Positions 1 to 64,000 of a stretch of 64,000 nucleotides of DNA are shown piece by piece (within the stretch, counting starts at the first letter, position 1; every line of letters starts with the position of its first letter). The notes under the pieces are model-generated. The model had not been told where the DNA came from, did not search any database, and saw nothing but the letters and a program-made list of their open reading frames with translations. The stretch spans positions 65,844,770 through 65,908,769 of the forward strand of contig NC_057718.1 of the NCBI RefSeq assembly GCF_004010195.1, given 5' to 3'. The translations under genes and the position numbers were made by a program. The stretch comes from Chiloscyllium plagiosum (Eukaryota).

Positions 1-1300
1 GTCACAGGCCTCCAGTCTGACAAATAACCCTCCACTACCACCCTCTTGTCTTCTACCTCTAAGCCAGTTCTGTATCCAAATGGCTAGTCTCCCTGTATTC
101 CATGAGATCTAACCTTGCTCACCAGTCTCCCATGAGGAACCTTGTCGAACACCTTACGGAAGTCCATATAGATCATGGTTACAGCTCTGTCCTCATCAAT
201 CCTCTTTGTTACTACTTCAAAATCTCAATCAAGTTTGTGAGACATGATTTCCCACACATAAAGCCACGTTGACTATCCCTGATCAGTCCTTGCCTTTCCA
301 AATACATGCACATTCTTCCCTCAGGATTCCCTCCAACAACTTGCACACCACGGACATCAATCTCACTGGTCTATAGTTCCCTGGCTTGTCCTTACCATCT
401 TTCTTAGAGAGTGACACCATGTTAGCCAACCTCCAGTCTTCTGGCACCTTACCTGTGACTATCGATGATATAAATATCTCAGCAAGAGGCCCAGCAATCA
501 CTTCCCTAGCTTCCCACACAGTTCGAGGGTACACCTAATCAGGTCCTGGGGATTTATCCACTTTTATATGTTTCAAGACATCCAACACTTCCTCCTCTGT
601 AATCTGGACATTTTTCAAGGTGTCACCATCTATTTCCCTACATTCTATATCTTCCATATCCTTTTCCACAGTAAACACTGATGCACAATACTCATTTAGT
701 ATTTCCCCCATTTCATGTGGGTCCACACAAAGCCTGCCTTGTTGACCTTTGAGGGGCCCTATTCTCTCCTTAATTATCATTTTGTCCTTAATGTATTTAT
801 AAAAACCTTTTGGATTCTCCTTAACTCTATTTGCCAAAGCTATCTCATGTTCCCTTTTTGCCCTCCTGATTTCCCTCATAAATATACTCCTCCTGCCTTT
901 ATACTCTTCTATGGATTCATTTGATCTATCCTGTCTACACCTGACATATGCTTCCTTCTTTTTCTTAACTGAGGCTTTAACTAAAGCCTCAGTTTTTTTA
1001 GTCACCCAGCATTCCCTATACCTACCAGCCTTCCCTTTCACCCTAACGGGAATATACTGTCTCTGGACTCTCGGTATCTCATTTCTGAAGGCTTCCCATT
1101 TTCCAACCATCCCTTTACCTGCAAACATCTGCCCCCAATCAGCCTTTGGAAGTTTTTGCCTAATACCGACAAAATTGGCCTTTCTCCAATTTAAAACTTC
1201 AACTTTTAGATCTGGTCTATCTTTTTCCATCACTATTTTAAAACTAATAGAATTATGGTCGCTGGCCCCAAAGCGCTCCCCCATTGACCCACCTCAGTCA

Positions 1301-1986
1301 GGTAACAACAATGACTGCAGATGCTGGAAACCAGATTTTGGATTAGTGGTGCTGGAAGAGCACAGCAGTTCAGGCAGCATCCAAGGAGCAGCAAAATCGA
1401 CGTTTCGGGCAAAAGCCCTTCATCAGGAATAAAGGCAGAGAGCCTGAAGTGTGGAGAGATAAGCTAGAGGAGGGTGGGGGTGGGGATAGAGTAGCATAGA
1501 GTACAATAGGTCAGTGGGGGAGGAGATGAAGGTGGCCTTTGGAAGTTTTTGCCTAATACCGACAAAATTGGCCTTTCTCCAATTTAAAACTTCAACTTTT
1601 AGATCTGGTCTATCTTTTTCCATCACTATTTTAAAACTAATGGAATTATGGTCGCTGGCCCCAAAGCCCTCCCCCATTGACCCACCTCAGTCAGGTAACA
1701 ACAATGACTGTTGTTGGTCCATCCCTGACCATGTTGGTCCATGTCAGGGTCCATCCCTGACCTCCGCCCTCCTCCCTGACCTATCACCTTCATCACCTCC
1801 CCCACTCACCTATTGTACTCCATGCTACTTTCTCCCCATCCCCACCCTCCTCTAGCTTATCTCTCCACGCTTCAGGCTCTCTGCCTTTATTCCTGATGAA
1901 GGGCTTTTTGCCCGAAACGTCGATTTTGCTGCTCCTCGGATGCTGCCTGAATTGCTGTGCTCTTCCAGCACCACTAATCCAAAATC
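1301..1986. mobile_element. Complex inverted insertion of PLE 3' terminus (family A, hammerhead-bearing) with captured flank
   Basis: Arm 1301-1533 (-) and arm about 1760-1986 (+) are inverted copies. TSD CACCTCAGTCA at 1290-1300 and 1987-1997. 1535-1710 duplicates 1142-1317. Confidence 0.85.
1893..1921 (+). ncRNA. Minimal type I hammerhead ribozyme motif (family A)
   Basis: CUGAUGA-A-GGGC-UUUUU-GCCC-GAAA-CG-UC, with predicted cleavage after 1921. Distal stem I pairing is possible between TTCAGGC (1871-1877) and GCCTGAA downstream. An intact mirror copy lies on the - strand at 1399-1426. Confidence 0.7.
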
Positions 1987-2661
1987 CACCTCAGTCACCT
2001 GCCCTGTCTTATTTCCCAAGGGTGGGTCAGGGTTTGCACCTTCTCTAGTAGGTACATCCACATACTGAATCAGAAAATTTTCTTGTATATGCTTAACAAA
2101 TTCCTCTCCATCTAAACCCTTAACACTACGGCAGTCCCAGCCTATGTTTGGAAAGTTAAAATCCCCTACCATCTATTATTTTTACAAATAATTGAGATCT
2201 CCTTACAAATTTGTTTCTCAATTTCCCTCTGACTGTTAGGGGGTCTGTAATACAATTCCAATAAAGTGATCATCCCTTTCTTATTTCTCAGTTCCACCCA
2301 AATAACTTCCCTGGATGTATTTCTGAAAATATCCTCCCTCAGTACAGCTGTAATGCTATCCCTTATCAAAAGCCTGACTTCCCCTACTCTCTTGCCTCCC
2401 TTTCTGTCCTTCCTGTAGCATTTGTATCCTGGAACATTAAGCTGCCAGTCGTGTCCATCCCTGAGCCATGTTTCTGTAATTGCTATAATATCCCAGTCCC
2501 ATGTTCCTAGCCATGCCCTGAGTTCATCTGCCTTCCCTGTTAGGCCCCTTGCATTGAAATAACTACAGTTTAATTGATCAGTCCTACCTTGTTCTCTGCG
2601 TTGTCCCTCCCTGCCCTGACTGTTCCCTGACTGTTTGGCTTGCTTCTTTTCTCAACTTTTA

Positions 2662-2977
2662 GATTAGATTTTTTTTTAGATTACATTACATTGTGGAAAC
2701 AGGCCCTTCGGCCCAACAAGTCCACACCGACCAGCCGAAGCGCAACCCACCCATACCCCTACATTTACCCCTTACCTAACACTATTTAGCATGGCCAATT
2801 CACCTAACCTGCACATTTTTGGACTGTGGGAGGAAACCGGAGCACCCGGAGGAAACCCACGCAGACACGGGGAGAACGTGCAAACCCCACACAGTCAGTT
2901 GACTGAGGCGGGAATTGAACCCGGGTCTCTGGCGCTGTGAGGCAGCAGTGCTAACCACTGTGCCACCATGCCGCCCA
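2662..2977 (-). mobile_element. tRNA-derived SINE (HE1/V-SINE-like), nested in CR1
   Basis: Head has an A box (TGGCACAGTGG) and a B box (GGTTCAATTCC). V-domain-like GTGGGTTTCCTCCGGGTGCTCCGGTTTCCTCCCAC. CR1-like 3' tail ending in (AATCT)n. Confidence 0.88.
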
Positions 2978-4794
2978 CAAACTGTACCAGCCTCAGACTG
3001 ATCTCTTTCCTCATTAACTTCCTGGGTCCCACTCCCCATCCCCCACCTTACTAGTTTAAATCCTCCCAAGCAGCTCTAGCAAATCTCCCTTCCAGTATAT
3101 TAGTCCCCTTCCAATTTGGTGCAATCCGTCCTTCTTGTACATGTCATTTCTATTGCAGAAGAGATTCCAATGATCCAAAAATGTGAATCCTTCTCCTATA
3201 CACCAGCTCCTTAAGCCATGCATTCATCTGCTCTATGCTCCTATTCCTATCCTCACTAGCATGTAGCACCAGGAGTAATCTAGATATTATTACTCTCGAG
3301 GACCTCCGTTTTAAATTCCTGCCTAACTCTTTCTGTCTTCTCCCTTCAGAATCTCAACCTTTTTTCTTCCTATGTCATTGGTTCCAATGCTTACAATAAC
3401 CTCCTGCTGGTCCCTCGCCCCCTTGAGAATTCTGCAACCTCTCTGAGACATCCTTGATCCTGGCACCAGGGAAGCAACCCACCATTCTGATTTTTCGCTG
3501 CTGCCTACAGAAATGTCTGTCTGTGCCTCGGACTAGAGAGCCCCCCTAACACAATCAATCTCTTGGAACCCGATATACCCCTCATTACATTAGAGCCAGT
3601 CTCAATACAAGAAACATGGCTATTCATGCTGAGACTGAATCCCCTGAGAATCCATCACTCCCTACATTTTCCAAAACAATGAACTTGTTTGAAATGAGGA
3701 TAGCCACAGAAGACTCCTGCACTATCTGCCAACCTCTCTTTCTTGGAGTTAACCCATCCATGCGACTGTATCAACAACTTTTCTCCCTTCCTAAAACTGC
3801 CAGCTATCACACCCCATTGCTCTTGTAAATTCCTCATTTCCTCTGACTGTCGCTCCAACAATTCCGTTCAATCTGATAGGATTCGCAACCAATGGCATGT
3901 ATTGCAGATATAATCCTCAGTAACATATAAACTCTCCCTAAACTCCCACATCTGACAAGATTATATCACTCAACCAAGGGACATTTTTGCTTCTTCCAAT
4001 CTGCAGATCCAGAAAATAGCCCCATCTTATTCCTCTACAAAATACTGCTCCAGGCTAACTTAATAGCTATGGCTTATATTTTAGGTTTAATCAAAAGACA
4101 TCTCTCAATAAAACATATTATCAAGAAAGAACCCACTCTATTCATTTCTGCAGATTTCCCAAGGCCACACTTCAAACTATTCACTTATCTGTGTCTGTGC
4201 TGTGACCGCTCCCAAACAGGTTCCTCCAAGATCAGTAGCGAATTTCACTGTTTGATAATTTTGCCAGATGCGCTCCGATATCCAGCGATATATTAATTCA
4301 ACAGCAAAGGCAGTAACTGCGCAGGTTCACTGCTCTGTCAGTTAGCAGTGTGGGTTTCTTTCTTTCTTTCTCTCGCTCTCTCTCTCTCTCCCCTGCACTG
4401 ACCTCTCCATGTGCTGCTTTAGTTTGTTCCTCTCCCATTTAAAAGTGCTGTTGGTTTGACTCTTTTTTTTCTCCAAAGTTCCAAAACAATGCAACAGCAT
4501 ATAAAACAGTAATGCTGCTCCTAGAATTCAAGGAAATCACCTTCAACACCTAAAATATCTCAAATAAGAAGCAGCCTGTTACAGCCAGAAATCTTTCCGG
4601 CAATCAGTTGGATTTTCATTTTGTGGAAGTTGTAGAAGCCTTACTGCTATAATTGCTTTAAAGCTTTGCCATTGTCTTTTTTTAAGTTATATTTCTTGGC
4701 ATTTGTCCAATTTTTGGTAAGACACTATCAATTTGCCTGAAAACAAATGTTAATTACTTCTATTGTCTTTTTGTATTTGAGATTAATGCATGCT

Positions 4795-5130
4795 ATTTGC
4801 CCTATCCATGCCTCTCATGATTTATAAACCTGTATAAAGTCACCCCTCAGCCTCCAAAGCTCCACGAAAATAGCCCCAACTTGTTGAACCTCTTCCTATA
4901 AGTCAAACTCTCCAACCCTGGTAACATCTGTGTAAGTCTTCTTTGAACCCTTTCAAGCCTTACACCAGAATTGAATGCAGTATTCCAAAAGCAGCCGAAT
5001 TAATGTCTTGTACAGTTGCAACATGACTTCCCAACTCCTATACTCAATGTACTGATCAATAAAGGCAACATACCAAATGACTTTGTCACTATCCTGTCTA
5101 ACTGGGACTCCACAGCCAAGGAACTATGTC
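4795..5130 (-). mobile_element. CR1 RT C-terminal fragment
   Basis: Similar to other CR1 3' regions in the window (e.g. 10140-10500). Confidence 0.7.
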
Positions 5131-5324
5131 AGCTACAAATTTAGTAAAGCAAATCCATTAGTGCCTTGTCATAATATCTTCCAAGCTCATTGAGTTTATC
5201 TGGAATCTTTTAATGCTCATCTGCTGGAAAAGAGCATGTGAATTATCCTGTAATATTGATCTGTGGTTGTGATGGTTTAAGTGCTATGCTACCAAAAACA
5301 ATACAGCATGATGGTCATAAAGTT

Positions 5325-7320
5325 TTTGAGTCATCGAGTCCTACAGCATGGAGACAGGCCCTTTGGCCTGTCTATCCACCCTGAAGCCATTTCCCTGCAC
5401 TTGGTCATATCATTCTAAACCTTTCCTGTCCATGTATTTGTCCAAATGGTTTTTAAATGTTGTTAATGTACCCGCCTCAAACACTTCCGCTGGCAGCTCA
5501 TTCCATATGTATACCACTCTCTGTGTAAAAAGGTTGCTGCTCAGGTTCCCTTTTATTCTTTCCCCTCTAACCTTAAACTGATGCCCTCTCGTCCTTGATT
5601 TCCCAACCCTAAGTAAAATACTGAGTGCATTTACCCTATCCATGCTTCTCTTGATCATATTCTCTTCAATAATATCCCCGTTGGTCTCCCACGCACTAAA
5701 GAAAAATGTCCTAGCTTGTCCAATTTCTTCCTACAACTCAGACCCTTGAGTCCTGGCAACATCCTTATAAGACCATAAGACATAGGAGTGGAAGTAAGGC
5801 CATTCGGCCCATCGAGTCCACTCCGCCATTCAATCATGGCTGATGCGCATTTCAGCTCCACTTACCAGCGTTCTCCCCGTAGCCCTTAATTCCTCTAGAC
5901 AACAAGAATCTATCAATCTCGGCCTTGAAGACATCTTCATTGAGTTGTAGAAGAATACAATCCCAGTATCCTCAGCCGTTCCTCATATGTTAGACCTGTC
6001 ATTCCAGGGATCATCCGTGTGAATCTCCGCTGGACACGTTCCAGTGCCAGTATGTCCTTCCTGAGGTGTGGGGACCAAAACTGGACACAGTACTCCAAAT
6101 GGGGCCTAACCAGAGCTTTATAAAGTCTTAGTAGTACAACATCTCTGCTATATTCCAACCCTCTTGAGATAAGAGACAACATTGCATTCGCTTTCTTAAT
6201 CACGGACTCAACCTGCATCCTTGTAAATGTTTTCTGCACTCTTTCCAATTTAATAACATCCTTCCTATAGCAAGGTGACGAAAACTGAACACAATACTCC
6301 AAGTGCAGCCTCAACAACTCCAACATACTTCCCAACCTCTAGACTCAATGCCCTGACTGATGAAGGCCAGTGTACCAAAAGCCTTCTTCACTGCCCTGTC
6401 TATCTGTGGCTCCACTTTCAGAGAACTGTGCACCTGAATTCCACATTCCCTCTGTTCCGCTACACTCGTAAGGCCCTACCATTCACCATAAAACCCCCAC
6501 CTTGATTCAACTTTCCAAAATGCACAGCCTCTCACATATCTATATTAAACTCCATTTGTCATTTTTCTGCCCACTTCCCCAGCTGATCAAGGACCTGCTG
6601 CAATTTCTGATAACTTTCCTTACTATCCACAATACCTTCTATTTTAGTGTCATCTGCAGACTTACTAACCATGCCTTGCACATTCTCATCCAAATCATTG
6701 ATATAGAATACAAACAACAATAGGCCCAGCACCGACCCCTGAGGCACTCCACTTGTCATAGGCCTCCAGTCCAACAACATAGTTCCACTATTACTCTCTG
6801 CTTCCTATCCAGGCAATTGTGTATCCAATTTGTCCGTTCCCCGGGATTCCATGCAATATAACCTACCATGTGGAACCTTATCAAAGGCCTTACTAAAATT
6901 CTTATAGACATCTACCACCCTGCCTTCTCTGGTCACTTTATCAGAGAATTCGAACAAATTTGTGAGGCATGATCTCCCATGCACAAAGCCATGCTGACTA
7001 TTCTTAATCAAACCCTGTCTTTCCAAATGCATGTATAACTTATCTCTCAGAATCTTCTCAACTAACTTACCTACCACAGATGTTAGGCTTACTGTTCTAT
7101 AGTTGCCAGGTTTTTTTTGTACCCTTGCTTAAATAAGGGTACAACATTCGCTAGCCTCCAGTCTTCCAGACCTCACCATGTCTAATGATGATGCAAAAAT
7201 ATCAGCCAGGGCCCCCACAATTTCTTCTCTAACTTTCTTGGATAAATCTGGTCAGGACCAGGAGATTTATCCACCTTCACAAGCTGTAATACATCCAACA
7301 CCTTCTCGACTGTGATATGG
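5325..7320 (-). mobile_element. 5'-truncated CR1 LINE (RT and 3'UTR)
   Basis: SQHGF, FSKAFDKVPH, SGVPQGSVLG, (F/S)ADD, LEYCVQF and NLFTQRVV..WNELP motifs. Confidence 0.9.
5771..6215 (-). mobile_element. Younger CR1 3' fragment nested in CR1
   Basis: LYKALVRPHLEYCVQFWSP. Apparent TSD CATCCTT(A/G)TAA at 5760-5770 and 6216-6226. Confidence 0.8.
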
Positions 7321-7878
7321 GCAGTCTATAGTAATTCATGAACTCTCAGAGAGTCAAGCACAGGCAGAGGTTATTTTACCAAGATCTTGTGATATTGCTA
7401 GTTCTACATGTATGAAAAGTATTAGTTGTGTTTTCCCACCAGAGGTGTATTAATTCAGTATTTATGTTGACATTTCCAAACACCTAAAAGGAGGTGCACT
7501 CCATACTTTGACACTGTTAGTGTTAGACTGGATAGTATTGTGATTTAGGTATCATCACTCTGCTAATAAATGTATTCTTGTGTGTGATCAAAGACATTCA
7601 ATCTGTGTGAGGTAGCATTGGGATTGTTATTTGCATTGGACAGAGGTGAGGCAGACAACACTGGATGTTCCTATTCCCCAGGAGCATGAGACACACCATG
7701 TAGCCAACATGTGCACAGAGTAACAGTTTTAAGTATTACACCTTCTGTTCCAACTGATCTGAACAAGTTAGAAATCTACATGACACAAATTACTGCAAAC
7801 TTTATTGAACTTTCACTGTTCTATTCTAGCATTTGGTATTCATTGCACTAAATATGATGAGAAATGTTGAAGGTGCTG

Positions 7879-8070
7879 AGTCAAAACGCGTGGCACTAGA
7901 AAAGCACAGCAGGACAGGCAGCATCTGAGAAGCAGGAGATAATCCCTTCATCAGCTTATGCCCGAAATGTCGACTTTCCTGCTCCTCAGATGCTACCTGA
8001 CTTGCTGTGCTTTTCCAGTGGCACACTTTTTGACCCTGATCTCCAGCATCTGCAGTCCTTGCTTTCTCCT
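7879..8070. mobile_element. Fold-back mini-insertion of PLE family A 3' end
   Basis: Inverted arms meet inside the hammerhead motif (cccttcatcag|cttatgcccgaaa). TSD ATGTTG(A/G)AGGTGCTG at 7864-7878 and 8071-8085. Confidence 0.85.
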
Positions 8071-8431
8071 ATGTTGGAGGTGCTGTCTTTCAGAAGGGAC
8101 ATTATTTCTGTAGTTGAGATGGATGTGAAAGATACCACTGCACGATTTAAAAAAGAGAAGGAATTTATTTCTCTTGATCAATGTTCCTCCTTCAGCCAGA
8201 TTAATTAGTCATTCATCAAACAACCTTTTGTTAGGTGCTACATTTCGTTTAATAATGTTCGTGTGTGTGAAAACTTAGAGATATCTTTGAAAAATATGCA
8301 GTTAACTATGGTAGTTATTCATATATGGTAGTTTTCATATATTTCATACATGGAAACTGGCATATATTCTCAAAATCTTACATTGAATGTGATAGAGAAT
8401 AAATAAAACTTATGCTTTTCTAATCCTGCAG

Positions 8432-8786
8432 GCACCCTCTATTCCATCACTAACTGTGTCTGGTGAAACATCAAGTGCTTACTCTTCACCAGAAAGCTCC
8501 AGGAGATCAATTGCATCTGAAGCTTCATCATCACAATATTCTGATCAGGGGCTTGCCTCTATTAATTCCTTCAGTTCTGATTTTGGGGTTCAGTACTTTA
8601 CATCTGCTTTGCAGCCCTGTGTGGGATCTTCACAGCAAGAAATATGTGAACCTGCACAATCTGACCAAAAAAGGATTACCACTGGATCACATGAGAACTT
8701 GACTGCAGAAACCCCACAGTTCACTCCTACTGGAGAAAATACCAGGACAGCAGAACACTTGACAGCTCTAACCACATCTGTGAGAG
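8432..8786 (+). CDS. IPCEF1: Internal coding exon (Ser-rich linker) of IPCEF1/CNKSR-family gene
   Basis: Acceptor ttttctaatcctgcAG ends at 8431 and donor AG|GTAAGC starts at 8787. Open frame APSIPSLTVSGETSSAYSSPESSRR...TTSVR+G. Ends in phase 1, which joins the 36169 exon as GAA (Glu). Non-repetitive sequence. Assigned by phase and position; the peptide is low-complexity and not recognised on its own. Confidence 0.7.
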
Positions 8787-8954
8787 GTAAGCATGTGCAT
8801 TTAAAACAATATATTTTCAAAAGACGTTTCTTCCTTTTTGTAGAGACTAAGAATCTCTTGGCATCCAATGCACCAAGATAGCCTGACTGAGTGAATCTAG
8901 AATATGAGTGTTGAAAGGGTGACAATGATTAAGCAATCACTGCTTCCATCGATA

Positions 8955-9135
8955 ATCATGATTTGGAGATTCTGGTGTTGGACTGGGGTGTACAAAGTTA
9001 AAAATCACACAACACCAGGTTATAGTCCAACAGGTTTAATTGGAAGCACACTAACTTTCAAAGTGACGCTCCTTCATCAGGTGGTAGTCCCTGATGAAGG
9101 AGCGTCGCCCCGAAAGCTAGTGTGCTTCCAATTAA
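8955..9135. mobile_element. Fold-back mini-insertion, hammerhead family B (putative PLE terminus)
   Basis: Inverted arms centred near 9085. TSD TCCAT(C/T)GATA at 8945-8954 and 9136-9145. + strand core CTGATGA-A-GGAGC-GTC-GCCCC-GAAA-GC-TA at 9091-9119. Confidence 0.8.
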
Positions 9136-9396
9136 TCCATTGATAGATTTTTAATTCATCAGCCTTTCAAGCTGTCTGGGAAGGGTGATTGTAACACTTC
9201 TATGACTAAGATCAGTTAAACAAACAAAGAGATAGAATTGTCTTGAAACTTTCCGGTTTCCTTGGTGTATATCATTTAAGTCCACTTTAGACACTTATCC
9301 ATCTATCAATGATGTGCTCAATTCATATCACCAACATCATTTCAAATGATAGCAGCACAACTGCAATTGGGAGCACAGCATGTGGGAGTTACAATA

Positions 9397-9497
9397 AAGC
9401 TGAAAGTGCTGGAGAAACACAGTAGGGTTTCTGGCAGCATCTGTGGAGAAAGGAACAAAGTAATGCTTTGAATTTGTTATGACTGTTCCTCAGAATT
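9397..9497 (-). mobile_element. Degenerate PLE 3' terminus (family C-like)
   Basis: Resembles 27207-27340 (tgctggagaaa...ggcagcatctgtggag...ttcctcagaa). Confidence 0.5.
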
Positions 9498-12132
9498 TCC
9501 AGAAAAAAGCAACAGGCTCCACAAGCTCCTTGGTACTTGAAAAATGGTACAAGGTTGGAACACAATACTTTGTGTACAGAAAATGGGTCTTTGCATATAA
9601 ACTTATGTCACTTTGTGCAAGCATAAATGAGCAATAAGCATACTGAAAATCGTTCAGTTGGGGTTCCAAATTATAGAATCACATCTTAGAGTGGAGGTTT
9701 TGATCAATTTTGCAAGTGTGGGGTGGTTGGGAACAATCTGCATTCTTCTTTTGTGAACAACTGAAAAAGCGTATTGTTTAATTTGGTCAACAAATCACTG
9801 GAATATACAGCATACATAGGTCATTAGAGGCATTCTGGATGGAAACAGACCGTTCTGTCCAACTCATCCATGCCAACCAGATATACTAAATTAATCTAGT
9901 CCCATTTGCCAGCAATTGGCCCATATCCCTCGAGACTGTTCCTATTCATATACCTATCCAGATGCCTTTTAAATGTTGTCAATTGCTCCAGCCTCCACCA
10001 CTATCTCTGCCAACTCATCCCATACACACACCACCCTCTGCATAAAAAAGTTCCCCATTAGATCCCTTTTAAATATTTCCCCTCTCACTTTAAACATATC
10101 CCCTCTAGTTGTGGTCTCCCCACCCTGGGGAAGAGACCTTGTCTATTTACCCTATCCATGTTCCTCATGATTTTATAAACCTCTATAAGGTCACCCCTCA
10201 GCCTCTGATGGTCCAGGAAAGAAAGCCCAGACTATTCAGCCTCTCACTATAGCTCAAACCCTTCAACCCTGGCAACATCCTTGTAAATCTTTTCTGAACC
10301 CATTCAAGTTTCACAATATCCTTCCCATAGCAGGGATATGGCAGAACTGAATGCAGTATTCCAAAAGTAGCCGAACCAATGTCCTGTACAGTCGCAACAT
10401 GATCTCCCAACTCCTACACTTAATGTACTGACAATAAAGACAAGCATACTAAATGTTTTCTTTACTATCCGATTTACCTGCAATTCTACTTTCAAGGATC
10501 TATGAACCTGTCCAAGGTCTGTTTGTTCAGCAACAGTCCCCATGACCTTGCCATTCAGCGTATAAGTCCTGCCCTGATTTGCCTTTCCAAAATGCAGCAC
10601 CTCACATTTATCTAAATTAACCTCCTTCTGCCACTCCTCAGCCCATTGATCCATTTGATCAAAATGCCATTGTACTCTGAGTTAACCTTCTTTGCTGTCC
10701 ACTACGCCTCCCTTTGGTGTCATCCGCAAACTTACTAACTGTACCTTCCATGTTCACATCCAAATCATTTACGTAAATGATGAAAAGCTGTGGACTCAGC
10801 TCCAATCCCCCTGTGGCACATCACTGGTCACAGGCCTCCAATCTGAAAAGCAAAGCTCCACCACTACCCTCTCTTCTATGGCTAGTTGTCCCTGTATTCT
10901 GTGTGATTGAACCTTTACAACCAGTCTACCATGAGGAACCTTGTCGAACGTCTTACTAAAGTCTGTATAGATCACGTCCACTGCTCTGCCCTCATCAATC
11001 TTCTTCGTTACTTCTTCAAAAACTCAATTAAGTTAGTGAGACATGATTTCCCACATACAATGCCATGTTGACTATCCCTAATCAGTCCTTGCCTTTCCAA
11101 ACACATGTAAATCCTGTCCCTCAGGAATCTCTCCCCCAAAATTTGCCCATCAGTGATGTCAAGCTCCCTCGTCTATAGTTTCCTGGCTTTTTCTTACCAC
11201 CTTCCTTAAATAGTGGCACCACGTTAGCCAACCTCCAGTGTTTCGGCACCTCACCTGTGACTATCGATGATCCTAATATCTGAACAAGGGGCCCAGCAAT
11301 CACTTCCTTAGGCTCCCACAAAGTTCTAGGGTACACCTGATCAGATCCTGGGGGATTAATCCACTTTTATGCATTTTAAAACATACAGCACATCCTCCTT
11401 CATAATATGGATATTTTCCAAGATGTTGCTATTTATTTCCCCACATTCTGTATCTGCCATATCCTTCTCCACGGTAAACACTGATGCAAAATACTCATTT
11501 AGTATCTCCCCCATCTGCTGCAGTTCCACACATAGGCTACCTTGCTGATCCTTAAGGGCCCTATTCTCTCCCTAGTTACTCTATTGTCCTTAATGTATTT
11601 GTTGAATCCATTTGGGTTCTCTTTAATCCTATTTGCTAAAGCTATCTCATGTCCCCTTTTTGCTGTCCTGATTTCCCTCTTTAGTGTACTGTTACTGCCT
11701 TTATACTCCTTGGGATTCACTCAATTCCTGCTGTCTATATCTGACATATGCTTCCTTCTTTTTCTTGACCAAAACCTCAATTTCTCTAATCATCCAGCAT
11801 TCCTTACACATATCAGCCTTGCCTTTTACCTTAACAGGAACATACTGTCTCTGGACTCTTGTTATCTCATTTTTGAAGGCTTTCCATTTTCCACTCGTCC
11901 TCTGCCTCCAATCAACTTTTGAAATTTTTTTTGCCGAATACCATCAAAATTGGCATTCCTCCAATTTAGAACTTTAACTTTTAGATCTGGTCTATCCATT
12001 TCCATCACTATTTTAAAAGTAATAGAATTGTGGTCACTGGCCCCAAAGTACTCCCCCACTGACACCTCAGTTACCTGCCCTGCCTTATTTCCCAGGAGTA
12101 AGTCAAGTTTTGCACTTTCTCTAGTAGATATA

Positions 12133-12306
12133 CAGAGGAACCTCGATTATCCAGTATCCAATTAACTGAATATTGGACTATCTGGCAAGACCGCAAGGTC
12201 CTGATGCTTGACTTAACTATGTTATCCAGCATTCGATTATCCGGAATGCGATTAACCGAATGAAATACTCCCCTCCCATGTTCTTCGGAAAATCAAGATT
12301 CCTCTG
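12133..12306. mobile_element. Tigger/pogo-like (Tc1/mariner) MITE nested in CR1
   Basis: TIRs CAGAGGAACCTCGATTATCC and GGAAAATCAAGATTCCTCTG, flanked by TA on both sides (12131-12132, 12307-12308). Absent at the homologous site of the CR1 copy near 2050. Confidence 0.85.
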
Positions 12307-12514
12307 TATCTACATACTAATCAGAAAATGTTCTTGTACACACTTAACAAATTCATCTCCAAACAAGCCCTTAAAAATATGGCAGTCATAGTCTATGTTT
12401 GGAAAGTTAAAATCCCCCAGCATAGCCACCCTATTATTCTTACAGAAAACTGAGATTTCCTTACAAATTTGTTTCTCAATTTCCTGCTGACTATTGGGGG
12501 GAGTGGGGGGAGTG

Positions 12515-13485
12515 NNNNNNNNNNNNNNNNNNNNNNNNNNNNNNNNNNNNNNNNNNNNNNNNNNNNNNNNNNNNNNNNNNNNNNNNNNNNNNNNNNNNNN
12601 NNNNNNNNNNNNNNNNNNNNNNNNNNNNNNNNNNNNNNNNNNNNNNNNNNNNNNNNNNNNNNNNNNNNNNNNNNNNNNNNNNNNNNNNNNNNNNNNNNNN
12701 NNNNNNNNNNNNNNNNNNNNNNNNNNNNNNNNNNNNNNNNNNNNNNNNNNNNNNNNNNNNNNNNNNNNNNNNNNNNNNNNNNNNNNNNNNNNNNNNNNNN
12801 NNNNNNNNNNNNNNNNNNNNNNNNNNNNNNNNNNNNNNNNNNNNNNNNNNNNNNNNNNNNNNNNNNNNNNNNNNNNNNNNNNNNNNNNNNNNNNNNNNNN
12901 NNNNNNNNNNNNNNNNNNNNNNNNNNNNNNNNNNNNNNNNNNNNNNNNNNNNNNNNNNNNNNNNNNNNNNNNNNNNNNNNNNNNNNNNNNNNNNNNNNNN
13001 NNNNNNNNNNNNNNNNNNNNNNNNNNNNNNNNNNNNNNNNNNNNNNNNNNNNNNNNNNNNNNNNNNNNNNNNNNNNNNNNNNNNNNNNNNNNNNNNNNNN
13101 NNNNNNNNNNNNNNNNNNNNNNNNNNNNNNNNNNNNNNNNNNNNNNNNNNNNNNNNNNNNNNNNNNNNNNNNNNNNNNNNNNNNNNNNNNNNNNNNNNNN
13201 NNNNNNNNNNNNNNNNNNNNNNNNNNNNNNNNNNNNNNNNNNNNNNNNNNNNNNNNNNNNNNNNNNNNNNNNNNNNNNNNNNNNNNNNNNNNNNNNNNNN
13301 NNNNNNNNNNNNNNNNNNNNNNNNNNNNNNNNNNNNNNNNNNNNNNNNNNNNNNNNNNNNNNNNNNNNNNNNNNNNNNNNNNNNNNNNNNNNNNNNNNNN
13401 NNNNNNNNNNNNNNNNNNNNNNNNNNNNNNNNNNNNNNNNNNNNNNNNNNNNNNNNNNNNNNNNNNNNNNNNNNNNNNNNNNNNN
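12515..13485. other. Assembly gap (N run)
   Basis: 971 N characters. Confidence 1.
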
Positions 13486-14357
13486 AACCTCCCGTGACAT
13501 AGGGAGGATATCCCTGGGACTAAGTCCAGCCGTGATGTTATATCTAATCAAAAATGCCATTCCCCCTACTCTCTTACCCCCCACCCCCGTACTTCCTGTA
13601 GTACTCCCAGAATATTAAGCTGCCAGTCCTGTCCATCCCTGAGCCATGTTTCTGTATTTGCTGTGCTATCCCAGTCTCATGTTCCTAACCAAGCCCTGAG
13701 TTCATCTGCCTTCCCTGTTAGGCCTCGTGTATTGAAATAAATGCAGTTTAATTTATCAGTCCTACCTCATTCTCTGCTTTGCTCCTGCCTGCCCTGACTG
13801 TTTAACATGCTCCTTTTCCCACCTGTAGTAGTCTCGGTCTGATCTCTTTCCTCACTAACTCCCTGGGACTCACCCATCCCCCTAACCTTGCTAGTTTAAA
13901 TCCTCCAAAGCAGCTCCAGCAAATCTCCCTGCCAGTGTATTAGTCCCCTTCCAATTCAGGTGCAATCTGTCCTTCTTATACAAGTCATTCTACCACTGAA
14001 GAGATTCCAATGATCCAAAAGTGTGAACCTTTTCCCCTGCACCAGCTCCCCAGCCACACATTCATCTGCACAATCCTCCTATTCCTACCTTCACTAGCTC
14101 ATAGCACTGGGAGTAATCCAGATACTACTATCCTCAAGGACCTCCTTTTTAAATTCCTGCCTAACTTCCTATATTCTCCCTTCAGAATCTCATCCTTTTT
14201 CCTTCCTATGTCATTAGTTCCAATAAATCCAATGATCTCCTGCTGGTCCTACTCCCCTTTGAAAATATTCTGCACTCTCTCTGAGATATCCTTTAACCTG
14301 GCACCAGGGAGGCAACACATCATTCTGATTTCTTGCTGTCTGTCTGTCTGTGCCCCT

Positions 14358-14659
14358 GACTAGAGAGTCCCCATCACAATCGATTGCTTGGAACTAGAAA
14401 TACCCCTCATTACATTAGAGACAGTCTCGATACCAGAAACCTGGTTGTTTGTGTTTGTGACTCGAGAATCCCCTATAACAGTCGATCACTTGGAACGAGA
14501 CAAACCGCTCATTACATTAAAGCCAGCCTTGATACCAGAAACCTGGCTGTTTGTGTTTGTGACAAGAGAGTCTGCTATCACAGTCAAACGCTTGGAACTT
14601 GTCATACCCCTCATTACATTAGAGCCAGTCTCGGTACCAGAATCCTGGCTGTTTGTGCT
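14358..14659. repeat. Tandem triplication of about 102 bp within CR1 ORF1
   Basis: Units start at 14358, 14459 and 14561. Only one unit is present in the sister copy near 3530-3630. Confidence 0.9.
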
Positions 14660-15929
14660 ACATTCCCCTGAGAGGCCATCATCTCCTATATTTTCCAAAA
14701 CAGCATTCTTGTTTGAGATGGAGATAGCTACAGGAGACATCTGTATGACCTGCCTCCCTCTTCTACCTTTCCTGATGGTAACCCATTTACCTGACTGTAT
14801 CTTCGGTTTATGTCCCTTCCTATAACTGCCACCCATCACACCCACTAGCTCCTGTAAATTCCTCATTGCCTCTAACTGCCATTCCAACCTATCAATATGA
14901 TCCAATAGGATTTGCAACCAAACACACTTACTGCAGACATAATCATCATTAACATGGAAACTCTCCCTACTCTCCCACATCTGACAGGGAGAGCACAACA
15001 CTCTACTAAAGGCTATCTTTGCACCTTAACAGTCTATAGACCCAGCCTTACTGCTCTATGAAACACTGCTCAAGACTAACTTAGTACCTATGTTTTATGT
15101 TTTTAAAACTCAATAAAGAGACAGATTTAAATAAAACATATAATCAAAAAGGAACCCATTCAATTCAATATTGTAGATTTACAAAATAAATAGTATTACA
15201 CTTTAAAAAGCCACTTAGCTGCTCCCTGCTGCGAGCTCTCCCACACAGGTTTCTCTAGGGTCAGCTGTGAATTTTGTTAATTTTTCTTAGATGGCTCCAA
15301 TGTCCAGAGATACTTGAAATCAAATAGCAGAACAATCAGCTGTGTAGATTCACTGCTGAGTTAGGTAACCGTGCAGGTTTATTTGTCTGATTGATTTATT
15401 TCCCAAGTAGTCACTGCCTTTGTCTTACTTCTTCCTTTTCAAAGTACCATTGTTTTGATCTGTTTTTTTTCCCAAAGTTCCAAAACAATGTAACAGATTA
15501 TAAAACAGTATTGACCACTCCTAGAATTCGAGGAAATCAGCTCCAGTACTGATAATATCTCAGAAAAGGAGCAGCTCTTCCAGCCACAACTTTTTTCCCA
15601 TCCTCCATCTTGGATTACCCAGCATCCTTTTGTGACAATAAAATTCATGCAGAATGTTCCTTGATCATGTGATAGATAGAAAGTTTTCTTGGACTGACAG
15701 TAGCTTCCTGTTAGTGGAAAATACCATATACTTAGTCACTGCATAGTCACAGCTAATAGCTACATGATCAACTGATTTAAGGTAACTAATCATGCTTCTC
15801 ACATATCTCATTTAGTTTGAGTCTCCAATAACTGTAACCATCTTCCTTTGCTCTAGGTATTATTCCTAGGAGAGTAGTCCCTCATCCCCATTGATTTCAA
15901 TTTTTTGAGGACTCTTTGATACCAAACAT

Positions 15930-16015
15930 GATCAAGAGTCACTGGACTCAAAATTTTAACATTTTTTTTTCCATAGATGCAGCTGCATCCCCTGATTTTC
16001 TCCAGAAATTTATGT
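15930..16015 (+). mobile_element. Degenerate PLE 3' terminus (family C-like)
   Basis: GAGTC-ACTG-GACTC stem II remnant followed by ...ccatagatgcagc..., as in the reverse complement of 27240-27340. Confidence 0.45.
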
Positions 16016-16019
16016 TTTT

Positions 16020-16615
16020 GATCAAATACTGCCTCATGTCAAGGGTAGTTGCTCTTATCTCACTCCTTGAGTTTTGTTCTTTTGTCCATGTTTGAACCCA
16101 AGGCCATTACGAAGTCTGGTGTCAAATGGACCTGATGAAACTCAAACTGAGCATTCATGAGTAGGTTATTGCGTAGGTGTCAATTGATAGCATTGTAGAT
16201 GGTCCCTTCCTTTGCTTTGAGTAGAGTAACGGAGCAGTAATTCAATGGTATGGATTATTCCATCTTTCTAAGTGAACAAAACATTAGAAATTTTCTACAT
16301 TTTCATTGTAAATATACCGAAGCGTCTTGGCAGTAGACCTGTAGCATAAATCTTTATTACTAACAGGACATTGTCAGTGCCCAGATCCATTGCTGCATAC
16401 AATGCCTTCCACCATTTCTTGAAATCATGTAAAATTAACTAAATTAGCAAAAAACTGTATTGCTGGGTATTTAAGGATGGACTGGGATGGATCATCGATT
16501 AGATTCTTCTGACTGAAAATGTTTGCAAATGCTTCATCCTTGTCTTTTGCACTAACAAGCTGGGTTCTGTCATTATTGAGGATTGGGAAATTTGTGAATT
16601 CTCCTCCTCCAATGT
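16020..16615 (-). mobile_element. Old LINE RT fragment (CR1/L2 superfamily, second family)
   Basis: Collinear similarity with 29260-29930 and 39250-39620. Confidence 0.6.
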
Positions 16616-18514
16616 TTTAAAGAACAGCACTTCAACGCAACACACTTCCAAATCCATTCCATGAAGGAAATCCATATTGCCAAATGTCAAAAGTTGTAAA
16701 TCAAGAAGAAAAAGAATGTAGAATTAACATGGTGCGGCAGAAAGTTGGGAAAAGTAGAAATGGATTGGTGACATCATATTAAGATACATTTATCATTTTA
16801 GACAATGAAAAGTTAAGCACTGAGGGAGACATTAGCTGATTCAGAATAAGCAAAGGAAAACAGAAGGCTGAGGAGAATGTCGGATGAACTTTTGTTAACT
16901 ATTCACATGCAATGACAAGTAAGAGCTCCGCTCTTCTTCTGAATACCAATGTAGGAAGGAATTCATTGGGATTTATGGAAAACAATCAACAGAGTTCTTT
17001 AAGTGAAGAAGAGTAGAGCTTCCCTGTGTTTAGAGTTTAGCAAAATAGTTAGTGTATTTGGATTAGAATTAGATTCATTATGTTACAAATAAAGAGACGT
17101 ATGGAACCAGAACTTCTGATTGTCCCTAAATCAGAGCAGATAAATTTGTTGGATATTTGAGATTGAACTTGCTGTTAAGTCCCAGTCAGTCAGGGATGTT
17201 GGGACTTGCATATGTTTCAATTCTGAATCTCCAGTCTGTGCTGCTGCAAAGACAATATTCCTATCAGATAATCTACACCTGGTTTTGTTGTATTTTGAGC
17301 TTAGAAAATATTGTTATCATGATTAAGAAATTTGAGTAATTTTTCAAAGTGATTGACTCTAATAAACAAATTGAAAGCATGTTGTTCTTAAGAATTCAAA
17401 AGAGATTTTAAAGACATTTGTAATATGTGTCTTCTGCTAATCTTTGTAAGTTTGAATAACTGTTGAGCCTACTTTTATGATTGTTCCAGACATAGTTGTT
17501 ACACCAATGTGGGAATTACCATAAACGTTTCCATTGAAGTTAGCCGTTGAAGCCGTGAACTATCCCCTAAAAAGAATTTAGTATTGAGAATAAAAATGAA
17601 TCCCACATGTGGATGTAGATGGTTGCCATCTTTATCCTTCAGCATTTGGGGTCTACTCCGTGTGAGTGTGTCTAAAACTGTTGCACATCTCTGCAACTTT
17701 TTCTATATTGCCTGCTAAATCTCATGAATCTTTTATGCAGGCATTGCTCTTAAGGCTGATATTTACTGCCAATCTCTAACTGACCTTAAGAGATGGTGTT
17801 AAGCTATTCCTTTGAATCACTATTGCCATTTGGTGAAGGTATTCCAACAGCATTGCAATGTATGAAGTATCAGAATTTTTATCCAGTGACAATAAAACAA
17901 AAAGAAAGACTTGCTTTGATATAATGCTTTCCATGATTATAAGATCATAAAAAAATTGAAGTAGACCATTTAGCCCATCAAGCTTGCTCTACTCTTCAAT
18001 AGCATTATGGCTGATCTGATTGTGACCATGTCTTGACTTTCCCACCAGTCTTCTCAAAGCACTTTGAAACCAATGAAATACTTTTGAAGTGAGATTGTTG
18101 TAATGCACAAATGGTGATAAATTCCAAGTCCAGACGATTGATGACTTTGAACTGAATTTGCATTTGGTGGTTGTCGCAGGTTTGAGATGTACTATCAACA
18201 TTGTCTTAGCGAGTTGGTTTATATACTTGAAACCCAAGTCTATTTGGACATCCACTGTTTCGAGCAAGTAGCCTGTTCGACCTACATTGAAGCCTCCTGG
18301 AAGTCCTTATTACTATATCCTTAATATTCCCCTGTTCACTATTTTAATTACTTTTTCAAAGACATAACCAGGTTTGTCAAGCATGATTAAGTTTTTACAA
18401 ATCCATGCAGGCTTTCCCTGATCAACTGAAAATTTTTATGTCATTCCAATCTTAATTATAGATTCTACAAAATCCCTCATGACAGATGTTAGCCAAACTG
18501 GTCTATAACTCTCA

Positions 18515-20850
18515 GCTTGTTAGGGAGGAAATTATGGGCCCCCTAGTGAAATATTTGTATCATCTATAACCATGGGTGAGGAGTCAGAGAACTGGAGGAT
18601 GGCATTATTTAACAAAGGTTGCAAGGAGAAACCTGGGAACTATAGACCTGCGAGTCTAACATTGGTGGTGGGTAAGTTGTTGGAATGATTCTAAAAAACA
18701 GGATTTTCATGCTTTTGGAGAGGCAAGGAATGATTAGGGATAGTCAAAATGGTTTTGTGTGAGAGAAATTGTGTCTCACAAACTTGATTGAGATTTTTGA
18801 GAAAGTAACCAGAAATATTGATGAGGGCAGAGCAACAGACAATGTTAACTGGGACTTTAGTAAACCCTTTGATAAGGTTTCACATGGTAGACTAATTAGT
18901 AAAGTTGGATTATTTGGGATTCAGGGAGAGCTTGCCAATTAGATACAAAATTGGCTTTACTGTAGGAGACAAAGGGTAATAGTGGAGGGTTGTTTTTCAG
19001 ACTGGAGGCCTGTGACCAGTGGTGTTCCATCAGCATTAGTACTGGGTCCACTTTTGTTCGTCACTGATAAAGTGATTTGGATGACAATATAGGAGGCATG
19101 GTTAGTAAATTTGCAGGTAATACCATGACTTAGATGAAAATGTAGATGGGTGGGTTAGTCAGTTTGCAGACTATACAAACTTTGGTGGGGCTGTGGATAG
19201 TGTAGAAGATTGTCAAAGGATACAGCCGGCTATAGATCAGTTGCAGATATGGGCCGAGAAATGGCAGATGGAGTTTAATCCAGGTAAGTGTGAGGTGCAG
19301 CACTTTGGGAGGTCAAGTGTTAAGAAAAAGTATACATTTAATGGTAGGACCCTGAACAGCGTTGATATACAGAAGGATCTTGCAGTTCAAGTCCAGAGCT
19401 CCCTGAAAGTGGCAATGCAAGTAGACAGGGTGGTAAAGATGGAGTGTGGCATGTTTGTCTTTATTATTCGGAGAATTGAGTACCAGGGTCAGGATGTCAT
19501 TTTGCAGCTTTATAAGACTTTGGTTAGGCCACACTTAGAGTATTGTGTTCAATTCTGGTCAGCACATTACAGGAAGGATTTGGAGGCTTTAGAGATGATG
19601 CAGAAGAGGTTTTCCAGGGTGCTCCCTGAATTCGAGGGCATGAGCTATAAGGAGGGGCTAAAAAAACTTGGGTTGTTTTGTCTGGAATGGCAGAGGCTAA
19701 AGGGAGACTTGATAAAGAAGACTATAGAATTATGAGATAGGGTTGATGGTCACAATCTTTTTCACAGAGTTGAAATGTCTAAAACTAAGGGGCATGCATT
19801 TAAAGTGAGAAGGAGAAAGTTCAAAAGAGATGAGGGGCAAGGTTTTTACACAGACAGTGATAAGAGTCTGGAAGATGCTGTCCAAAGTGATGGTGGAGGC
19901 AGATATGATAGGGGCATTTAAGGGACTTTTAGATAAGAATATGCAAGGAATGGAGGGATATGGACCAATGGCAGGCAGAAGGAATTAGTTTAATTTGGCA
20001 TCCTGTTCATCACAACATCATGGGCGGAAGGGCCCATTCATGTGCTGTACAGTTCTATGTTCTATGATGGTATGGTGGACAGTGAAGGTTATAGCATTTT
20101 GGTAAAACAAACAAGGGCAGGACTTACACAATTAATGGTAGGGCCTTGGGTAGTGTTGTAGAACAGATACCCCTAAGGTTTCAGGTACATAATTCTTTGA
20201 AATTTGCAACCCCAGTAGACAGTGTAGTTAAGAAGGCAATTAGCAAGCTTGCCTTCATTGCTCAGATCTTTGACTAAAGGAGTTTGGACATCGTGTTGAT
20301 ATTGTACAGGATGTTGGTGAAACCTTTTCTGGAGTACTGTGTGCAGTTCAGGTCACCTTGCCTCAGGAAGAATATTATTAAACTGGAGAGGATTTAGAAA
20401 AGATTTACCAGAATGTTGCTAGGAATGGAGGGTTTGACTTATAGGCTGGGACTTTTTTCAGTGGAACTTGGTAGGTTGAGGGGTGACCCGATAGAGGTTT
20501 ATAAAATCATGAGTGGCATAGATAAGGTGAATAGCAAAAGTGTTTTTCCTTAGGTTGGGGAGTTCAAAACTAGAGGCATTTTTTTTTAAGGTGAGACGAG
20601 AGAGATGTAAATGGACATGAGGGTAAAACTATTTTTACACAGAGAGTGGCTAGTGTGTGGAATGAATTGCCAGATGAAGTGATGAATGCAGGTACAGTTA
20701 CAACATTTAAAAGGCATTTGGATAAGTTTATTAATAGGAAAGGTTTGGAGGGATATTTGGGCAAACACAGGTAAGTGGGATTGGCTTAGTTTGGGAACAT
20801 GGTCAGCATGGACTAGTTGAACCAAAGGGTTTGTTGCTATAGAAATCTAT
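18515..20850 (+). mobile_element. CR1 RT and 3' end with a second CR1 3' fragment nested at about 19125-20065
   Basis: PGNYRP, FDKVSHG and LYKTLVRPHLEYCVQFW motifs. Two separate 3'UTR tails (about 20050 ttctatg repeats and about 20830). Confidence 0.88.
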
Positions 20851-20879
20851 GTGTACAACTGCCATACACAATTTCCCAA

Positions 20880-21560
20880 TCTAATGTGATAGCCTCAGAC
20901 TGAGAGAACTTTGAAGTATTATAAATATGGTACCTGAAATGATCTCATTTAATTTCTTTAAAACCATGGGGCAGGAGTAATATAGGCTTGATGATCTGTC
21001 ATTCTTCATTGCCAATATTATCTTAATTACTGTTTTTTTGCTTATGTGAACTATGGCGAGTGTCTGTCCCTGACTCAATATCAATGTTTTTCGAATGTCT
21101 GGCATGCTGACCTTTTCATCTACTGTAAAGAATAATGCAAAGTAATGATTTAACATATTGACCATTTAGTTGTGGCTTTTTTTCTGCAATGGATGTCTAT
21201 TGCCTCCGGGGCATATAAAATGGTTACATGTCCATTAAACATCTTTGATATTTTTACATATGAACAGCTATGTTCAGTATACAGTGGCCAGTCTCTGACT
21301 CAGTGCTCAGAAATTAGTCTTACCCAAATCTAAACTCTTAGATGCATTCCATTTTGTGTTTCATCTTTGTTCCCTTCAAAAATTATACTGATCCATTCAT
21401 ATTATGATCACTATGAGATAAATGGTCATGTTGTTAACCAATCAGGAACATTACTCATGAATAAATCTAATATTGTTTGCTCACTTGTTTGACCTAGGTC
21501 ATATTGTTTCAAATAAATATCCTCAGCACATTCAACAAAAAATATTTGTTAATCTGCTTA
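20880..21560 (-). mobile_element. Old CR1 ORF2 fragment
   Basis: MLNHYFALFFT...KNDRS...PMVLKKL resembles the CR1 linker LNEYFASVFT...DKSPGPD...PRVLKE. Confidence 0.55.
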
Positions 21561-21929
21561 TTTCAATCCTTCTGTAGTTGAACTTGTGCCATTAAACTTC
21601 TTCTGCCTTTGCCTACATACTTTTCTTATTAGCTCACAGCGACTACCAGAGCTCCAACACACAACTCCGGTTTCATTTCTTACCCCTCCACATGGGGCTG
21701 TTTTTTTTTTTCACAGAGTTGAAAAGACTCCACAAATCTTTAAAAATAGTGGCTGTGTTCCAAGTACAACGTCCTGTCCCCTTCCTGATAAATCCAATTT
21801 TTTGTCAACATAGGAAGGAGATCAGGGTGTGATTCACTTAAGTGGGAAACCTGAACTCAGCATCTGCAATCAAACCAGTTTTGACTGTTACAAGAGTCTT
21901 AGCACATTGTGTGGGATCATAAATTGATG

Positions 21930-22025
21930 GAGTTGAGAGTATAGTGCTGGAAAAGCACCGCAGGTCAAGCAGCATCCGAGGAGCAGGAGAATTGACGTTT
22001 TGGGCATAAGCCCTTCATCAGGAAT
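21930..22025 (-). mobile_element. PLE family A 3' terminus with hammerhead motif (GAAA mutated)
   Basis: Reverse complement reads attcCTGATGAagggcttatgcccAAAAcgtc. Confidence 0.8.
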
Positions 22026-22559
22026 CCTACTGAATACAGTACCCAGGATAAATGTTTGTGGTTGTTGGTAACCAATCATTTTTGCTTCAGGATATCATTA
22101 CATGTGTTCCTCAGAGCACCGTCCTAGAGCCATACATCTTTTTTTTACTTCATGAAGAAACGTCTTTACATCATAAGGTGAGAAATGCAGATGCATTCTG
22201 AAAATTTCAGAGTGTTGAGTACTTTTCCTGATTCCTCAGATCTAAGCACACATTCAACAAAACCTGGACACAGCATTTAATAAGTGATATACATGTCCTA
22301 TAAATGTCAGTCAACGGCTCTCGTGGCCCAGTACATGCTTAACTTCAAACAAATTTTTATGTTTTAACAAAACCATAAAGGCTGGAAAAATATAGCTGTA
22401 CAAGGATCACAGGAATTTCTTTGTAGATTAAAATACTCGCCTGTCTCCAGACAGAACAAAAGGAACTGTCCAGATTGACGTCAACGCGATTGGTGGAGTT
22501 TTGTTTTTTTGGGTGAAATTTGGAGAGAGGAAGGAGGTTCAGGTTGAGTTTTCTTGTGC

Positions 22560-25160
22560 TATTTCATTCTCCTAAGCCCATTGCTGGAGCATGCAAGAGT
22601 AAAATGCTAAACATCAATATCAGGCAGGCAGGCAAGAAGTTCCGCCCACCATCAAGACCTTCTGGTATTCAACCTCGAGATGCCATGTTTAAAATGTATT
22701 TTATAGTGCTTCACTCTCTGCAATCCAGGAACATCAGTCAACTTCTGATCATTACCCTCAGCTATTCATGGTGACATCAAAAGACAGACAAAAGTGCAGC
22801 TCTATACTTTAGTGATGCCTTCCCTCAGGCTTTCCCAAAAGCTTTCCAGGAAAAAAAGGGATTGTTTTCCCTGTGAATGCCAACACAAGTCATCCTGACT
22901 AGCATAAGCATTCTAGACAAAGTGACTACAGAGGTGCTTATGGGTAGCTCAAATGAAGCAAAAAGATGAATGATTTGCTGCACTCTACCAGGCTATATAT
23001 CATTTTCTACTCAATACGTCATGCTCCAATATGTGTGAGTTAACATCATAACATTGTTACTACAGAGTCTGGCACTTAGAAGACTGAGTGCCAGACATCT
23101 CCATCAGATGCCACACCTGCAATCAATGTCAGTCACTTTATTGCAGCTACCAATGTTTCACTACTTAGCACCTGCCTCTTAAACATCTGCCAGGGTTCAC
23201 ACTTCAAAAATAAAAAGTAGCTACAACACTCATACTCATGCACCATCAACTTACTGACCTTTTATTACAACCAGTAGAACATACATATCTCATAGCTTTT
23301 TATCAAAGGCTTGTATGGGACAAGGACACAATCACAGAAGATGGCTTTGTAGTAACTTCCTCACAGATATCTTGTCAACAATAATGTAAAATCCCATGTT
23401 GTTATTAATCAACTACAGCTCTTTGATAATAGTGAATCATCTTTCATTCAAAATCCTTTAACACCTAGCTTCTCCAATACCACAATCTTATTACTAACAA
23501 AGCACACAAACAATCACAGTTTTGGGGATTGACTTTTCTACTGATCAATGCTTAAAAATGTTTCTTAATGCTTGATCCTTCTGCAAGAGAAAATATTCAC
23601 AATCCTCTAAGAATCAAACATTCTCCCCTTCTTAGTCCTAAAAGGGCAATCCTTAATTTTAAAGCAGCATACCCTGATTATAGACTGACCCACAAGAAGA
23701 AACATCCTTTCCATGTTCACCCTTTCAAGACCATTCAGCCTCTTAAATAATGCAGTCCCCTCACTCTTCCAAACTCCAGTGGATACTCCTGGCTCATCCA
23801 ATTTATCCTCAAAAGATAACAAGCTTATTCAGTGTATTGATCTTGTAAACTTCCTCTAGACTACTTTTAAAGCATTTACATTCTTTCCTATATAACAAGG
23901 CCAAAACTGTACACAGTATTCAACACATGGTTTTACCAATGCCCTATATAATTGAAGCATAACGTCATTACTTTTATGTCCACTTCCACTCATAATAAGA
24001 GCTCTTAACCCATGAGCCTGCTTGAATGGACAATTGAAAGGCTGACTGGACAGTATTAAGAGAGTCAACACTGAGCAGTCCAACTCCAAGGCAGAAGTGA
24101 TTTATTCACATGCATACAAAAAGTAACATTTAAAAACTTTCCATCAAGCCTCAAACAGTCATGATGTTTATACACAAAATATAGTAACACGCCCCATCCG
24201 AGCAATCAACCAATTACTAACCATGGTACATGTCAAATGTTTTAACTGTTAACTAAATGTTTAAATCTAGTTTTCAGAGGCCCAAAATGTTTTAGAAGTA
24301 CAATCCTTCTACAGTTAAGTGGGATATACTTATTCAAAGTGAAATGTATGCTCCCTGAAAACAAAGTTAACATATTATCCTCATAGTATTACACTGTAGC
24401 TTAAATGCTTCACTTTCTAATTAAATACCACTAAATAGCATGTAACATTCTGATTAGTCAGAAACTGTATGCCTGACCGTTGACTTCAGGGGTTTGACTT
24501 AAGAGTTACCCTTGCTAGTGTCCTGTTCTTCCAGAAAAGGTTTATTAGCTAGTACCAATAGGGATGTTATAAATTGCAAATGTCTGCAGACTCATGTTGT
24601 CTTTGGGAGTCCTATGTGTTTAATTGCACCTTCTCAAAACAAACTACGGGACCCAAGGTCTAATTTTTCTTCATTACTGGTTCATCCCCTGACTGTGGAC
24701 AGACCTCTGTGGTTTGTCAAATATGATAAGTTTATTCTTTATGTATTCCATCTCCTGCACGTGGACATCTGTCCTTATGTAGTGTGCCTCACTGTGGGCT
24801 ATTTTACTTTTAACTCTTTACATCCCTGTTATGTCTTATCATGATGACCTGTTCTTGTCTTTTATTTTACATTATTTTATTTCATCCTTCAATGATCTGT
24901 CGAGAGTAGGCTCAGAATCACATTATGGTGAGCACAGACCTGATGTTGACCCTGAATGACAAGAAAAAAAGCCAAGGACTCTGACACTCAGAGCACTACT
25001 GGAGAACAGGCTACTGCTGAGTCCAGTGCAGACGATGAGCCTCTGGATTCAGCCATTAGTGAGCTGACGGTGACACATAGGCAAGCAGTTGAACAACTGG
25101 CAGAAGTGACAGAGATCCTGTATGGATGGAGGAAAGACCAGAACAGTCTGCCCAAGTTCT
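22560..25160 (+). mobile_element. Possible Harbinger Myb/SANT-like gene remnants (about 22790-22960 and 24900-25160), interrupted by a CR1 fragment (about 23530-23990, -)
   Basis: Degenerate FSDA...LF start and a low-complexity QATAESSADDEPLDSAI segment, reminiscent of Harbinger accessory proteins. Recognition is weak. Confidence 0.35.
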
Positions 25161-26629
25161 GAAGGTTGTGGAAGGAGAATATAGTTTACCATGCAAATAC
25201 TTACCTACTAACTCTAATATTTTACCTTAATATGAACCTGCTAATTTGTTCTGACATAGATACCTGTAAAAGGTAACGATCACCATGCTTCATGCTAGGA
25301 GTGCGGTTGAGAAGGTGAGATCTTCATGGGAACCTCAGCTGGTATGAGAATTGGACTTGCCCTGTTGGCATTGCCAACAGTAGTCCAGCCAACTGTTCTA
25401 ACCAACCACCCTGCCATACCCCTGTGAAACACTACTAAAGATGGATTTGAAAATTAAGTTTAACAGGACTCCGAAACACTCTTAAGGGCCAGTATGTTTC
25501 TCCAGTATATTGCTGAGCCAAGCAGGTTTCTGATTCAATCCACAGGCTTGTGTTGATGAGCTGATCTTAGCCAGAATGCCAGCAATAGCATTACAATGTA
25601 CCTGGAAGTGCATTTGCGGATAGTGCTAGAGACAGGATTGTGGTGAATCCACTGTAATTTATTACCCCTGTTTAAGAACCATTTTGCACAATAACAGTCA
25701 AGTTTAAAACAAGCATTTGGTGAGTCTGTGATGAGGTACTGTAGAATTGCTTCCTCTGCAAGAGTTAACATTTAGTGTAATCAGAAAACACCATGCCATG
25801 ACATTCTAATGATTATCCTAATCAACATTGAGAAGAGATATTGATTTCATTTATTTGATTTAATAGCCAAGTAAATGTCATCCAACTGATGGAGCAAAAA
25901 AATGATGCTGTTTCATTAGAAAATTGGAGATATTTGGAGATGGATAATTTTAAATAGCCACTTGCCTCATTATAATTCAGTTTGATTTAATAAAATAGCA
26001 TAGAAATGCATTGCAAAACAAATTTGCCAGGAAGCTATCTTCCAGGAGAGGATATTTTGCTATTATTTAGGTTATAATGTGCTTTCACATATGATGAGTA
26101 ATGAATGTTGCTTCTATATTGATTTAACCATTTAAATTCTTATTCGAATGCCATTTCCCATTAAAGTATATTGATTGCATTAAAGGACATTTTTGTCTCT
26201 TTGGGGAACCGTTTGTAGCAGCATGTAAAGCTGCAACCATGTCTCACTAATGTGGCTGCAGGAGAGTGTTCACAGTGCAGAAAACACCAGACTAGATTTC
26301 AAAATATTGACCTACCAGCATTCCTTATGAATTTTTGTTCCCCCAGTGATCCATTGGCATGCATCATTCATGGATTATTGTATTCTGTTCTACTCACTAA
26401 CTTCATAAATCATTGGGCAAGATGTTTTATAGTACATAGGATAAATGGCACAGAAAGAAGCCACTTGGCCCAATCAGATTATGCTCCTGTTTATGCTCCA
26501 CTTGAACCTATCATTTCTCAAAAATCTCCTATTGTAGCCACCGTTTCATTTCTCTGACTATTCATTTTCCTGTAAATGCATTTACGCTCTTTTCTTCAAC
26601 TACTCCTTTTGTAAATAAGTTCCATGTTT

Positions 26630-27200
26630 TAAGACCATAAAATGTAAGAGCAGGATTAAGTCATTCACCTCAGTGAGTCTACTCCATCATTCAATCATGC
26701 TTTTCATGATACATTTTTCAACCCCATTTCCCTGCCTTCTTCCCTGTAACCCTTGATCCCCTACCAACCCTTATCTATCCATGTCTTAAATACACTCAAT
26801 GATTGGCCTCCACAGCCTTCTGAGGCAATGGGTTTTACAGATTAACCACCCTCTGGCTGAAGCAATTCCTCCTCATCTTAGTTCTAAAGGTGATCCCTTC
26901 ACCCTGACATTGTACCCTCAGATCCTTGTGTCTCCTACTCATGGAAATAGCTTCTCTACATCCACTCTACTGAGGTCTATCAGTATTCTATAAGTTTCAA
27001 TGTGATCCCTCCTCATTCTTCTAAACTCCATTGAGTACAGACCCAGAGTTCTCTCAGCTTCACATATGACAAGCCCTTCATACCTGGGATCATTCTTGTC
27101 AACCTCCTCAGGACCCCTCCAAGGCCAGCATATCCTTATATAGATATGGGATCCAGAACTGCTCACAATATTCCAAACGTAGTCCGACAATAGCCTTATG
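26630..27200 (-). mobile_element. CR1 3' fragment
   Basis: TLGLYSMEFRRMRRDHIETYRIL plus CR1 3'UTR. Confidence 0.85.
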
Positions 27201-27206
27201 CAAAAA

Positions 27207-28385
27207 AAAAACAGAAGTGTGGGTGCTGGAAATCAGAAACACAAACAGAAATTGCTGGAAAAATTCAGCAGGTCTGCCAGCATCTGTGGAGAGAAAGCAG
27301 AGTTAACGTTTTGGGTCCAGTGACTTTTCTTCAGAACTAATTTTATCAAGAAAAACGTCAATACATATGCTGAAGATGGGGTGAGCGGAGGTGAGAGGAG
27401 TAATCGCTAGATTACTGGTGCCCAGAGAGAGACAACAACTTCAGCCTGGGAAAATTAATAGCCGCTAATGGGGACCTTTACTGACAATGGGTTGTTTGTG
27501 GTGGCAGCTCATATGTATGGGGGTTAGGGTAAGGACCTGGGAGAATGTATTCAAGTCTTAATTTATTGAATCCTGAAGGCTGCAAGTTCCTTAAGTGGAA
27601 AATGAGATGCTGTTCTTCCAGTTTGCATCGAGCTTTGCTGGAGCACTATAGCAAGCCCAAGTCAGAGGTGTTGGGCAGGGAACAGTGGTGTGTTGAAGTG
27701 GCAGGCAACAGGAAGCTCACGGTCACTTTTGTGGGCAGAAGGTAGGTGTTCTGCAAAGCAGGTTGTCTATTCTGCATGTTGTCTCCCTAGTATGGAGCAG
27801 ACCACATCGTGAGCAATGAATACAGTACATTAGATCGAGTAAAGTGCAGGTAAACTGCTGCTGGGAGCTAGGATAGTGAGGAGGAGGAAGTAAATGGGCA
27901 GGTTTTACACCTTCTGGTGAATGGGAAAGTGCATTGGGGGTGTGGGGAAGTGTTGGAAGTGGAGGAGGAGAAGACCTGGAGGGAATGGTCCTTGTGGAAG
28001 GCTGACAAGGGAGGGTGGGCGAATATGCGTCTGGTGGTGGATTTCTGCTGGAGATGGTGAAAATGGTAGCTAACGATCTGTTGGATGTGGACACAGTTAC
28101 GGTAGTAAGTGAGGAACAGGGGGATCCCTATTGCTGTTGTGGGAAGGGAAAAAGAGGATGACGGCCAAAGTGCTGGAGATGAGTCAGATACAACTGAGAG
28201 CCCTGTCAACTGCAATGGTGGTGAATCCTTGATTAAGAAAGAAGGTGGACATTTTGGAGACCACCTTAAAGAAGTTGACATCATTGGAACATATGTGACA
28301 GAGACAGAGAAACAAGAAGAATGGAACAGAGTCTTTATAGGAAACAGGGTGTGAAGATGTATAGTTGAGGTAACTGTGGGAGTCT
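27207..28385 (-). mobile_element. 5'-truncated Penelope-like element (family C): RT thumb, GIY-YIG endonuclease and hammerhead terminus
   Basis: SHSYLNYTSSHP, IPLFLTYY, RRCKTC and MYCIHCSRCGLL motifs. The 3' end reads agttCTGAAGAaaagtc-actg-gaccc-aaaa-CG-TT-aact. Confidence 0.85.
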
Positions 28386-28513
28386 TGATGAAGCATTGCT
28401 GACTCAGCCCCATTTCACTAGGCACTTCCAAGTACTCCTCAATCTCCTCCTTAATAATGAACTCTAAAATCGTACCAACGACCAAAGTCAGGCTAACTGG
28501 CCTATAGTTTCTT

Positions 28514-28600
28514 GTTGAGAATGTGGTGCTGGAAAAGCACAGCAGGTCAGGTAGCATTCAAGGAGCAGGAGAATCGACGTTTCGGACAAAAGCCCTTCAT
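28514..28600 (-). mobile_element. PLE family A 3' terminus fragment
   Basis: Reverse complement reads ATGAagggcttttgtccGAAACGTCgattc, truncated inside the CUGAUGA box. Confidence 0.8.
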
Positions 28601-29945
28601 AAACCATTTGTTTATGTGGCGAGTCCAGTTGAATTTCTGGTCAATGGTAACCTTCAGAATGTTGACATTGGGGAATTCAGTGATGGCAACACCACTGAAT
28701 GTTAAGGAGCATTGATAGATTGTCTCTTGGTAGCATTTGTGTGACGTGATTGTTACTTGCCACTTGTAAGTCCAAGCCTTGATATTGTCCAGATCTTGTT
28801 GCATTTGAAAATGGACTACTTCAGTAACTGAGGAGTTGTGAATGGTGTTGAGCATTTGTACAATCATTGGCAAACACCCCCATTTCTGACCTTAAAATGG
28901 AGGGAAGGTCAATGATGAAGTGGCTGAAGATGATTTCAGCTGACAATATTACCCTGAAGAACTCCTGGACTATGATGATTGACCTTCAACATCCACAACC
29001 ATCTTATGATGTGTCAGTTATAGAACATAGAACAATATTGTGCCAAGTAATAATCTTAATCTTAATCTAAGACACCCCTCAATTTACTGCCGTCCATGTG
29101 TTTGTCCAGCAGTTGCTTAAATGTCCCTATTGTCTCTGACTCTACTACCACCACTGGCAGTGCATTCCACGCACCAACCACTGGTATGAGACCAACCGAG
29201 ATTTTACTCCTTATTCCTAATGATAACACTTTTGCTAGGACTCCTTAATGCCACTGTCATTTGAATGCAACCTTGATGTCAAGGGCTGTCACATTCACCT
29301 CACCTCTGGAATTCAGCAGTTTGCTCATTTTTGAACCAATGCTATTAAAAGGTCAGGAGTTGAATGGCCCTGGCAGATCCCAAACTATCAATTGAGGAAG
29401 TGAGCTATTAGAGAGTGAATAAAAATGGATATTGATGAATAATTATCAAATGCTTGATAACACTGTCGATGATACATTCCATCACTTTACTGGTGATCAA
29501 GAGTATACTGATGGAGCAGTAATTGGCCGGGTTGGATTTGTCTAGATTTTCACATACAGGACACACCTGGGCAATGTTGGATAGATGCCAGTGTTGTAGC
29601 TGTACTGAAACAGGTCAGCTAGGGGAGTGGCAAGTTCTGGAAAACAGGTCTTCAGCACTAGTGCCAGAACACTGCCAGGGTTATTAGCCTTTGCATGATC
29701 CAGTGGCTGTATCTGTTTCTTGATAGCATGTGGAATAAACTGAATTGGCTAAAGATTGACACGTGTGGTGCTAGGAAACGCTGGAAGAGGAGAGATGGTC
29801 ATCCACTCGGCACTTCTGGCTGAAGATTGTTGCAAATACTTCAGCCTTATCTTTTGCACTGACATCCTGGACTCTTCCTTCATTGAGGATGGGGGTATTT
29901 CTAAAGCCTCCTTGTCCAGTGTTTCTAATCGGCTGCATTGGTAAT
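28601..29945 (-). mobile_element. Old LINE RT fragment (CR1/L2 superfamily) with a nested CR1 3' tail (about 29020-29185)
   Basis: MQQDLDNIKAW..KWQVT...ILKVTIDQKFNWTRHIN. Confidence 0.75.
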
Positions 29946-32689
29946 TACTGGTGGTGGTTAATAAGTTAAAAACACAAAAAAAGCTATAGTAGTTTGGTGA
30001 TGGAAAAGTCATTTGGTTGTGTGTTCTGGATAAATTAGTCATTCTGGATAAATTAAATAAAAACATATAGCTAGCACTGAGGTGGTGTTCCTATTTCTGA
30101 GTTTCTTGTGGTACGGTAATAGTGTCCCTTGGGTTCAAGTCTCCCATGTTATAGAGGTGTGTAATAACATCCCTGAGAAAGTTAATTAGGAAAGTATCTT
30201 TAAAACAAACCCACATGGTATTGTGGTGCAGAGGTAGTCTTCTGTCAAGAGATCTGGGTTAAAGTTCTGTGTGATAGCACTTCCGGATTTGAATAAAATA
30301 AAGTAAACCTAGGATTGGGTGTGCAAAACCTTCCGTCCTGGGCTGGGACTAGCCTATATATGTCACAAGTATTGGCTCTATTTTGATAAATGATGTTCCT
30401 TTCCAGTCGGGCTCCCCAAGTTATTATATTTATTATGCGAAAGAAGATAAAATGGAACAAACAAAGCCACTTACATATAATATAGTTTGAAAGATTTTGA
30501 AATCTTTTACATATTAAAAATGCAATCTCATCAATACCAGCAACAACAGGCTACATTATACAAACATTATAGAGAGTTTGCTTCTTTATACACCTTTAGT
30601 TTAACTTAACTGTTTATTTTCATTTCTGGTCTTGAGAGTTGGTATCCTCTTCCTCAATTAGTCACACAACTAAGGCTAGACTTTCTTAGCTTTGCATAAC
30701 TACTTCAGGGTTCTAACTAAATACTTCTCATTTGAAACTTCTGAACAAAAATCCTTACACTGAGGATATCTATTACCTAACAATTCTAAATTAACTCCTT
30801 TTCTCAAGGAGAAACTGATTGATATATTTATCTTCAAGCAGGATTTATGCAACCTGAACAGCAAAAACTTTCCAAGCAATTGATTTTTTCCTGAGCAAAA
30901 ACAGCATTTGTGATTCTTCTATTACCTGCAGACTCTCTCTCTAATGCAGGTTTTAAAATAAAGATGGCTCTATAAATACTGACAAGTTAATCATTAAAGA
31001 CCAAAATCAACATGTGATTTGTTCAAATTTCAAACTTAAAGATAAATGATATTAATAAATCTCATACCTCACAATGCTGATTGATCATATACATCACATG
31101 AAAATACAATCATTTAGAAAAAGGCTCTGCCGTTTGAATTGTATAGCAGTAAGAGTTCCTTAGTCCCAGTTTGCTATCTTATACTGCCCTCTACTGAGAC
31201 CTTCTTCCCACATTCTAGAGTCACTTGTTTCCTTGTTTCATGTGTTACTGCTGTGGATGGACGAAGATGCAGACTGATCATGAAAGTTCCTCCTTTCAGA
31301 TCAAAAAATAAGAATATTAAATTTGGACCAGGAAGAAACGATATGTAGAACAATTCATCAAAGCACTATAAGCAGCCTGAAATTCTCCACGTGGCACACA
31401 TTAGTGACATTAGATTTAAAAGGGAATGAGGGATATGTTCAATACATGATTACAGATCACAAGGAAACAGCACTTAAATGGAAACCCAACTCCTTCAAGT
31501 CTGTGCTTTAGGTACATAAAAATATGTAGAAGTTACAACACAGAAAGCTGCCATTTGGCCCAACCAGTCAATTTTGGTGTATTTTGTTGTCATGCCCCTT
31601 CATTTTTGTTTATTCACTGATCTAATTGAATCTTGACAGTTTACTCAGGTGCTCATCCTTACATGGAAGTATAAAGGGTCAAAAAATCAGTAAGGTCTGG
31701 GAAGTGGTCAGATGGAAGCCAGTCTAGCAGCCAGGAGGAAGAACCCAGGAGGTCACAGTGCAGGATCTTTGAAGATGGTCTCAACAATTGGAAGGGTCAA
31801 GGTAGATTAATGGAGTCCTGGGATGGAGAGGACGATAGAACATCAGAAATGCAACATGGCGAGAAGGAAAAGAGAAGGGCTGCAATCCACCCATGGGAGA
31901 CCGAAGCATTCTTCAAGGGGTCTGAATGAAAGTGATCCTGCATATCCAGGCTAATAAGCAGTGCTGAAAATGGTACATATTTATGGAGACCAAAGCTCCC
32001 ATCTTTTCTTTGCTGCTGGTTTTCTGCTTCCAAGAAATCCATACTATGAAATTTCATTTTAAATCAAGCTCAAAGTTGCACTGTGGAAGTCTGATTTAAG
32101 TATAGTAATAATGTTTCCCACCAGGTTAGGGTTTGGGACAGACTTTGAATATTTGATGGCTTATCCCTGCCCCGACCCACATTCCCTCTCCTGCGTGTCA
32201 ACAGAGGTAATGTATATTTCAGCCATAGCTTCTGTCTCAACCACTAGCACTTGAAGTAAATTCCACAGCCCCTCAATTCTCTAGGTCTAAATATTTGCCA
32301 GACTAGAGAACCTCTCCATCATGGCAAAGGTTGTCAGAAGTGGTTTGAAATTGCATCCCACCCTAAGAGTGGCACCTATCATTTTGCAGGGACAGGAATG
32401 GAATTAGCTCAGGATTCGTTCAATTGCAGTTTATGGATATAGGTGGTTATTTAAGTCATAGTTGCTTCAGATCCTAGGTGATTTTGGTGAAGTAACTGCC
32501 TGAAATCTGAGGTAGAAATTGCAGGAGTGGTGAGTTAATTTTTGGATCTGATCCCAGGATATCTTTGGGGCTGGTAATGTGCTGGTTAGTGGCTTTAAAG
32601 TTCTCTTTGCATTGTAAGAATTAGATATGTTTGTGTGTAAACACTCTATAAGCTGTGATGTTTGTTTTTTTATTTCATGTTTTCTGACC

Positions 32690-32970
32690 TATGGTTATAC
32701 TATGTATAACTGTAATGTAACCCTTTTGTTTCTTCATTTTTCTATTCTGTAACTAATGATTGTATCTAGGTACTCTGTACCAAAGGTGGCACTGCGTGTT
32801 GTTGACATTGTTACATTGTAACTAATCTTGTATCTGAAGCAGCTGTACCTAGGTACCTTTGTACCTAAGATGCAGCTGTAAATGGTGACTTATCAACTTT
32901 TCACTGTACTCATTTGAATACATGTGACGATAAAGCTAATTCAATTCAAATCAATTCAGTTCAATTCAAT
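32690..32970 (+). mobile_element. 3' end of unclassified non-autonomous retroelement
   Basis: gtacctaagatg...ttttcactgtac...acatgtgacgataaagctaattcaattca, shared with 34900-35008 and 60056-60170 (-). Confidence 0.7.
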
Positions 32971-34376
32971 AAACTTATTGGAACTAGCAAACCTGTCAAA
33001 TAACTATGCAAGCTAGACTGTTAAATAAACCTGTCTAACCTGTCAAAAGGCCCTTTCAAGGCATTTAGAATTCCAAATCCATCAATCTTTATCAAAGGTC
33101 CAGAGAGTTTACAAAATATACATTTCCATTTCACTCTATTAACATACTCCTGAGAATTTCCATTCTTTAATTAGTGTTGTTTGATTAATTTCATGAGGAT
33201 CCATGATCTTAGCTGGGTGTCTTTCATTTCACCATCTGATTCATCGGAACATATGATTTTGAACTCTTTGATGTGGAACTATGAATAACAATGTTTGTTG
33301 CACTTGAATTAAGTAATTGTATTTATAAGATATGAAGAAATTTGAATGCATTAAATAGATGTTTAATATTGCATGTTTTACACAATGTAGTGATGCTTGC
33401 AAAACTTATTTAAGAGAACTTCTTTCCATCTATACATGAGCTGAGGTCTGTCCATTCTACATATTCGGTGGGTTAGTATAGTAAGTCCAATGGAAAAGGT
33501 TGTTTAGTGGCATTGTTTAGCATGAGTTGACACTAGGTTGGTACAGAAGCACAAATAGGAATGGAGATAAGAGAGCAGTAAAGTTTGTAAGAAGTGTTTT
33601 ATGGATTTATCTTTATTTTTCAATTTTGAATACACTGCCACTATTAAGTGAACTGTTTTACAGCTCCAGCTGATTGTAGAATAGAAATGTTTGTTTTCAC
33701 AAATGATTAATTATTTAAGTGTAATGTGCATACTCATAACACAAGTCATTAATTAATTAAATGAAATGCATTTTTAATAAGTGATTTGTTGGAAGATAAT
33801 GTGTTGACTTTTTCATCAATAAGTCTTTCTTTTAAATAGTAAAGACAAATAGACACAACTTTATTTTATGTCAACACTGTTCTGCCCACTATGGGTACTA
33901 AGTCAGTTGGCATTAAAGGGTAAGGGCACAGGATGTTGGATGGGGACATGGATTGGCAGTATGTTGGCATGGGGACTATTAAGAGCCTTGGGTTGATAGA
34001 TGGCCATAGTTGGTGAAGGAATATAGGGGATTAAAGGTGATGGATAGAGAGCCTAGAGTGACATTTGGAGTATGAGGTGCCATGGAGTTGGGTAGCCTTC
34101 TGTACAGCCCAACTCTGCACTGGCAGCCTCTGCACACATTCCAGAGGAAAGAATTCCACCCCAGCTGGCCTCCCAGGGAACCCCACCTCCCCAGTGGAAA
34201 AAATCTGACCTTCCTGGCCACTTTTTCCCAGTTCAGGTTTGTGGAGCCGAGAAATGTCCCGATTAATTAGAGAAAATCCAGGCCATTATTTGCATTTCCT
34301 CATATCCCAGAGAACCTGCTTTATACCGTCCCTAATTCCTCTGTCTTTCCCATAGTGTAGAATCCTCCTCCCTTTT

Positions 34377-35008
34377 CCAAGATGGCAGTGGCCTAGGACA
34401 CTTCAGCTGGAGCTCATCCGCTCCATTTGTTCTTTTTTTCTTTTTTTTCCTCTTTTGTGTTTTTTTTCTCTTTCTTCTTTCTTGGTGATATTCTGAACTC
34501 CTGGCCTCAGTGCTGACTCAGTGTGGTGGCTTCCTCGCCTAGCTTGGCGGTCTCTTGGCCTGTGTGGCTGTCTTGTCCTGGCGTGGTGACCCAGTGTGGC
34601 GATATCTCAGTGGTTCAGCCTGATGGTCTATGAGCAGTGTATGGCAATCTTACAGCCAAGCATGGCCTTGGCGTGGACCTCCAGCCTTGAGGTGATTCCA
34701 GAATGGTCTCCCAGCCTCGACAGCCTTGAGGTGAAGCCTGGAGTCAAAGCTTGGTGTGAAATGGAGGCTATGTACCAGAGTGCACTGGGTTGAAAGGATT
34801 GATGTTCTGACTGTTTTATTTCTCTGGTTTCTAATTTATCCCAATGATCTATATGTCTGACTTTTATTTCTATTTCTTTTCCTAAGTACTTGTACTGAAT
34901 AATCTGTATCTAGGTACTTTGTACCTAAGATGGCGCCAAAGGTGTTGACCTGTAAGCTTTTCACTAGACTTATTTGAGTACATGTAACAATAAAGCTAAT
35001 TCAATTCA
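34377..35008 (+). mobile_element. Unclassified non-autonomous retroelement of about 630 bp
   Basis: Starts CAAGATGGC, has a T-rich tract, and ends in a LINE-like tail ...acatgtaacAATAAAgctaattcaattca. A related copy lies at 60056-60670 (-). Confidence 0.65.
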
Positions 35009-35492
35009 TCCCAGCAGGGTCATTTTTTAAATTGATGTCTTATAACTGATGTTATACGGGCCCATCATTTACATACAGTATTGCCTCCTGACACTTCAAC
35101 TTGAAGCTTTATGATTATTGCACTTAACAGTTTTAAACAAGAAAAATATAAATGTTATGAATCCTGAATCTTGGTAAGGATGCACTTTCAACACTGCTGA
35201 TAAACCACAGTCCTTTATTTCTGGAGACAGTTTCAACATATTCCATTTAGTGTGTTTAGTATTTTTCATGCACATATATTACTGGCTAGATATGTTTCAG
35301 AACCGCTTTTACATTGCTCCAACTGTGTCCATTAATTGTAAACTTTAGGAAAAATATCCACTTGTCCCAGCATAATTCCATTTCATGTATAATATAGTCA
35401 ATTGTTTTTTGAAGGAAAATCAGTGGAATGTTTTTAAGGTGAACTCACATTCATTGCAAGTATAGATGGGAATGCAGTCATGATATGGAATG

Positions 35493-35680
35493 ATTTGGAA
35501 ATGCTGGTGTTGGACTGGGGTGTACAAAGTTAAAAATCACACAACACCAGGTTATAGTCCAACAGGTTTAATTGGAAGCACACTAGCTTTCGGAGCGACG
35601 TTGAAGGAGCATTGCTCCGAAAGCTAGTGTGCTTCCAATTAAACCTGTTGGACTATAACCTGGTGTTGTGCGATTTTTAA
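35493..35680. mobile_element. Fold-back mini-insertion, hammerhead family B
   Basis: About 68-bp near-perfect inverted arms. Exact TSD CATGATATGGAATG at 35479-35492 and 35681-35694. Confidence 0.9.
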
Positions 35681-36168
35681 CATGATATGGAATGTACTGT
35701 CGAGAAGAATGGTGGATAAGGTTCAATCAGAAGTTTCAAAAGAAAACTGGATAAACAGTTGAAATTAAATATTTGAAGGTTATTGGAAAAATAGTTAGCA
35801 AGTAGGTTGAATTGAATAGATCTTGCAAAGAGCTGGTACAAGCATAATAGTTTAAATGGCCATCTTGTAAGTCTCTGATTTCACACAAGAACTTTAAAAC
35901 CCTTCTGAGATAAAAGAGACACCATTCACTCCTATTATTGGACAGACTGCAAAGCAAGGATGTAGAACATCAGTAAACATTCTTCCTAGTATTTCGTAGC
36001 ATCCAGTACAACATTCAAGAGTATGCAATTAATTTGCTTTATCACAGTGATCAGTAATGTAATTCAGGAATTATTTTAATGAACATTCTGTTTATTTAAA
36101 ATGTGCTTTAATGCAAAAGTTCACGAAGATGAGAATGCCATTTAACATTTTCTTCGCCTGTCTTTCAG

Positions 36169-36356
36169 AACAACCACAGAATTCTGATGAAATGGAACAG
36201 TTATACAAATCCTTAGAGCAAGCCAGTCTTTCACCTATTGGAAAACGTCGGCTTTCATCAAGAAAGGACTACAGGAAATCCTTTATAAAACGTAGCAATA
36301 ATCCTATTGTCAATGAAAGATTGCACAAATTCAGAACTTTGAACAGTACTTTGAAG
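36169..36356 (+). CDS. IPCEF1: Penultimate coding exon of IPCEF1/CNKSR-family gene (start of C-terminal coiled-coil, cytohesin-binding region)
   Basis: Acceptor cctgtctttcAG, donor AAG|GTATAA. Peptide EQPQNSDEMEQLYKSLEQASLSPIGKRRLSSRKDYRKSFIKRSNNPIVNERLHKFRTLNSTLK closely matches the IPCEF1 C-terminal motif as recalled (DEMEKLYKSLEQASLSPLG...RTLNSTLK). CNKSR1/2 are paralogous here, so orthology needs checking. Confidence 0.88.
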
Positions 36357-37734
36357 GTATAAGTATATCAGTTTCTGTTTGTATCTTTTGAGAAAACATA
36401 ATTGCTTATGGGGTATGTGTTGGTGTAGTGTTAACATGACATAAGCCCAGGCTAACTTTTGAGGGTCAAAGCCAAACATAGTACTGTGGAAATTAAAATT
36501 CATTTAATCCTATCATTATTTATGAATTAATATAAATTGGTCTCAGTGATAGTGACCATCATTGGTCTGGCCTGCCTAGTCTCGACACCCATAGCAGTGT
36601 GGTTGAACTTAATTGTCTTCTGAACTCAGTTCGAGGACAATTAAGGATGGCTAACAATTGCTGTCTTGCCCATAATACCCACATCCCATAAAAGAATAAT
36701 GATGAAAAAACAGCCACTACATAATTAGGTAATCATGGAATTTCAAAAAATGGAACATCCAGGCATAATCATAAAATGTAAATAAAAGTTTCATAACCAA
36801 ATGATGATCCATCATGCAGAATTCAAAATTTCAATGAAGTGTAGTAGATTTTTGCATTTTAACAGACCATGACCAACATAATAGGAAAGGAATCAAGCAA
36901 CATCAATTAATATGAAATCTGAAATGAATTTATTTGTTGAATTCATCAAACTATGCTTTGTATCTGTATAGTTTGATTGTTGTTAAGGTCGAGCTCCAGA
37001 TATGCTGGCTCTCTATTGAAGAATTTCATCATGAACTCTATTGTGGGTACATATTGAATTTTTATGACATGCTTTGGTTACAAGCAGTAAATTACTAGTG
37101 AGCCCCTCTCAAACCAAGCATGAGGTCAACTCTAAGCTTATTTTTAACAGGACATCATATTCAATTTGTACATACTAAAATAAATGCCTGACATTCAAAA
37201 ATAGGAAATCATAAGAAGGAGCAATTTTTCATTTAGTGTTAGATGATGTCTATTAAGTTTATTCAACTGGTCAATATTGTTTCCTACCAACAGCAGGGAG
37301 AGACTGACCTGCTAATTTTAGACTATCCTTGCCCTCATTAAAAAATGCCCAAGCATGGACATCCTCAGAATAACTTTGAACAATGTTTCCAAGTTTATTG
37401 TCTGTTGCTGAGTTCTTATCTCAATATTTTGTTTTCCTTATAGCATATGCAATTAAATAGAAAATAGGTTGGTCTTACTTTTTGCTAACAGATTTGTCAC
37501 TTCTATCATCATGTATTAACAAGCTTATACTTGCTGGTTTTCCATTGCAGCACAAAGCAGGTATCATCCAGTTGTTTTTAAAGTGAACCTGGAAACCAGT
37601 AACAACATCTCCCCTCTGAATGATTCCTCCCCATCTGGCTACATCTTCCAGCATTTGCCTTGTTAAGATCATTACAGTATTGGGTTAGGTGCTTAGTTCT
37701 TTAGCACTTCCTCCTCCTTGAAGCATAACAACAT

Positions 37735-39005
37735 ACAACATAGGAGCAGGAGTAAACCACTCAGACTTTTGAGCCCAATGCACATTCAATGAGATTAGAT
37801 TCCCTACAGTGTGGAATCAGGTCCTTCGGCCCAACTAGTCTACACCAACCCTCTGAAGAGTAACCCACCCAGACCCATTCCCCCTAACTAGTGCACCTAA
37901 CTCTATGGGCAATTTAGCATGACCAATTCACCTAACCTGCACATCTTTGGACTGGGTGAAAACCGGAGCACCCGGAGCAAATCCACACAGACACATCCTC
38001 CTGCATCTACCCTGTAATTCCTTGTAAAAAAAAATGTGTTTGAATGAAATCTCCTCTCATTCTTCTAAATCCCAGAGAATATAGGTCCAGTTTATTTAAC
38101 CTTTGCTCATAATACAATCTGTCCATCCCAGGGATTAGTTTAGTGAACCTTCCTTGTATTTCAAGTACATCACTCCTTGGATGAGGAGATACAATGCTCC
38201 AAGTGTGGTCTCACCAAAGCTTTATACAATTGCTCCTATACTCAAATCCTACACTAATGAACATCAACATGCTATTTGCCTTCATAATTGCTTGCTGTAC
38301 CTGCAAGTTCACTTTCAGTGGCTCATGAACAAGGAAATACTTTGAAGTTGAACACTTCCCCAGCTGTCACCATTTTAGAAATACTCTGTATTTTTGTTTT
38401 CCTACCAATGTGGATAATCTCACATTTCATCCTATTGCAATCTATGTGATAAATGTTTGCCCACTCACTTATCCTCTCCAAATCCCCTTGAAGCATGTTT
38501 GTATTCTCACCACTCACCCACCTAGTTTTGTGCCACTTGAAAATTTGAAACAGTTACATTTAATTCTACATTTAAATCATTGATATAGATTGTAAATAGC
38601 CAGGGCCCACCTGGCACACCACTAGTCACAGCCTGCCAACTTGATTTATTCCTCCTCAACATTTTATGTACTTTGACCAATTTTCAATCCATGCCATTGT
38701 ATTCTACCTAACCTCATAGAACATAGAACATAGAACAATACAGCACAGAACAGGCCCTTCGGCCCACGATGTTGTGCCGAACATTTGTCCTAGCTTAAGC
38801 ACCCATCCATGTACCTATCCAATTGCCGCTTAAAGGTCACCAAAGATTCTGACTCTATCCACCAATCTTCATATCATCTGCAAATTTACTGACCCACCCT
38901 TCGACTCCCTCTTCCAAGTCATGTGCTCTAATTTTATTTACTAACCTCTTGTGTGGGACTTTATAAAAAGCCTTTTGAAAATCTAAGTATATAACTTCTA
39001 CTGGT
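37735..39005 (-). mobile_element. Old CR1 3' region with nested SINE 3' half (about 37793-37995) and a young CR1 tail (about 38716-38920)
   Basis: LQGDLERISEWA...CEIIHIGRK, a (CATAGAA)n tail, and SINE V-domain sequence. Confidence 0.8.
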
Positions 39006-39049
39006 TACACTATCTACTCTGCTGGGCCTTTCTCAGTATTTACTTCAGT

Positions 39050-39620
39050 GTCTGAGGAATTGTGAACAGTGTTGAAGTGTTTGTAAGTATCAACAAAGAC
39101 TACCTGAAGAAGTTCTGTAGTGACGTCCTAGGATTGGATGATTATTCTTCAACCACCACAACCATTTTCCATAAATATGATTCCAACCAGTGGAGTGTTT
39201 TTCCCTGTTTCCCATTGCCTTTGATTTTGCTTGGGATCCTTAATGCCAATATTGATCAAATGCTGCCTTAATTTCCAGGAAGTCACCTCACCATTTGAGT
39301 TCAGCTTTTTTGATATGTTTTAACCAAAGCTGTAATGAGATCAAGAGCTGAATATCCCTGGTGGTCCCTAAATGGAGCATCAGTGAGCAGGTAATTGTTG
39401 ACAAGTGTCACTTCATAGCACTGTCAACAACCCCTTCCATCTCTATGATGATGACTGAGAGGAGAACAATGGAGCTGTAATTGGTCTAGTTGGATTTGTG
39501 CTGCTTTTTATGGACAGAAAATGCCTAGACAATTTTCAATATTGCTAAGTAAATGCCAATATTATAGCTGTACTGGAATAACCAGATGAGAGGCATGGTG
39601 AATTTTGGAGTGCAAGTGTT
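39050..39620 (-). mobile_element. Old LINE RT fragment (same family as 28601-29945)
   Basis: Collinear nucleotide similarity with 29170-29660. Confidence 0.6.
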
Positions 39621-39949
39621 CAACACTAGCAGTTGGGAAGATCAACCACTGCTTGTCTGAACTCCTCCCCATTGCGAAATGAGCACTGCTTATCCAACAT
39701 CCCAATTCTGCAGAAGCACAAATTCCGACCAATTAAATATTGAGAAGTTATTGTTTTCAGTTGACAACCCAAACTCCATTCCCTAGCTACTGGATCCATT
39801 GTTTCCCAAACAACAAGCTGAGATTTAGCCAGTCTGTTCACTACCTTGAATCAGAGATGAGCTTCTGACCATATTTTCATGCTATCATTAAGACTACATG
39901 TTTACACCTCCTTAACACTGCCTGACTTTATCTCTGTCACTACTCTTTG

Positions 39950-41060
39950 ATAGCTGCACACAGAGGGAGCCAAACATTAGAGATATTGATTGAACATGGA
40001 CAAAGATGTCATCATGATCTAATGCCATGTGTTTGCATTGTGCCTCCTACTTCCAGATGGTGCAGTCGACTATCAGCACAGACTTTCATCCATGCAGCCG
40101 CAACTGTGGCCATGAGGTGATACTGGATGTAATGATCTGTTTAGTGCTTATACAAAGAGACTAACAACCACTTGAAATTAACATCAGGAATATTTATAAA
40201 GAAACAGAGTGACAAACTAGCCTTTTTCACCTGTGCCATTAAAGTGTCCTCAATAGGTTTTCTTCTTCCTCTCCATCCAACTCCCTGATTCCACAGCTCA
40301 AGTGAAGATAGCCTGTTCTCTTGTGGCGCCTTTTGACCCTGATAAGTTTGATGGGGTGACCCTGAAGACATTTCTGCATACCCATTGCAACAGTCCCAGT
40401 CTTCTTCTGTGAGGGCCAGGATTCTTTCCTCGTAGAGGATGAAGACAGAGATTTTGAGCATTCCTCCACCTATATGGACTCTCTCTGCCGTTATGGTCTG
40501 TCTTCTCCTGCAATGAGAACAATGGGGCCAATTAGTGAGATGACAATGAGTGGCAAAGCTGTTAATGCTGGTGCATATGGAGGAAAGATAGTAAGATGCA
40601 CCTAAAGTCTGAGGTAGCACAATGGGTCTATAGGGTCAGTGGCATGAGGTTTGTGGGGAAGGAAGTGCAGGAAAATGAGGTGGAGTGAGGGACCATGTGC
40701 ATGTAATAACACTGCAGAGCATAAGCCTTGGTGGAAGATGGGTCTAGTAACCAAGATAGATTGAGTGTGAGACAGCAGACACAAGAGTGGAGCAGAGAAG
40801 GTCATTGACTTTCTTTCTGCATTGTTGGCCATTCCTCCACACCCTATAAATGGGACTCTCACCTGAGTGGCAACCTCAGTAGAGGTTGGCGGGGTTTGGT
40901 GGTGCAGACTCCTCTGTCGGCCATCCAGGAAAAATACTCCTCTGTACCACCCTCCAGGTCACTGTTGGAGAATCATGGTGCTATCTTCCCCTTCACCAAT
41001 ATTTTTAGATTCTGTCAACGAGCATTGCAGTTCTGGAATGTCAAGGCTCAACCAGGTATA
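39950..41060 (-). mobile_element. Harbinger Myb/SANT-like accessory gene remnant
   Basis: ERVHIGGG...FYEERILAL and IF-DGRQRSLHHQT-like segments resemble the Myb-like (NAIF1-type) proteins of Harbinger transposons. Confidence 0.5.
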
Positions 41061-41289
41061 CAATGGGCTTTTAAACGTGCTGTGGGTATAAGGAATGCTG
41101 GTGTTTTGATCCAGTATCAACTGATGACATGAGATACATCATAGGAGCTGGTAGGTAATTCATGAGAAGAGTTTGATAAGTTAAGGAGAGAAATTTTATT
41201 CGGCTTCACAGCAAAAACTCTTCCAGAAATCTCAATAGTACTCTGATCTAGCCAAAAGAAGAGGAAGACTTAGCACGTGATCTCAATTG

Positions 41290-42560
41290 TCTTCATAGAA
41301 ACACAAAATCAGAAAGGAAGGAACCCCAGAGGAGACCAATCAACCCCTCAAGCTTGCTCATGACTAATCATGGAGTCCAATAACCTAATTTTACCCTTTC
41401 TCTATGTCCCTTAATTCTTCAGCCACAAAAGCTATTTTAACCTCCTCCTTGAAAACACAATGTTTTGCCCTCAACCACTTACTGTGAATTCCACAAGCTG
41501 ATCACTCTCCAAATGAAGAAATTTCTCATCTCAATCCTAAAAGATTTACCCCTTGTCATTAAACTGTGCACACAGCCACCCACCCCCACCCCGGTTCTGG
41601 ACTCCCACACCATTGGGAACATCTTTCCTGTACCTAAGCTGACTAGACCTATTAGAAGTTTATAGGTTTCGATGAGATCCACTTTATTTTTCTAAACTCC
41701 AGTGAATACAGTCCTGACCAATTCAATCTCTCCTCATGCATCAGTCCTGTCATTCCAGAAATAATTTGGTAAACCTTTGCTGCACCCCTCTATAGCAAGA
41801 ACAGATAAGGAGACCAAACAACACACAGTATTTTTTCAGGTGTGGTCTCACAAATGTCCTATATAGTTGCAGCAAGATCTCCTTGATCCTGTGCTCAAAT
41901 CCTCATGCAGTGAAGGCCAACATGCCTTCAATATTGCCTGCTGCATCTGTGCACATACTTTCAGCATCTAGTGCATGAGGCCACCCCAGTCTTGTTAACT
42001 ATTCCTCTCTCCCAATTTACAGCCATTCAAATGATAATCTGCCTGCCTAAGTTTGTGGAAAACCTAATTTATACTGCATCTCCCACGCATTTTCACATTC
42101 ACTGAACCTGTCCAAATCACATTGCAATATCTTGGCATCCTCCTCACAGCTCACCCTTCCACAAAGCTTTATGTTATCTGTAAATGTTGAGATATTACAT
42201 TTAGTTCCTTCATCTAAATTATTCACATATATCAGGAGGAGCTGGGATCTACCCAATAATGCTACCACTGTTTTCCAAGAGTTCTGCTATAAAATCCTTG
42301 ATGACAGATTCTAGTATCTTCTACTACTAATTATGGACTCACGGGTCTATAAATCTCTGTTTTCTCTCCAACTGCCTTTCCAAATTTTTAAATGAACTAC
42401 CCTCCAATTTGCAGGAAATGATCTAGAGTCTAAAGAATCTTTGAAGATGGACATCAACGCATCCATTATTTCTAGGGCCACTTACTCAAGTACTCTGTAG
42501 ATTATCAGGTCCTGTAGATTGTCAGCCTTCAATCTCATCAATTTCTCCAACACCTTTTTT
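41290..42560 (-). mobile_element. Decayed CR1 (RT fragments and 3'UTR)
   Basis: IYVNNLDEGTKCNISTFTDNIKLCGRV and DLIETYKLL...NFFIWRVISLWNS. Confidence 0.85.
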
Positions 42561-42799
42561 TCTACTTTTTTGATATTAAACTCCATAATATGTGCTGATC
42601 TAGTAGATGGGTTTTCTAAACAAATTGTCCATTTGCAAAGGGAGGTTTTGTACATAAGATGTACCTTTCTACTGCTACTAACCCATAAGCAAGGACTGGC
42701 ATCCTTCCAAACTGAATTCTTTTATGGATCTAATGAGAACTTCGATAGCCAGGTAAAATCTGAGGTGTATTCAGCAGGTTTACCCTTGCACTCTTATTG

Positions 42800-42932
42800 G
42801 ACAAAAGTGAAGACTGCAGATGCTGGAAACCAGAATTTAGATTAGAGTGGTGCTGGAAAAGCACAGTAGGTCAGGCAGCATCCGAGGAGCAGGAAAATCG
42901 ACATTTCAGGCAAAAGCCCTTCATCAGGAATG
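42800..42932 (-). mobile_element. PLE family A 3' terminus with hammerhead motif
   Basis: Reverse complement reads cattcCTGATGAagggcttttgcctGAAAtgTCgatttt. Confidence 0.85.
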
Positions 42933-43164
42933 GAGCTCTTTTATTACTTAGCAAACTGTTTTGAAGGGACAGCCCTGCCCTCTTTGGGAATTAAATTTTA
43001 TTCAAATGTAAGAAAATCCATGTGTCAAATATGCTTGCCTTAAAGAGAAATGCACTTACAGGATCTGGTATAATAGTATAAATTATTTTTACAGTGGCTA
43101 AACATGGTTGTCTGGATCATGGTAGTTATGGTTGATTTTTCTTTCTTTCCTCTGCATTAACTAG

Positions 43165-43287
43165 GCCAAAGAAGCAGACTTGGCAGTCATAAACCAACTC
43201 TTGGAAAGTTCGCACTTAACCTCAGAGAACTTCAGACAGTGGAAGGAAGATTACTCGTTGTTGATGCAGGATATCTGTAAAACATAG
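43165..43287 (+). CDS. IPCEF1: Terminal coding exon of IPCEF1/CNKSR-family gene
   Basis: Polypyrimidine tract followed by ctAG ending at 43164, phase 0. AKEADLAVINQLLESSHLTSENFRQWKEDYSLLMQDICKT* continues the family motif (IPCEF1-like KEHDLAMINQLL...WK...LLIQDI). Too short for the supplied ORF track. Confidence 0.88.
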   Translation, partial: AKEADLAVINQLLESSHLTSENFRQWKEDYSLLMQDICKT

Positions 43288-43973
43288 CAAGCTAAAACCT
43301 ATCCTGATAATAAAAATATTGCTTTGGAGGATCAGCCAACATCCTATGTAAAAACAGACATTTAAGAGTTGAGAATGACTTCATCAAAATATGGTACTTA
43401 ATTGCCTTAGTCAAGCTTTACAGCTTCATGAAGCACTAAGAGGCATTGGACTTCCAATCTGCTGATACTTCGAGCACAATGAAGGCCATCAAAAGATTAA
43501 TAGTAACTGGTGTGTTTAGAAATAGACATGTAAAGTCCTTTTTGTCTACAGTAAAGGACTTACAAATGATTATTTAACTTATGCACTATTGCACTGATAG
43601 TTGTGAGTTACTATTTTATTTGTAAGTATAAAAGATTCACAGGTGTGTGGTTGAGGACATTCTCCAGGTGAAAATACAATTGTGCATTCACATATTCTAT
43701 TTTTGTGAGATTTTATTTATTCTGCATTCAGTGTTGGGCTTCAAATGGTCACAGCTATTGAAACTCATTTTCACACAGCATAATATTTGATATGTGTGAA
43801 ATTTCATTGAAGGAAATGTGAAAATATTGATAATTTCTCAACTATAGACCAATTCGTGCATTTAATTCATTAGTTCCTGATGAAAGCAAACTTTGTAATT
43901 TGTACAGATGTGAACAAAGCTTACATTTACATTATATTTTAATTGTACTAATCAAAGCTGTGTCATAAAACAG

Positions 43974-43979
43974 AATAAA
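43974..43979 (+). promoter_or_regulatory. Likely polyadenylation signal of the host gene
   Basis: AATAAA ends about 690 nt of AT-rich, repeat-free 3'UTR-like sequence and is followed by a T-rich downstream element near 43992. Confidence 0.6.
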
Positions 43980-44582
43980 CTGTGAAAATGTTTTTTTTTT
44001 GGCTAGTTTCCATGTTCTGTATGTTCTATCTCCATACAAACCAACATAAGGCTGTGTGTACTCATCCCCTTCCCCAGTAGACATAGACTCATTGACTGTG
44101 TGTATTCAGAACCCTTTCCCAACAGGTATAGATCGTGCTAAGCTGTGTGCACTGTGCAATTATGCTGTGATAAAAATGATGAGAATATATTTGCCTGTGA
44201 CTTTCATCTGGTTAACTCAATAGTAGGAATCTCTTTAGTTGGCTAATTATGTACAATATGAATTCCACCCACACCAGACCACCCCCTTCCATTTTGAACC
44301 ACTGTGCATTCAAAGAAGCTGCAAATGCAAAGAAAATTCTAAAAATGGTGTGTGTTACATTTCAGGCCCTCTTGTCTACCTTCTATCTCCCCCGTCACCC
44401 ACACATATCTCCACCGCCATGACTCACACACTCCTCCCATCCACCCTCATCACTCTTGAGCCACCCAACATAACCATTCCTACCCCCTTGGTTACCTTTG
44501 AACCTTCCTGTTACCCTGGAACTGTAAACAATAACTGCCACAAGCCATCTCTCCCCTACATTCCTACATTTCTGATTGTTCC

Positions 44583-45615
44583 AATATGGAGTTCAACCTG
44601 GATAAATATGAAGTGGTTCATTTTGGAAGGTCAAATTTGAATGCTAAATACAGGACTAAAGACAGGATTCTTGGCAGTGTGGAGGAACAGTGGGATCTTG
44701 GGGTCAATGTACCTAGATCCCTAAAGTTGCCACCCAAGTTGATAGGGTTGTTAAGAACGCATATGGTGTTTGGCTTTCATAAATGGTAGGATTGAGTTTA
44801 ATAGCCACGAGGTTTTGCTGTAGCTCTATAAAGCCCTGGTTAGACCATACTTGGAATATTGTATCCTGTTCTGGTCAAATGAGGATGCTTTTGAGAGGGT
44901 GCAGAGGAGATTTACCAGGATGGTAGATCCTGGATTGGAGGGCATGCCTTATGAAGAGAGGTTGAGTGAGCTACGGCTTTTCACACTGGAGAGAAGAAGG
45001 AAGAGAGGTGACTTGATAGAGGTTTACAAGGCAATGAGAGGCATAGGTAGAGTAGATAGCCAGACTATTCCCCAGGGCAGAAATGGCTATCAAGCGAGTC
45101 ATAATTTTAAGGTGATTGGAGGAAGGTATAGGGGAGATATTAGAGGTAGGTTCTTTATGCACGGTGGCTCAGTGGTTAGCACTGCTGCCTCACAGCGGCA
45201 GGGACCCGTGTTCGATTCCAGCCTCGGGCGACTGTCTGAATGGAGTTTGCGCGTTCTCCCCATGTCTGCATGGGTTTCCTCTGGGTGCTCCGGTTTCCTC
45301 CCACAGTCCAATATGTGCAGGTTAGGTGAATCGGCCATGCTAAATTGCCCGTAGAATTAGATGCATCAGTCAGGGGGAATGGGTCTGGGTGAGTTACTCT
45401 TCGGAGGGTCGGTGTGGACTAGTTGGGCCGAAGGGCCTGTTTCCACATTGTAGGGAATCTAATCTAATCTAATCTAAGCAACTGCTGAACAAGCACATGA
45501 TGGCAGTAAATGGAGGGATGTGTAGGTTAGGTTGATCTTAGACTAAGACAAATGCTTGGCATAATATTGTGGGCCAAAGTGTCTTTACTGTGATGTACTG
45601 TTCTATGTTCTTTGT
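44583..45615 (+). mobile_element. CR1 3' fragment containing a SINE
   Basis: MEFNLDKYEVVHFGRSN and ERVQRRFTRM...GDLIEVYK. Confidence 0.88.
45158..45476 (+). mobile_element. tRNA-derived SINE (HE1/V-SINE-like)
   Basis: A and B boxes, V-domain-like core, (AATCT)n tail. Confidence 0.88.
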
Positions 45616-45802
45616 ATCAACTTTAAGCCTGTAAATCATACAGTTATAGACATAGATGTATAGAGTACACAAAAATATCCTTCAGCCCGTCAAGTCTGCA
45701 CCAATCAAAAACAAGAACCTAACTATCCTAATTCCATTTTCCAGCACTCAGCCCACAGCCTTGCATGCCTTGGCATCACAAGTTACATAACAGGTTAAAA
45801 GT

Positions 45803-46008
45803 CACACGACACCAAATTATAGTCCAATAGGTTTATTTGGAATCACAAGCATTTGGAGCACTGCTGCTTTGTCAGGTGAAATTCACCTGAGGAAGGAGCA
45901 GCACTCCGAAAGCTTGTGATTTCAAATAAACCTGTTGGACTATAATCGGGTGTCATGTGACTTCAGATCTTGTCCACCCCAGTCCAACAGTAGCACGTCC
46001 ACATCATG
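45803..46008. mobile_element. Fold-back mini-insertion, hammerhead family B variant
   Basis: Inverted arms centred near 45880. + strand motif TCAC-CTGAGGA-A-GGAGC-AGC-ACTCC-GAAA-GC-TT-GTGA (45883-45919) with a 4-bp stem I. TSD unclear. Confidence 0.8.
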
Positions 46009-46134
46009 CCTTACAGGCAGTTGTAGACATCAGTTGAACTTATTATGAATTTTAAATAAATATTTTACAAATTGGAAAAATGTTTCATGAGCATGGAAAC
46101 ATTCTGAATCATTGTTCACCCTCTCCATACAATC

Positions 46135-46452
46135 ATTAAATCCCTACAGTGTGGAAGCAGGTCATTTGGCCCACTGACTCTACACCAACCCTAACCCAAA
46201 CCCCCTAACATGTCCCAAAATCTTGCATTTCCCATGGCTAATCCACCTAACCTACACATCCTTGGACACTATGGGCAATTGAGCATGATCAAACCACCTA
46301 ACCTGCACATCTTTGGACTGTGGGAGGAAACCCATACAGACATGAGGAGAATGTGCAAACTCCAAACAGACAGTCGCCCGGTGAAGGAGTCAAACCCGGG
46401 TCACTGAGGCTGTGAGGCAGCAGTGCTAACCATTGAGCAACTACACTGCCCA
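46135..46452 (-). mobile_element. tRNA-derived SINE (older copy)
   Basis: Homologous to 2662-2977. Confidence 0.85.
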
Positions 46453-47391
46453 ACAAGTCTTTTAGTTTGGAGGTCTGGTAAAGAATTCCAAATTGCATGC
46501 AAACAATATAAATTAACTACTAAAATATTTTGTGCTCTGAGCATCATATTATGATTAGTCATTATGGCACAAACTATTCATTCAACCCATTAAAACTCTC
46601 AGAACAATCCAATACAATTGATTTCCACGCTCTAATCCCACAGACCAACATATTTATTTCCCTCAGGTACCCATTCAATTTCCTTTTGAAATCAGTGATC
46701 CATTTTTGCCATTCTCGTAAACAGAGTTCTAAGTCAATATCATTAAAAATTTTCTCCTTCTTACATCACTTTCCCAAAACCTTAAATCTGTGTCCCCTAG
46801 TTATTTTACAATCAACTAATGAGAACAATTATTTTCTGCCTCACCTATCCTTGACATAATCTTTTATGTTTCTATCAAATGCCTAATTCAACTTCCTTTG
46901 CACCAATGAAAAAAACTTTCAACTTACCCAACCTGACATGTATCTGAAATCCCTCATCTATGGAACCATTCTGCTATATCTCCCCTCTATGCTAAAAGCA
47001 TCTTTAAGCCCATTGTCCAAGTCACTTCTTTTGCTCACTTCCTTGACCATCCATGAGACCTTCCAATACCTGACTGTGACCTTGAGTCTGCCCTTTACCA
47101 CCCATTCCATTCCACCTCCAATAATGACTCTTCCCTCCACCTTCATACCATCATACCCAAGGACCCCACCATTGACAGAACAAATCCTGCTCTTTAGAAT
47201 GATTCCCTTCTGCAATCACTGCTCAAAATGGCCCAAGAGCAGGACCACCTCTTCTTCTTCCTTCACATGCTGTGACATGATCTGCTTCCCTCCCTTCCTG
47301 TATCCCTCTGTCAGCCATGTCTCATTTCTGATGGTTGCTGTAGTCTGATCTCAATCACCTCCTCCAGTCATTGAACAACATTTCCCATGGA

Positions 47392-48500
47392 GGAATGAAC
47401 AGCAGCCGATGAGTGGCAGATGGAGCTTAATTCAGATAAATGTGAGGTGCTACATTTTGGAAAGGAAAATCAGGGCAGGACTTAGACACATAATGGTAAG
47501 GTCCTGGGGAGTGTTGCTGAACAAAGACACCTTGGAGTGCAGGTTCATAGCTCCTTGAAAGTGGAGTATCAAGTAGATTGGATAGTGAAGAAGCTGTTTG
47601 GTACGCTTTCTTTTATTGGTCAGAGCACTGAGTATAGGAATGTTATGCCTGTACAGGACATTGTTTAGACCACTTTTGGAATATTATGTGCTATTCTAGT
47701 CTCCCACCTATAGGAAAGATGTTGTGAAACTTGAAAGGGTTCAGAAAAGCTTTACAAGGATGTTGCCAGGGTTGGAGGATTTGAGCTACAGGGAGAGGCT
47801 GACTAGGTTGGGGCTATTTTCCCTGGAGCATTGGAGGCTGAGGGTGACTTATAGGGGTTTATAAATTCATGAGGGACATGGATAGGGTGGATAGGCAAGG
47901 TATTTTTTCCCTGGCTTGTGGGAGTGGCACTCTAGTTGGGAGATCATGTTGTGGCTGTACAGGACATTGGTTAGGACACTTTAGGAATATTGCATGCAAT
48001 TCTGGTCTCCTTCCTATCGGAAAGATGTTGTGAAACCTGAAAGGGTTCAGAAAAGATCTACAAGGATGTTGCCAGGGTTGGAGGATTTGAGCTATAGGGA
48101 GAGGCTGAACAGGCTGGGGCTGTTTTCCCTGGAGCATTGGAGAGGTGACCTTACAGACGTTAATAAAATCACGGGGGCATAGATAGGGTAAATAGGCAAG
48201 GTCTTTTCCCTGTGGTGAGGGAGGTTTAGGATGAAAGGGGAAAGACTTAAAAGGGACCTAAGGGGCAACCTTTTCATGCAGAGGGTAGTGCATATATGGA
48301 ATGAGCTGCCAGAGGAAGTGTTGGAGGCTGGTACAATTACAACATTTAAAAGGCATTTGGATGAGTTTATGAATATGAAGAGTTTAGAGGGACATAGGCC
48401 AAGTGCTGGCAAATGGGACTAGATTAACTTAGGATATCTAGTCAGCATGGACGAGTTGAACCAAAGGATCTGTTTCTGTGCTATACATCTCTATGACTCT
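47392..48500 (+). mobile_element. CR1 3' fragment with internal duplicated segment
   Basis: QFWSPSYRKDVVK.ERVQK region occurs twice, followed by NLFMQRVVHIWNELP and a ctatgact tail. Confidence 0.88.
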
Positions 48501-48531
48501 AACTTTACCACTTTGCCTACTGCATACACTG

Positions 48532-48620
48532 CGGCACGATGGCAGTGGTTAGCACTGCTGCCTCACAGCACCAGAGACCCGGGTTCAATCCCCGCCTCAG
48601 GCGACTGACTGTGTGGAGTT
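48532..48620 (+). mobile_element. SINE tRNA-like head only
   Basis: gtggttagcactgctgcctcacagc...gggttcaatccc. Confidence 0.8.
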
Positions 48621-49869
48621 ATGCAGTTGTGAATCTGATGTCAGGAAGGCATTGCAGTTGAACATAGAAATATACACGGGAACCATCCATTTGGAGTTAT
48701 GTATGATAGTGAGTAATTTTGAGTGCATTTTCACCCTGGTGTATGGTTAGGTGAAGCACTTTCTAGCTTAGGTTTTGCATGTGAGTCAGAGTGAGTGTTA
48801 AATGATGAATTATATGTGACTATTAGGCAGAGGGCCTTGCCTCTGCTGTGTCCTTTCTGGGTCAAAGGTTCTGGTGTTGTACTTAAAGGCTGGCAAGGCC
48901 TCAATCAACACAAGCCAGGAGCATCTCTGGAGTCTATGGCTGTCACTACCACCAACACTCCTCCCCTCCACCTCTGTAGACACTTTGAAAGGACCTAGCC
49001 CCAGTGGGGGAGGAGGATGAATGATCTCCTGCATTCCACAATGATAAGTTCTCACTGCAAACTCACACTGATGGACCTGCCAACCACAGAATCACATGCG
49101 TGATGTGCATGCAAAGGGCCTACACACACTTTTATTAGCCAATGTTCAAACACTTCCCTGATACTACACTCCCTACTCACCTACTGGACAAAATTTACCA
49201 TTTAATGGCTATAACAATCCCATCAAGTGTTCATGCACACAATTCTACTGTAGTAGGTCAGTGGAACTACTCACAGGCTGTGTATAGTTGGTGTACCGTG
49301 CTGCCACCAATCTCCATTTAGAATTGGATCTAAGGGCCTGTTCAGATAACAGTGGTAGGGGATGAAACCACTTAGTCTTAGCAAGAAAAGGCAGATGTCT
49401 TAATAACATTATGTAGCATATTTCATGACAGCAATAAGTGCAAGTTACATGGCTTTGTTAGGCTTAAGTATATAGAAGTGACATGTCTGACTCCATTAGA
49501 ATCTAGTGCTGAGCTCCTCATTCTCCACTCAGGTCAATGAAATATCAGATTTGGTGGAACATAAATCAATCTTCAATATTAACCATTTCAGAACCATTAC
49601 TATACACATCATTCATCACACTCAAACCTAATCACTCTCTCATTGCAAAATAAGCTCTCCCACAGAAAGAAGATGCATAAGAGCCAGACATGTCCTTGTA
49701 GCTCAGTCCCAGGAAGTGACAGTTGTGAGATTTTCATTTGTCTCTCTGACTCCTTAGACAATAGGTCTGTTGTCATGGCAACTACTGTGGGCCCTTCTGA
49801 GCCACCTCAGGATCCTCACCTTTAGCTCCTTTCTCCGCAGAGGAGGCTTCCATCTCATCCTATCCCAGA

Positions 49870-52760
49870 ACATGCCCCTTTTTGTCAAGTTAGGCTATGG
49901 AGAGTGTACCAGATCATTATGATATGGGACAGTCTGTCTCGGGTGAACTGTATTGCACTGCCTGACTGGTTTGGAGCTATGATCTTCACCTTCAGAGGCC
50001 CTATGGTCTATTCTACAATGGACTTTGTAGAGGAATGCTGTGCAGATTTGTACCTCTCCTCAGCGTCAGTCTGTGGATTTCTGACCATTGTCGTGAGTCA
50101 GAATCTGACAGAATAGACCTTGTCACTGAACAACCATCCCAGGAGAGCTAATAAATGCAGGTCGAGAGTGTGGTGCTTGAAAAGCTGCCGGTCAGGCAGC
50201 ATCTGAGGAGCAAGGCAAAAGCCCTGCATCAGGAATGAGGCAATCCACATTGATGCAGTGGGGTTAGAGGGTTCCGAGGCAGAAGATTAGACATTCTTTG
50301 TCAAGGCGTCAGGTGGTTATGGAGTGGCAATGGAGGAGACCCAGGACCTGCGTGTCCTTGGCAGAGTGGGAGGGGGAGTTGAAGCATCCAGTCACAGGGC
50401 AGTGGGGTTGGTTGGTGAGGGTGACCTGGAAATGTTCTCTGAAGTGCTCCTGTCTCCCCAATGTAGAGGACATTGCATTGAGAGCAACAGATACAGTAAA
50501 TGACGTGTGGAAGTGCAAGTTGGTGGGGTGGAAGGTGAGGACTGGGGGATGGGGGGGGGCAGGCTTCTGTCCTTGTGTTTGGAAGGGTGAGGTTCAAGGG
50601 AGGAGGTGTGGAAAGTGGATGAGATGCGCTGGAGGACATCAACAACCATGTGGGAGGGGAAATTGCGGTCTTTAAAGAAGGCCATCTGGTGTGTTCTGTG
50701 GTGTAACTGGTCCACCTGGGAGTAGATGCGGTGGAGGCGGAGGAGTTTGGAATAAGTGATAGCATTTTTACAAGAGGCAGGGTGGGAGGAGGTGTAGCTC
50801 AGGCAGCTGGGGGGGGGTCAATGGATTTGTAAATGTCCATGTTGAGTAGGTCACCGTTGATGGAGATGGAGAGATCCACCAGGGACAACAAATCCCTATA
50901 CACCTCCATCCACCATGACAAGGGCTTCCAAGCCTTCCATTTCTTCCTCTCTGGATGTCCCCACCAGTACCCTTCCACTAACACTCTCATTCATTTAGAT
51001 ATATTGGTCCTCACCCTCAACAATTTCTCCTTTGAATCCTCCCATTTCCTCCAGGCGAAAGGGCATTGGCACCCGCATGGGGCCCAGCTATGCTCGTCTC
51101 TTTGTCAGTTATGTGGAACAGTCCATCTTCCGCAGTTACACCAGCACCATTCCCCACCTTTTCCTTTGCTACATTGCACCACCTTGTGCTCCCTTGTTGT
51201 GGTTGAACAGTTCATCAACTTCAACAACACATTCCACCCTGACCTTAAATTCACCTGGACCATCTCTGACACCTCCCTCCCCTTCCTGGACCTCTCCATC
51301 TCCATCAATGGTGACAACTGTCATCTTCTACAAACCCATCAACCCCCACAGCTATCTGGATTATACCTCCTCCCACCCTGCCTCCTGTAAAAATGATATC
51401 TCTTATTCCCAATTTCTCTGCCTCCACTGCATCTACTCTCAGGAGGACCAGTTCCACCACAGAACACACCAGATGGCCTCCTTCTTTAAAGGCTGCAATT
51501 TCCCCTCCCTCTTGGTTGATGATGCCTCCAGCGCATCTCATCCACTTCCCGCACCAACTCCCTTGAATCCTACCCCTCCAAACACAACAAAGACAGAACC
51601 TCCCTAGTCCTCACCTTCCACCCCACCAACCTCCGTATACATCGCATCATCCTCCGCCATTTCCGCCACCAAACGGACCCCACCACCAGAGTTACATTTC
51701 CCTCCCCACCTCTATCTGCTTTCTGTAAAAACCATTCCCTCTGCGTTTCTCCCCATCAGGTCCACGCCCCTGAACAACCCATCCTCCCCTCCCGGGACCT
51801 TCCCCTGTCACCATAGGAATTGCAAACCTGCACCCTCACTTCCCCCCTCACCTCCATCCAAGGCCCAAAGGAGCCTTCCATATCGATCAGAGTTTCACCT
51901 GCACTTCCACACATTATTTACTGTATTCGATGCAGTCTCCTCTACATTGGGGAGACCGGGTGCCTACTCGCAGAGCACTGCAGAGAACACCTCGGGGACA
52001 CCCGCACCAACCAACCCCACTGCCCTATGGCCAAACACTTCAACTTCCCCTCCCACTCCACGAAGCACATTCAGGTCCTGGGCCACCTCCATCGCCACTC
52101 CGTAGCCACTCGATGCCTCGAGGAAGAACGCCTCATCTTCCACCTTGGGACCCTCCAACCCACAGCATCAATGTGGATTTCACCAGCTTCCTCATTTCCC
52201 CTCCCCCACCTTACCCCAGTTCCAACCTTCCAATTCAGCACCACCCTGATGACATGTCCTACCTGCCCGTCTTCGTTTCCACCTATCCGCTCCACCATCC
52301 TCCCTGACCTATCACCACTACCCGCACCTCCATCTACCTATCGCACTTTCAGCTACTTTCCCCCAATCCCACCCATCCCCGTCCCATTTATCTCACCATT
52401 CTCTTGGCTCACAGCCTCATTCCTAATAAAGGGCTTTTGCCCGAAAAGTCTCTTGCTCCTCAGATGCTGCCTGATCTGCTGTGCTTTTCCAGCAACACAC
52501 TCTCAACTCTAATCCCCAGCATCTACAGTCCTCGCTTTCACCTAATAAGTGCAGGTGTTGAGTGCTCCAAAATGTAGACTTTGTGACATGTACAAAGCTG
52601 CATTATCTGCTGGAATGGGCACAGAAGATCAGCATATGCATATAGCAGAAGCCTTTCCAGTTCCTACTTCCTGTTGGAGAACCGCATTATTATCAGGTCT
52701 CTGTGGGTACAATCAAGCACAATTTGCCCCTGTACAAATGCTGCATTGGTAGCAAGGACA
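49870..52760 (-). mobile_element. Harbinger (PIF/HARBI1-type) DDE transposase remnant split by the PLE at 50163-52541
   Basis: Manual translation. Right part: LDCTH...NWKGFCYMHM (cf. IDCTH...NRKGFHSINVQ). Left part: GWLFSDKVY...RNPQTDAEERY...HSSTKSIVE*TIG.LK...SGSAIQFT...LHSL (cf. WLLGDxGY...EExYN.AH..TR..IE..IG.LK...GGALQY...LHN). Stops present. Confidence 0.8.
50163..52541 (+). mobile_element. Penelope-like element family A: RT, GIY-YIG and hammerhead 3' end (about 50880-52541, +) with an inverted 3' copy at its 5' side (50163 to about 50880, -)
   Basis: SLYTSI, LTLNNFSF, MGPSYARLFV, HPDLKFT, FLDL, YLDYTSSHP and IIYCIRC..LYIGET...EH...HF motifs. TSD CTAATAA(A/G)TGCAGGT at 50148-50162 and 52542-52556. 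Frameshifted. Confidence 0.92.
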
Positions 52761-53048
52761 CCTGTCCAGGCTACACAACTCCCAGTACTCAATGCAACAT
52801 GGATAAATGGGTGAGCTCTACCAAAGAGAGATCACTTACCTGCCACATACATTAATGAGTAGATGCAGGTGAGATTCCACAGGAGTCCCTAGTAGCTTCC
52901 TGAAATGAACCACTAGTATAGGAATAAAGGCCATGGCCAGCTTGAAAGCATCCAAGATTCAATCGCTCCTAGTATGTGAATATGTGGGCATTCATCTAGC
53001 AGTTGACAGATGTGCATGACCACTTCCCAGAAAATCCTGAGACTCAAG

Positions 53049-53184
53049 GCATTCCTGATGAAGAGTCTATGCTCAAAATGTCAACTCTCCTGCTCCTCAG
53101 ATGCTGCCTGACTGGCTATGCATTTCCAGCACCACACTTTTTGACTCTGATCTCCAGCATCTGTAGTCCTCTCTCTCTCCTAGT
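53049..53184 (+). mobile_element. PLE family A 3' terminus, solo 136-bp insertion
   Basis: Begins about 6 nt before CTGATGA. Exact TSD TGAGACTCAAG at 53038-53048 and 53185-53195. Confidence 0.88.
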
Positions 53185-53568
53185 TGAGACTCAAGACCAC
53201 CTGGAATCTTGTCACCAAATTGACTGGATCCCAGAACTCAAACTGATTGGAACTCAGTCCTGACTTGATTCCAAATCCCTAGACTAACTGGAGCCCAGCC
53301 TCTAGTTCAACTGAACTGCAGTCTCCAAACTGACCGCAGCACACTGACTACTGGACTTACAGAAGCACCCTGGACTTATGGGATACAATAACTCCACCCC
53401 CAAATAAATTGACTACAGCACACACTTGCCTGTTATCCTTCTTTGTCTTCACTTCATTCGTGGTTCCATGCAGCTCACGCACAGACACTCCCTATTTACC
53501 ACATGTGGTTTCATGCTCTTCATGTCCACTGTATTTGGGAAGGTGACAATGTGAGTTACAGTGAGTAT

Positions 53569-56500
53569 TATTATGACACAGAGGTGAACCTTTTCTGATA
53601 ATTAAACCAAAAAGTAGCTAATTCACCCTTCAATTTCATCATCGTCTTCTTGTAGCAGTACAGCTCCAATTCCTATATCGCTGAAAATCACACTATACTA
53701 GGTAATAGTCCAACAGGTTTATTTGGAAGTACTAGCTTTCGGAGCACTGCTTCTTCATCAGGTAGCTGATGAAGGAACAGTGCTCCAAAACCTAGTGCTT
53801 CCAAATAAATCTGTTGGACTATTACCTGATGTTGTGTGATTTTTAACTATCTCAACCCGAGTGCAACACCGGCATCGCTACATCCTATACCGCTAGCATC
53901 GATTGCAACTTTGAAAGGTTTCAAAAATATTGGTGTAACTAAAACTGGTACTGTGGTTAATATGGCTTTTAAATTCTCAAATGCCTCCTCACATTGTTCT
54001 GTCCACCAAGATTTTGTGATCTTCTTTAATCAATCCATTAGTGGTACCAAAACGTTGCTGAAATTTAGAACAAACATCCAGTAGAATCCGTTTAATCCCA
54101 AAGATTGATGCACCTCTTTCTTTGAGGATGGTCATGGAAATTCCTCGATGGCCTTTGTCTTCACATTCCTTGGAGTCAAACTTACATGTCCGATGTTATG
54201 TCTCAAGAACTTCATGAATTCTACTTTCTTTAAGTTTATTAAGCTTCTCGTAATCATTCAATGAGCTCTGCCAACTGTACCATGTGATCTTTCTATAACT
54301 CGCTAAGGATCACTGCATCATCTAGATAAACTGCACAACTTGTTAATCCAGCCATAACTCTGTTCATGAGACTTTGGAATGTGGCTGGTGGGTTCTTCAT
54401 TCTATAGGGCATCGCTTTGAATTGATATAGGCATTTGGGATTACAAACACAGAAACTTCTTTTGCTTTCTCTGATAGATACCTGCCAGTAACCACGCAGT
54501 AAATCTAACTTCGTTGTGTAAGTGGCTTGACAAACTTTCTCCATACAGTCCTCCAATCTTGGTATTGGATGGGAATCTGATTCTGTTACAGCATTGACCT
54601 TCCAATAGTCTATACAGGTTTGGGAACCAGCACAATCGGTGAACTCCACTCACTCTGACTTGGTTCAATATCTTCATTGAGTATCACATTCATTCTTTCT
54701 GGACCTGTATGACTGAGAGGATTAAGTTACTAGGGGTATTGTTTTATTGGAACAGCACTTCCTACTTCCACCTCATGCACAATAGTATTAGTCCTCCCCA
54801 TCTTATTCCTGCATAGGTCCTCATAGAACTGTAACAGACTTTTCAACTCAGTTCTTTGCTCCTGAGACAGACAGCTCACTAACCTATCCCACTCCTCAAG
54901 GGCTTCCTCATTATTTAACATATTTTGAGGCACATCAAAATTCACATCATCTGGATTTGATTCCTCACTCTACAGAGCAGTAACTGACACCTGTTTCTCC
55001 AGTTCCCTGCCTATTATAGTAAGGTTTAAAATAATCCACATGACATTGATACAGTTTTTTACCAGACAGTTTACCTGACTCAACTTTTTCTCTCTTTGAT
55101 AGGGGCCACTAAACCTGGCTTTGAAGGGATCTCCTACTACTGGTAACAATACTAATATGTCATCTCCACAGGAAAACAGTCAAATTTTAGAGTTTTATCT
55201 AACATCTGCTTCATACTATGCTGTGCTCTCTCCAGGCACTGTTTAGCTAACTCACCTGCAAGATTTAAGTTTTCCTTCACCTCAGATACATAATCCAAGT
55301 GTTAGATCTCCAACTTTGGTCCTATCAATTTTTCTTTAATTAATTTCAAATGCCTTTTTCTTCATGTCCAAATATTAACTCAAAGGGACTAAACTGAGTA
55401 GATTCATGTGGGGTATTTCTGATGGCAAACAATATGAATGGGATACCTTTATCCCAATCATTCAGATAATCCTGACACTACACTTTTAACATGGTCTTCA
55501 GGGTCTGATGCCACCTTTCAAAGGCTCCCTGGGATTCAAGATGATACTCACTTGATTTAAAGTGCTGTTATGGCTAAACTATTCATGACTTCCTTAAACA
55601 GCTTCGCAGTAAAATTAGACCCTTGAATCTCTCTGGGTAGCCCATATCAGGTAAAGAAAGCTACTAACTCCTCCACCACTGCTTTTGCCTTAATACTCAG
55701 TAATCTGGTAGACACATCCATTATGGTTAGTAGATATTGGTTCTCACTTTTAGTTTTAGGGGAAGGGGACCTACACAATCAATCACAACTCATGTGAAAG
55801 GTCCTTTAAATGCAGGAATTGGCAATGAAGGTGTTGTTTTTATTACTGCCTGTGGCTTACCTACCATTTGGCATGTATAACATGTATGGCAAAATTTAAC
55901 CACATTCTTGTGTGGTCTAGGCTAATAGAAGTGCTTTTGTACCTTAGCCTGAGTATTCCTCACACCTAGACGACCTCCAACTGGTAATCCATATGCTACC
56001 TGTAATACTTCCTGTCTGTATGCCACCGGCAACACAATCTGGTGCACTTCCGTCCATTTCTCCACTGCACTAACCTGCTGTGGTCTCCATTTTCATCTTT
56101 GGATTCGATTTTTAAGATAATTAACCCTCAGGAATCCATTCTGATTCCTTTTCTGAGAATGCATCAATAAATATATCTTTTATTGTCTCATCTTGCTGTT
56201 ATAAGTCCATTAGCCTTTCAGGACTAAACACTGACCCTCTGACCCTCAGGTTTTTCCTGCACCATTACATCAAACAGGATATCCACTAACTGAACCTCAA
56301 CTTCTTCATCTTTCTCTTTAGATTTTCCCTTATTGGGGTGACTTATGACAGTGGGAACTTGTTACAACAGAGTCTGGAAAACTTCCAGGGTATTTGTCTT
56401 TTAACTCCTCGGTTCCCTGGTTCTCCTTTGGCTTCTCCACCACAAGGGGCGACACTCCCACTTTGGATCCTGCCAGATTGTTCCCAAGAACAAACTGTAT

Positions 56501-59043
56501 TCCTGGAACTGGTACCCTATCAATCACTCTCACTGTTACTTTCCCAGTCTTGATTTGGCTCTCTAACCTGATCGTACACATGGAAACACTAAATTTCTGC
56601 CCATTTATTCCACAAATTACCACTCTCTCGGGTAATATGTCAGAGAATGCAAATACATTCATCTCTTACTATTAGAGACTAATTAGATCCTGTATTTCTC
56701 AAAATTGTAACTCCTTGCCCTTCTCCCCTGTTCTTCCCGAGTAAACTTTGCCGACAGAAGTGAAGTCTTTATACAGATCAGATATTAACTCAATACTCAG
56801 CCCCTGCCTAGGCTGTGCAATCTCCTGCAGCTCCTTGACTTTTCTTGGGGTTTCCTTTACTATTTCTACTAATACCACTGGCTTAGCCTCTTCATCATTT
56901 CCCACAGTGCTTTTCTTCAATGACCAGCACTGTGACTTAGTATATCCCACCTTACCACAGCAGAAATACTTGAGGCCTTTCACTCGTCTTCACTTCTTGG
57001 GCCTCATCTATCACTTATGGTAAACTATTCCTAGTGTGATCTACTGTTTGTTTTGTAGTGAAGGTTCTCCCCTTCTCCCAACTTTTATCCCTCACAGGAT
57101 GAAATTCCTGTCGGAAGCTAAATATCAACTTATGCACCAATATATATTCATCCACCATCACTGCCACGCTTGTAAATTTTTGAACTTTCTATTCATCCAC
57201 ATGAATTCGTACCATCTCTGGAAGTGAGTTTTTAAACTCCTCCAGCAGAATAATCTCTCTTAAAGCTTCATATGTCATATCAAAATTACTAAGTCTAATT
57301 CATTCGAATTAAACATAAGTCTGACCTAGTCCTTTCTTTATGTTTCTGAACCGCTGTCTATATGCTTCTGGTACCAATTTATAGGCACTCAAAATAGTCT
57401 GTTTGATATCTGCATAATCTCTGGACCCCTCATCTGATAACTCTGCAAATACCTCACTAGTCTTGCCTACCAGCTTAGTCTGAACTAGCATTACCCACAA
57501 GTTCTCTGGCCACTCCATCTGCCTAGCTAATATTTCATGTGAAATAAAGAAGGTTTCGACATCTTTCTCATCAAATGACAATGTTTTAACATATTGCATA
57601 CATCACTACATTCTCCCTACATCTCCATCCTGTTAACTTGACTTTCCTGACTAATTCGCAACATCTGAAGTTCAATTTCTCTCTCCCTTTCTCTTTCCTC
57701 TCTCTCTTAGTTCAACTAAAAACCTTCTCTCTCTTTCTCTTTCCTCTCTCTTTCTTTTTCCCCTCATATGGCTCTTCTTTCCCTTTTAACTCCATTTGCC
57801 TCAATTGCAATTTAAATTTTTCTAACCCAACTGCACTTGTCTGTTTCTCTGGTACACCTAAGTGCTTGATCAACTCCATTACATTTTCAGCTTTCCTCTG
57901 TCCCTGGTTAAACCCGATTATAACCTATTTGCTAATTCTAAAAGTATATCCTTCCTCTGTCTTCCTCAACTTTATTGGCAAATTTGGGAAGCATCTTCAA
58001 AGCCCAGAACCTCTTTAGCAATCTTAAGAGCCATTTCCCTCACTTTTAATTTAACCAACTACAAGTAACCAAAATTAAACACATTTTCTCACCTCAGCTT
58101 TATTTAAAGATCTAGGACATTAATCGCCAAGTGTTTAAATCTGCTGGGATCTTTCATACCCAAAATCAGTTCGAATCTGTCCAAATCTCAGACTGGATTT
58201 GTCTAAACCTGTCCAAATCTATCCAAATCTCAGACCCGAGACCTCAAAACCTGGGGTCAAAGGCAAACCTTTTCTGTTAATTAAACCAAACACCCAGAAA
58301 AGCTTGCCTGACCTTGTAATCTGTTAAAATGTGAGTGACAGAGAATTCCTAAATTCCACTATTTAAAGAAAACAACATCAATTTTTTTTTTACTCTAAAA
58401 GTGAACATTAAACACAAAAAACTATTCACAAATCTAAGCCCCCCTTCCCCTTAGCTGCTAACTCTCTGACTCCAAATCTTTAACAATATGCTATTCCAAT
58501 AAGATACTTATTAAAATTATATTAGCTTAATTTCAAAATCACAGAAGTCTTTGACTTCTGTGCTGTCTTCCACTTTCCTGCTGCTGATCTCCTTCTTCCT
58601 TTTTACTGCAAGTATGTATCATATGAAAAGATACCTTTGTTAGAGATTGTTTTCTAATTTCTTTGAGACTAAGATGTTAGATGGTCAATTAGTTCTCCAG
58701 TAGTTTCTCTCTCCATGGCAGTTGCTCTCTGACCAATTTTTAAAATGTCCACATTCTTATACCCCAACATTGAATCAATGAGATGATCCAATGTTAGGAA
58801 AACAAATCAATTCAAACTCAATTGGGTTTTGGTATCCAGGGGCATAATTCAAACCGATTGGTTAAGTGTGAATTGCTGTCAAAAAAGCAACCAAAACTCA
58901 AGGTATCCATTTCACAACCAAATGTTACATATATTCAATTTTATGGTATGCTCTGGAACTGTCATCTGGTCAGATACACTGGTGCTTATAATCTCTCAGC
59001 ATTCTCTCTTAAAAAATATAGTTGTACCTTCAACTTAATAACA
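53569..59043 (-). mobile_element. Gypsy LTR retrotransposon, Gmr1-like (gag-PR-INT-RT-RH), decayed
   Basis: 5' LTR about 58250-59043. Gag with LVPEAYRQRFR and CxxCx4(H/Y)x4C knuckle. PR about 56450-56690, INT about 55400-56050, RT 54250-54950 (LDLLRGYWQV, AVYLDD). Only about 45 bp of the 3' LTR end survive at 53569. 4-bp TSD GTAT at 53565-53568 and 59044-59047. Confidence 0.9.
53683..53882. mobile_element. Fold-back mini-insertion, hammerhead family B, nested in the Gypsy element
   Basis: Arms meet at cttcatcag-gtag-ctgatgaag. TSD TCCTATA(T/C)CGCT at 53671-53682 and 53883-53894. Confidence 0.88.
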
Positions 59044-59097
59044 GTATCATTTAAAGCCATATTGCTTTAAACCAAAGCAGCAAATACTTAGGACATC

Positions 59098-60055
59098 AAG
59101 ACCATGAGATGTAGGAGCAACACTAGAGCATTCAGCCCATCATGTCTGTTCCATCATTCAATGAGATCATGACTGATCTGGTAATCTTCAATTCAATTTT
59201 TCTGCCCTTTCCCCAATGTCCCTGATTCACTTATTGATTAAAAATCTGGCAATCTCAGTCTTGAATATACTTAATAGCCCAACCTCAATACCCTCCTACA
59301 GTGATGAATTCCACAGATTCTCTATACTCTTAGAGGAGAAATTCCTCCTAATCTCTGTCTTAAGTGCATTTATTCTGGTGCTAGACTCTCCCACTGGGAA
59401 AACAAACTTTCTGCATCTACCCTGTCATGTTGCTTATGAATCTTGCATGCTTCAATAAGGTTACCTCACATTCTTTAAAATTCCAATCATTATGGAATCC
59501 AAACCTGTTCACAGTTGTCCAGCTATGGTCTGACTAGCGTCTTGTGTACTTCTAGCCTATTTTTATACTCCATTTCCTCCAAAAGGCCAACATTTCTTTT
59601 GCCTTCCCCTATTAACCACTGATCTTGGATGTTAGCTTTTTGCGATTCATGGGCAAGGACTCCAAAATCCCTCTATTCTGTAGCTTTCTGCAGTATTTCT
59701 CTATTTAAATAAGATTCAGCTCCTCTATTCTACCTGCCAAATTGCACATTTCGCACTTCATATTCCATCTGGTAAGTTTTTGCCAACTCCGTTAGCCTGT
59801 CTATATCCCTCTACGGACACTTTTGTTTTGTTAACCCCACCACTTGCCTTTGCTCCTATTGTCATGTTATTTACAAACTTATCTACAATAGATTCATTTA
59901 CCTCATCCAAGTCATTAACGTATATTGTAAATAATTGTGGCCCCATACTGATCACTGTGACACTTCACTAGTTGTAGGTGCCAGAATGAAAATAAATTCC
60001 TTATCTCAATTCTCTGTCACCTACTAGTTAGGCCAGCCTCTAGCCATGATAATAG
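59098..60055 (-). mobile_element. Old CR1 3' fragment
   Basis: MGPQLFTIYVNDLDE plus CR1 3'UTR. Confidence 0.8.
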
Positions 60056-60670
60056 ACTAGAATAGAATAGCCTTAATTGTCATGTGCACTTGAATGAGTG
60101 CAGTGAAAAGTTTATAATGTCACCTCTTGGTGCCATCTTAGCTACAGGGTACCTAGGTACAAGTACTTTAAGTGTTGTCACAGAATTGAAATAATAACAA
60201 AATAGATTAGCATGGGAAAACAGAGTTTAAAAGTCCAGAATGAGCATAAAAAGTGCTTATAAAATACTCGAGTTATTGGTCTTGTAACCTTTTCACAACA
60301 CGAGTCCGTGCCCACTGGGCTTCAGAACATGAGGCCATGCTGTGTCCAAGTGCTGGCCTCTATCTAGCACTCACTCTGCTGCTGCTCCACAATCTGGCCA
60401 CGACTCACTCTGCTCTCGCTCCAGTCTCTGGCCATGACTCGCTCTGCTCCCCCCTCCGGGACTCGGTCCGTGAGCTCTGATCCCCCCCGGGTTCTGAACT
60501 TGTCTCCCTTTGTCTTGCCTCCATTCTCCAGATAGTGTTGGGTAGTTTAGAAAGTTGGGGGCAGGGGAAGAAAAAACTGCTGCAAAGAGGGAAAAATGGA
60601 AAGAAAAAGAAAAAGGTACTGATGAAGAGAGGAGCTCTGACTAGAGTGTCTTACTCTGTCGCCATCTTAG
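60056..60670 (-). mobile_element. Second copy of the unclassified AAGATGGC-headed non-autonomous element
   Basis: Reverse complement starts aagatggcgacagagtaagacactc...gagctc and ends ttttcactgcac...acatgacaattaaggc(tattc)n. Confidence 0.65.
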
Positions 60671-60674
60671 AGTC

Positions 60675-60900
60675 TTAGAGACGTACAGCACAAAAACAAA
60701 CGCTTCGATCCAACTTGTCCATGCTGACCACATATTGTAAATTAATCTAGTCCTGTTTCCCAGCACTTGGCCCATATGCCTCTAAACCCTTCCTATTCAT
60801 CCAGATGCCTTTCAAATATGATAATTATACCAGCCTCCACAACTTCCTCTAGCACCTTATTCCGTACACGCATTATCCTCTGCATGAAAAAGTTGCCCTT
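60675..60900 (-). mobile_element. CR1 3' tail fragment
   Basis: Homologous to 9830-10055. Confidence 0.8.
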
Positions 60901-63480
60901 GTGGTGGAGAAGCCAAAGGAAAAACAGGGAACTGAGGAGTTAAAAGACAAATACCCTGGAATTTTTCAAGACTCTGTAATAACAAGATCCCACTGTCATA
61001 AGCCACAGCAAGAAGGAAAAACTAAAGAGAAAGATGAAGGAATTGAGGTTCAGTTAGCGGACACCTTGTTTGACGTAATGTACAGGAAAAACCTGAACAG
61101 GCAGAAGTGTTTAGTCTTGAAAACTAATGAGCATGCAAAAGATAGAAGAGACAATAAAAGTTATATGTGTTGCTGAGTATTCAGAAAAGGAGGCAGAGAA
61201 TATTCCTGAGGGTTATTACCTCAAAAATAGAATCCTAAGATGAAAATGCAGATGACAGCAGGTTAGTGCAGAGGACAAATGGGCAGAAGTGCGCAGATTG
61301 TGTTGCCGGCAGCATACAGACAGGAAGTTTTACGAGTAGCACATGAACTACCTGTAGGAGGTCACCTACGTGTACAGGAGACTCAGGCGAAGGTACAAAA
61401 GCATTTCTAATGGCCTGGAATGCACAAGAATGTGGTCAACTTTTGCCGTACATGTTATACATGTCAAATGGTAGGTAAGCCACAGGCGGTAATAGAACCA
61501 GCATCTTTGTTGCCAATTGCCACGTTCGAAGAACCCTTTTACGCGTGTTATGGGTTGATTGTGTAGGTCCCTTCCCGAGAACTGAAAGTGGGAACCAGTA
61601 CTTGTTAACCATAATGGATGCGTCTACCAGATTTCTGGAGGCAATTCCATTATGGAGTATTAAGGCAAAAAGGATGGTAGAAGAGTTAGTAGCTTTCGTC
61701 ACATGGTATAAGCTACCCAGAGAGATTCAGTCAGACCATGGGTCTAATTTTACTGCAACGCTGTTTAAGGAAGTCATGGATAGCTTAGGTATACAGCACC
61801 TTAAATCAAGTGTGCATCATCCTGAATGGAAAGGTGGCATCAGATCCTGAAGACCATGTTGAGAGTATATTGTCAGGATTACCCAAATGATTGGGATAAA
61901 GGTATCCCATTCGTATTGTTTGCCATTAGAGATGCCTCAAATGAATCATAGGGAATGCTGTTCTGATAAAACAACACCCCGACAAGCTTAATCCTTTCAA
62001 AGCCAGACAGGTTCAGAAGGAAGTGGAGGTGATGCTCAACAAAGATATCATTGAACCGAGTTACAGCGAATGGAGTTCACTGTTCGTGTTAGTTCCCACA
62101 GCTGATGGACTCGATGATTTTGTGTGGATTATCAAAAGGTCAATGCCATAACAAAACCGGACTCATACTGAGATTGGAGGACTGTATAGAGAAAGTTGGA
62201 CAAATCACAATGTTTAACTTACTGCATGGTTATGGGCAGGTACCTTTATCGGAGAAAACAAAAGAAATTTCTGTGTTTGTAACCCCAAATGGGCTAAATC
62301 AATTCAAACTTTGGAATGAAGAACACACCCACCTCATTCCAAAGACTCATGAACAGAGTTGTGGCTGAGTTAGCAAACTATGCCATCTATTTGGATGATG
62401 TAGTGATCTTTAGTGACTCCTGGAAAGGTCACACAGTACAGTTAGCAGAGTTCTTTGAATGATTAAGAGAAGCAAAACTGGCAATAAATTTACAGAAAAC
62501 AGAATTTGCGAAAGTAGAGGTGACATTCTTGCAACATGACATCATTCAAGGTTGACTCCAAGGAACGCAGAGATGAAGAATTTCCATGATCAACCTCGAA
62601 TAAAGAGGTGCTTCAATTTTTGAGACAAAGCAGATTCTACTGGAAGTTTGTTCCAAACTTCAGCAGTCTAATGGCACCATTAACTTAGATTAATGTCCTA
62701 TGTATGTAATGTTAATGTAGTTAAGAAATAGAAAAAAAAGCCATCTTTTCATTATTTTGGTTTGGGGAGGTGTTGTGGAGTTGAAGGCATGTACTGTACC
62801 TTTGAGAAAGAGTGAAAGTTGAAAAGTTGGCAAACCTGTCATGTGACTGACTGTAGGCACAGTGTGTGCTGGATAATTTGAAGATTTAACATTTGAGATG
62901 TAGCTCAGGTACTGAGTTGTTTACACAACAATTTGAATTCAACCACTCAGGTTAAAAATGCCCCAAGTTATTAATGCCCAATCGAATTTGAATTTTACTG
63001 TTTTGACAACATCAAACCAATGAGATGATCCAATGTTTTGGGGTATAAAAGCAGGCATTTTGGACAGTTAGCTGGAGAAAGAGCACCTTCTGCTATCAAA
63101 CGGCTGCTATTTAAACACATTCTCTGTGAAAGGTACCTTTTTCATATGAAACATCTTTGCAGCAGAAGACCGAAGATAACCAAGGAAGATACAGAGGAGG
63201 ATCGACACACTGGCTGGTTTTGAAAATTGATTTTCTGTAAATTTAATAGAGGCTTTATTGGATCAGTATATTGTTATAGAGTGGGAGATGGATACATTGT
63301 GAAGACAAAGTTGTTGTTTAATGTCCTCTTTTGGAGTTAAAGAATAAATTGTTAATTTTTTTCTTTAAATAGTGGAATTTAGGTAGTTCTCTGTCACTCA
63401 TTCTTTAACAGATTATGAGGTGAGGTAAGGTTTTCTGTGTGTTTGTTCAATGAGCAGAAGGGTTTCCCCGTGTTGTAACA
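60896..63480 (+). mobile_element. Second Gmr1-like Gypsy copy, 5'-truncated with internal deletions (INT, RT, PPT, 3' LTR)
   Basis: VDCVGP...YLLTIMD..TRF.EAIPL...IQSDHGSNF integrase precedes RT (LEDCIEKVG, IYLDD). Purine tract GGGGAGG is followed by an LTR TGTT...AACA at 62771-63480 homologous to 58250-59043. Confidence 0.9.
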
Positions 63481-64000
63481 CCTATTAATTCCTCAAAATA
63501 TTTATTTTGAGATGGAGGAAGAAATCCAATTTGCCAGGTACACATCTAACGTTTACTTTGGATTTCTGAAATGCTGAGCTTCTTTATCTGATTGAAGTTG
63601 ATTTAGGAAAGCAAAGTTAATTCCAATGAGTTGTGTTTAATGAGATTCTACTGTATGTACAAGCTTCTCAGCATCTGCTGTTAACCTCTTGCCACATAAA
63701 TAAAATCTTCTCATTTCATCATGGAATTTTTAAAATCTATTATCTTAGATCTTAATCCTGCATTTACTGACCTTGAAGCTAATGAAAACAATTTTTACAA
63801 ATTTACTTCATCAAAACCACTCACACTTTTGAATACTCCCATAATTACCGAGAAGATCTAAGCTTCTTCAGTCACTTTATGCAATGGCCTAATCATCTCA
63901 CTCCTCATCTTTGGCACTTTTCTAGTTAATCTCCTCCATAACCCTTTAAAATTCATGTCATTTGTCCTAAATTTGATGCTAGTATTGGGGACACAATAAT

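Follow-up and report, generated by a model that had tools for sequence, protein, structure and literature searches.

Minimal hammerhead ribozymes (min-HHRs) are present in the pseudo-LTRs (pLTRs) of metazoan Penelope-like elements (PLEs), as reported by Cervera and de la Pena in 2014 (PMC4209133), and about 4,000 such motifs were counted in coelacanth and 9,000 in Xenopus. In the literature, PLE motifs cleave weakly, as dimers or aided by the protein of the element, and the two 3' ends correspond to two start sites of reverse transcription. Animal non-LTR retrozymes are short units derived from PLEs that carry type I hammerheads, and they include one from a chondrichthyan genome (bioRxiv 10.64898/2026.07.22.740005). 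Cartilaginous fish are absent from the species lists examined in PMC4209133. Our literature search on shark PLE hammerheads, which covered listings and abstracts but no subscription papers, found nothing on point.

In this study, we analyzed a 64,000-nucleotide stretch of shark DNA, called the window, whose named best protein matches are from Chiloscyllium. A sequence-only reading had described three families (A, B and C) of minimal type I hammerheads of PLEs whose stem III is only a palindromic tetramer, and the boxes, the tetramer and the PLE context agree with it. The layouts given there for the three motifs agree with the sequence, as does the cut predicted after position 1921. The motifs share type I topology, the CUGANGA box with an extra base, the G10.1-C11.1 pair, the GAAA box, the palindromic 15.2-16.2 tetramer and the U-H site with the min-HHRs of PMC4209133, and their layout matches the published consensus (Fig. 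S3 of that paper). The core of the Acropora digitifera Neptune motif is nearly that of family A. The presence of several families per genome, the predominance of single motifs from truncated elements and the close pairs on opposite strands are also common to both. Unlike the published motifs, family A has a short helix II (4 bp), and its window copies carry a mismatch in helix I. The motif is real but belongs to a class known since 2014, and the shark adds a lineage, not a principle.

We concluded, with a probability of about 0.88, that the elements are 3' ends (pLTR plus optional tail) of Penelope-like retrotransposons that carry the known minimal type I hammerhead and decayed after insertion. 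What was observed directly for this reading is the motif, its position downstream of the ORF, the head-to-head pairs with one tail, the target-site duplications (TSDs), the covariation of helix I and the decay.

Element ends and their decay

A profile search with nhmmer detected 21 arms in the window (10 of family A, 8 of B and 3 of C), which make up 14 insertions, 7 of them head-to-head inverted pairs (Table 1). At each of the 16 positions cited earlier, one of the three repeats is present; the total is higher than the roughly 16 termini proposed, and most cited sites proved to be minus-strand copies or inverted pairs, the head-to-head pairs being all four sites of B and three of A. Over 63,029 called bases, the density was one arm per 3.0 kb and one insertion per 4.5 kb. 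The earlier figure was about one per 4 kb; motifs passing our hammerhead descriptor occur once per 12.6 kb.

Table 1. Element ends and ribozyme motifs of the window
Feature	Position	Strand	Support	Remarks
Left arm of inverted pair A1 (family A), 3'-tailed	1301..1534	-	nhmmer, inverted repeat, TSD 1289-1300/1986-1997, tail	
Intact family A min-HHR	1395..1430	-	descriptor, sequence	C3 1426; predicted cut between 1399 and 1398
Flank and tail copy between A1 arms	1535..1710	+	repeat family	copy of 1142-1317, 99% identical
Right arm of inverted pair A1 (family A), untailed	1785..1985	+	inverted repeat, nhmmer	
Intact family A min-HHR	1889..1925	+	descriptor	C3 1893; predicted cut as given in text
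Inverted pair A2	7879..8070	.	nhmmer, sequence, TSD 7864-7878/8071-8085	junction within ribozyme, both arms incomplete; plus arm tailed
Inverted pair B1	8955..9135	.	descriptor, sequence, tail; TSD not above chance	minus arm (C3 9080) passes descriptor, tailed; plus arm (C3 9091) has both boxes, helices broken
Family C solo end, decayed	9395..9499	-	nhmmer E 5.5e-26 (copy itself in seed)	
Family C solo end, decayed	15929..16028	+	nhmmer, sequence	first box truncated
Family A solo end	21928..22025	-	nhmmer, sequence	starts at helix I edge; G12A
5'-truncated family C element	27210..28390	-	tblastn, sequence	thumb/linker/GIY-YIG remnant 28384-27565, then decayed min-HHR 27338-27301 (C3 27334): G12A, two mismatches in helix II, helix I of 4 perfect pairs
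Family A solo end	28508..28602	-	nhmmer, sequence	truncated within first box
Inverted pair B2	35493..35680	.	sequence, TSD 35479-35492/35681-35694	junction cost both first boxes; minus arm tailed
Family A solo end with tail	42800..42931	-	descriptor, sequence	starts at helix I edge; motif (C3 42927) with boxes intact, G-U substitutions in helices II and III
Inverted pair B3	45795..46010	.	descriptor, sequence, tail; TSD not above chance	plus arm (C3 45887, motif 45883-45919) intact, 4-bp helix I, tailed; minus arm decayed
Inverted pair A3	50163..52541	.	tblastn, sequence, TSD 50148-50162/52542-52556	minus arm: ORF remnant 50808-50249, motif (C3 50232) half deleted; plus arm: remnant of RT, linker and GIY-YIG at 50878-52230, motif (C3 52423) decayed, tailed
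Family A solo end with tail	53049..53184	+	TSD 53038-53048/53185-53195, sequence	G12A; TSD fixes 5' boundary just upstream of helix I
Inverted pair B4	53683..53882	.	sequence, TSD 53671-53682/53883-53894	plus arm tailed, G12A; minus arm (C3 53761) with both boxes, helix II mismatch

Both core boxes (CUGANGA and GAAA) and the U-H cut site were kept in 7 of the 21 arms as read by eye (4 of B and 3 of A). The descriptor, which demanded perfect boxes, at least 3 pairs in helix II and at least 2 in helix I, was passed by five arms (1426-, 1893+, 9080-, 42927- and 45887+). An earlier, stricter version skipped family A because it demanded 3 helix I pairs. A Watson-Crick palindromic tetramer was also retained in only three arms (1426-, 1893+ and 45887+), and all three have the extra A between A9 and helix II and the G10.1-C11.1 closing pair. 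In 42927- and 9080-, the tetramer has decayed to wobble forms. None of the three family C copies is intact or has G12, so a GAAA box in this family is inferred.

The strict descriptor matched five times in the window and never in any of 12 second-order Markov controls; with one core error permitted, the window still gave 5 matches and the controls 0-2 each. Chance resemblance within repetitive DNA would fit a short motif, an empty Rfam result and folds of which only one in five beats its shuffles. It is nevertheless extremely improbable given these controls, the covariation outside the search pattern and the fixed position behind PLE ORFs. The Rfam search over the whole window, with E up to 10, returned 7 weak matches and no hammerhead family. 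The top match, mir-143 (30.8 bits against a cut-off of 60), was rejected as merely inverted pair B1.

The window copies are mostly decayed remnants. There is no same-strand tandem of two intact motifs: the intact plus-strand motifs, which belong to different families, are separated by 44 kb, and 41.5 kb lies between the intact minus-strand motifs of family A. Long hairpins over the core were predicted for the inverted pairs. Because intact same-strand tandems are lacking and the core is buried in the hairpins of the inverted pairs, the copies are probably inert and most are probably unable to cleave. A dense, working ribozyme system is not supported, with 16 of the 21 arms outside the descriptor and intact same-strand tandems absent.

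The three fully intact arms, the plus-strand host-gene exons that the window seems to contain and the detection of family A sequence on both strands of a shark-type RNA run would suit a co-opted role in which 1893+ and 45887+ cut host transcripts. We regard this as very improbable. Each of these motifs has an inverted partner that would fold over it and no same-strand partner nearby, and youth alone accounts for the intactness of pair A1 because its arms are 97% alike.

ORF remnants and insertion structure

Homologs found by tblastn cover 50878-52230(+), 50808-50249(-) and 28384-27565(-). The motifs of families A and C lie on the sense strand, 255 and 231 nt downstream of the ORF end, respectively, which supports the link of these two families to RT/GIY-YIG ORFs made from sequence alone. 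Pfam recognized RVT_1 in five of six longer homologs and GIY-YIG in all six, and neither RT nor GIY-YIG in the 9 window fragments of PLE ORFs; an RT with a C-terminal GIY-YIG is attributed to A and C via the homologs that align over these fragments. The homolog alignment and the window frames contain a CX4CxxC linker and two cysteines within the GIY-YIG motif. The Cys and His residues of a CX2-5CxxC linker knuckle and of the endonuclease CCHH are conserved in the homolog alignments, and the window frames show them across frameshifts. A linker knuckle with cysteines inside GIY-YIG is the Neptune/Nematis layout (PMC8557442). These motifs suggest that A and C are remnants of Neptune-like PLEs, the choice between Neptune and Nematis being by motifs alone. 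Compared with the Neptune-clade EN+ PLEs of PMC8557442, all window copies are broken fragments. Poseidon belongs to a different clade and has no linker knuckle (PMC11167929).

No ORF accompanies family B in the window, and tblastn gave no match near its copies there; a PLE-type tail, inversion and target duplications are present. A PDB sequence search with a full-length homolog gave no match, and a protein-based search of metagenome contigs yielded 164 candidates, none confirmed. RNA runs were absent among the matches listed in a sequencing-run search with 50860-52560. By eye, the peptide following the motif did not clearly resemble the N-termini of 60-odd long homologs. In PAc, the Poseidon element of Anolis carolinensis, the ORF starts within the motif (PMC11167929); the window has no 5' pLTR-ORF junction for comparison. 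Open frames 8432-8785 and 36171-36356 are seemingly exons of a plus-strand host gene, and Pfam, PDB and Atlas gave no identity for the latter.

In all seven inverted pairs, one arm only has the longer 3' end, in six of them by about 33-40 nt. TSD scores of at least 9 were obtained for 5/7 pairs and 1/7 solos, against 2/294 random position pairs. In family B, one arm is tailed in all four pairs and the TSD is above chance in two. PAc likewise has its hammerhead in the pLTR and two 3' ends separated by a tail (PMC11167929). Each inverted pair would probably represent two cDNAs primed on both strands of one staggered cut. Every arm continues through the cut site, so the RNA template of these insertions was probably uncut or rejoined; insertions of PAc likewise extend past theirs (PMC11167929). 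In the active parent element, two motifs would pair via their palindromic tetramers, build stem III and cut after U-H. Once inserted, copies would decay neutrally, most of them becoming unable to cleave.

The short ends, those of B above all, might instead be a non-autonomous PLE derivative of 130-210 nt, retrozyme- or MITE-like, transcribed and copied by PLE enzymes. A start inside the motif or at most about 10 nt upstream of the first box is seen in all 8 arms of B and in 6 of the 10 of A, the four B insertions are self-contained palindromes, and such retrozymes are reported in vertebrates, the chondrichthyan included (bioRxiv 10.64898/2026.07.22.740005). Retrozymes, however, are head-to-tail tandem arrays of units that each carry an intact hammerhead, whereas 21 of 21 arms here are solo or head-to-head, and no tandem array of short units was among the repeats listed for the window. 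The four B junctions are all distinct in sequence and position, which fits independent joinings rather than one copied master, and in A and C the same ends are also joined to long ORF remnants. We therefore consider this derivative quite unlikely and retain the reading as PLE 3' ends.

The 5' edge at helix I

Most copies begin at the upstream edge of the motif, which is a fresh lead. In 16 of the 21 arms, the start lies inside the motif or no more than about 10 nt upstream of C3, and in none past the cut site. Sequencing reads accumulate at the edge of helix I, and the best-supported loose end in three runs is 1430, where an A precedes C3 by four bases. In both A and C, this A sits within YYANWYY (chance rate 1.25% per position), which we take to be an initiator-like consensus. 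A 3' splice site at this edge, as in D. virilis, was rejected for family A, there being no AG before 1430.

We tentatively propose that the 5' edge of helix I is a fixed RNA 5' end. Reverse transcription from two internal sites of the 5' pLTR would run off there and produce a cDNA of about 95-135 nt that resembles a strong-stop product. A solo end would arise from one such cDNA, and a head-to-head pair from two, one primed at the tail site and the other, on the opposite strand, at the inner site. The edge could also come from reverse transcriptase stalling on the folded motif or from endonuclease cleavage at ATT, and subfamilies that differ in upstream sequence may contribute some of the read signal. 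If the proposal is true, a fixed RNA 5' end would explain solo and inverted pLTRs, an open point of PLE biology, and the ribozyme would be uncut on the template strand used. A literature search, which covered listings and abstracts but no subscription papers, found nothing on point that links PLE 5' ends to a ribozyme or start site.

The very high copy number is a natural record of the PLE transposition cycle. The start and end points of thousands of insertions can test both the origin of solo and inverted pLTRs and ribozyme cutting on the copied RNA, a question left open by the in vitro anole work (PMC11167929).

Ribozyme folding and covariation

The stem III tetramer is ACGU in A and C and AGCU in B. 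Helix I of family A is weak in the window, with 2 pairs, one mismatch and 1 further pair; a variant completing the third pair made up 22% of depth in run X12, 7% in X16 and <1% in X2. The predicted active dimer was less stable than alternative folds in family A (-13.3 vs -24.6 kcal/mol) and family B (-15.1 vs -21.5 kcal/mol). The preferred rod predicted for the family A monomer (-11.4) pairs the first box with the cut site, and one of five folded motifs was more stable than its own shuffles. No pile-up of molecule ends was seen among the ends listed for sequencing reads, from libraries poorly suited to reveal one.

Such folds, which disfavor the active form, and the run of all window arms through the cut site could mean that the motif persists for protein binding, as a promoter or as a structural signal, with incidental self-cleavage. 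In anole Poseidon, ribozyme mutants had no effect on in vitro insertion and RNA-seq showed no read ending at the cut site, but the motif cleaves with protein and core mutations abolish activity (PMC11167929). The catalytic boxes, U-H site, palindromic tetramer and helix I are, moreover, kept jointly across many families and phyla. A purely signaling role is thus unlikely, and we favor a PLE motif that was catalytic in the parent element.

Exact patterns for families A and B gave no match among viral contigs. A core-only pattern detected a family-A-type core in 122 metagenome loci, and helix I shows compensatory changes among them. Since the pattern sets helix II and the boxes, only helix I provides an independent test beyond the window. 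Among 45 cluster representatives, pairs 1-3 of helix I form in 40, 41 and 38, against cross-cluster rates of 0.74, 0.58 and 0.44. In a 20-row alignment, with the B row one column out of register, the helix I covariation score was 0.526 against 0.146 shuffled (0/500 shuffles as high) and at most 0.106 with slid partners. The compensatory change suggested earlier thus holds across families for helix I once outside families are added. PLE ORF remnants were found in 25 of the 122 loci, and in 24 of these the ORF ends 83-570 nt upstream of the motif on the same strand.

Census of the motif copies and helix I covariation

The sequence-only reading had placed about 16 Penelope-like element (PLE) ends in three hammerhead families. 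All 16 cited sites were confirmed as copies of three short repeats, and the families stood, but the count rose: a search with profiles built from window copies gave 21 arms (single element ends; A 10, B 8, C 3), excluding weaker matches that were A/C cross-matches or had E >0.1. These form 14 insertions, of which seven are head-to-head pairs and seven are solos; together they cover ~5.6 kb or 9% of called bases with boundaries that we set. The claim that core boxes are kept held for 7 of the 21 arms, in which both boxes and U-H were read, and failed for the remainder. Three arms, 1426-, 1893+ and 45887+, were fully intact. G12 was absent from all three family C copies, and in the remaining arms the motif was truncated inside, deleted across or core-substituted. 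Small internal deletions removed or abutted the predicted cut site in three of ten family A arms (7954-, 50232-, 52423+). A descriptor with perfect boxes, at least 3 pairs in helix II and at least 2 in helix I matched five arms, no other window site and nothing in each of 12 Markov controls; with one core error allowed, the window still gave five and the controls 0-2 each. An Rfam search of the window matched no hammerhead family.

Since three families are too few for a covariation test, metagenome contigs were searched with a pattern fixing the boxes and helix II base and leaving helix I free. This yielded at least 127 motifs in at least 122 loci and at least 46 clusters. Among the matches listed, helix I pairs 1-4 formed in 40, 41, 38 and 29 of 45 representatives, with cross-cluster rates of 0.74, 0.58, 0.44 and 0.39. 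A 20-row alignment (3 window rows plus 17 chosen from 41 helix I types among the matches listed) had both-sided changes at all four pairs. In agreement with the proposed covariation, helix I scored 0.526; shuffling gave 0.146 (none of 500 shuffles as high), and sliding the partners gave 0.106 or less. These rows are related and hand-picked, their helix II was fixed by the search pattern, and family B's row was one column out of register. PLE ORF remnants occurred in 25 of 122 loci among the matches listed, and in 24 of these 25 the ORF ended 83-570 nt upstream of the motif on the same strand. A family-A-type core is therefore also found in PLEs of other datasets.

Carrier elements and predicted capacity to cleave

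The motif agreed feature by feature with the min-HHR consensus in the excerpted PMC4209133, whose Acropora Neptune motif is nearly identical to family A. That paper reported in 2014 that single vertebrate genomes hold thousands of copies, that the motifs fall into several families, and that they occur both solo and as pairs on opposite strands; cartilaginous fish were not found in its species lists, and a 2026 retrozyme preprint includes one (bioRxiv 10.64898/2026.07.22.740005). Judged from its sequence, the window motif belongs to the PLE min-HHR family and would work in the same manner.

Families A and C had been linked to RT/GIY-YIG ORFs, and the link held: in both, the motif shares the ORF's strand and lies past its end, by 255 nt in A and by 231 nt in C. 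Six longer homologs of these remnants were scanned with Pfam, giving RVT_1 in five and GIY-YIG in all six; the window fragments by themselves matched neither. The two named best matches of a GIY-YIG fragment were Chiloscyllium punctatum proteins, which makes a shark the probable host. Alignments revealed a linker cysteine knuckle and two cysteines inside the GIY-YIG motif, the layout of Neptune/Nematis (PMC8557442, excerpt), a likeness seen in motifs. Family B had no ORF in the window; it was placed among PLEs because of its one-sided tail and target duplications.

About 50 nt 3' of the motif are common to A and C (1922-1985; 27232-27300; profile cross-matches), with differing helices, and are absent from B. 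In family C this stretch contains CAG-ATG as well as a pyrimidine tract and a sequence resembling a branch point; these may mark a 3' splice site ahead of an ORF start.

The window copies probably do not cleave: for a cis dimer, one strand must carry two intact motifs, and no such neighbours occur here. In folding models, which leave tertiary contacts out, transcripts of inverted pairs in either direction formed hairpins with energies from -81 to -474 kcal/mol; the motif was largely buried in the five short pairs shown. The family A monomer was predicted to prefer a rod in which the first box and the cut site pair. Predicted active dimer folds reached -13.3 (A) and -15.1 kcal/mol (B), against -24.6 and -21.5 kcal/mol for the best alternatives. 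Low activity of such motifs (PMC4209133) and protein dependence of cleavage (PMC11167929), both from excerpts, agree with these folds.

Insertion anatomy and the 5' boundary

One arm was longer at its 3' end in all seven pairs, by ~33-40 nt in six. This extension is the one-sided tail of PLEs (excerpts of PMC8557442, PMC3846280), and the anole tail sits between two RT start sites (PMC11167929, excerpt). Target duplications of 11-15 bp scoring at least 9 flanked five of the seven pairs and one of the seven solos, compared with 2 of 294 random pairs; the other six solos and inverted pairs B1 and B3 scored no higher than chance. Inverted pair A1 sits within a LINE fragment. At the centre of this pair (1535-1784), 176 nt repeat the adjoining flank and the start of the tail at 99% identity, accompanied by short local duplications; this pattern suggests that the target site served as a repair template while the element inserted. 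Head-to-head motif pairs also occurred in metagenome loci L031, L037, L070, L089 and L098, and 19 of 126 motifs, among the matches listed, had an inverted copy of the downstream segment within the same locus.

Sixteen of 21 arms started inside the motif or up to ~10 nt upstream of C3, five reached at least 100 nt upstream, and none started beyond the cut site. Sequencing runs, from species that may differ from the window's, were mapped to 1285-1545 at 82% likeness, placing 73,660 contigs (X12), 2,382 reads (RNA run X16), 9,350 contigs (X2) and none from X17. Family A is thus very abundant in shark-type data. X16 reads fell on both strands. Of 70 differences, the 40 listed include loop II, the free N7 position and position 3 of helix I; at this last site, a variant completing a 4-bp helix took 22% of depth in X12. 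No molecule-end pile-up was listed, contigs and fragmented polyA reads being no gauge of cleavage.

In all three runs with data, depth dropped ~3-fold from bin 1420-1428 to 1429-1437, with no such fall at the cut site. Among loose ends, 1430, the helix I 5' edge, had the most support (1,183 contigs, 414 reads, 257 contigs). Flanks beyond it were mixed (agreement 0.34-0.47), and their consensus opened like the upstream of a second A subfamily, so the signal is partly due to subfamily divergence. Three solo A copies in the window start at this edge, one fixed by its TSD. Among the matches listed, some metagenome families clustered more loosely 10-25 nt upstream, others little. Arm starts and depth together indicate that the copied RNA was uncut or rejoined and that cDNA often ended at the motif edge. 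We prefer a transcription start at the motif's 5' edge; A at -4 in families A and C fits an initiator consensus. In line with this reading, an internal promoter that includes an initiator is reported for D. virilis (PMC2377424, excerpt). RT stalling may instead explain these ends, as may an endonuclease cut at ATT, where the anole element's enzyme reportedly cuts. A literature search found no paper on 5' ends at a ribozyme edge or start site.

Other contents of the window

The window is repeat-rich eukaryotic DNA. Two open frames resemble exons of a host gene on the + strand. The second is similar in reading to the C-terminal region of IPCEF1/CNKSR proteins, and Pfam, PDB and Atlas gave no identification for it. 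The two LTR-retrotransposon-type remnants point in opposite directions.

Coding remnants and other features by window position
Feature	Position	Strand	Remark
PLE coding remnant	50878-52230	+	tblastn with homologs
PLE coding remnant	50808-50249	-	tblastn with homologs
PLE coding remnant	28384-27565	-	tblastn with homologs
Assembly gap, 971 N	12515-13485		within LINE fragment
Open frame	8432-8785	+	bounded by AG/GT
Open frame	36171-36356	+	bounded by AG/GT
Decayed LTR-retrotransposon-type remnant	about 53900-58100	-	RT (Pfam RVT_1, 54296-54649)
Decayed LTR-retrotransposon-type remnant	60850-62700	+	integrase (rve, 61479-61847)
CR1/L2-type LINE fragments, many	1-4600, 10100-15600, 18500-20800, 44570-45130, 47400-48500
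LINE endonuclease domain	2169-2651		Pfam
Short interspersed repeat	2690-2977, 37784-37990, 45159-45473, 46140-46452

Follow-up and report, generated by a model that had tools for sequence, protein, structure and literature searches.

A derived TAG in the last exon of Chiloscyllium plagiosum IPCEF1 and the probable loss of a C-terminal PDZ ligand

In the window analysed here, a 64,000-nucleotide stretch of Chiloscyllium plagiosum DNA, a coding frame ends at a TAG (43285-43287) that is followed in the same frame by 25 sense codons, QAKTYPDNKNIALEDQPTSYVKTDI (43288-43362), and then by a TAA (43363-43365), all on the + strand. The tail ends in VKTDI, and its T-D-I, or K-T-D-I, fits the class I PDZ ligand x-S/T-x-hydrophobic as defined in PMC7138185, as an earlier note on this DNA had claimed; the product truncated at the TAG, which ends in ICKT, does not fit. 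The locus thus raises the question of whether the TAG is an error of the assembly, a switch through which ribosomes pass to make a PDZ-binding isoform, or a nonsense change that has shortened the gene.

The stop codon and its transcripts

The stop lies in the context ACA-TAG-CAA-GCT (ACA-TAG at 43282-43287), and the TAG and tail share the frame of the last coding exon, which begins in phase 0 at 43165, behind an acceptor AG at 43163-43164. Sequence similarity identifies the gene as IPCEF1, which corresponds to the C-terminal half of CNK3/IPCEF1. The 40 residues of the last exon matched seven proteins among 12 candidates, all of them from sharks and six of the seven named IPCEF1, and orthology is further indicated by PF00169 (PH) on the cluster of the C. 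punctatum protein P0002 and by exons of the cytohesin-binding CRAC region in the window, the PH exons lying outside it. The + strand carries an internal coding exon for a Ser/Thr-rich disordered region (8432-8786, with AG/GT edges; about residues 197-314 of XP_043552061.1, and identical by tblastn to protein P0010 at 119/119 residues), the penultimate exon, which encodes the first part of the CRAC region and ends in its TLK motif (36169-36356; identical to residues 315-377 of P0010), and the coding part of the last exon with the rest of the CRAC helices (43165-43284; 40/40 residues identical to both P0010 and P0002). The RefSeq protein XP_043552061.1 (C. plagiosum, 417 aa) is identical over the exons at 8432-8786, 36169-36356 and 43165 onward and already ends at DICKT, at the TAG of the window; with the same exons and the same end, the record gives the short product only.

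For the last exon, the tail and the frame at 8396-8878 Pfam gave no match that passed the cut-off, a single DUF4219 match (E 0.026) falling below it, and the search of solved structures found no relative of the C-terminal region, with four weak unrelated matches. The literature search returned no paper naming IPCEF1 together with Chiloscyllium plagiosum, and none tying IPCEF1 to stop-codon readthrough. Elsewhere in the window a gap in the assembly fills about 1 kb with N (at about 12500-13500), and the list of open reading frames, inspected by eye, shows that the introns contain numerous broken reverse transcriptase and endonuclease frames of LINE type, and Gypsy-like pieces near 54300-61850. 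In C. punctatum, isoform X3 (P0011, 352 aa) leaves after the Ser/Thr-rich exon into a different last exon, and has neither the CRAC region nor the PDZ ligand.

Part of the stretch was present in 20 of the 24 sequencing runs listed, none of these 20 being recorded as an RNA run, and contigs bridging the TAG came from X3 and X14, which represent organism A in two studies, and from X15, which represents organism B in a third, under two species labels. About 2 in 100 of the raw single-cell RNA run X22 yielded no reads from the stretch, and neither that run nor X18-X20 (organism C, share 0.35) bears on the TAG. Spliced contigs of all three informative runs carry TAG, with no other letter at 43285-43287; they bridge it with more than 100 letters on each side, at depths of 417, 35 and 12. 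These contigs are considered spliced because all three start at 43163 with a loose end that equals the 3' end of the preceding exon (36169-36356); no joint or loose end marking another acceptor occurs in the three contig sets. The X14 contig (43163-43992) ends in 21 non-templated A, placing the poly(A) site near 43992, 13 nt past an AATAAA at 43974-43979, and giving a 3'UTR of 43366-43992.

Variants in the 3'UTR of the organism A contigs at 43613, 43623 and 43648 (A>G and T>G in X14, T>C in X3) place the TAG on at least three haplotypes. The organism B contig differs from the window at one of 450 nt (43293 T>C, silent in the tail frame), and so gives the TAG no phylogenetic depth. The shares of the runs, 0.94, 0.85 and 0.70, agree with the 0.94, 0.85 and 0.71 predicted from introns, ends and SNPs under even sampling; a guessed word-sampling rule for the run index, which gives the total of 54 but predicts 52, 47 and 38 where 51, 46 and 38 were observed, was dropped. 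Contigs hide rare alleles, and fixation of the TAG is what we infer from them.

The earlier note had allowed that the TAG might be a consensus error and had proposed looking at reads and RNA at 43285, where the contigs of X3, X14 and X15 all have TAG. Nothing was found in favour of such an error, although the congener C. punctatum has Tyr at the site; three bridging contigs from separate studies agree with the window, every covering run carrying the TAG, and a fault of the assembly is next to impossible. The TAG is real, it is present in spliced mRNA, and comparison with relatives shows it to be derived.

The ancestral C-terminus

The comparison set, which excluded C. plagiosum, comprised 14 named cartilaginous fishes. 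None has a stop at the position of the TAG, and all 14 have a sense residue there; in 13 the sense residue is followed by Gln and then by an end exactly 25 residues on, so that the TAA at 43363-43365 marks an end position common to 13/13 same-length orthologues. The first stop is not conserved beyond close relatives, being shared with organism B only. An open frame of 25 codons is not in itself rare, the chance at local 3'UTR composition being about 0.13; that the frame is more than chance follows from its homology to the C-termini of relatives, with 21 of 25 residues identical to the C-terminus of C. punctatum and 22 of 25 to that of Hemiscyllium. Judged by these alignments the tail is the ancestral C-terminus, and here the earlier note, which had said as much and had suggested a comparison across chondrichthyans, is borne out; by the test that it set, in which a sense codon in relatives would support recent truncation, the result favours truncation.

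Tyr occupies the site (residue 418) in all four other carpet sharks, C. punctatum, Hemiscyllium, Stegostoma and Rhincodon, and lies one base from TAG; the change is thus read as Tyr to stop, TAY>TAG, the codon being deduced from the residue of the relatives, and the CAG>TAG mutation offered earlier is refuted. Because Gln directly follows the site in 13/13 same-length orthologues, the Gln codon is ancestral, and UAG-CAA is an inherited context that needs no selection for leakiness. A class I PDZ ligand ends 11 of the 13 same-length chondrichthyan orthologues, mostly as ETDI or ETDV, the exceptions being Mobula and Rhinoraja. Representatives of 50% clusters (201 matches) added nothing new on the stop. 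The remaining relative, Heptranchias, has a model that diverges after DICK. This protein (H. perlo P0142, 1081 aa) is a fused CNK3-IPCEF1 model in a shark, lacking the ligand, and its end may reflect either a faulty gene model or another independent loss close to the same site.

When changes are polarised with C. punctatum and Hemiscyllium as references, two fall in the 25-residue tail of the window lineage, I>V and E>K, both in the ligand, against one in the 417 residues of the body, or two if a site that differs in all three is counted; the excess of tail over body has p = 0.009 or p = 0.017, respectively. The two changes are adjacent, and p rises to 0.16 if they are counted as one event. 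No tail excess is found in the other two lineages (5 body and 1 tail; 13 and 0), and one further tail site differs in the window, C. punctatum and Hemiscyllium alike. Glu stands at -3 in 159 of the 163 motif-bearing matches among those listed (72/75 and 87/88) and is K in the window; both window residues, V and K, occur in Mustelus, whose frame is intact and ends in VKTDV. Decay of the tail in the window lineage is thus no more than suggested, and, given the Mustelus end, the tail may still be a working ligand. On purifying selection in the tail after the stop arose, two amino-acid changes among its 25 residues (p = 0.017, or 0.16 if taken as a single event) stand against one silent change in organism B, a single site that has no power.

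What the stop would remove

In an AlphaFold2 model of P0002 (52 sequences; mean pLDDT 59.5, about 80-93 over residues 361-420) helices are predicted at residues 360-391, 397-406 and 408-417, and residues 422-443 appear as a low-confidence coil with pLDDT below 50. The stop is codon 418 and the last predicted helix ends at 417; because it falls just past this helix, the TAG is predicted to remove a disordered linker and the PDZ ligand alone. A comparison is provided by CNK2A (CNKSR2), a paralogue of IPCEF1/CNK3, in which a CRAC region is likewise followed by a linker and an E-S/T-x-hydrophobic end. According to the passages of PMC10272126 that treat it, cytohesin binding depends on L955 and TLK 961-963 within the CRAC region, SCRIB binding requires ETHV and stops when ETHV is deleted, and only mutants in SAMD12 and cytohesin binding are named there as failing to rescue migration. 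In contrast to the IPCEF1 case, CNK2 forms A and B are described in those passages as arising by splicing and not by a stop, and the CNK overview in them names a PDZ motif for CNK2A only. Cytohesin binding by CNK3/IPCEF1 is confirmed in PMC9104363. The IPCEF1 residues matching the TLK of CNK2A lie 43 residues before the new end, and by analogy the 417-aa protein should still bind cytohesins but lack the PDZ tether. The literature passages found on CNK proteins name no PDZ partner of the IPCEF1 tail. Shark CNK2-type proteins keep ETHV (Stegostoma, Scyliorhinus; P0185, P0189), and this paralogue may cover the function of the lost ligand.

Sequence comparison shows a class I ligand in IPCEF1/CNK3 across jawed vertebrates, in sharks, coelacanth, teleosts, lizards, birds and marsupials, in the variants ETDI/V, ETSL/V, ESTI, ESAI and ESSI, and suggests that it has been lost many times. 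Among the best 120 of 229 IPCEF1 matches, 75 have a class I end; the ligand is lacking in 45 (11 flagged partial, 34 not), and the 34 include proteins of frogs, a caecilian, snakes, turtles, a crocodile, two placental mammals and two batoids, counts that come from unevenly sampled, bird-heavy gene models and are not a number of independent losses. To judge from these matches the ligand is dispensable in many lineages, but its loss is not obviously neutral, since it is kept in 11/13 chondrichthyan orthologues and in 88 of 94 longer CNK2 and CNK3-IPCEF1 matches. What the earlier note said of tail lengths and ends in the family was about right: 40 of these 94 end in the ETHV named for CNKSR2, and IPCEF1 orthologues mostly run 28-29 residues past DI(C/Y). 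Among the proteins retrieved, one other, the Tetraodon model P0191, ends as close to DIC as the C. plagiosum product.

Short ends of other kinds were also seen. IPCEF1 of Pelodiscus (P0108, P0118) and Emydura (P0138), which are distantly related turtles, ends 16 residues past D-I/V-Y without a ligand, and a common old stop is possible; if a conserved second open reading frame follows it, the turtle stop would be a better candidate for readthrough than that of the shark. Pelusios P0126 has a different, longer end. Five snake proteins (P0060, P0074, P0075, P0078 and P0084), three of them flagged partial, end three residues before Candoia P0061, inside the former ligand, and many frog IPCEF1 proteins end 18-21 residues past the D-I/V-Y position.

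Truncation weighed against readthrough

Recent lineage-specific truncation of IPCEF1 is very probably the explanation, and the lineage-specific nonsense change listed among the options of the earlier note is accordingly the best account, none of the 14 named relatives stopping there. TAY>TAG would have arisen in the last exon of IPCEF1 after the split from C. punctatum, and would now be fixed or nearly fixed. A stop in the last exon should escape nonsense-mediated decay, with which the polyadenylated X14 contig is in line, and ribosomes would end at DICKT. The 417-aa product would retain the PH domain and all of the helical, cytohesin-binding CRAC region; missing from it would be only the disordered tail of 26 residues that carries the class I PDZ ligand, and with that tail, probably, a tether to PDZ scaffolds (of the SCRIB type, if CNK2A is a guide). 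Having become 3'UTR, the 25 codons would be too young to have decayed.

The same sequence could represent a readthrough isoform caught at birth, the new UAG having fallen between an existing A (at -1) and CAA (CAAG at +4 to +7) and been leaky from the start, with a minority of IPCEF1 keeping the PDZ ligand as a tether controlled by dosage or tissue and a minor PDZ-binding isoform still selected. This we consider improbable. The frame is intact to the ancestral TAA, the in-frame second open reading frame has a coding signature, the class I T and I are kept, the VKTD end recurs in the intact Mustelus orthologue, and the organism B change is silent in the tail frame; but an intact frame is expected anyway behind a young stop, the coding signature would be fully explained by coding ancestry, and the E at -3 that prevails among the motif-bearing matches listed has changed to K. 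C is the most permissive +4 base, and UAG-C the leakiest UAG context, according to PMC10954755, and the earlier note had seen a leaky signal in UAG-CAA. The C at +4 and a partial match stand, whereas CARYYA is matched at only four of six positions (CARNBA at five of six), neither the window nor organism B has the A at +9, and CAA is accounted for by the ancestral Gln codon. The stimulatory motifs given in the part of PMC4132726 concerned are UGA-CUAG, UAG-CARYYA and CARNBA, the window's stop not being UGA, and all six bases of CARYYA are reported there to matter in a human-cell reporter. No 3' RNA structure better than that of shuffled sequence was found over 43285-43435 (151 nt; z = +0.76, 152 of 200 shuffles as good), pseudoknots lying outside the model, and the strongest duplex that the stop region can form with the 3'UTR was weaker than 179 of 200 shuffles.

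A precedent for leakage exists in the zebrafish csad allele sa9430, where, according to PMC5484112 in the part concerned, full-length protein was reported despite a premature UAG 20 codons before the normal stop. It resembles the window in being a UAG near a gene end in a fish, flanked by A at -1 and by a pyrimidine at +4, but it is a laboratory-strain allele of a Gln codon with its readthrough protein seen, whereas the window has a natural change of a Tyr codon known from sequence. Genes such as OPRL1 and OPRK1 (UGA-CUAG) and the insect candidates of Jungreis et al. 2016 share the in-frame, coding-like second open reading frame, but as described their first stop is conserved across a clade, often with a full motif or structure, and that of the window is young. 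The yeast context discussed in PMC13192750 is Q-stop-Q, whereas Thr precedes the window stop. Jungreis et al. (PMC5100048) exclude stops confined to close relatives, regarding them as probably recent nonsense mutations behind which a coding signature persists although no readthrough occurs, and to judge by its distribution the TAG fits this class. Programmed readthrough is therefore unsupported, with the stop absent in 14/14 relatives, the +4 C inherited, the motif incomplete and 3' structure not found. Some leak is plausible, and basal leak at UAG-C may yield traces of the long protein without a selected switch.

That the TAG segregates, a Tyr allele persisting in the species and the window holding a common or captive-stock allele, is very unlikely. 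Only three of the 20 runs with part of the stretch were informative, and contigs drop rare variants; yet the TAG was found in three studies and under two species labels despite differing 3'UTR haplotypes. X1 and X2 contain all 54 sampled words, and with even sampling the probability that every word misses the stop is about 0.04, although the window may derive from one of these two runs. UAG is a preferred ADAR triplet, and the stop might be bypassed in RNA, either through A-to-I editing that turns UAG into a Trp codon or through splicing to the TAG as an acceptor, which at 43287 would keep the frame and skip 123 nt. A weak inverted repeat (19 nt, 74%) spans the stop, but the three spliced contig sets have no other letter at 43286 and no joint or loose end at 43288, no pyrimidine tract precedes the TAG, and the duplex with the 3'UTR is the weak one described above; editing and a cryptic acceptor were rejected on the contig, inverted-repeat and duplex results, and a bypass of either kind is exceedingly improbable. 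Truncation, by contrast, has on its side the derived stop, the TAG in 3/3 runs, the inherited CAA, the incomplete motif, the lack of 3' structure found and the position of the stop at a helix end, and there is good reason for confidence in it.

The locus has the look of a gene shortened in the ordinary way and not of a programmed switch for readthrough, and it carries a caution for scans, in that a coding-like second open reading frame behind UAG-C can be merely the mark of a young stop. Were the readthrough account true, the birth of a readthrough isoform would be dated to within one genus, and it would be a vertebrate case that arose from a stop inserted in coding sequence and not by extension into a UTR. 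As a truncation, it amounts to a natural and clean deletion of a single short linear motif that sets apart two sharks of one genus, both kept in laboratories, a pair that would be useful for asking what role the PDZ ligand of IPCEF1 plays.
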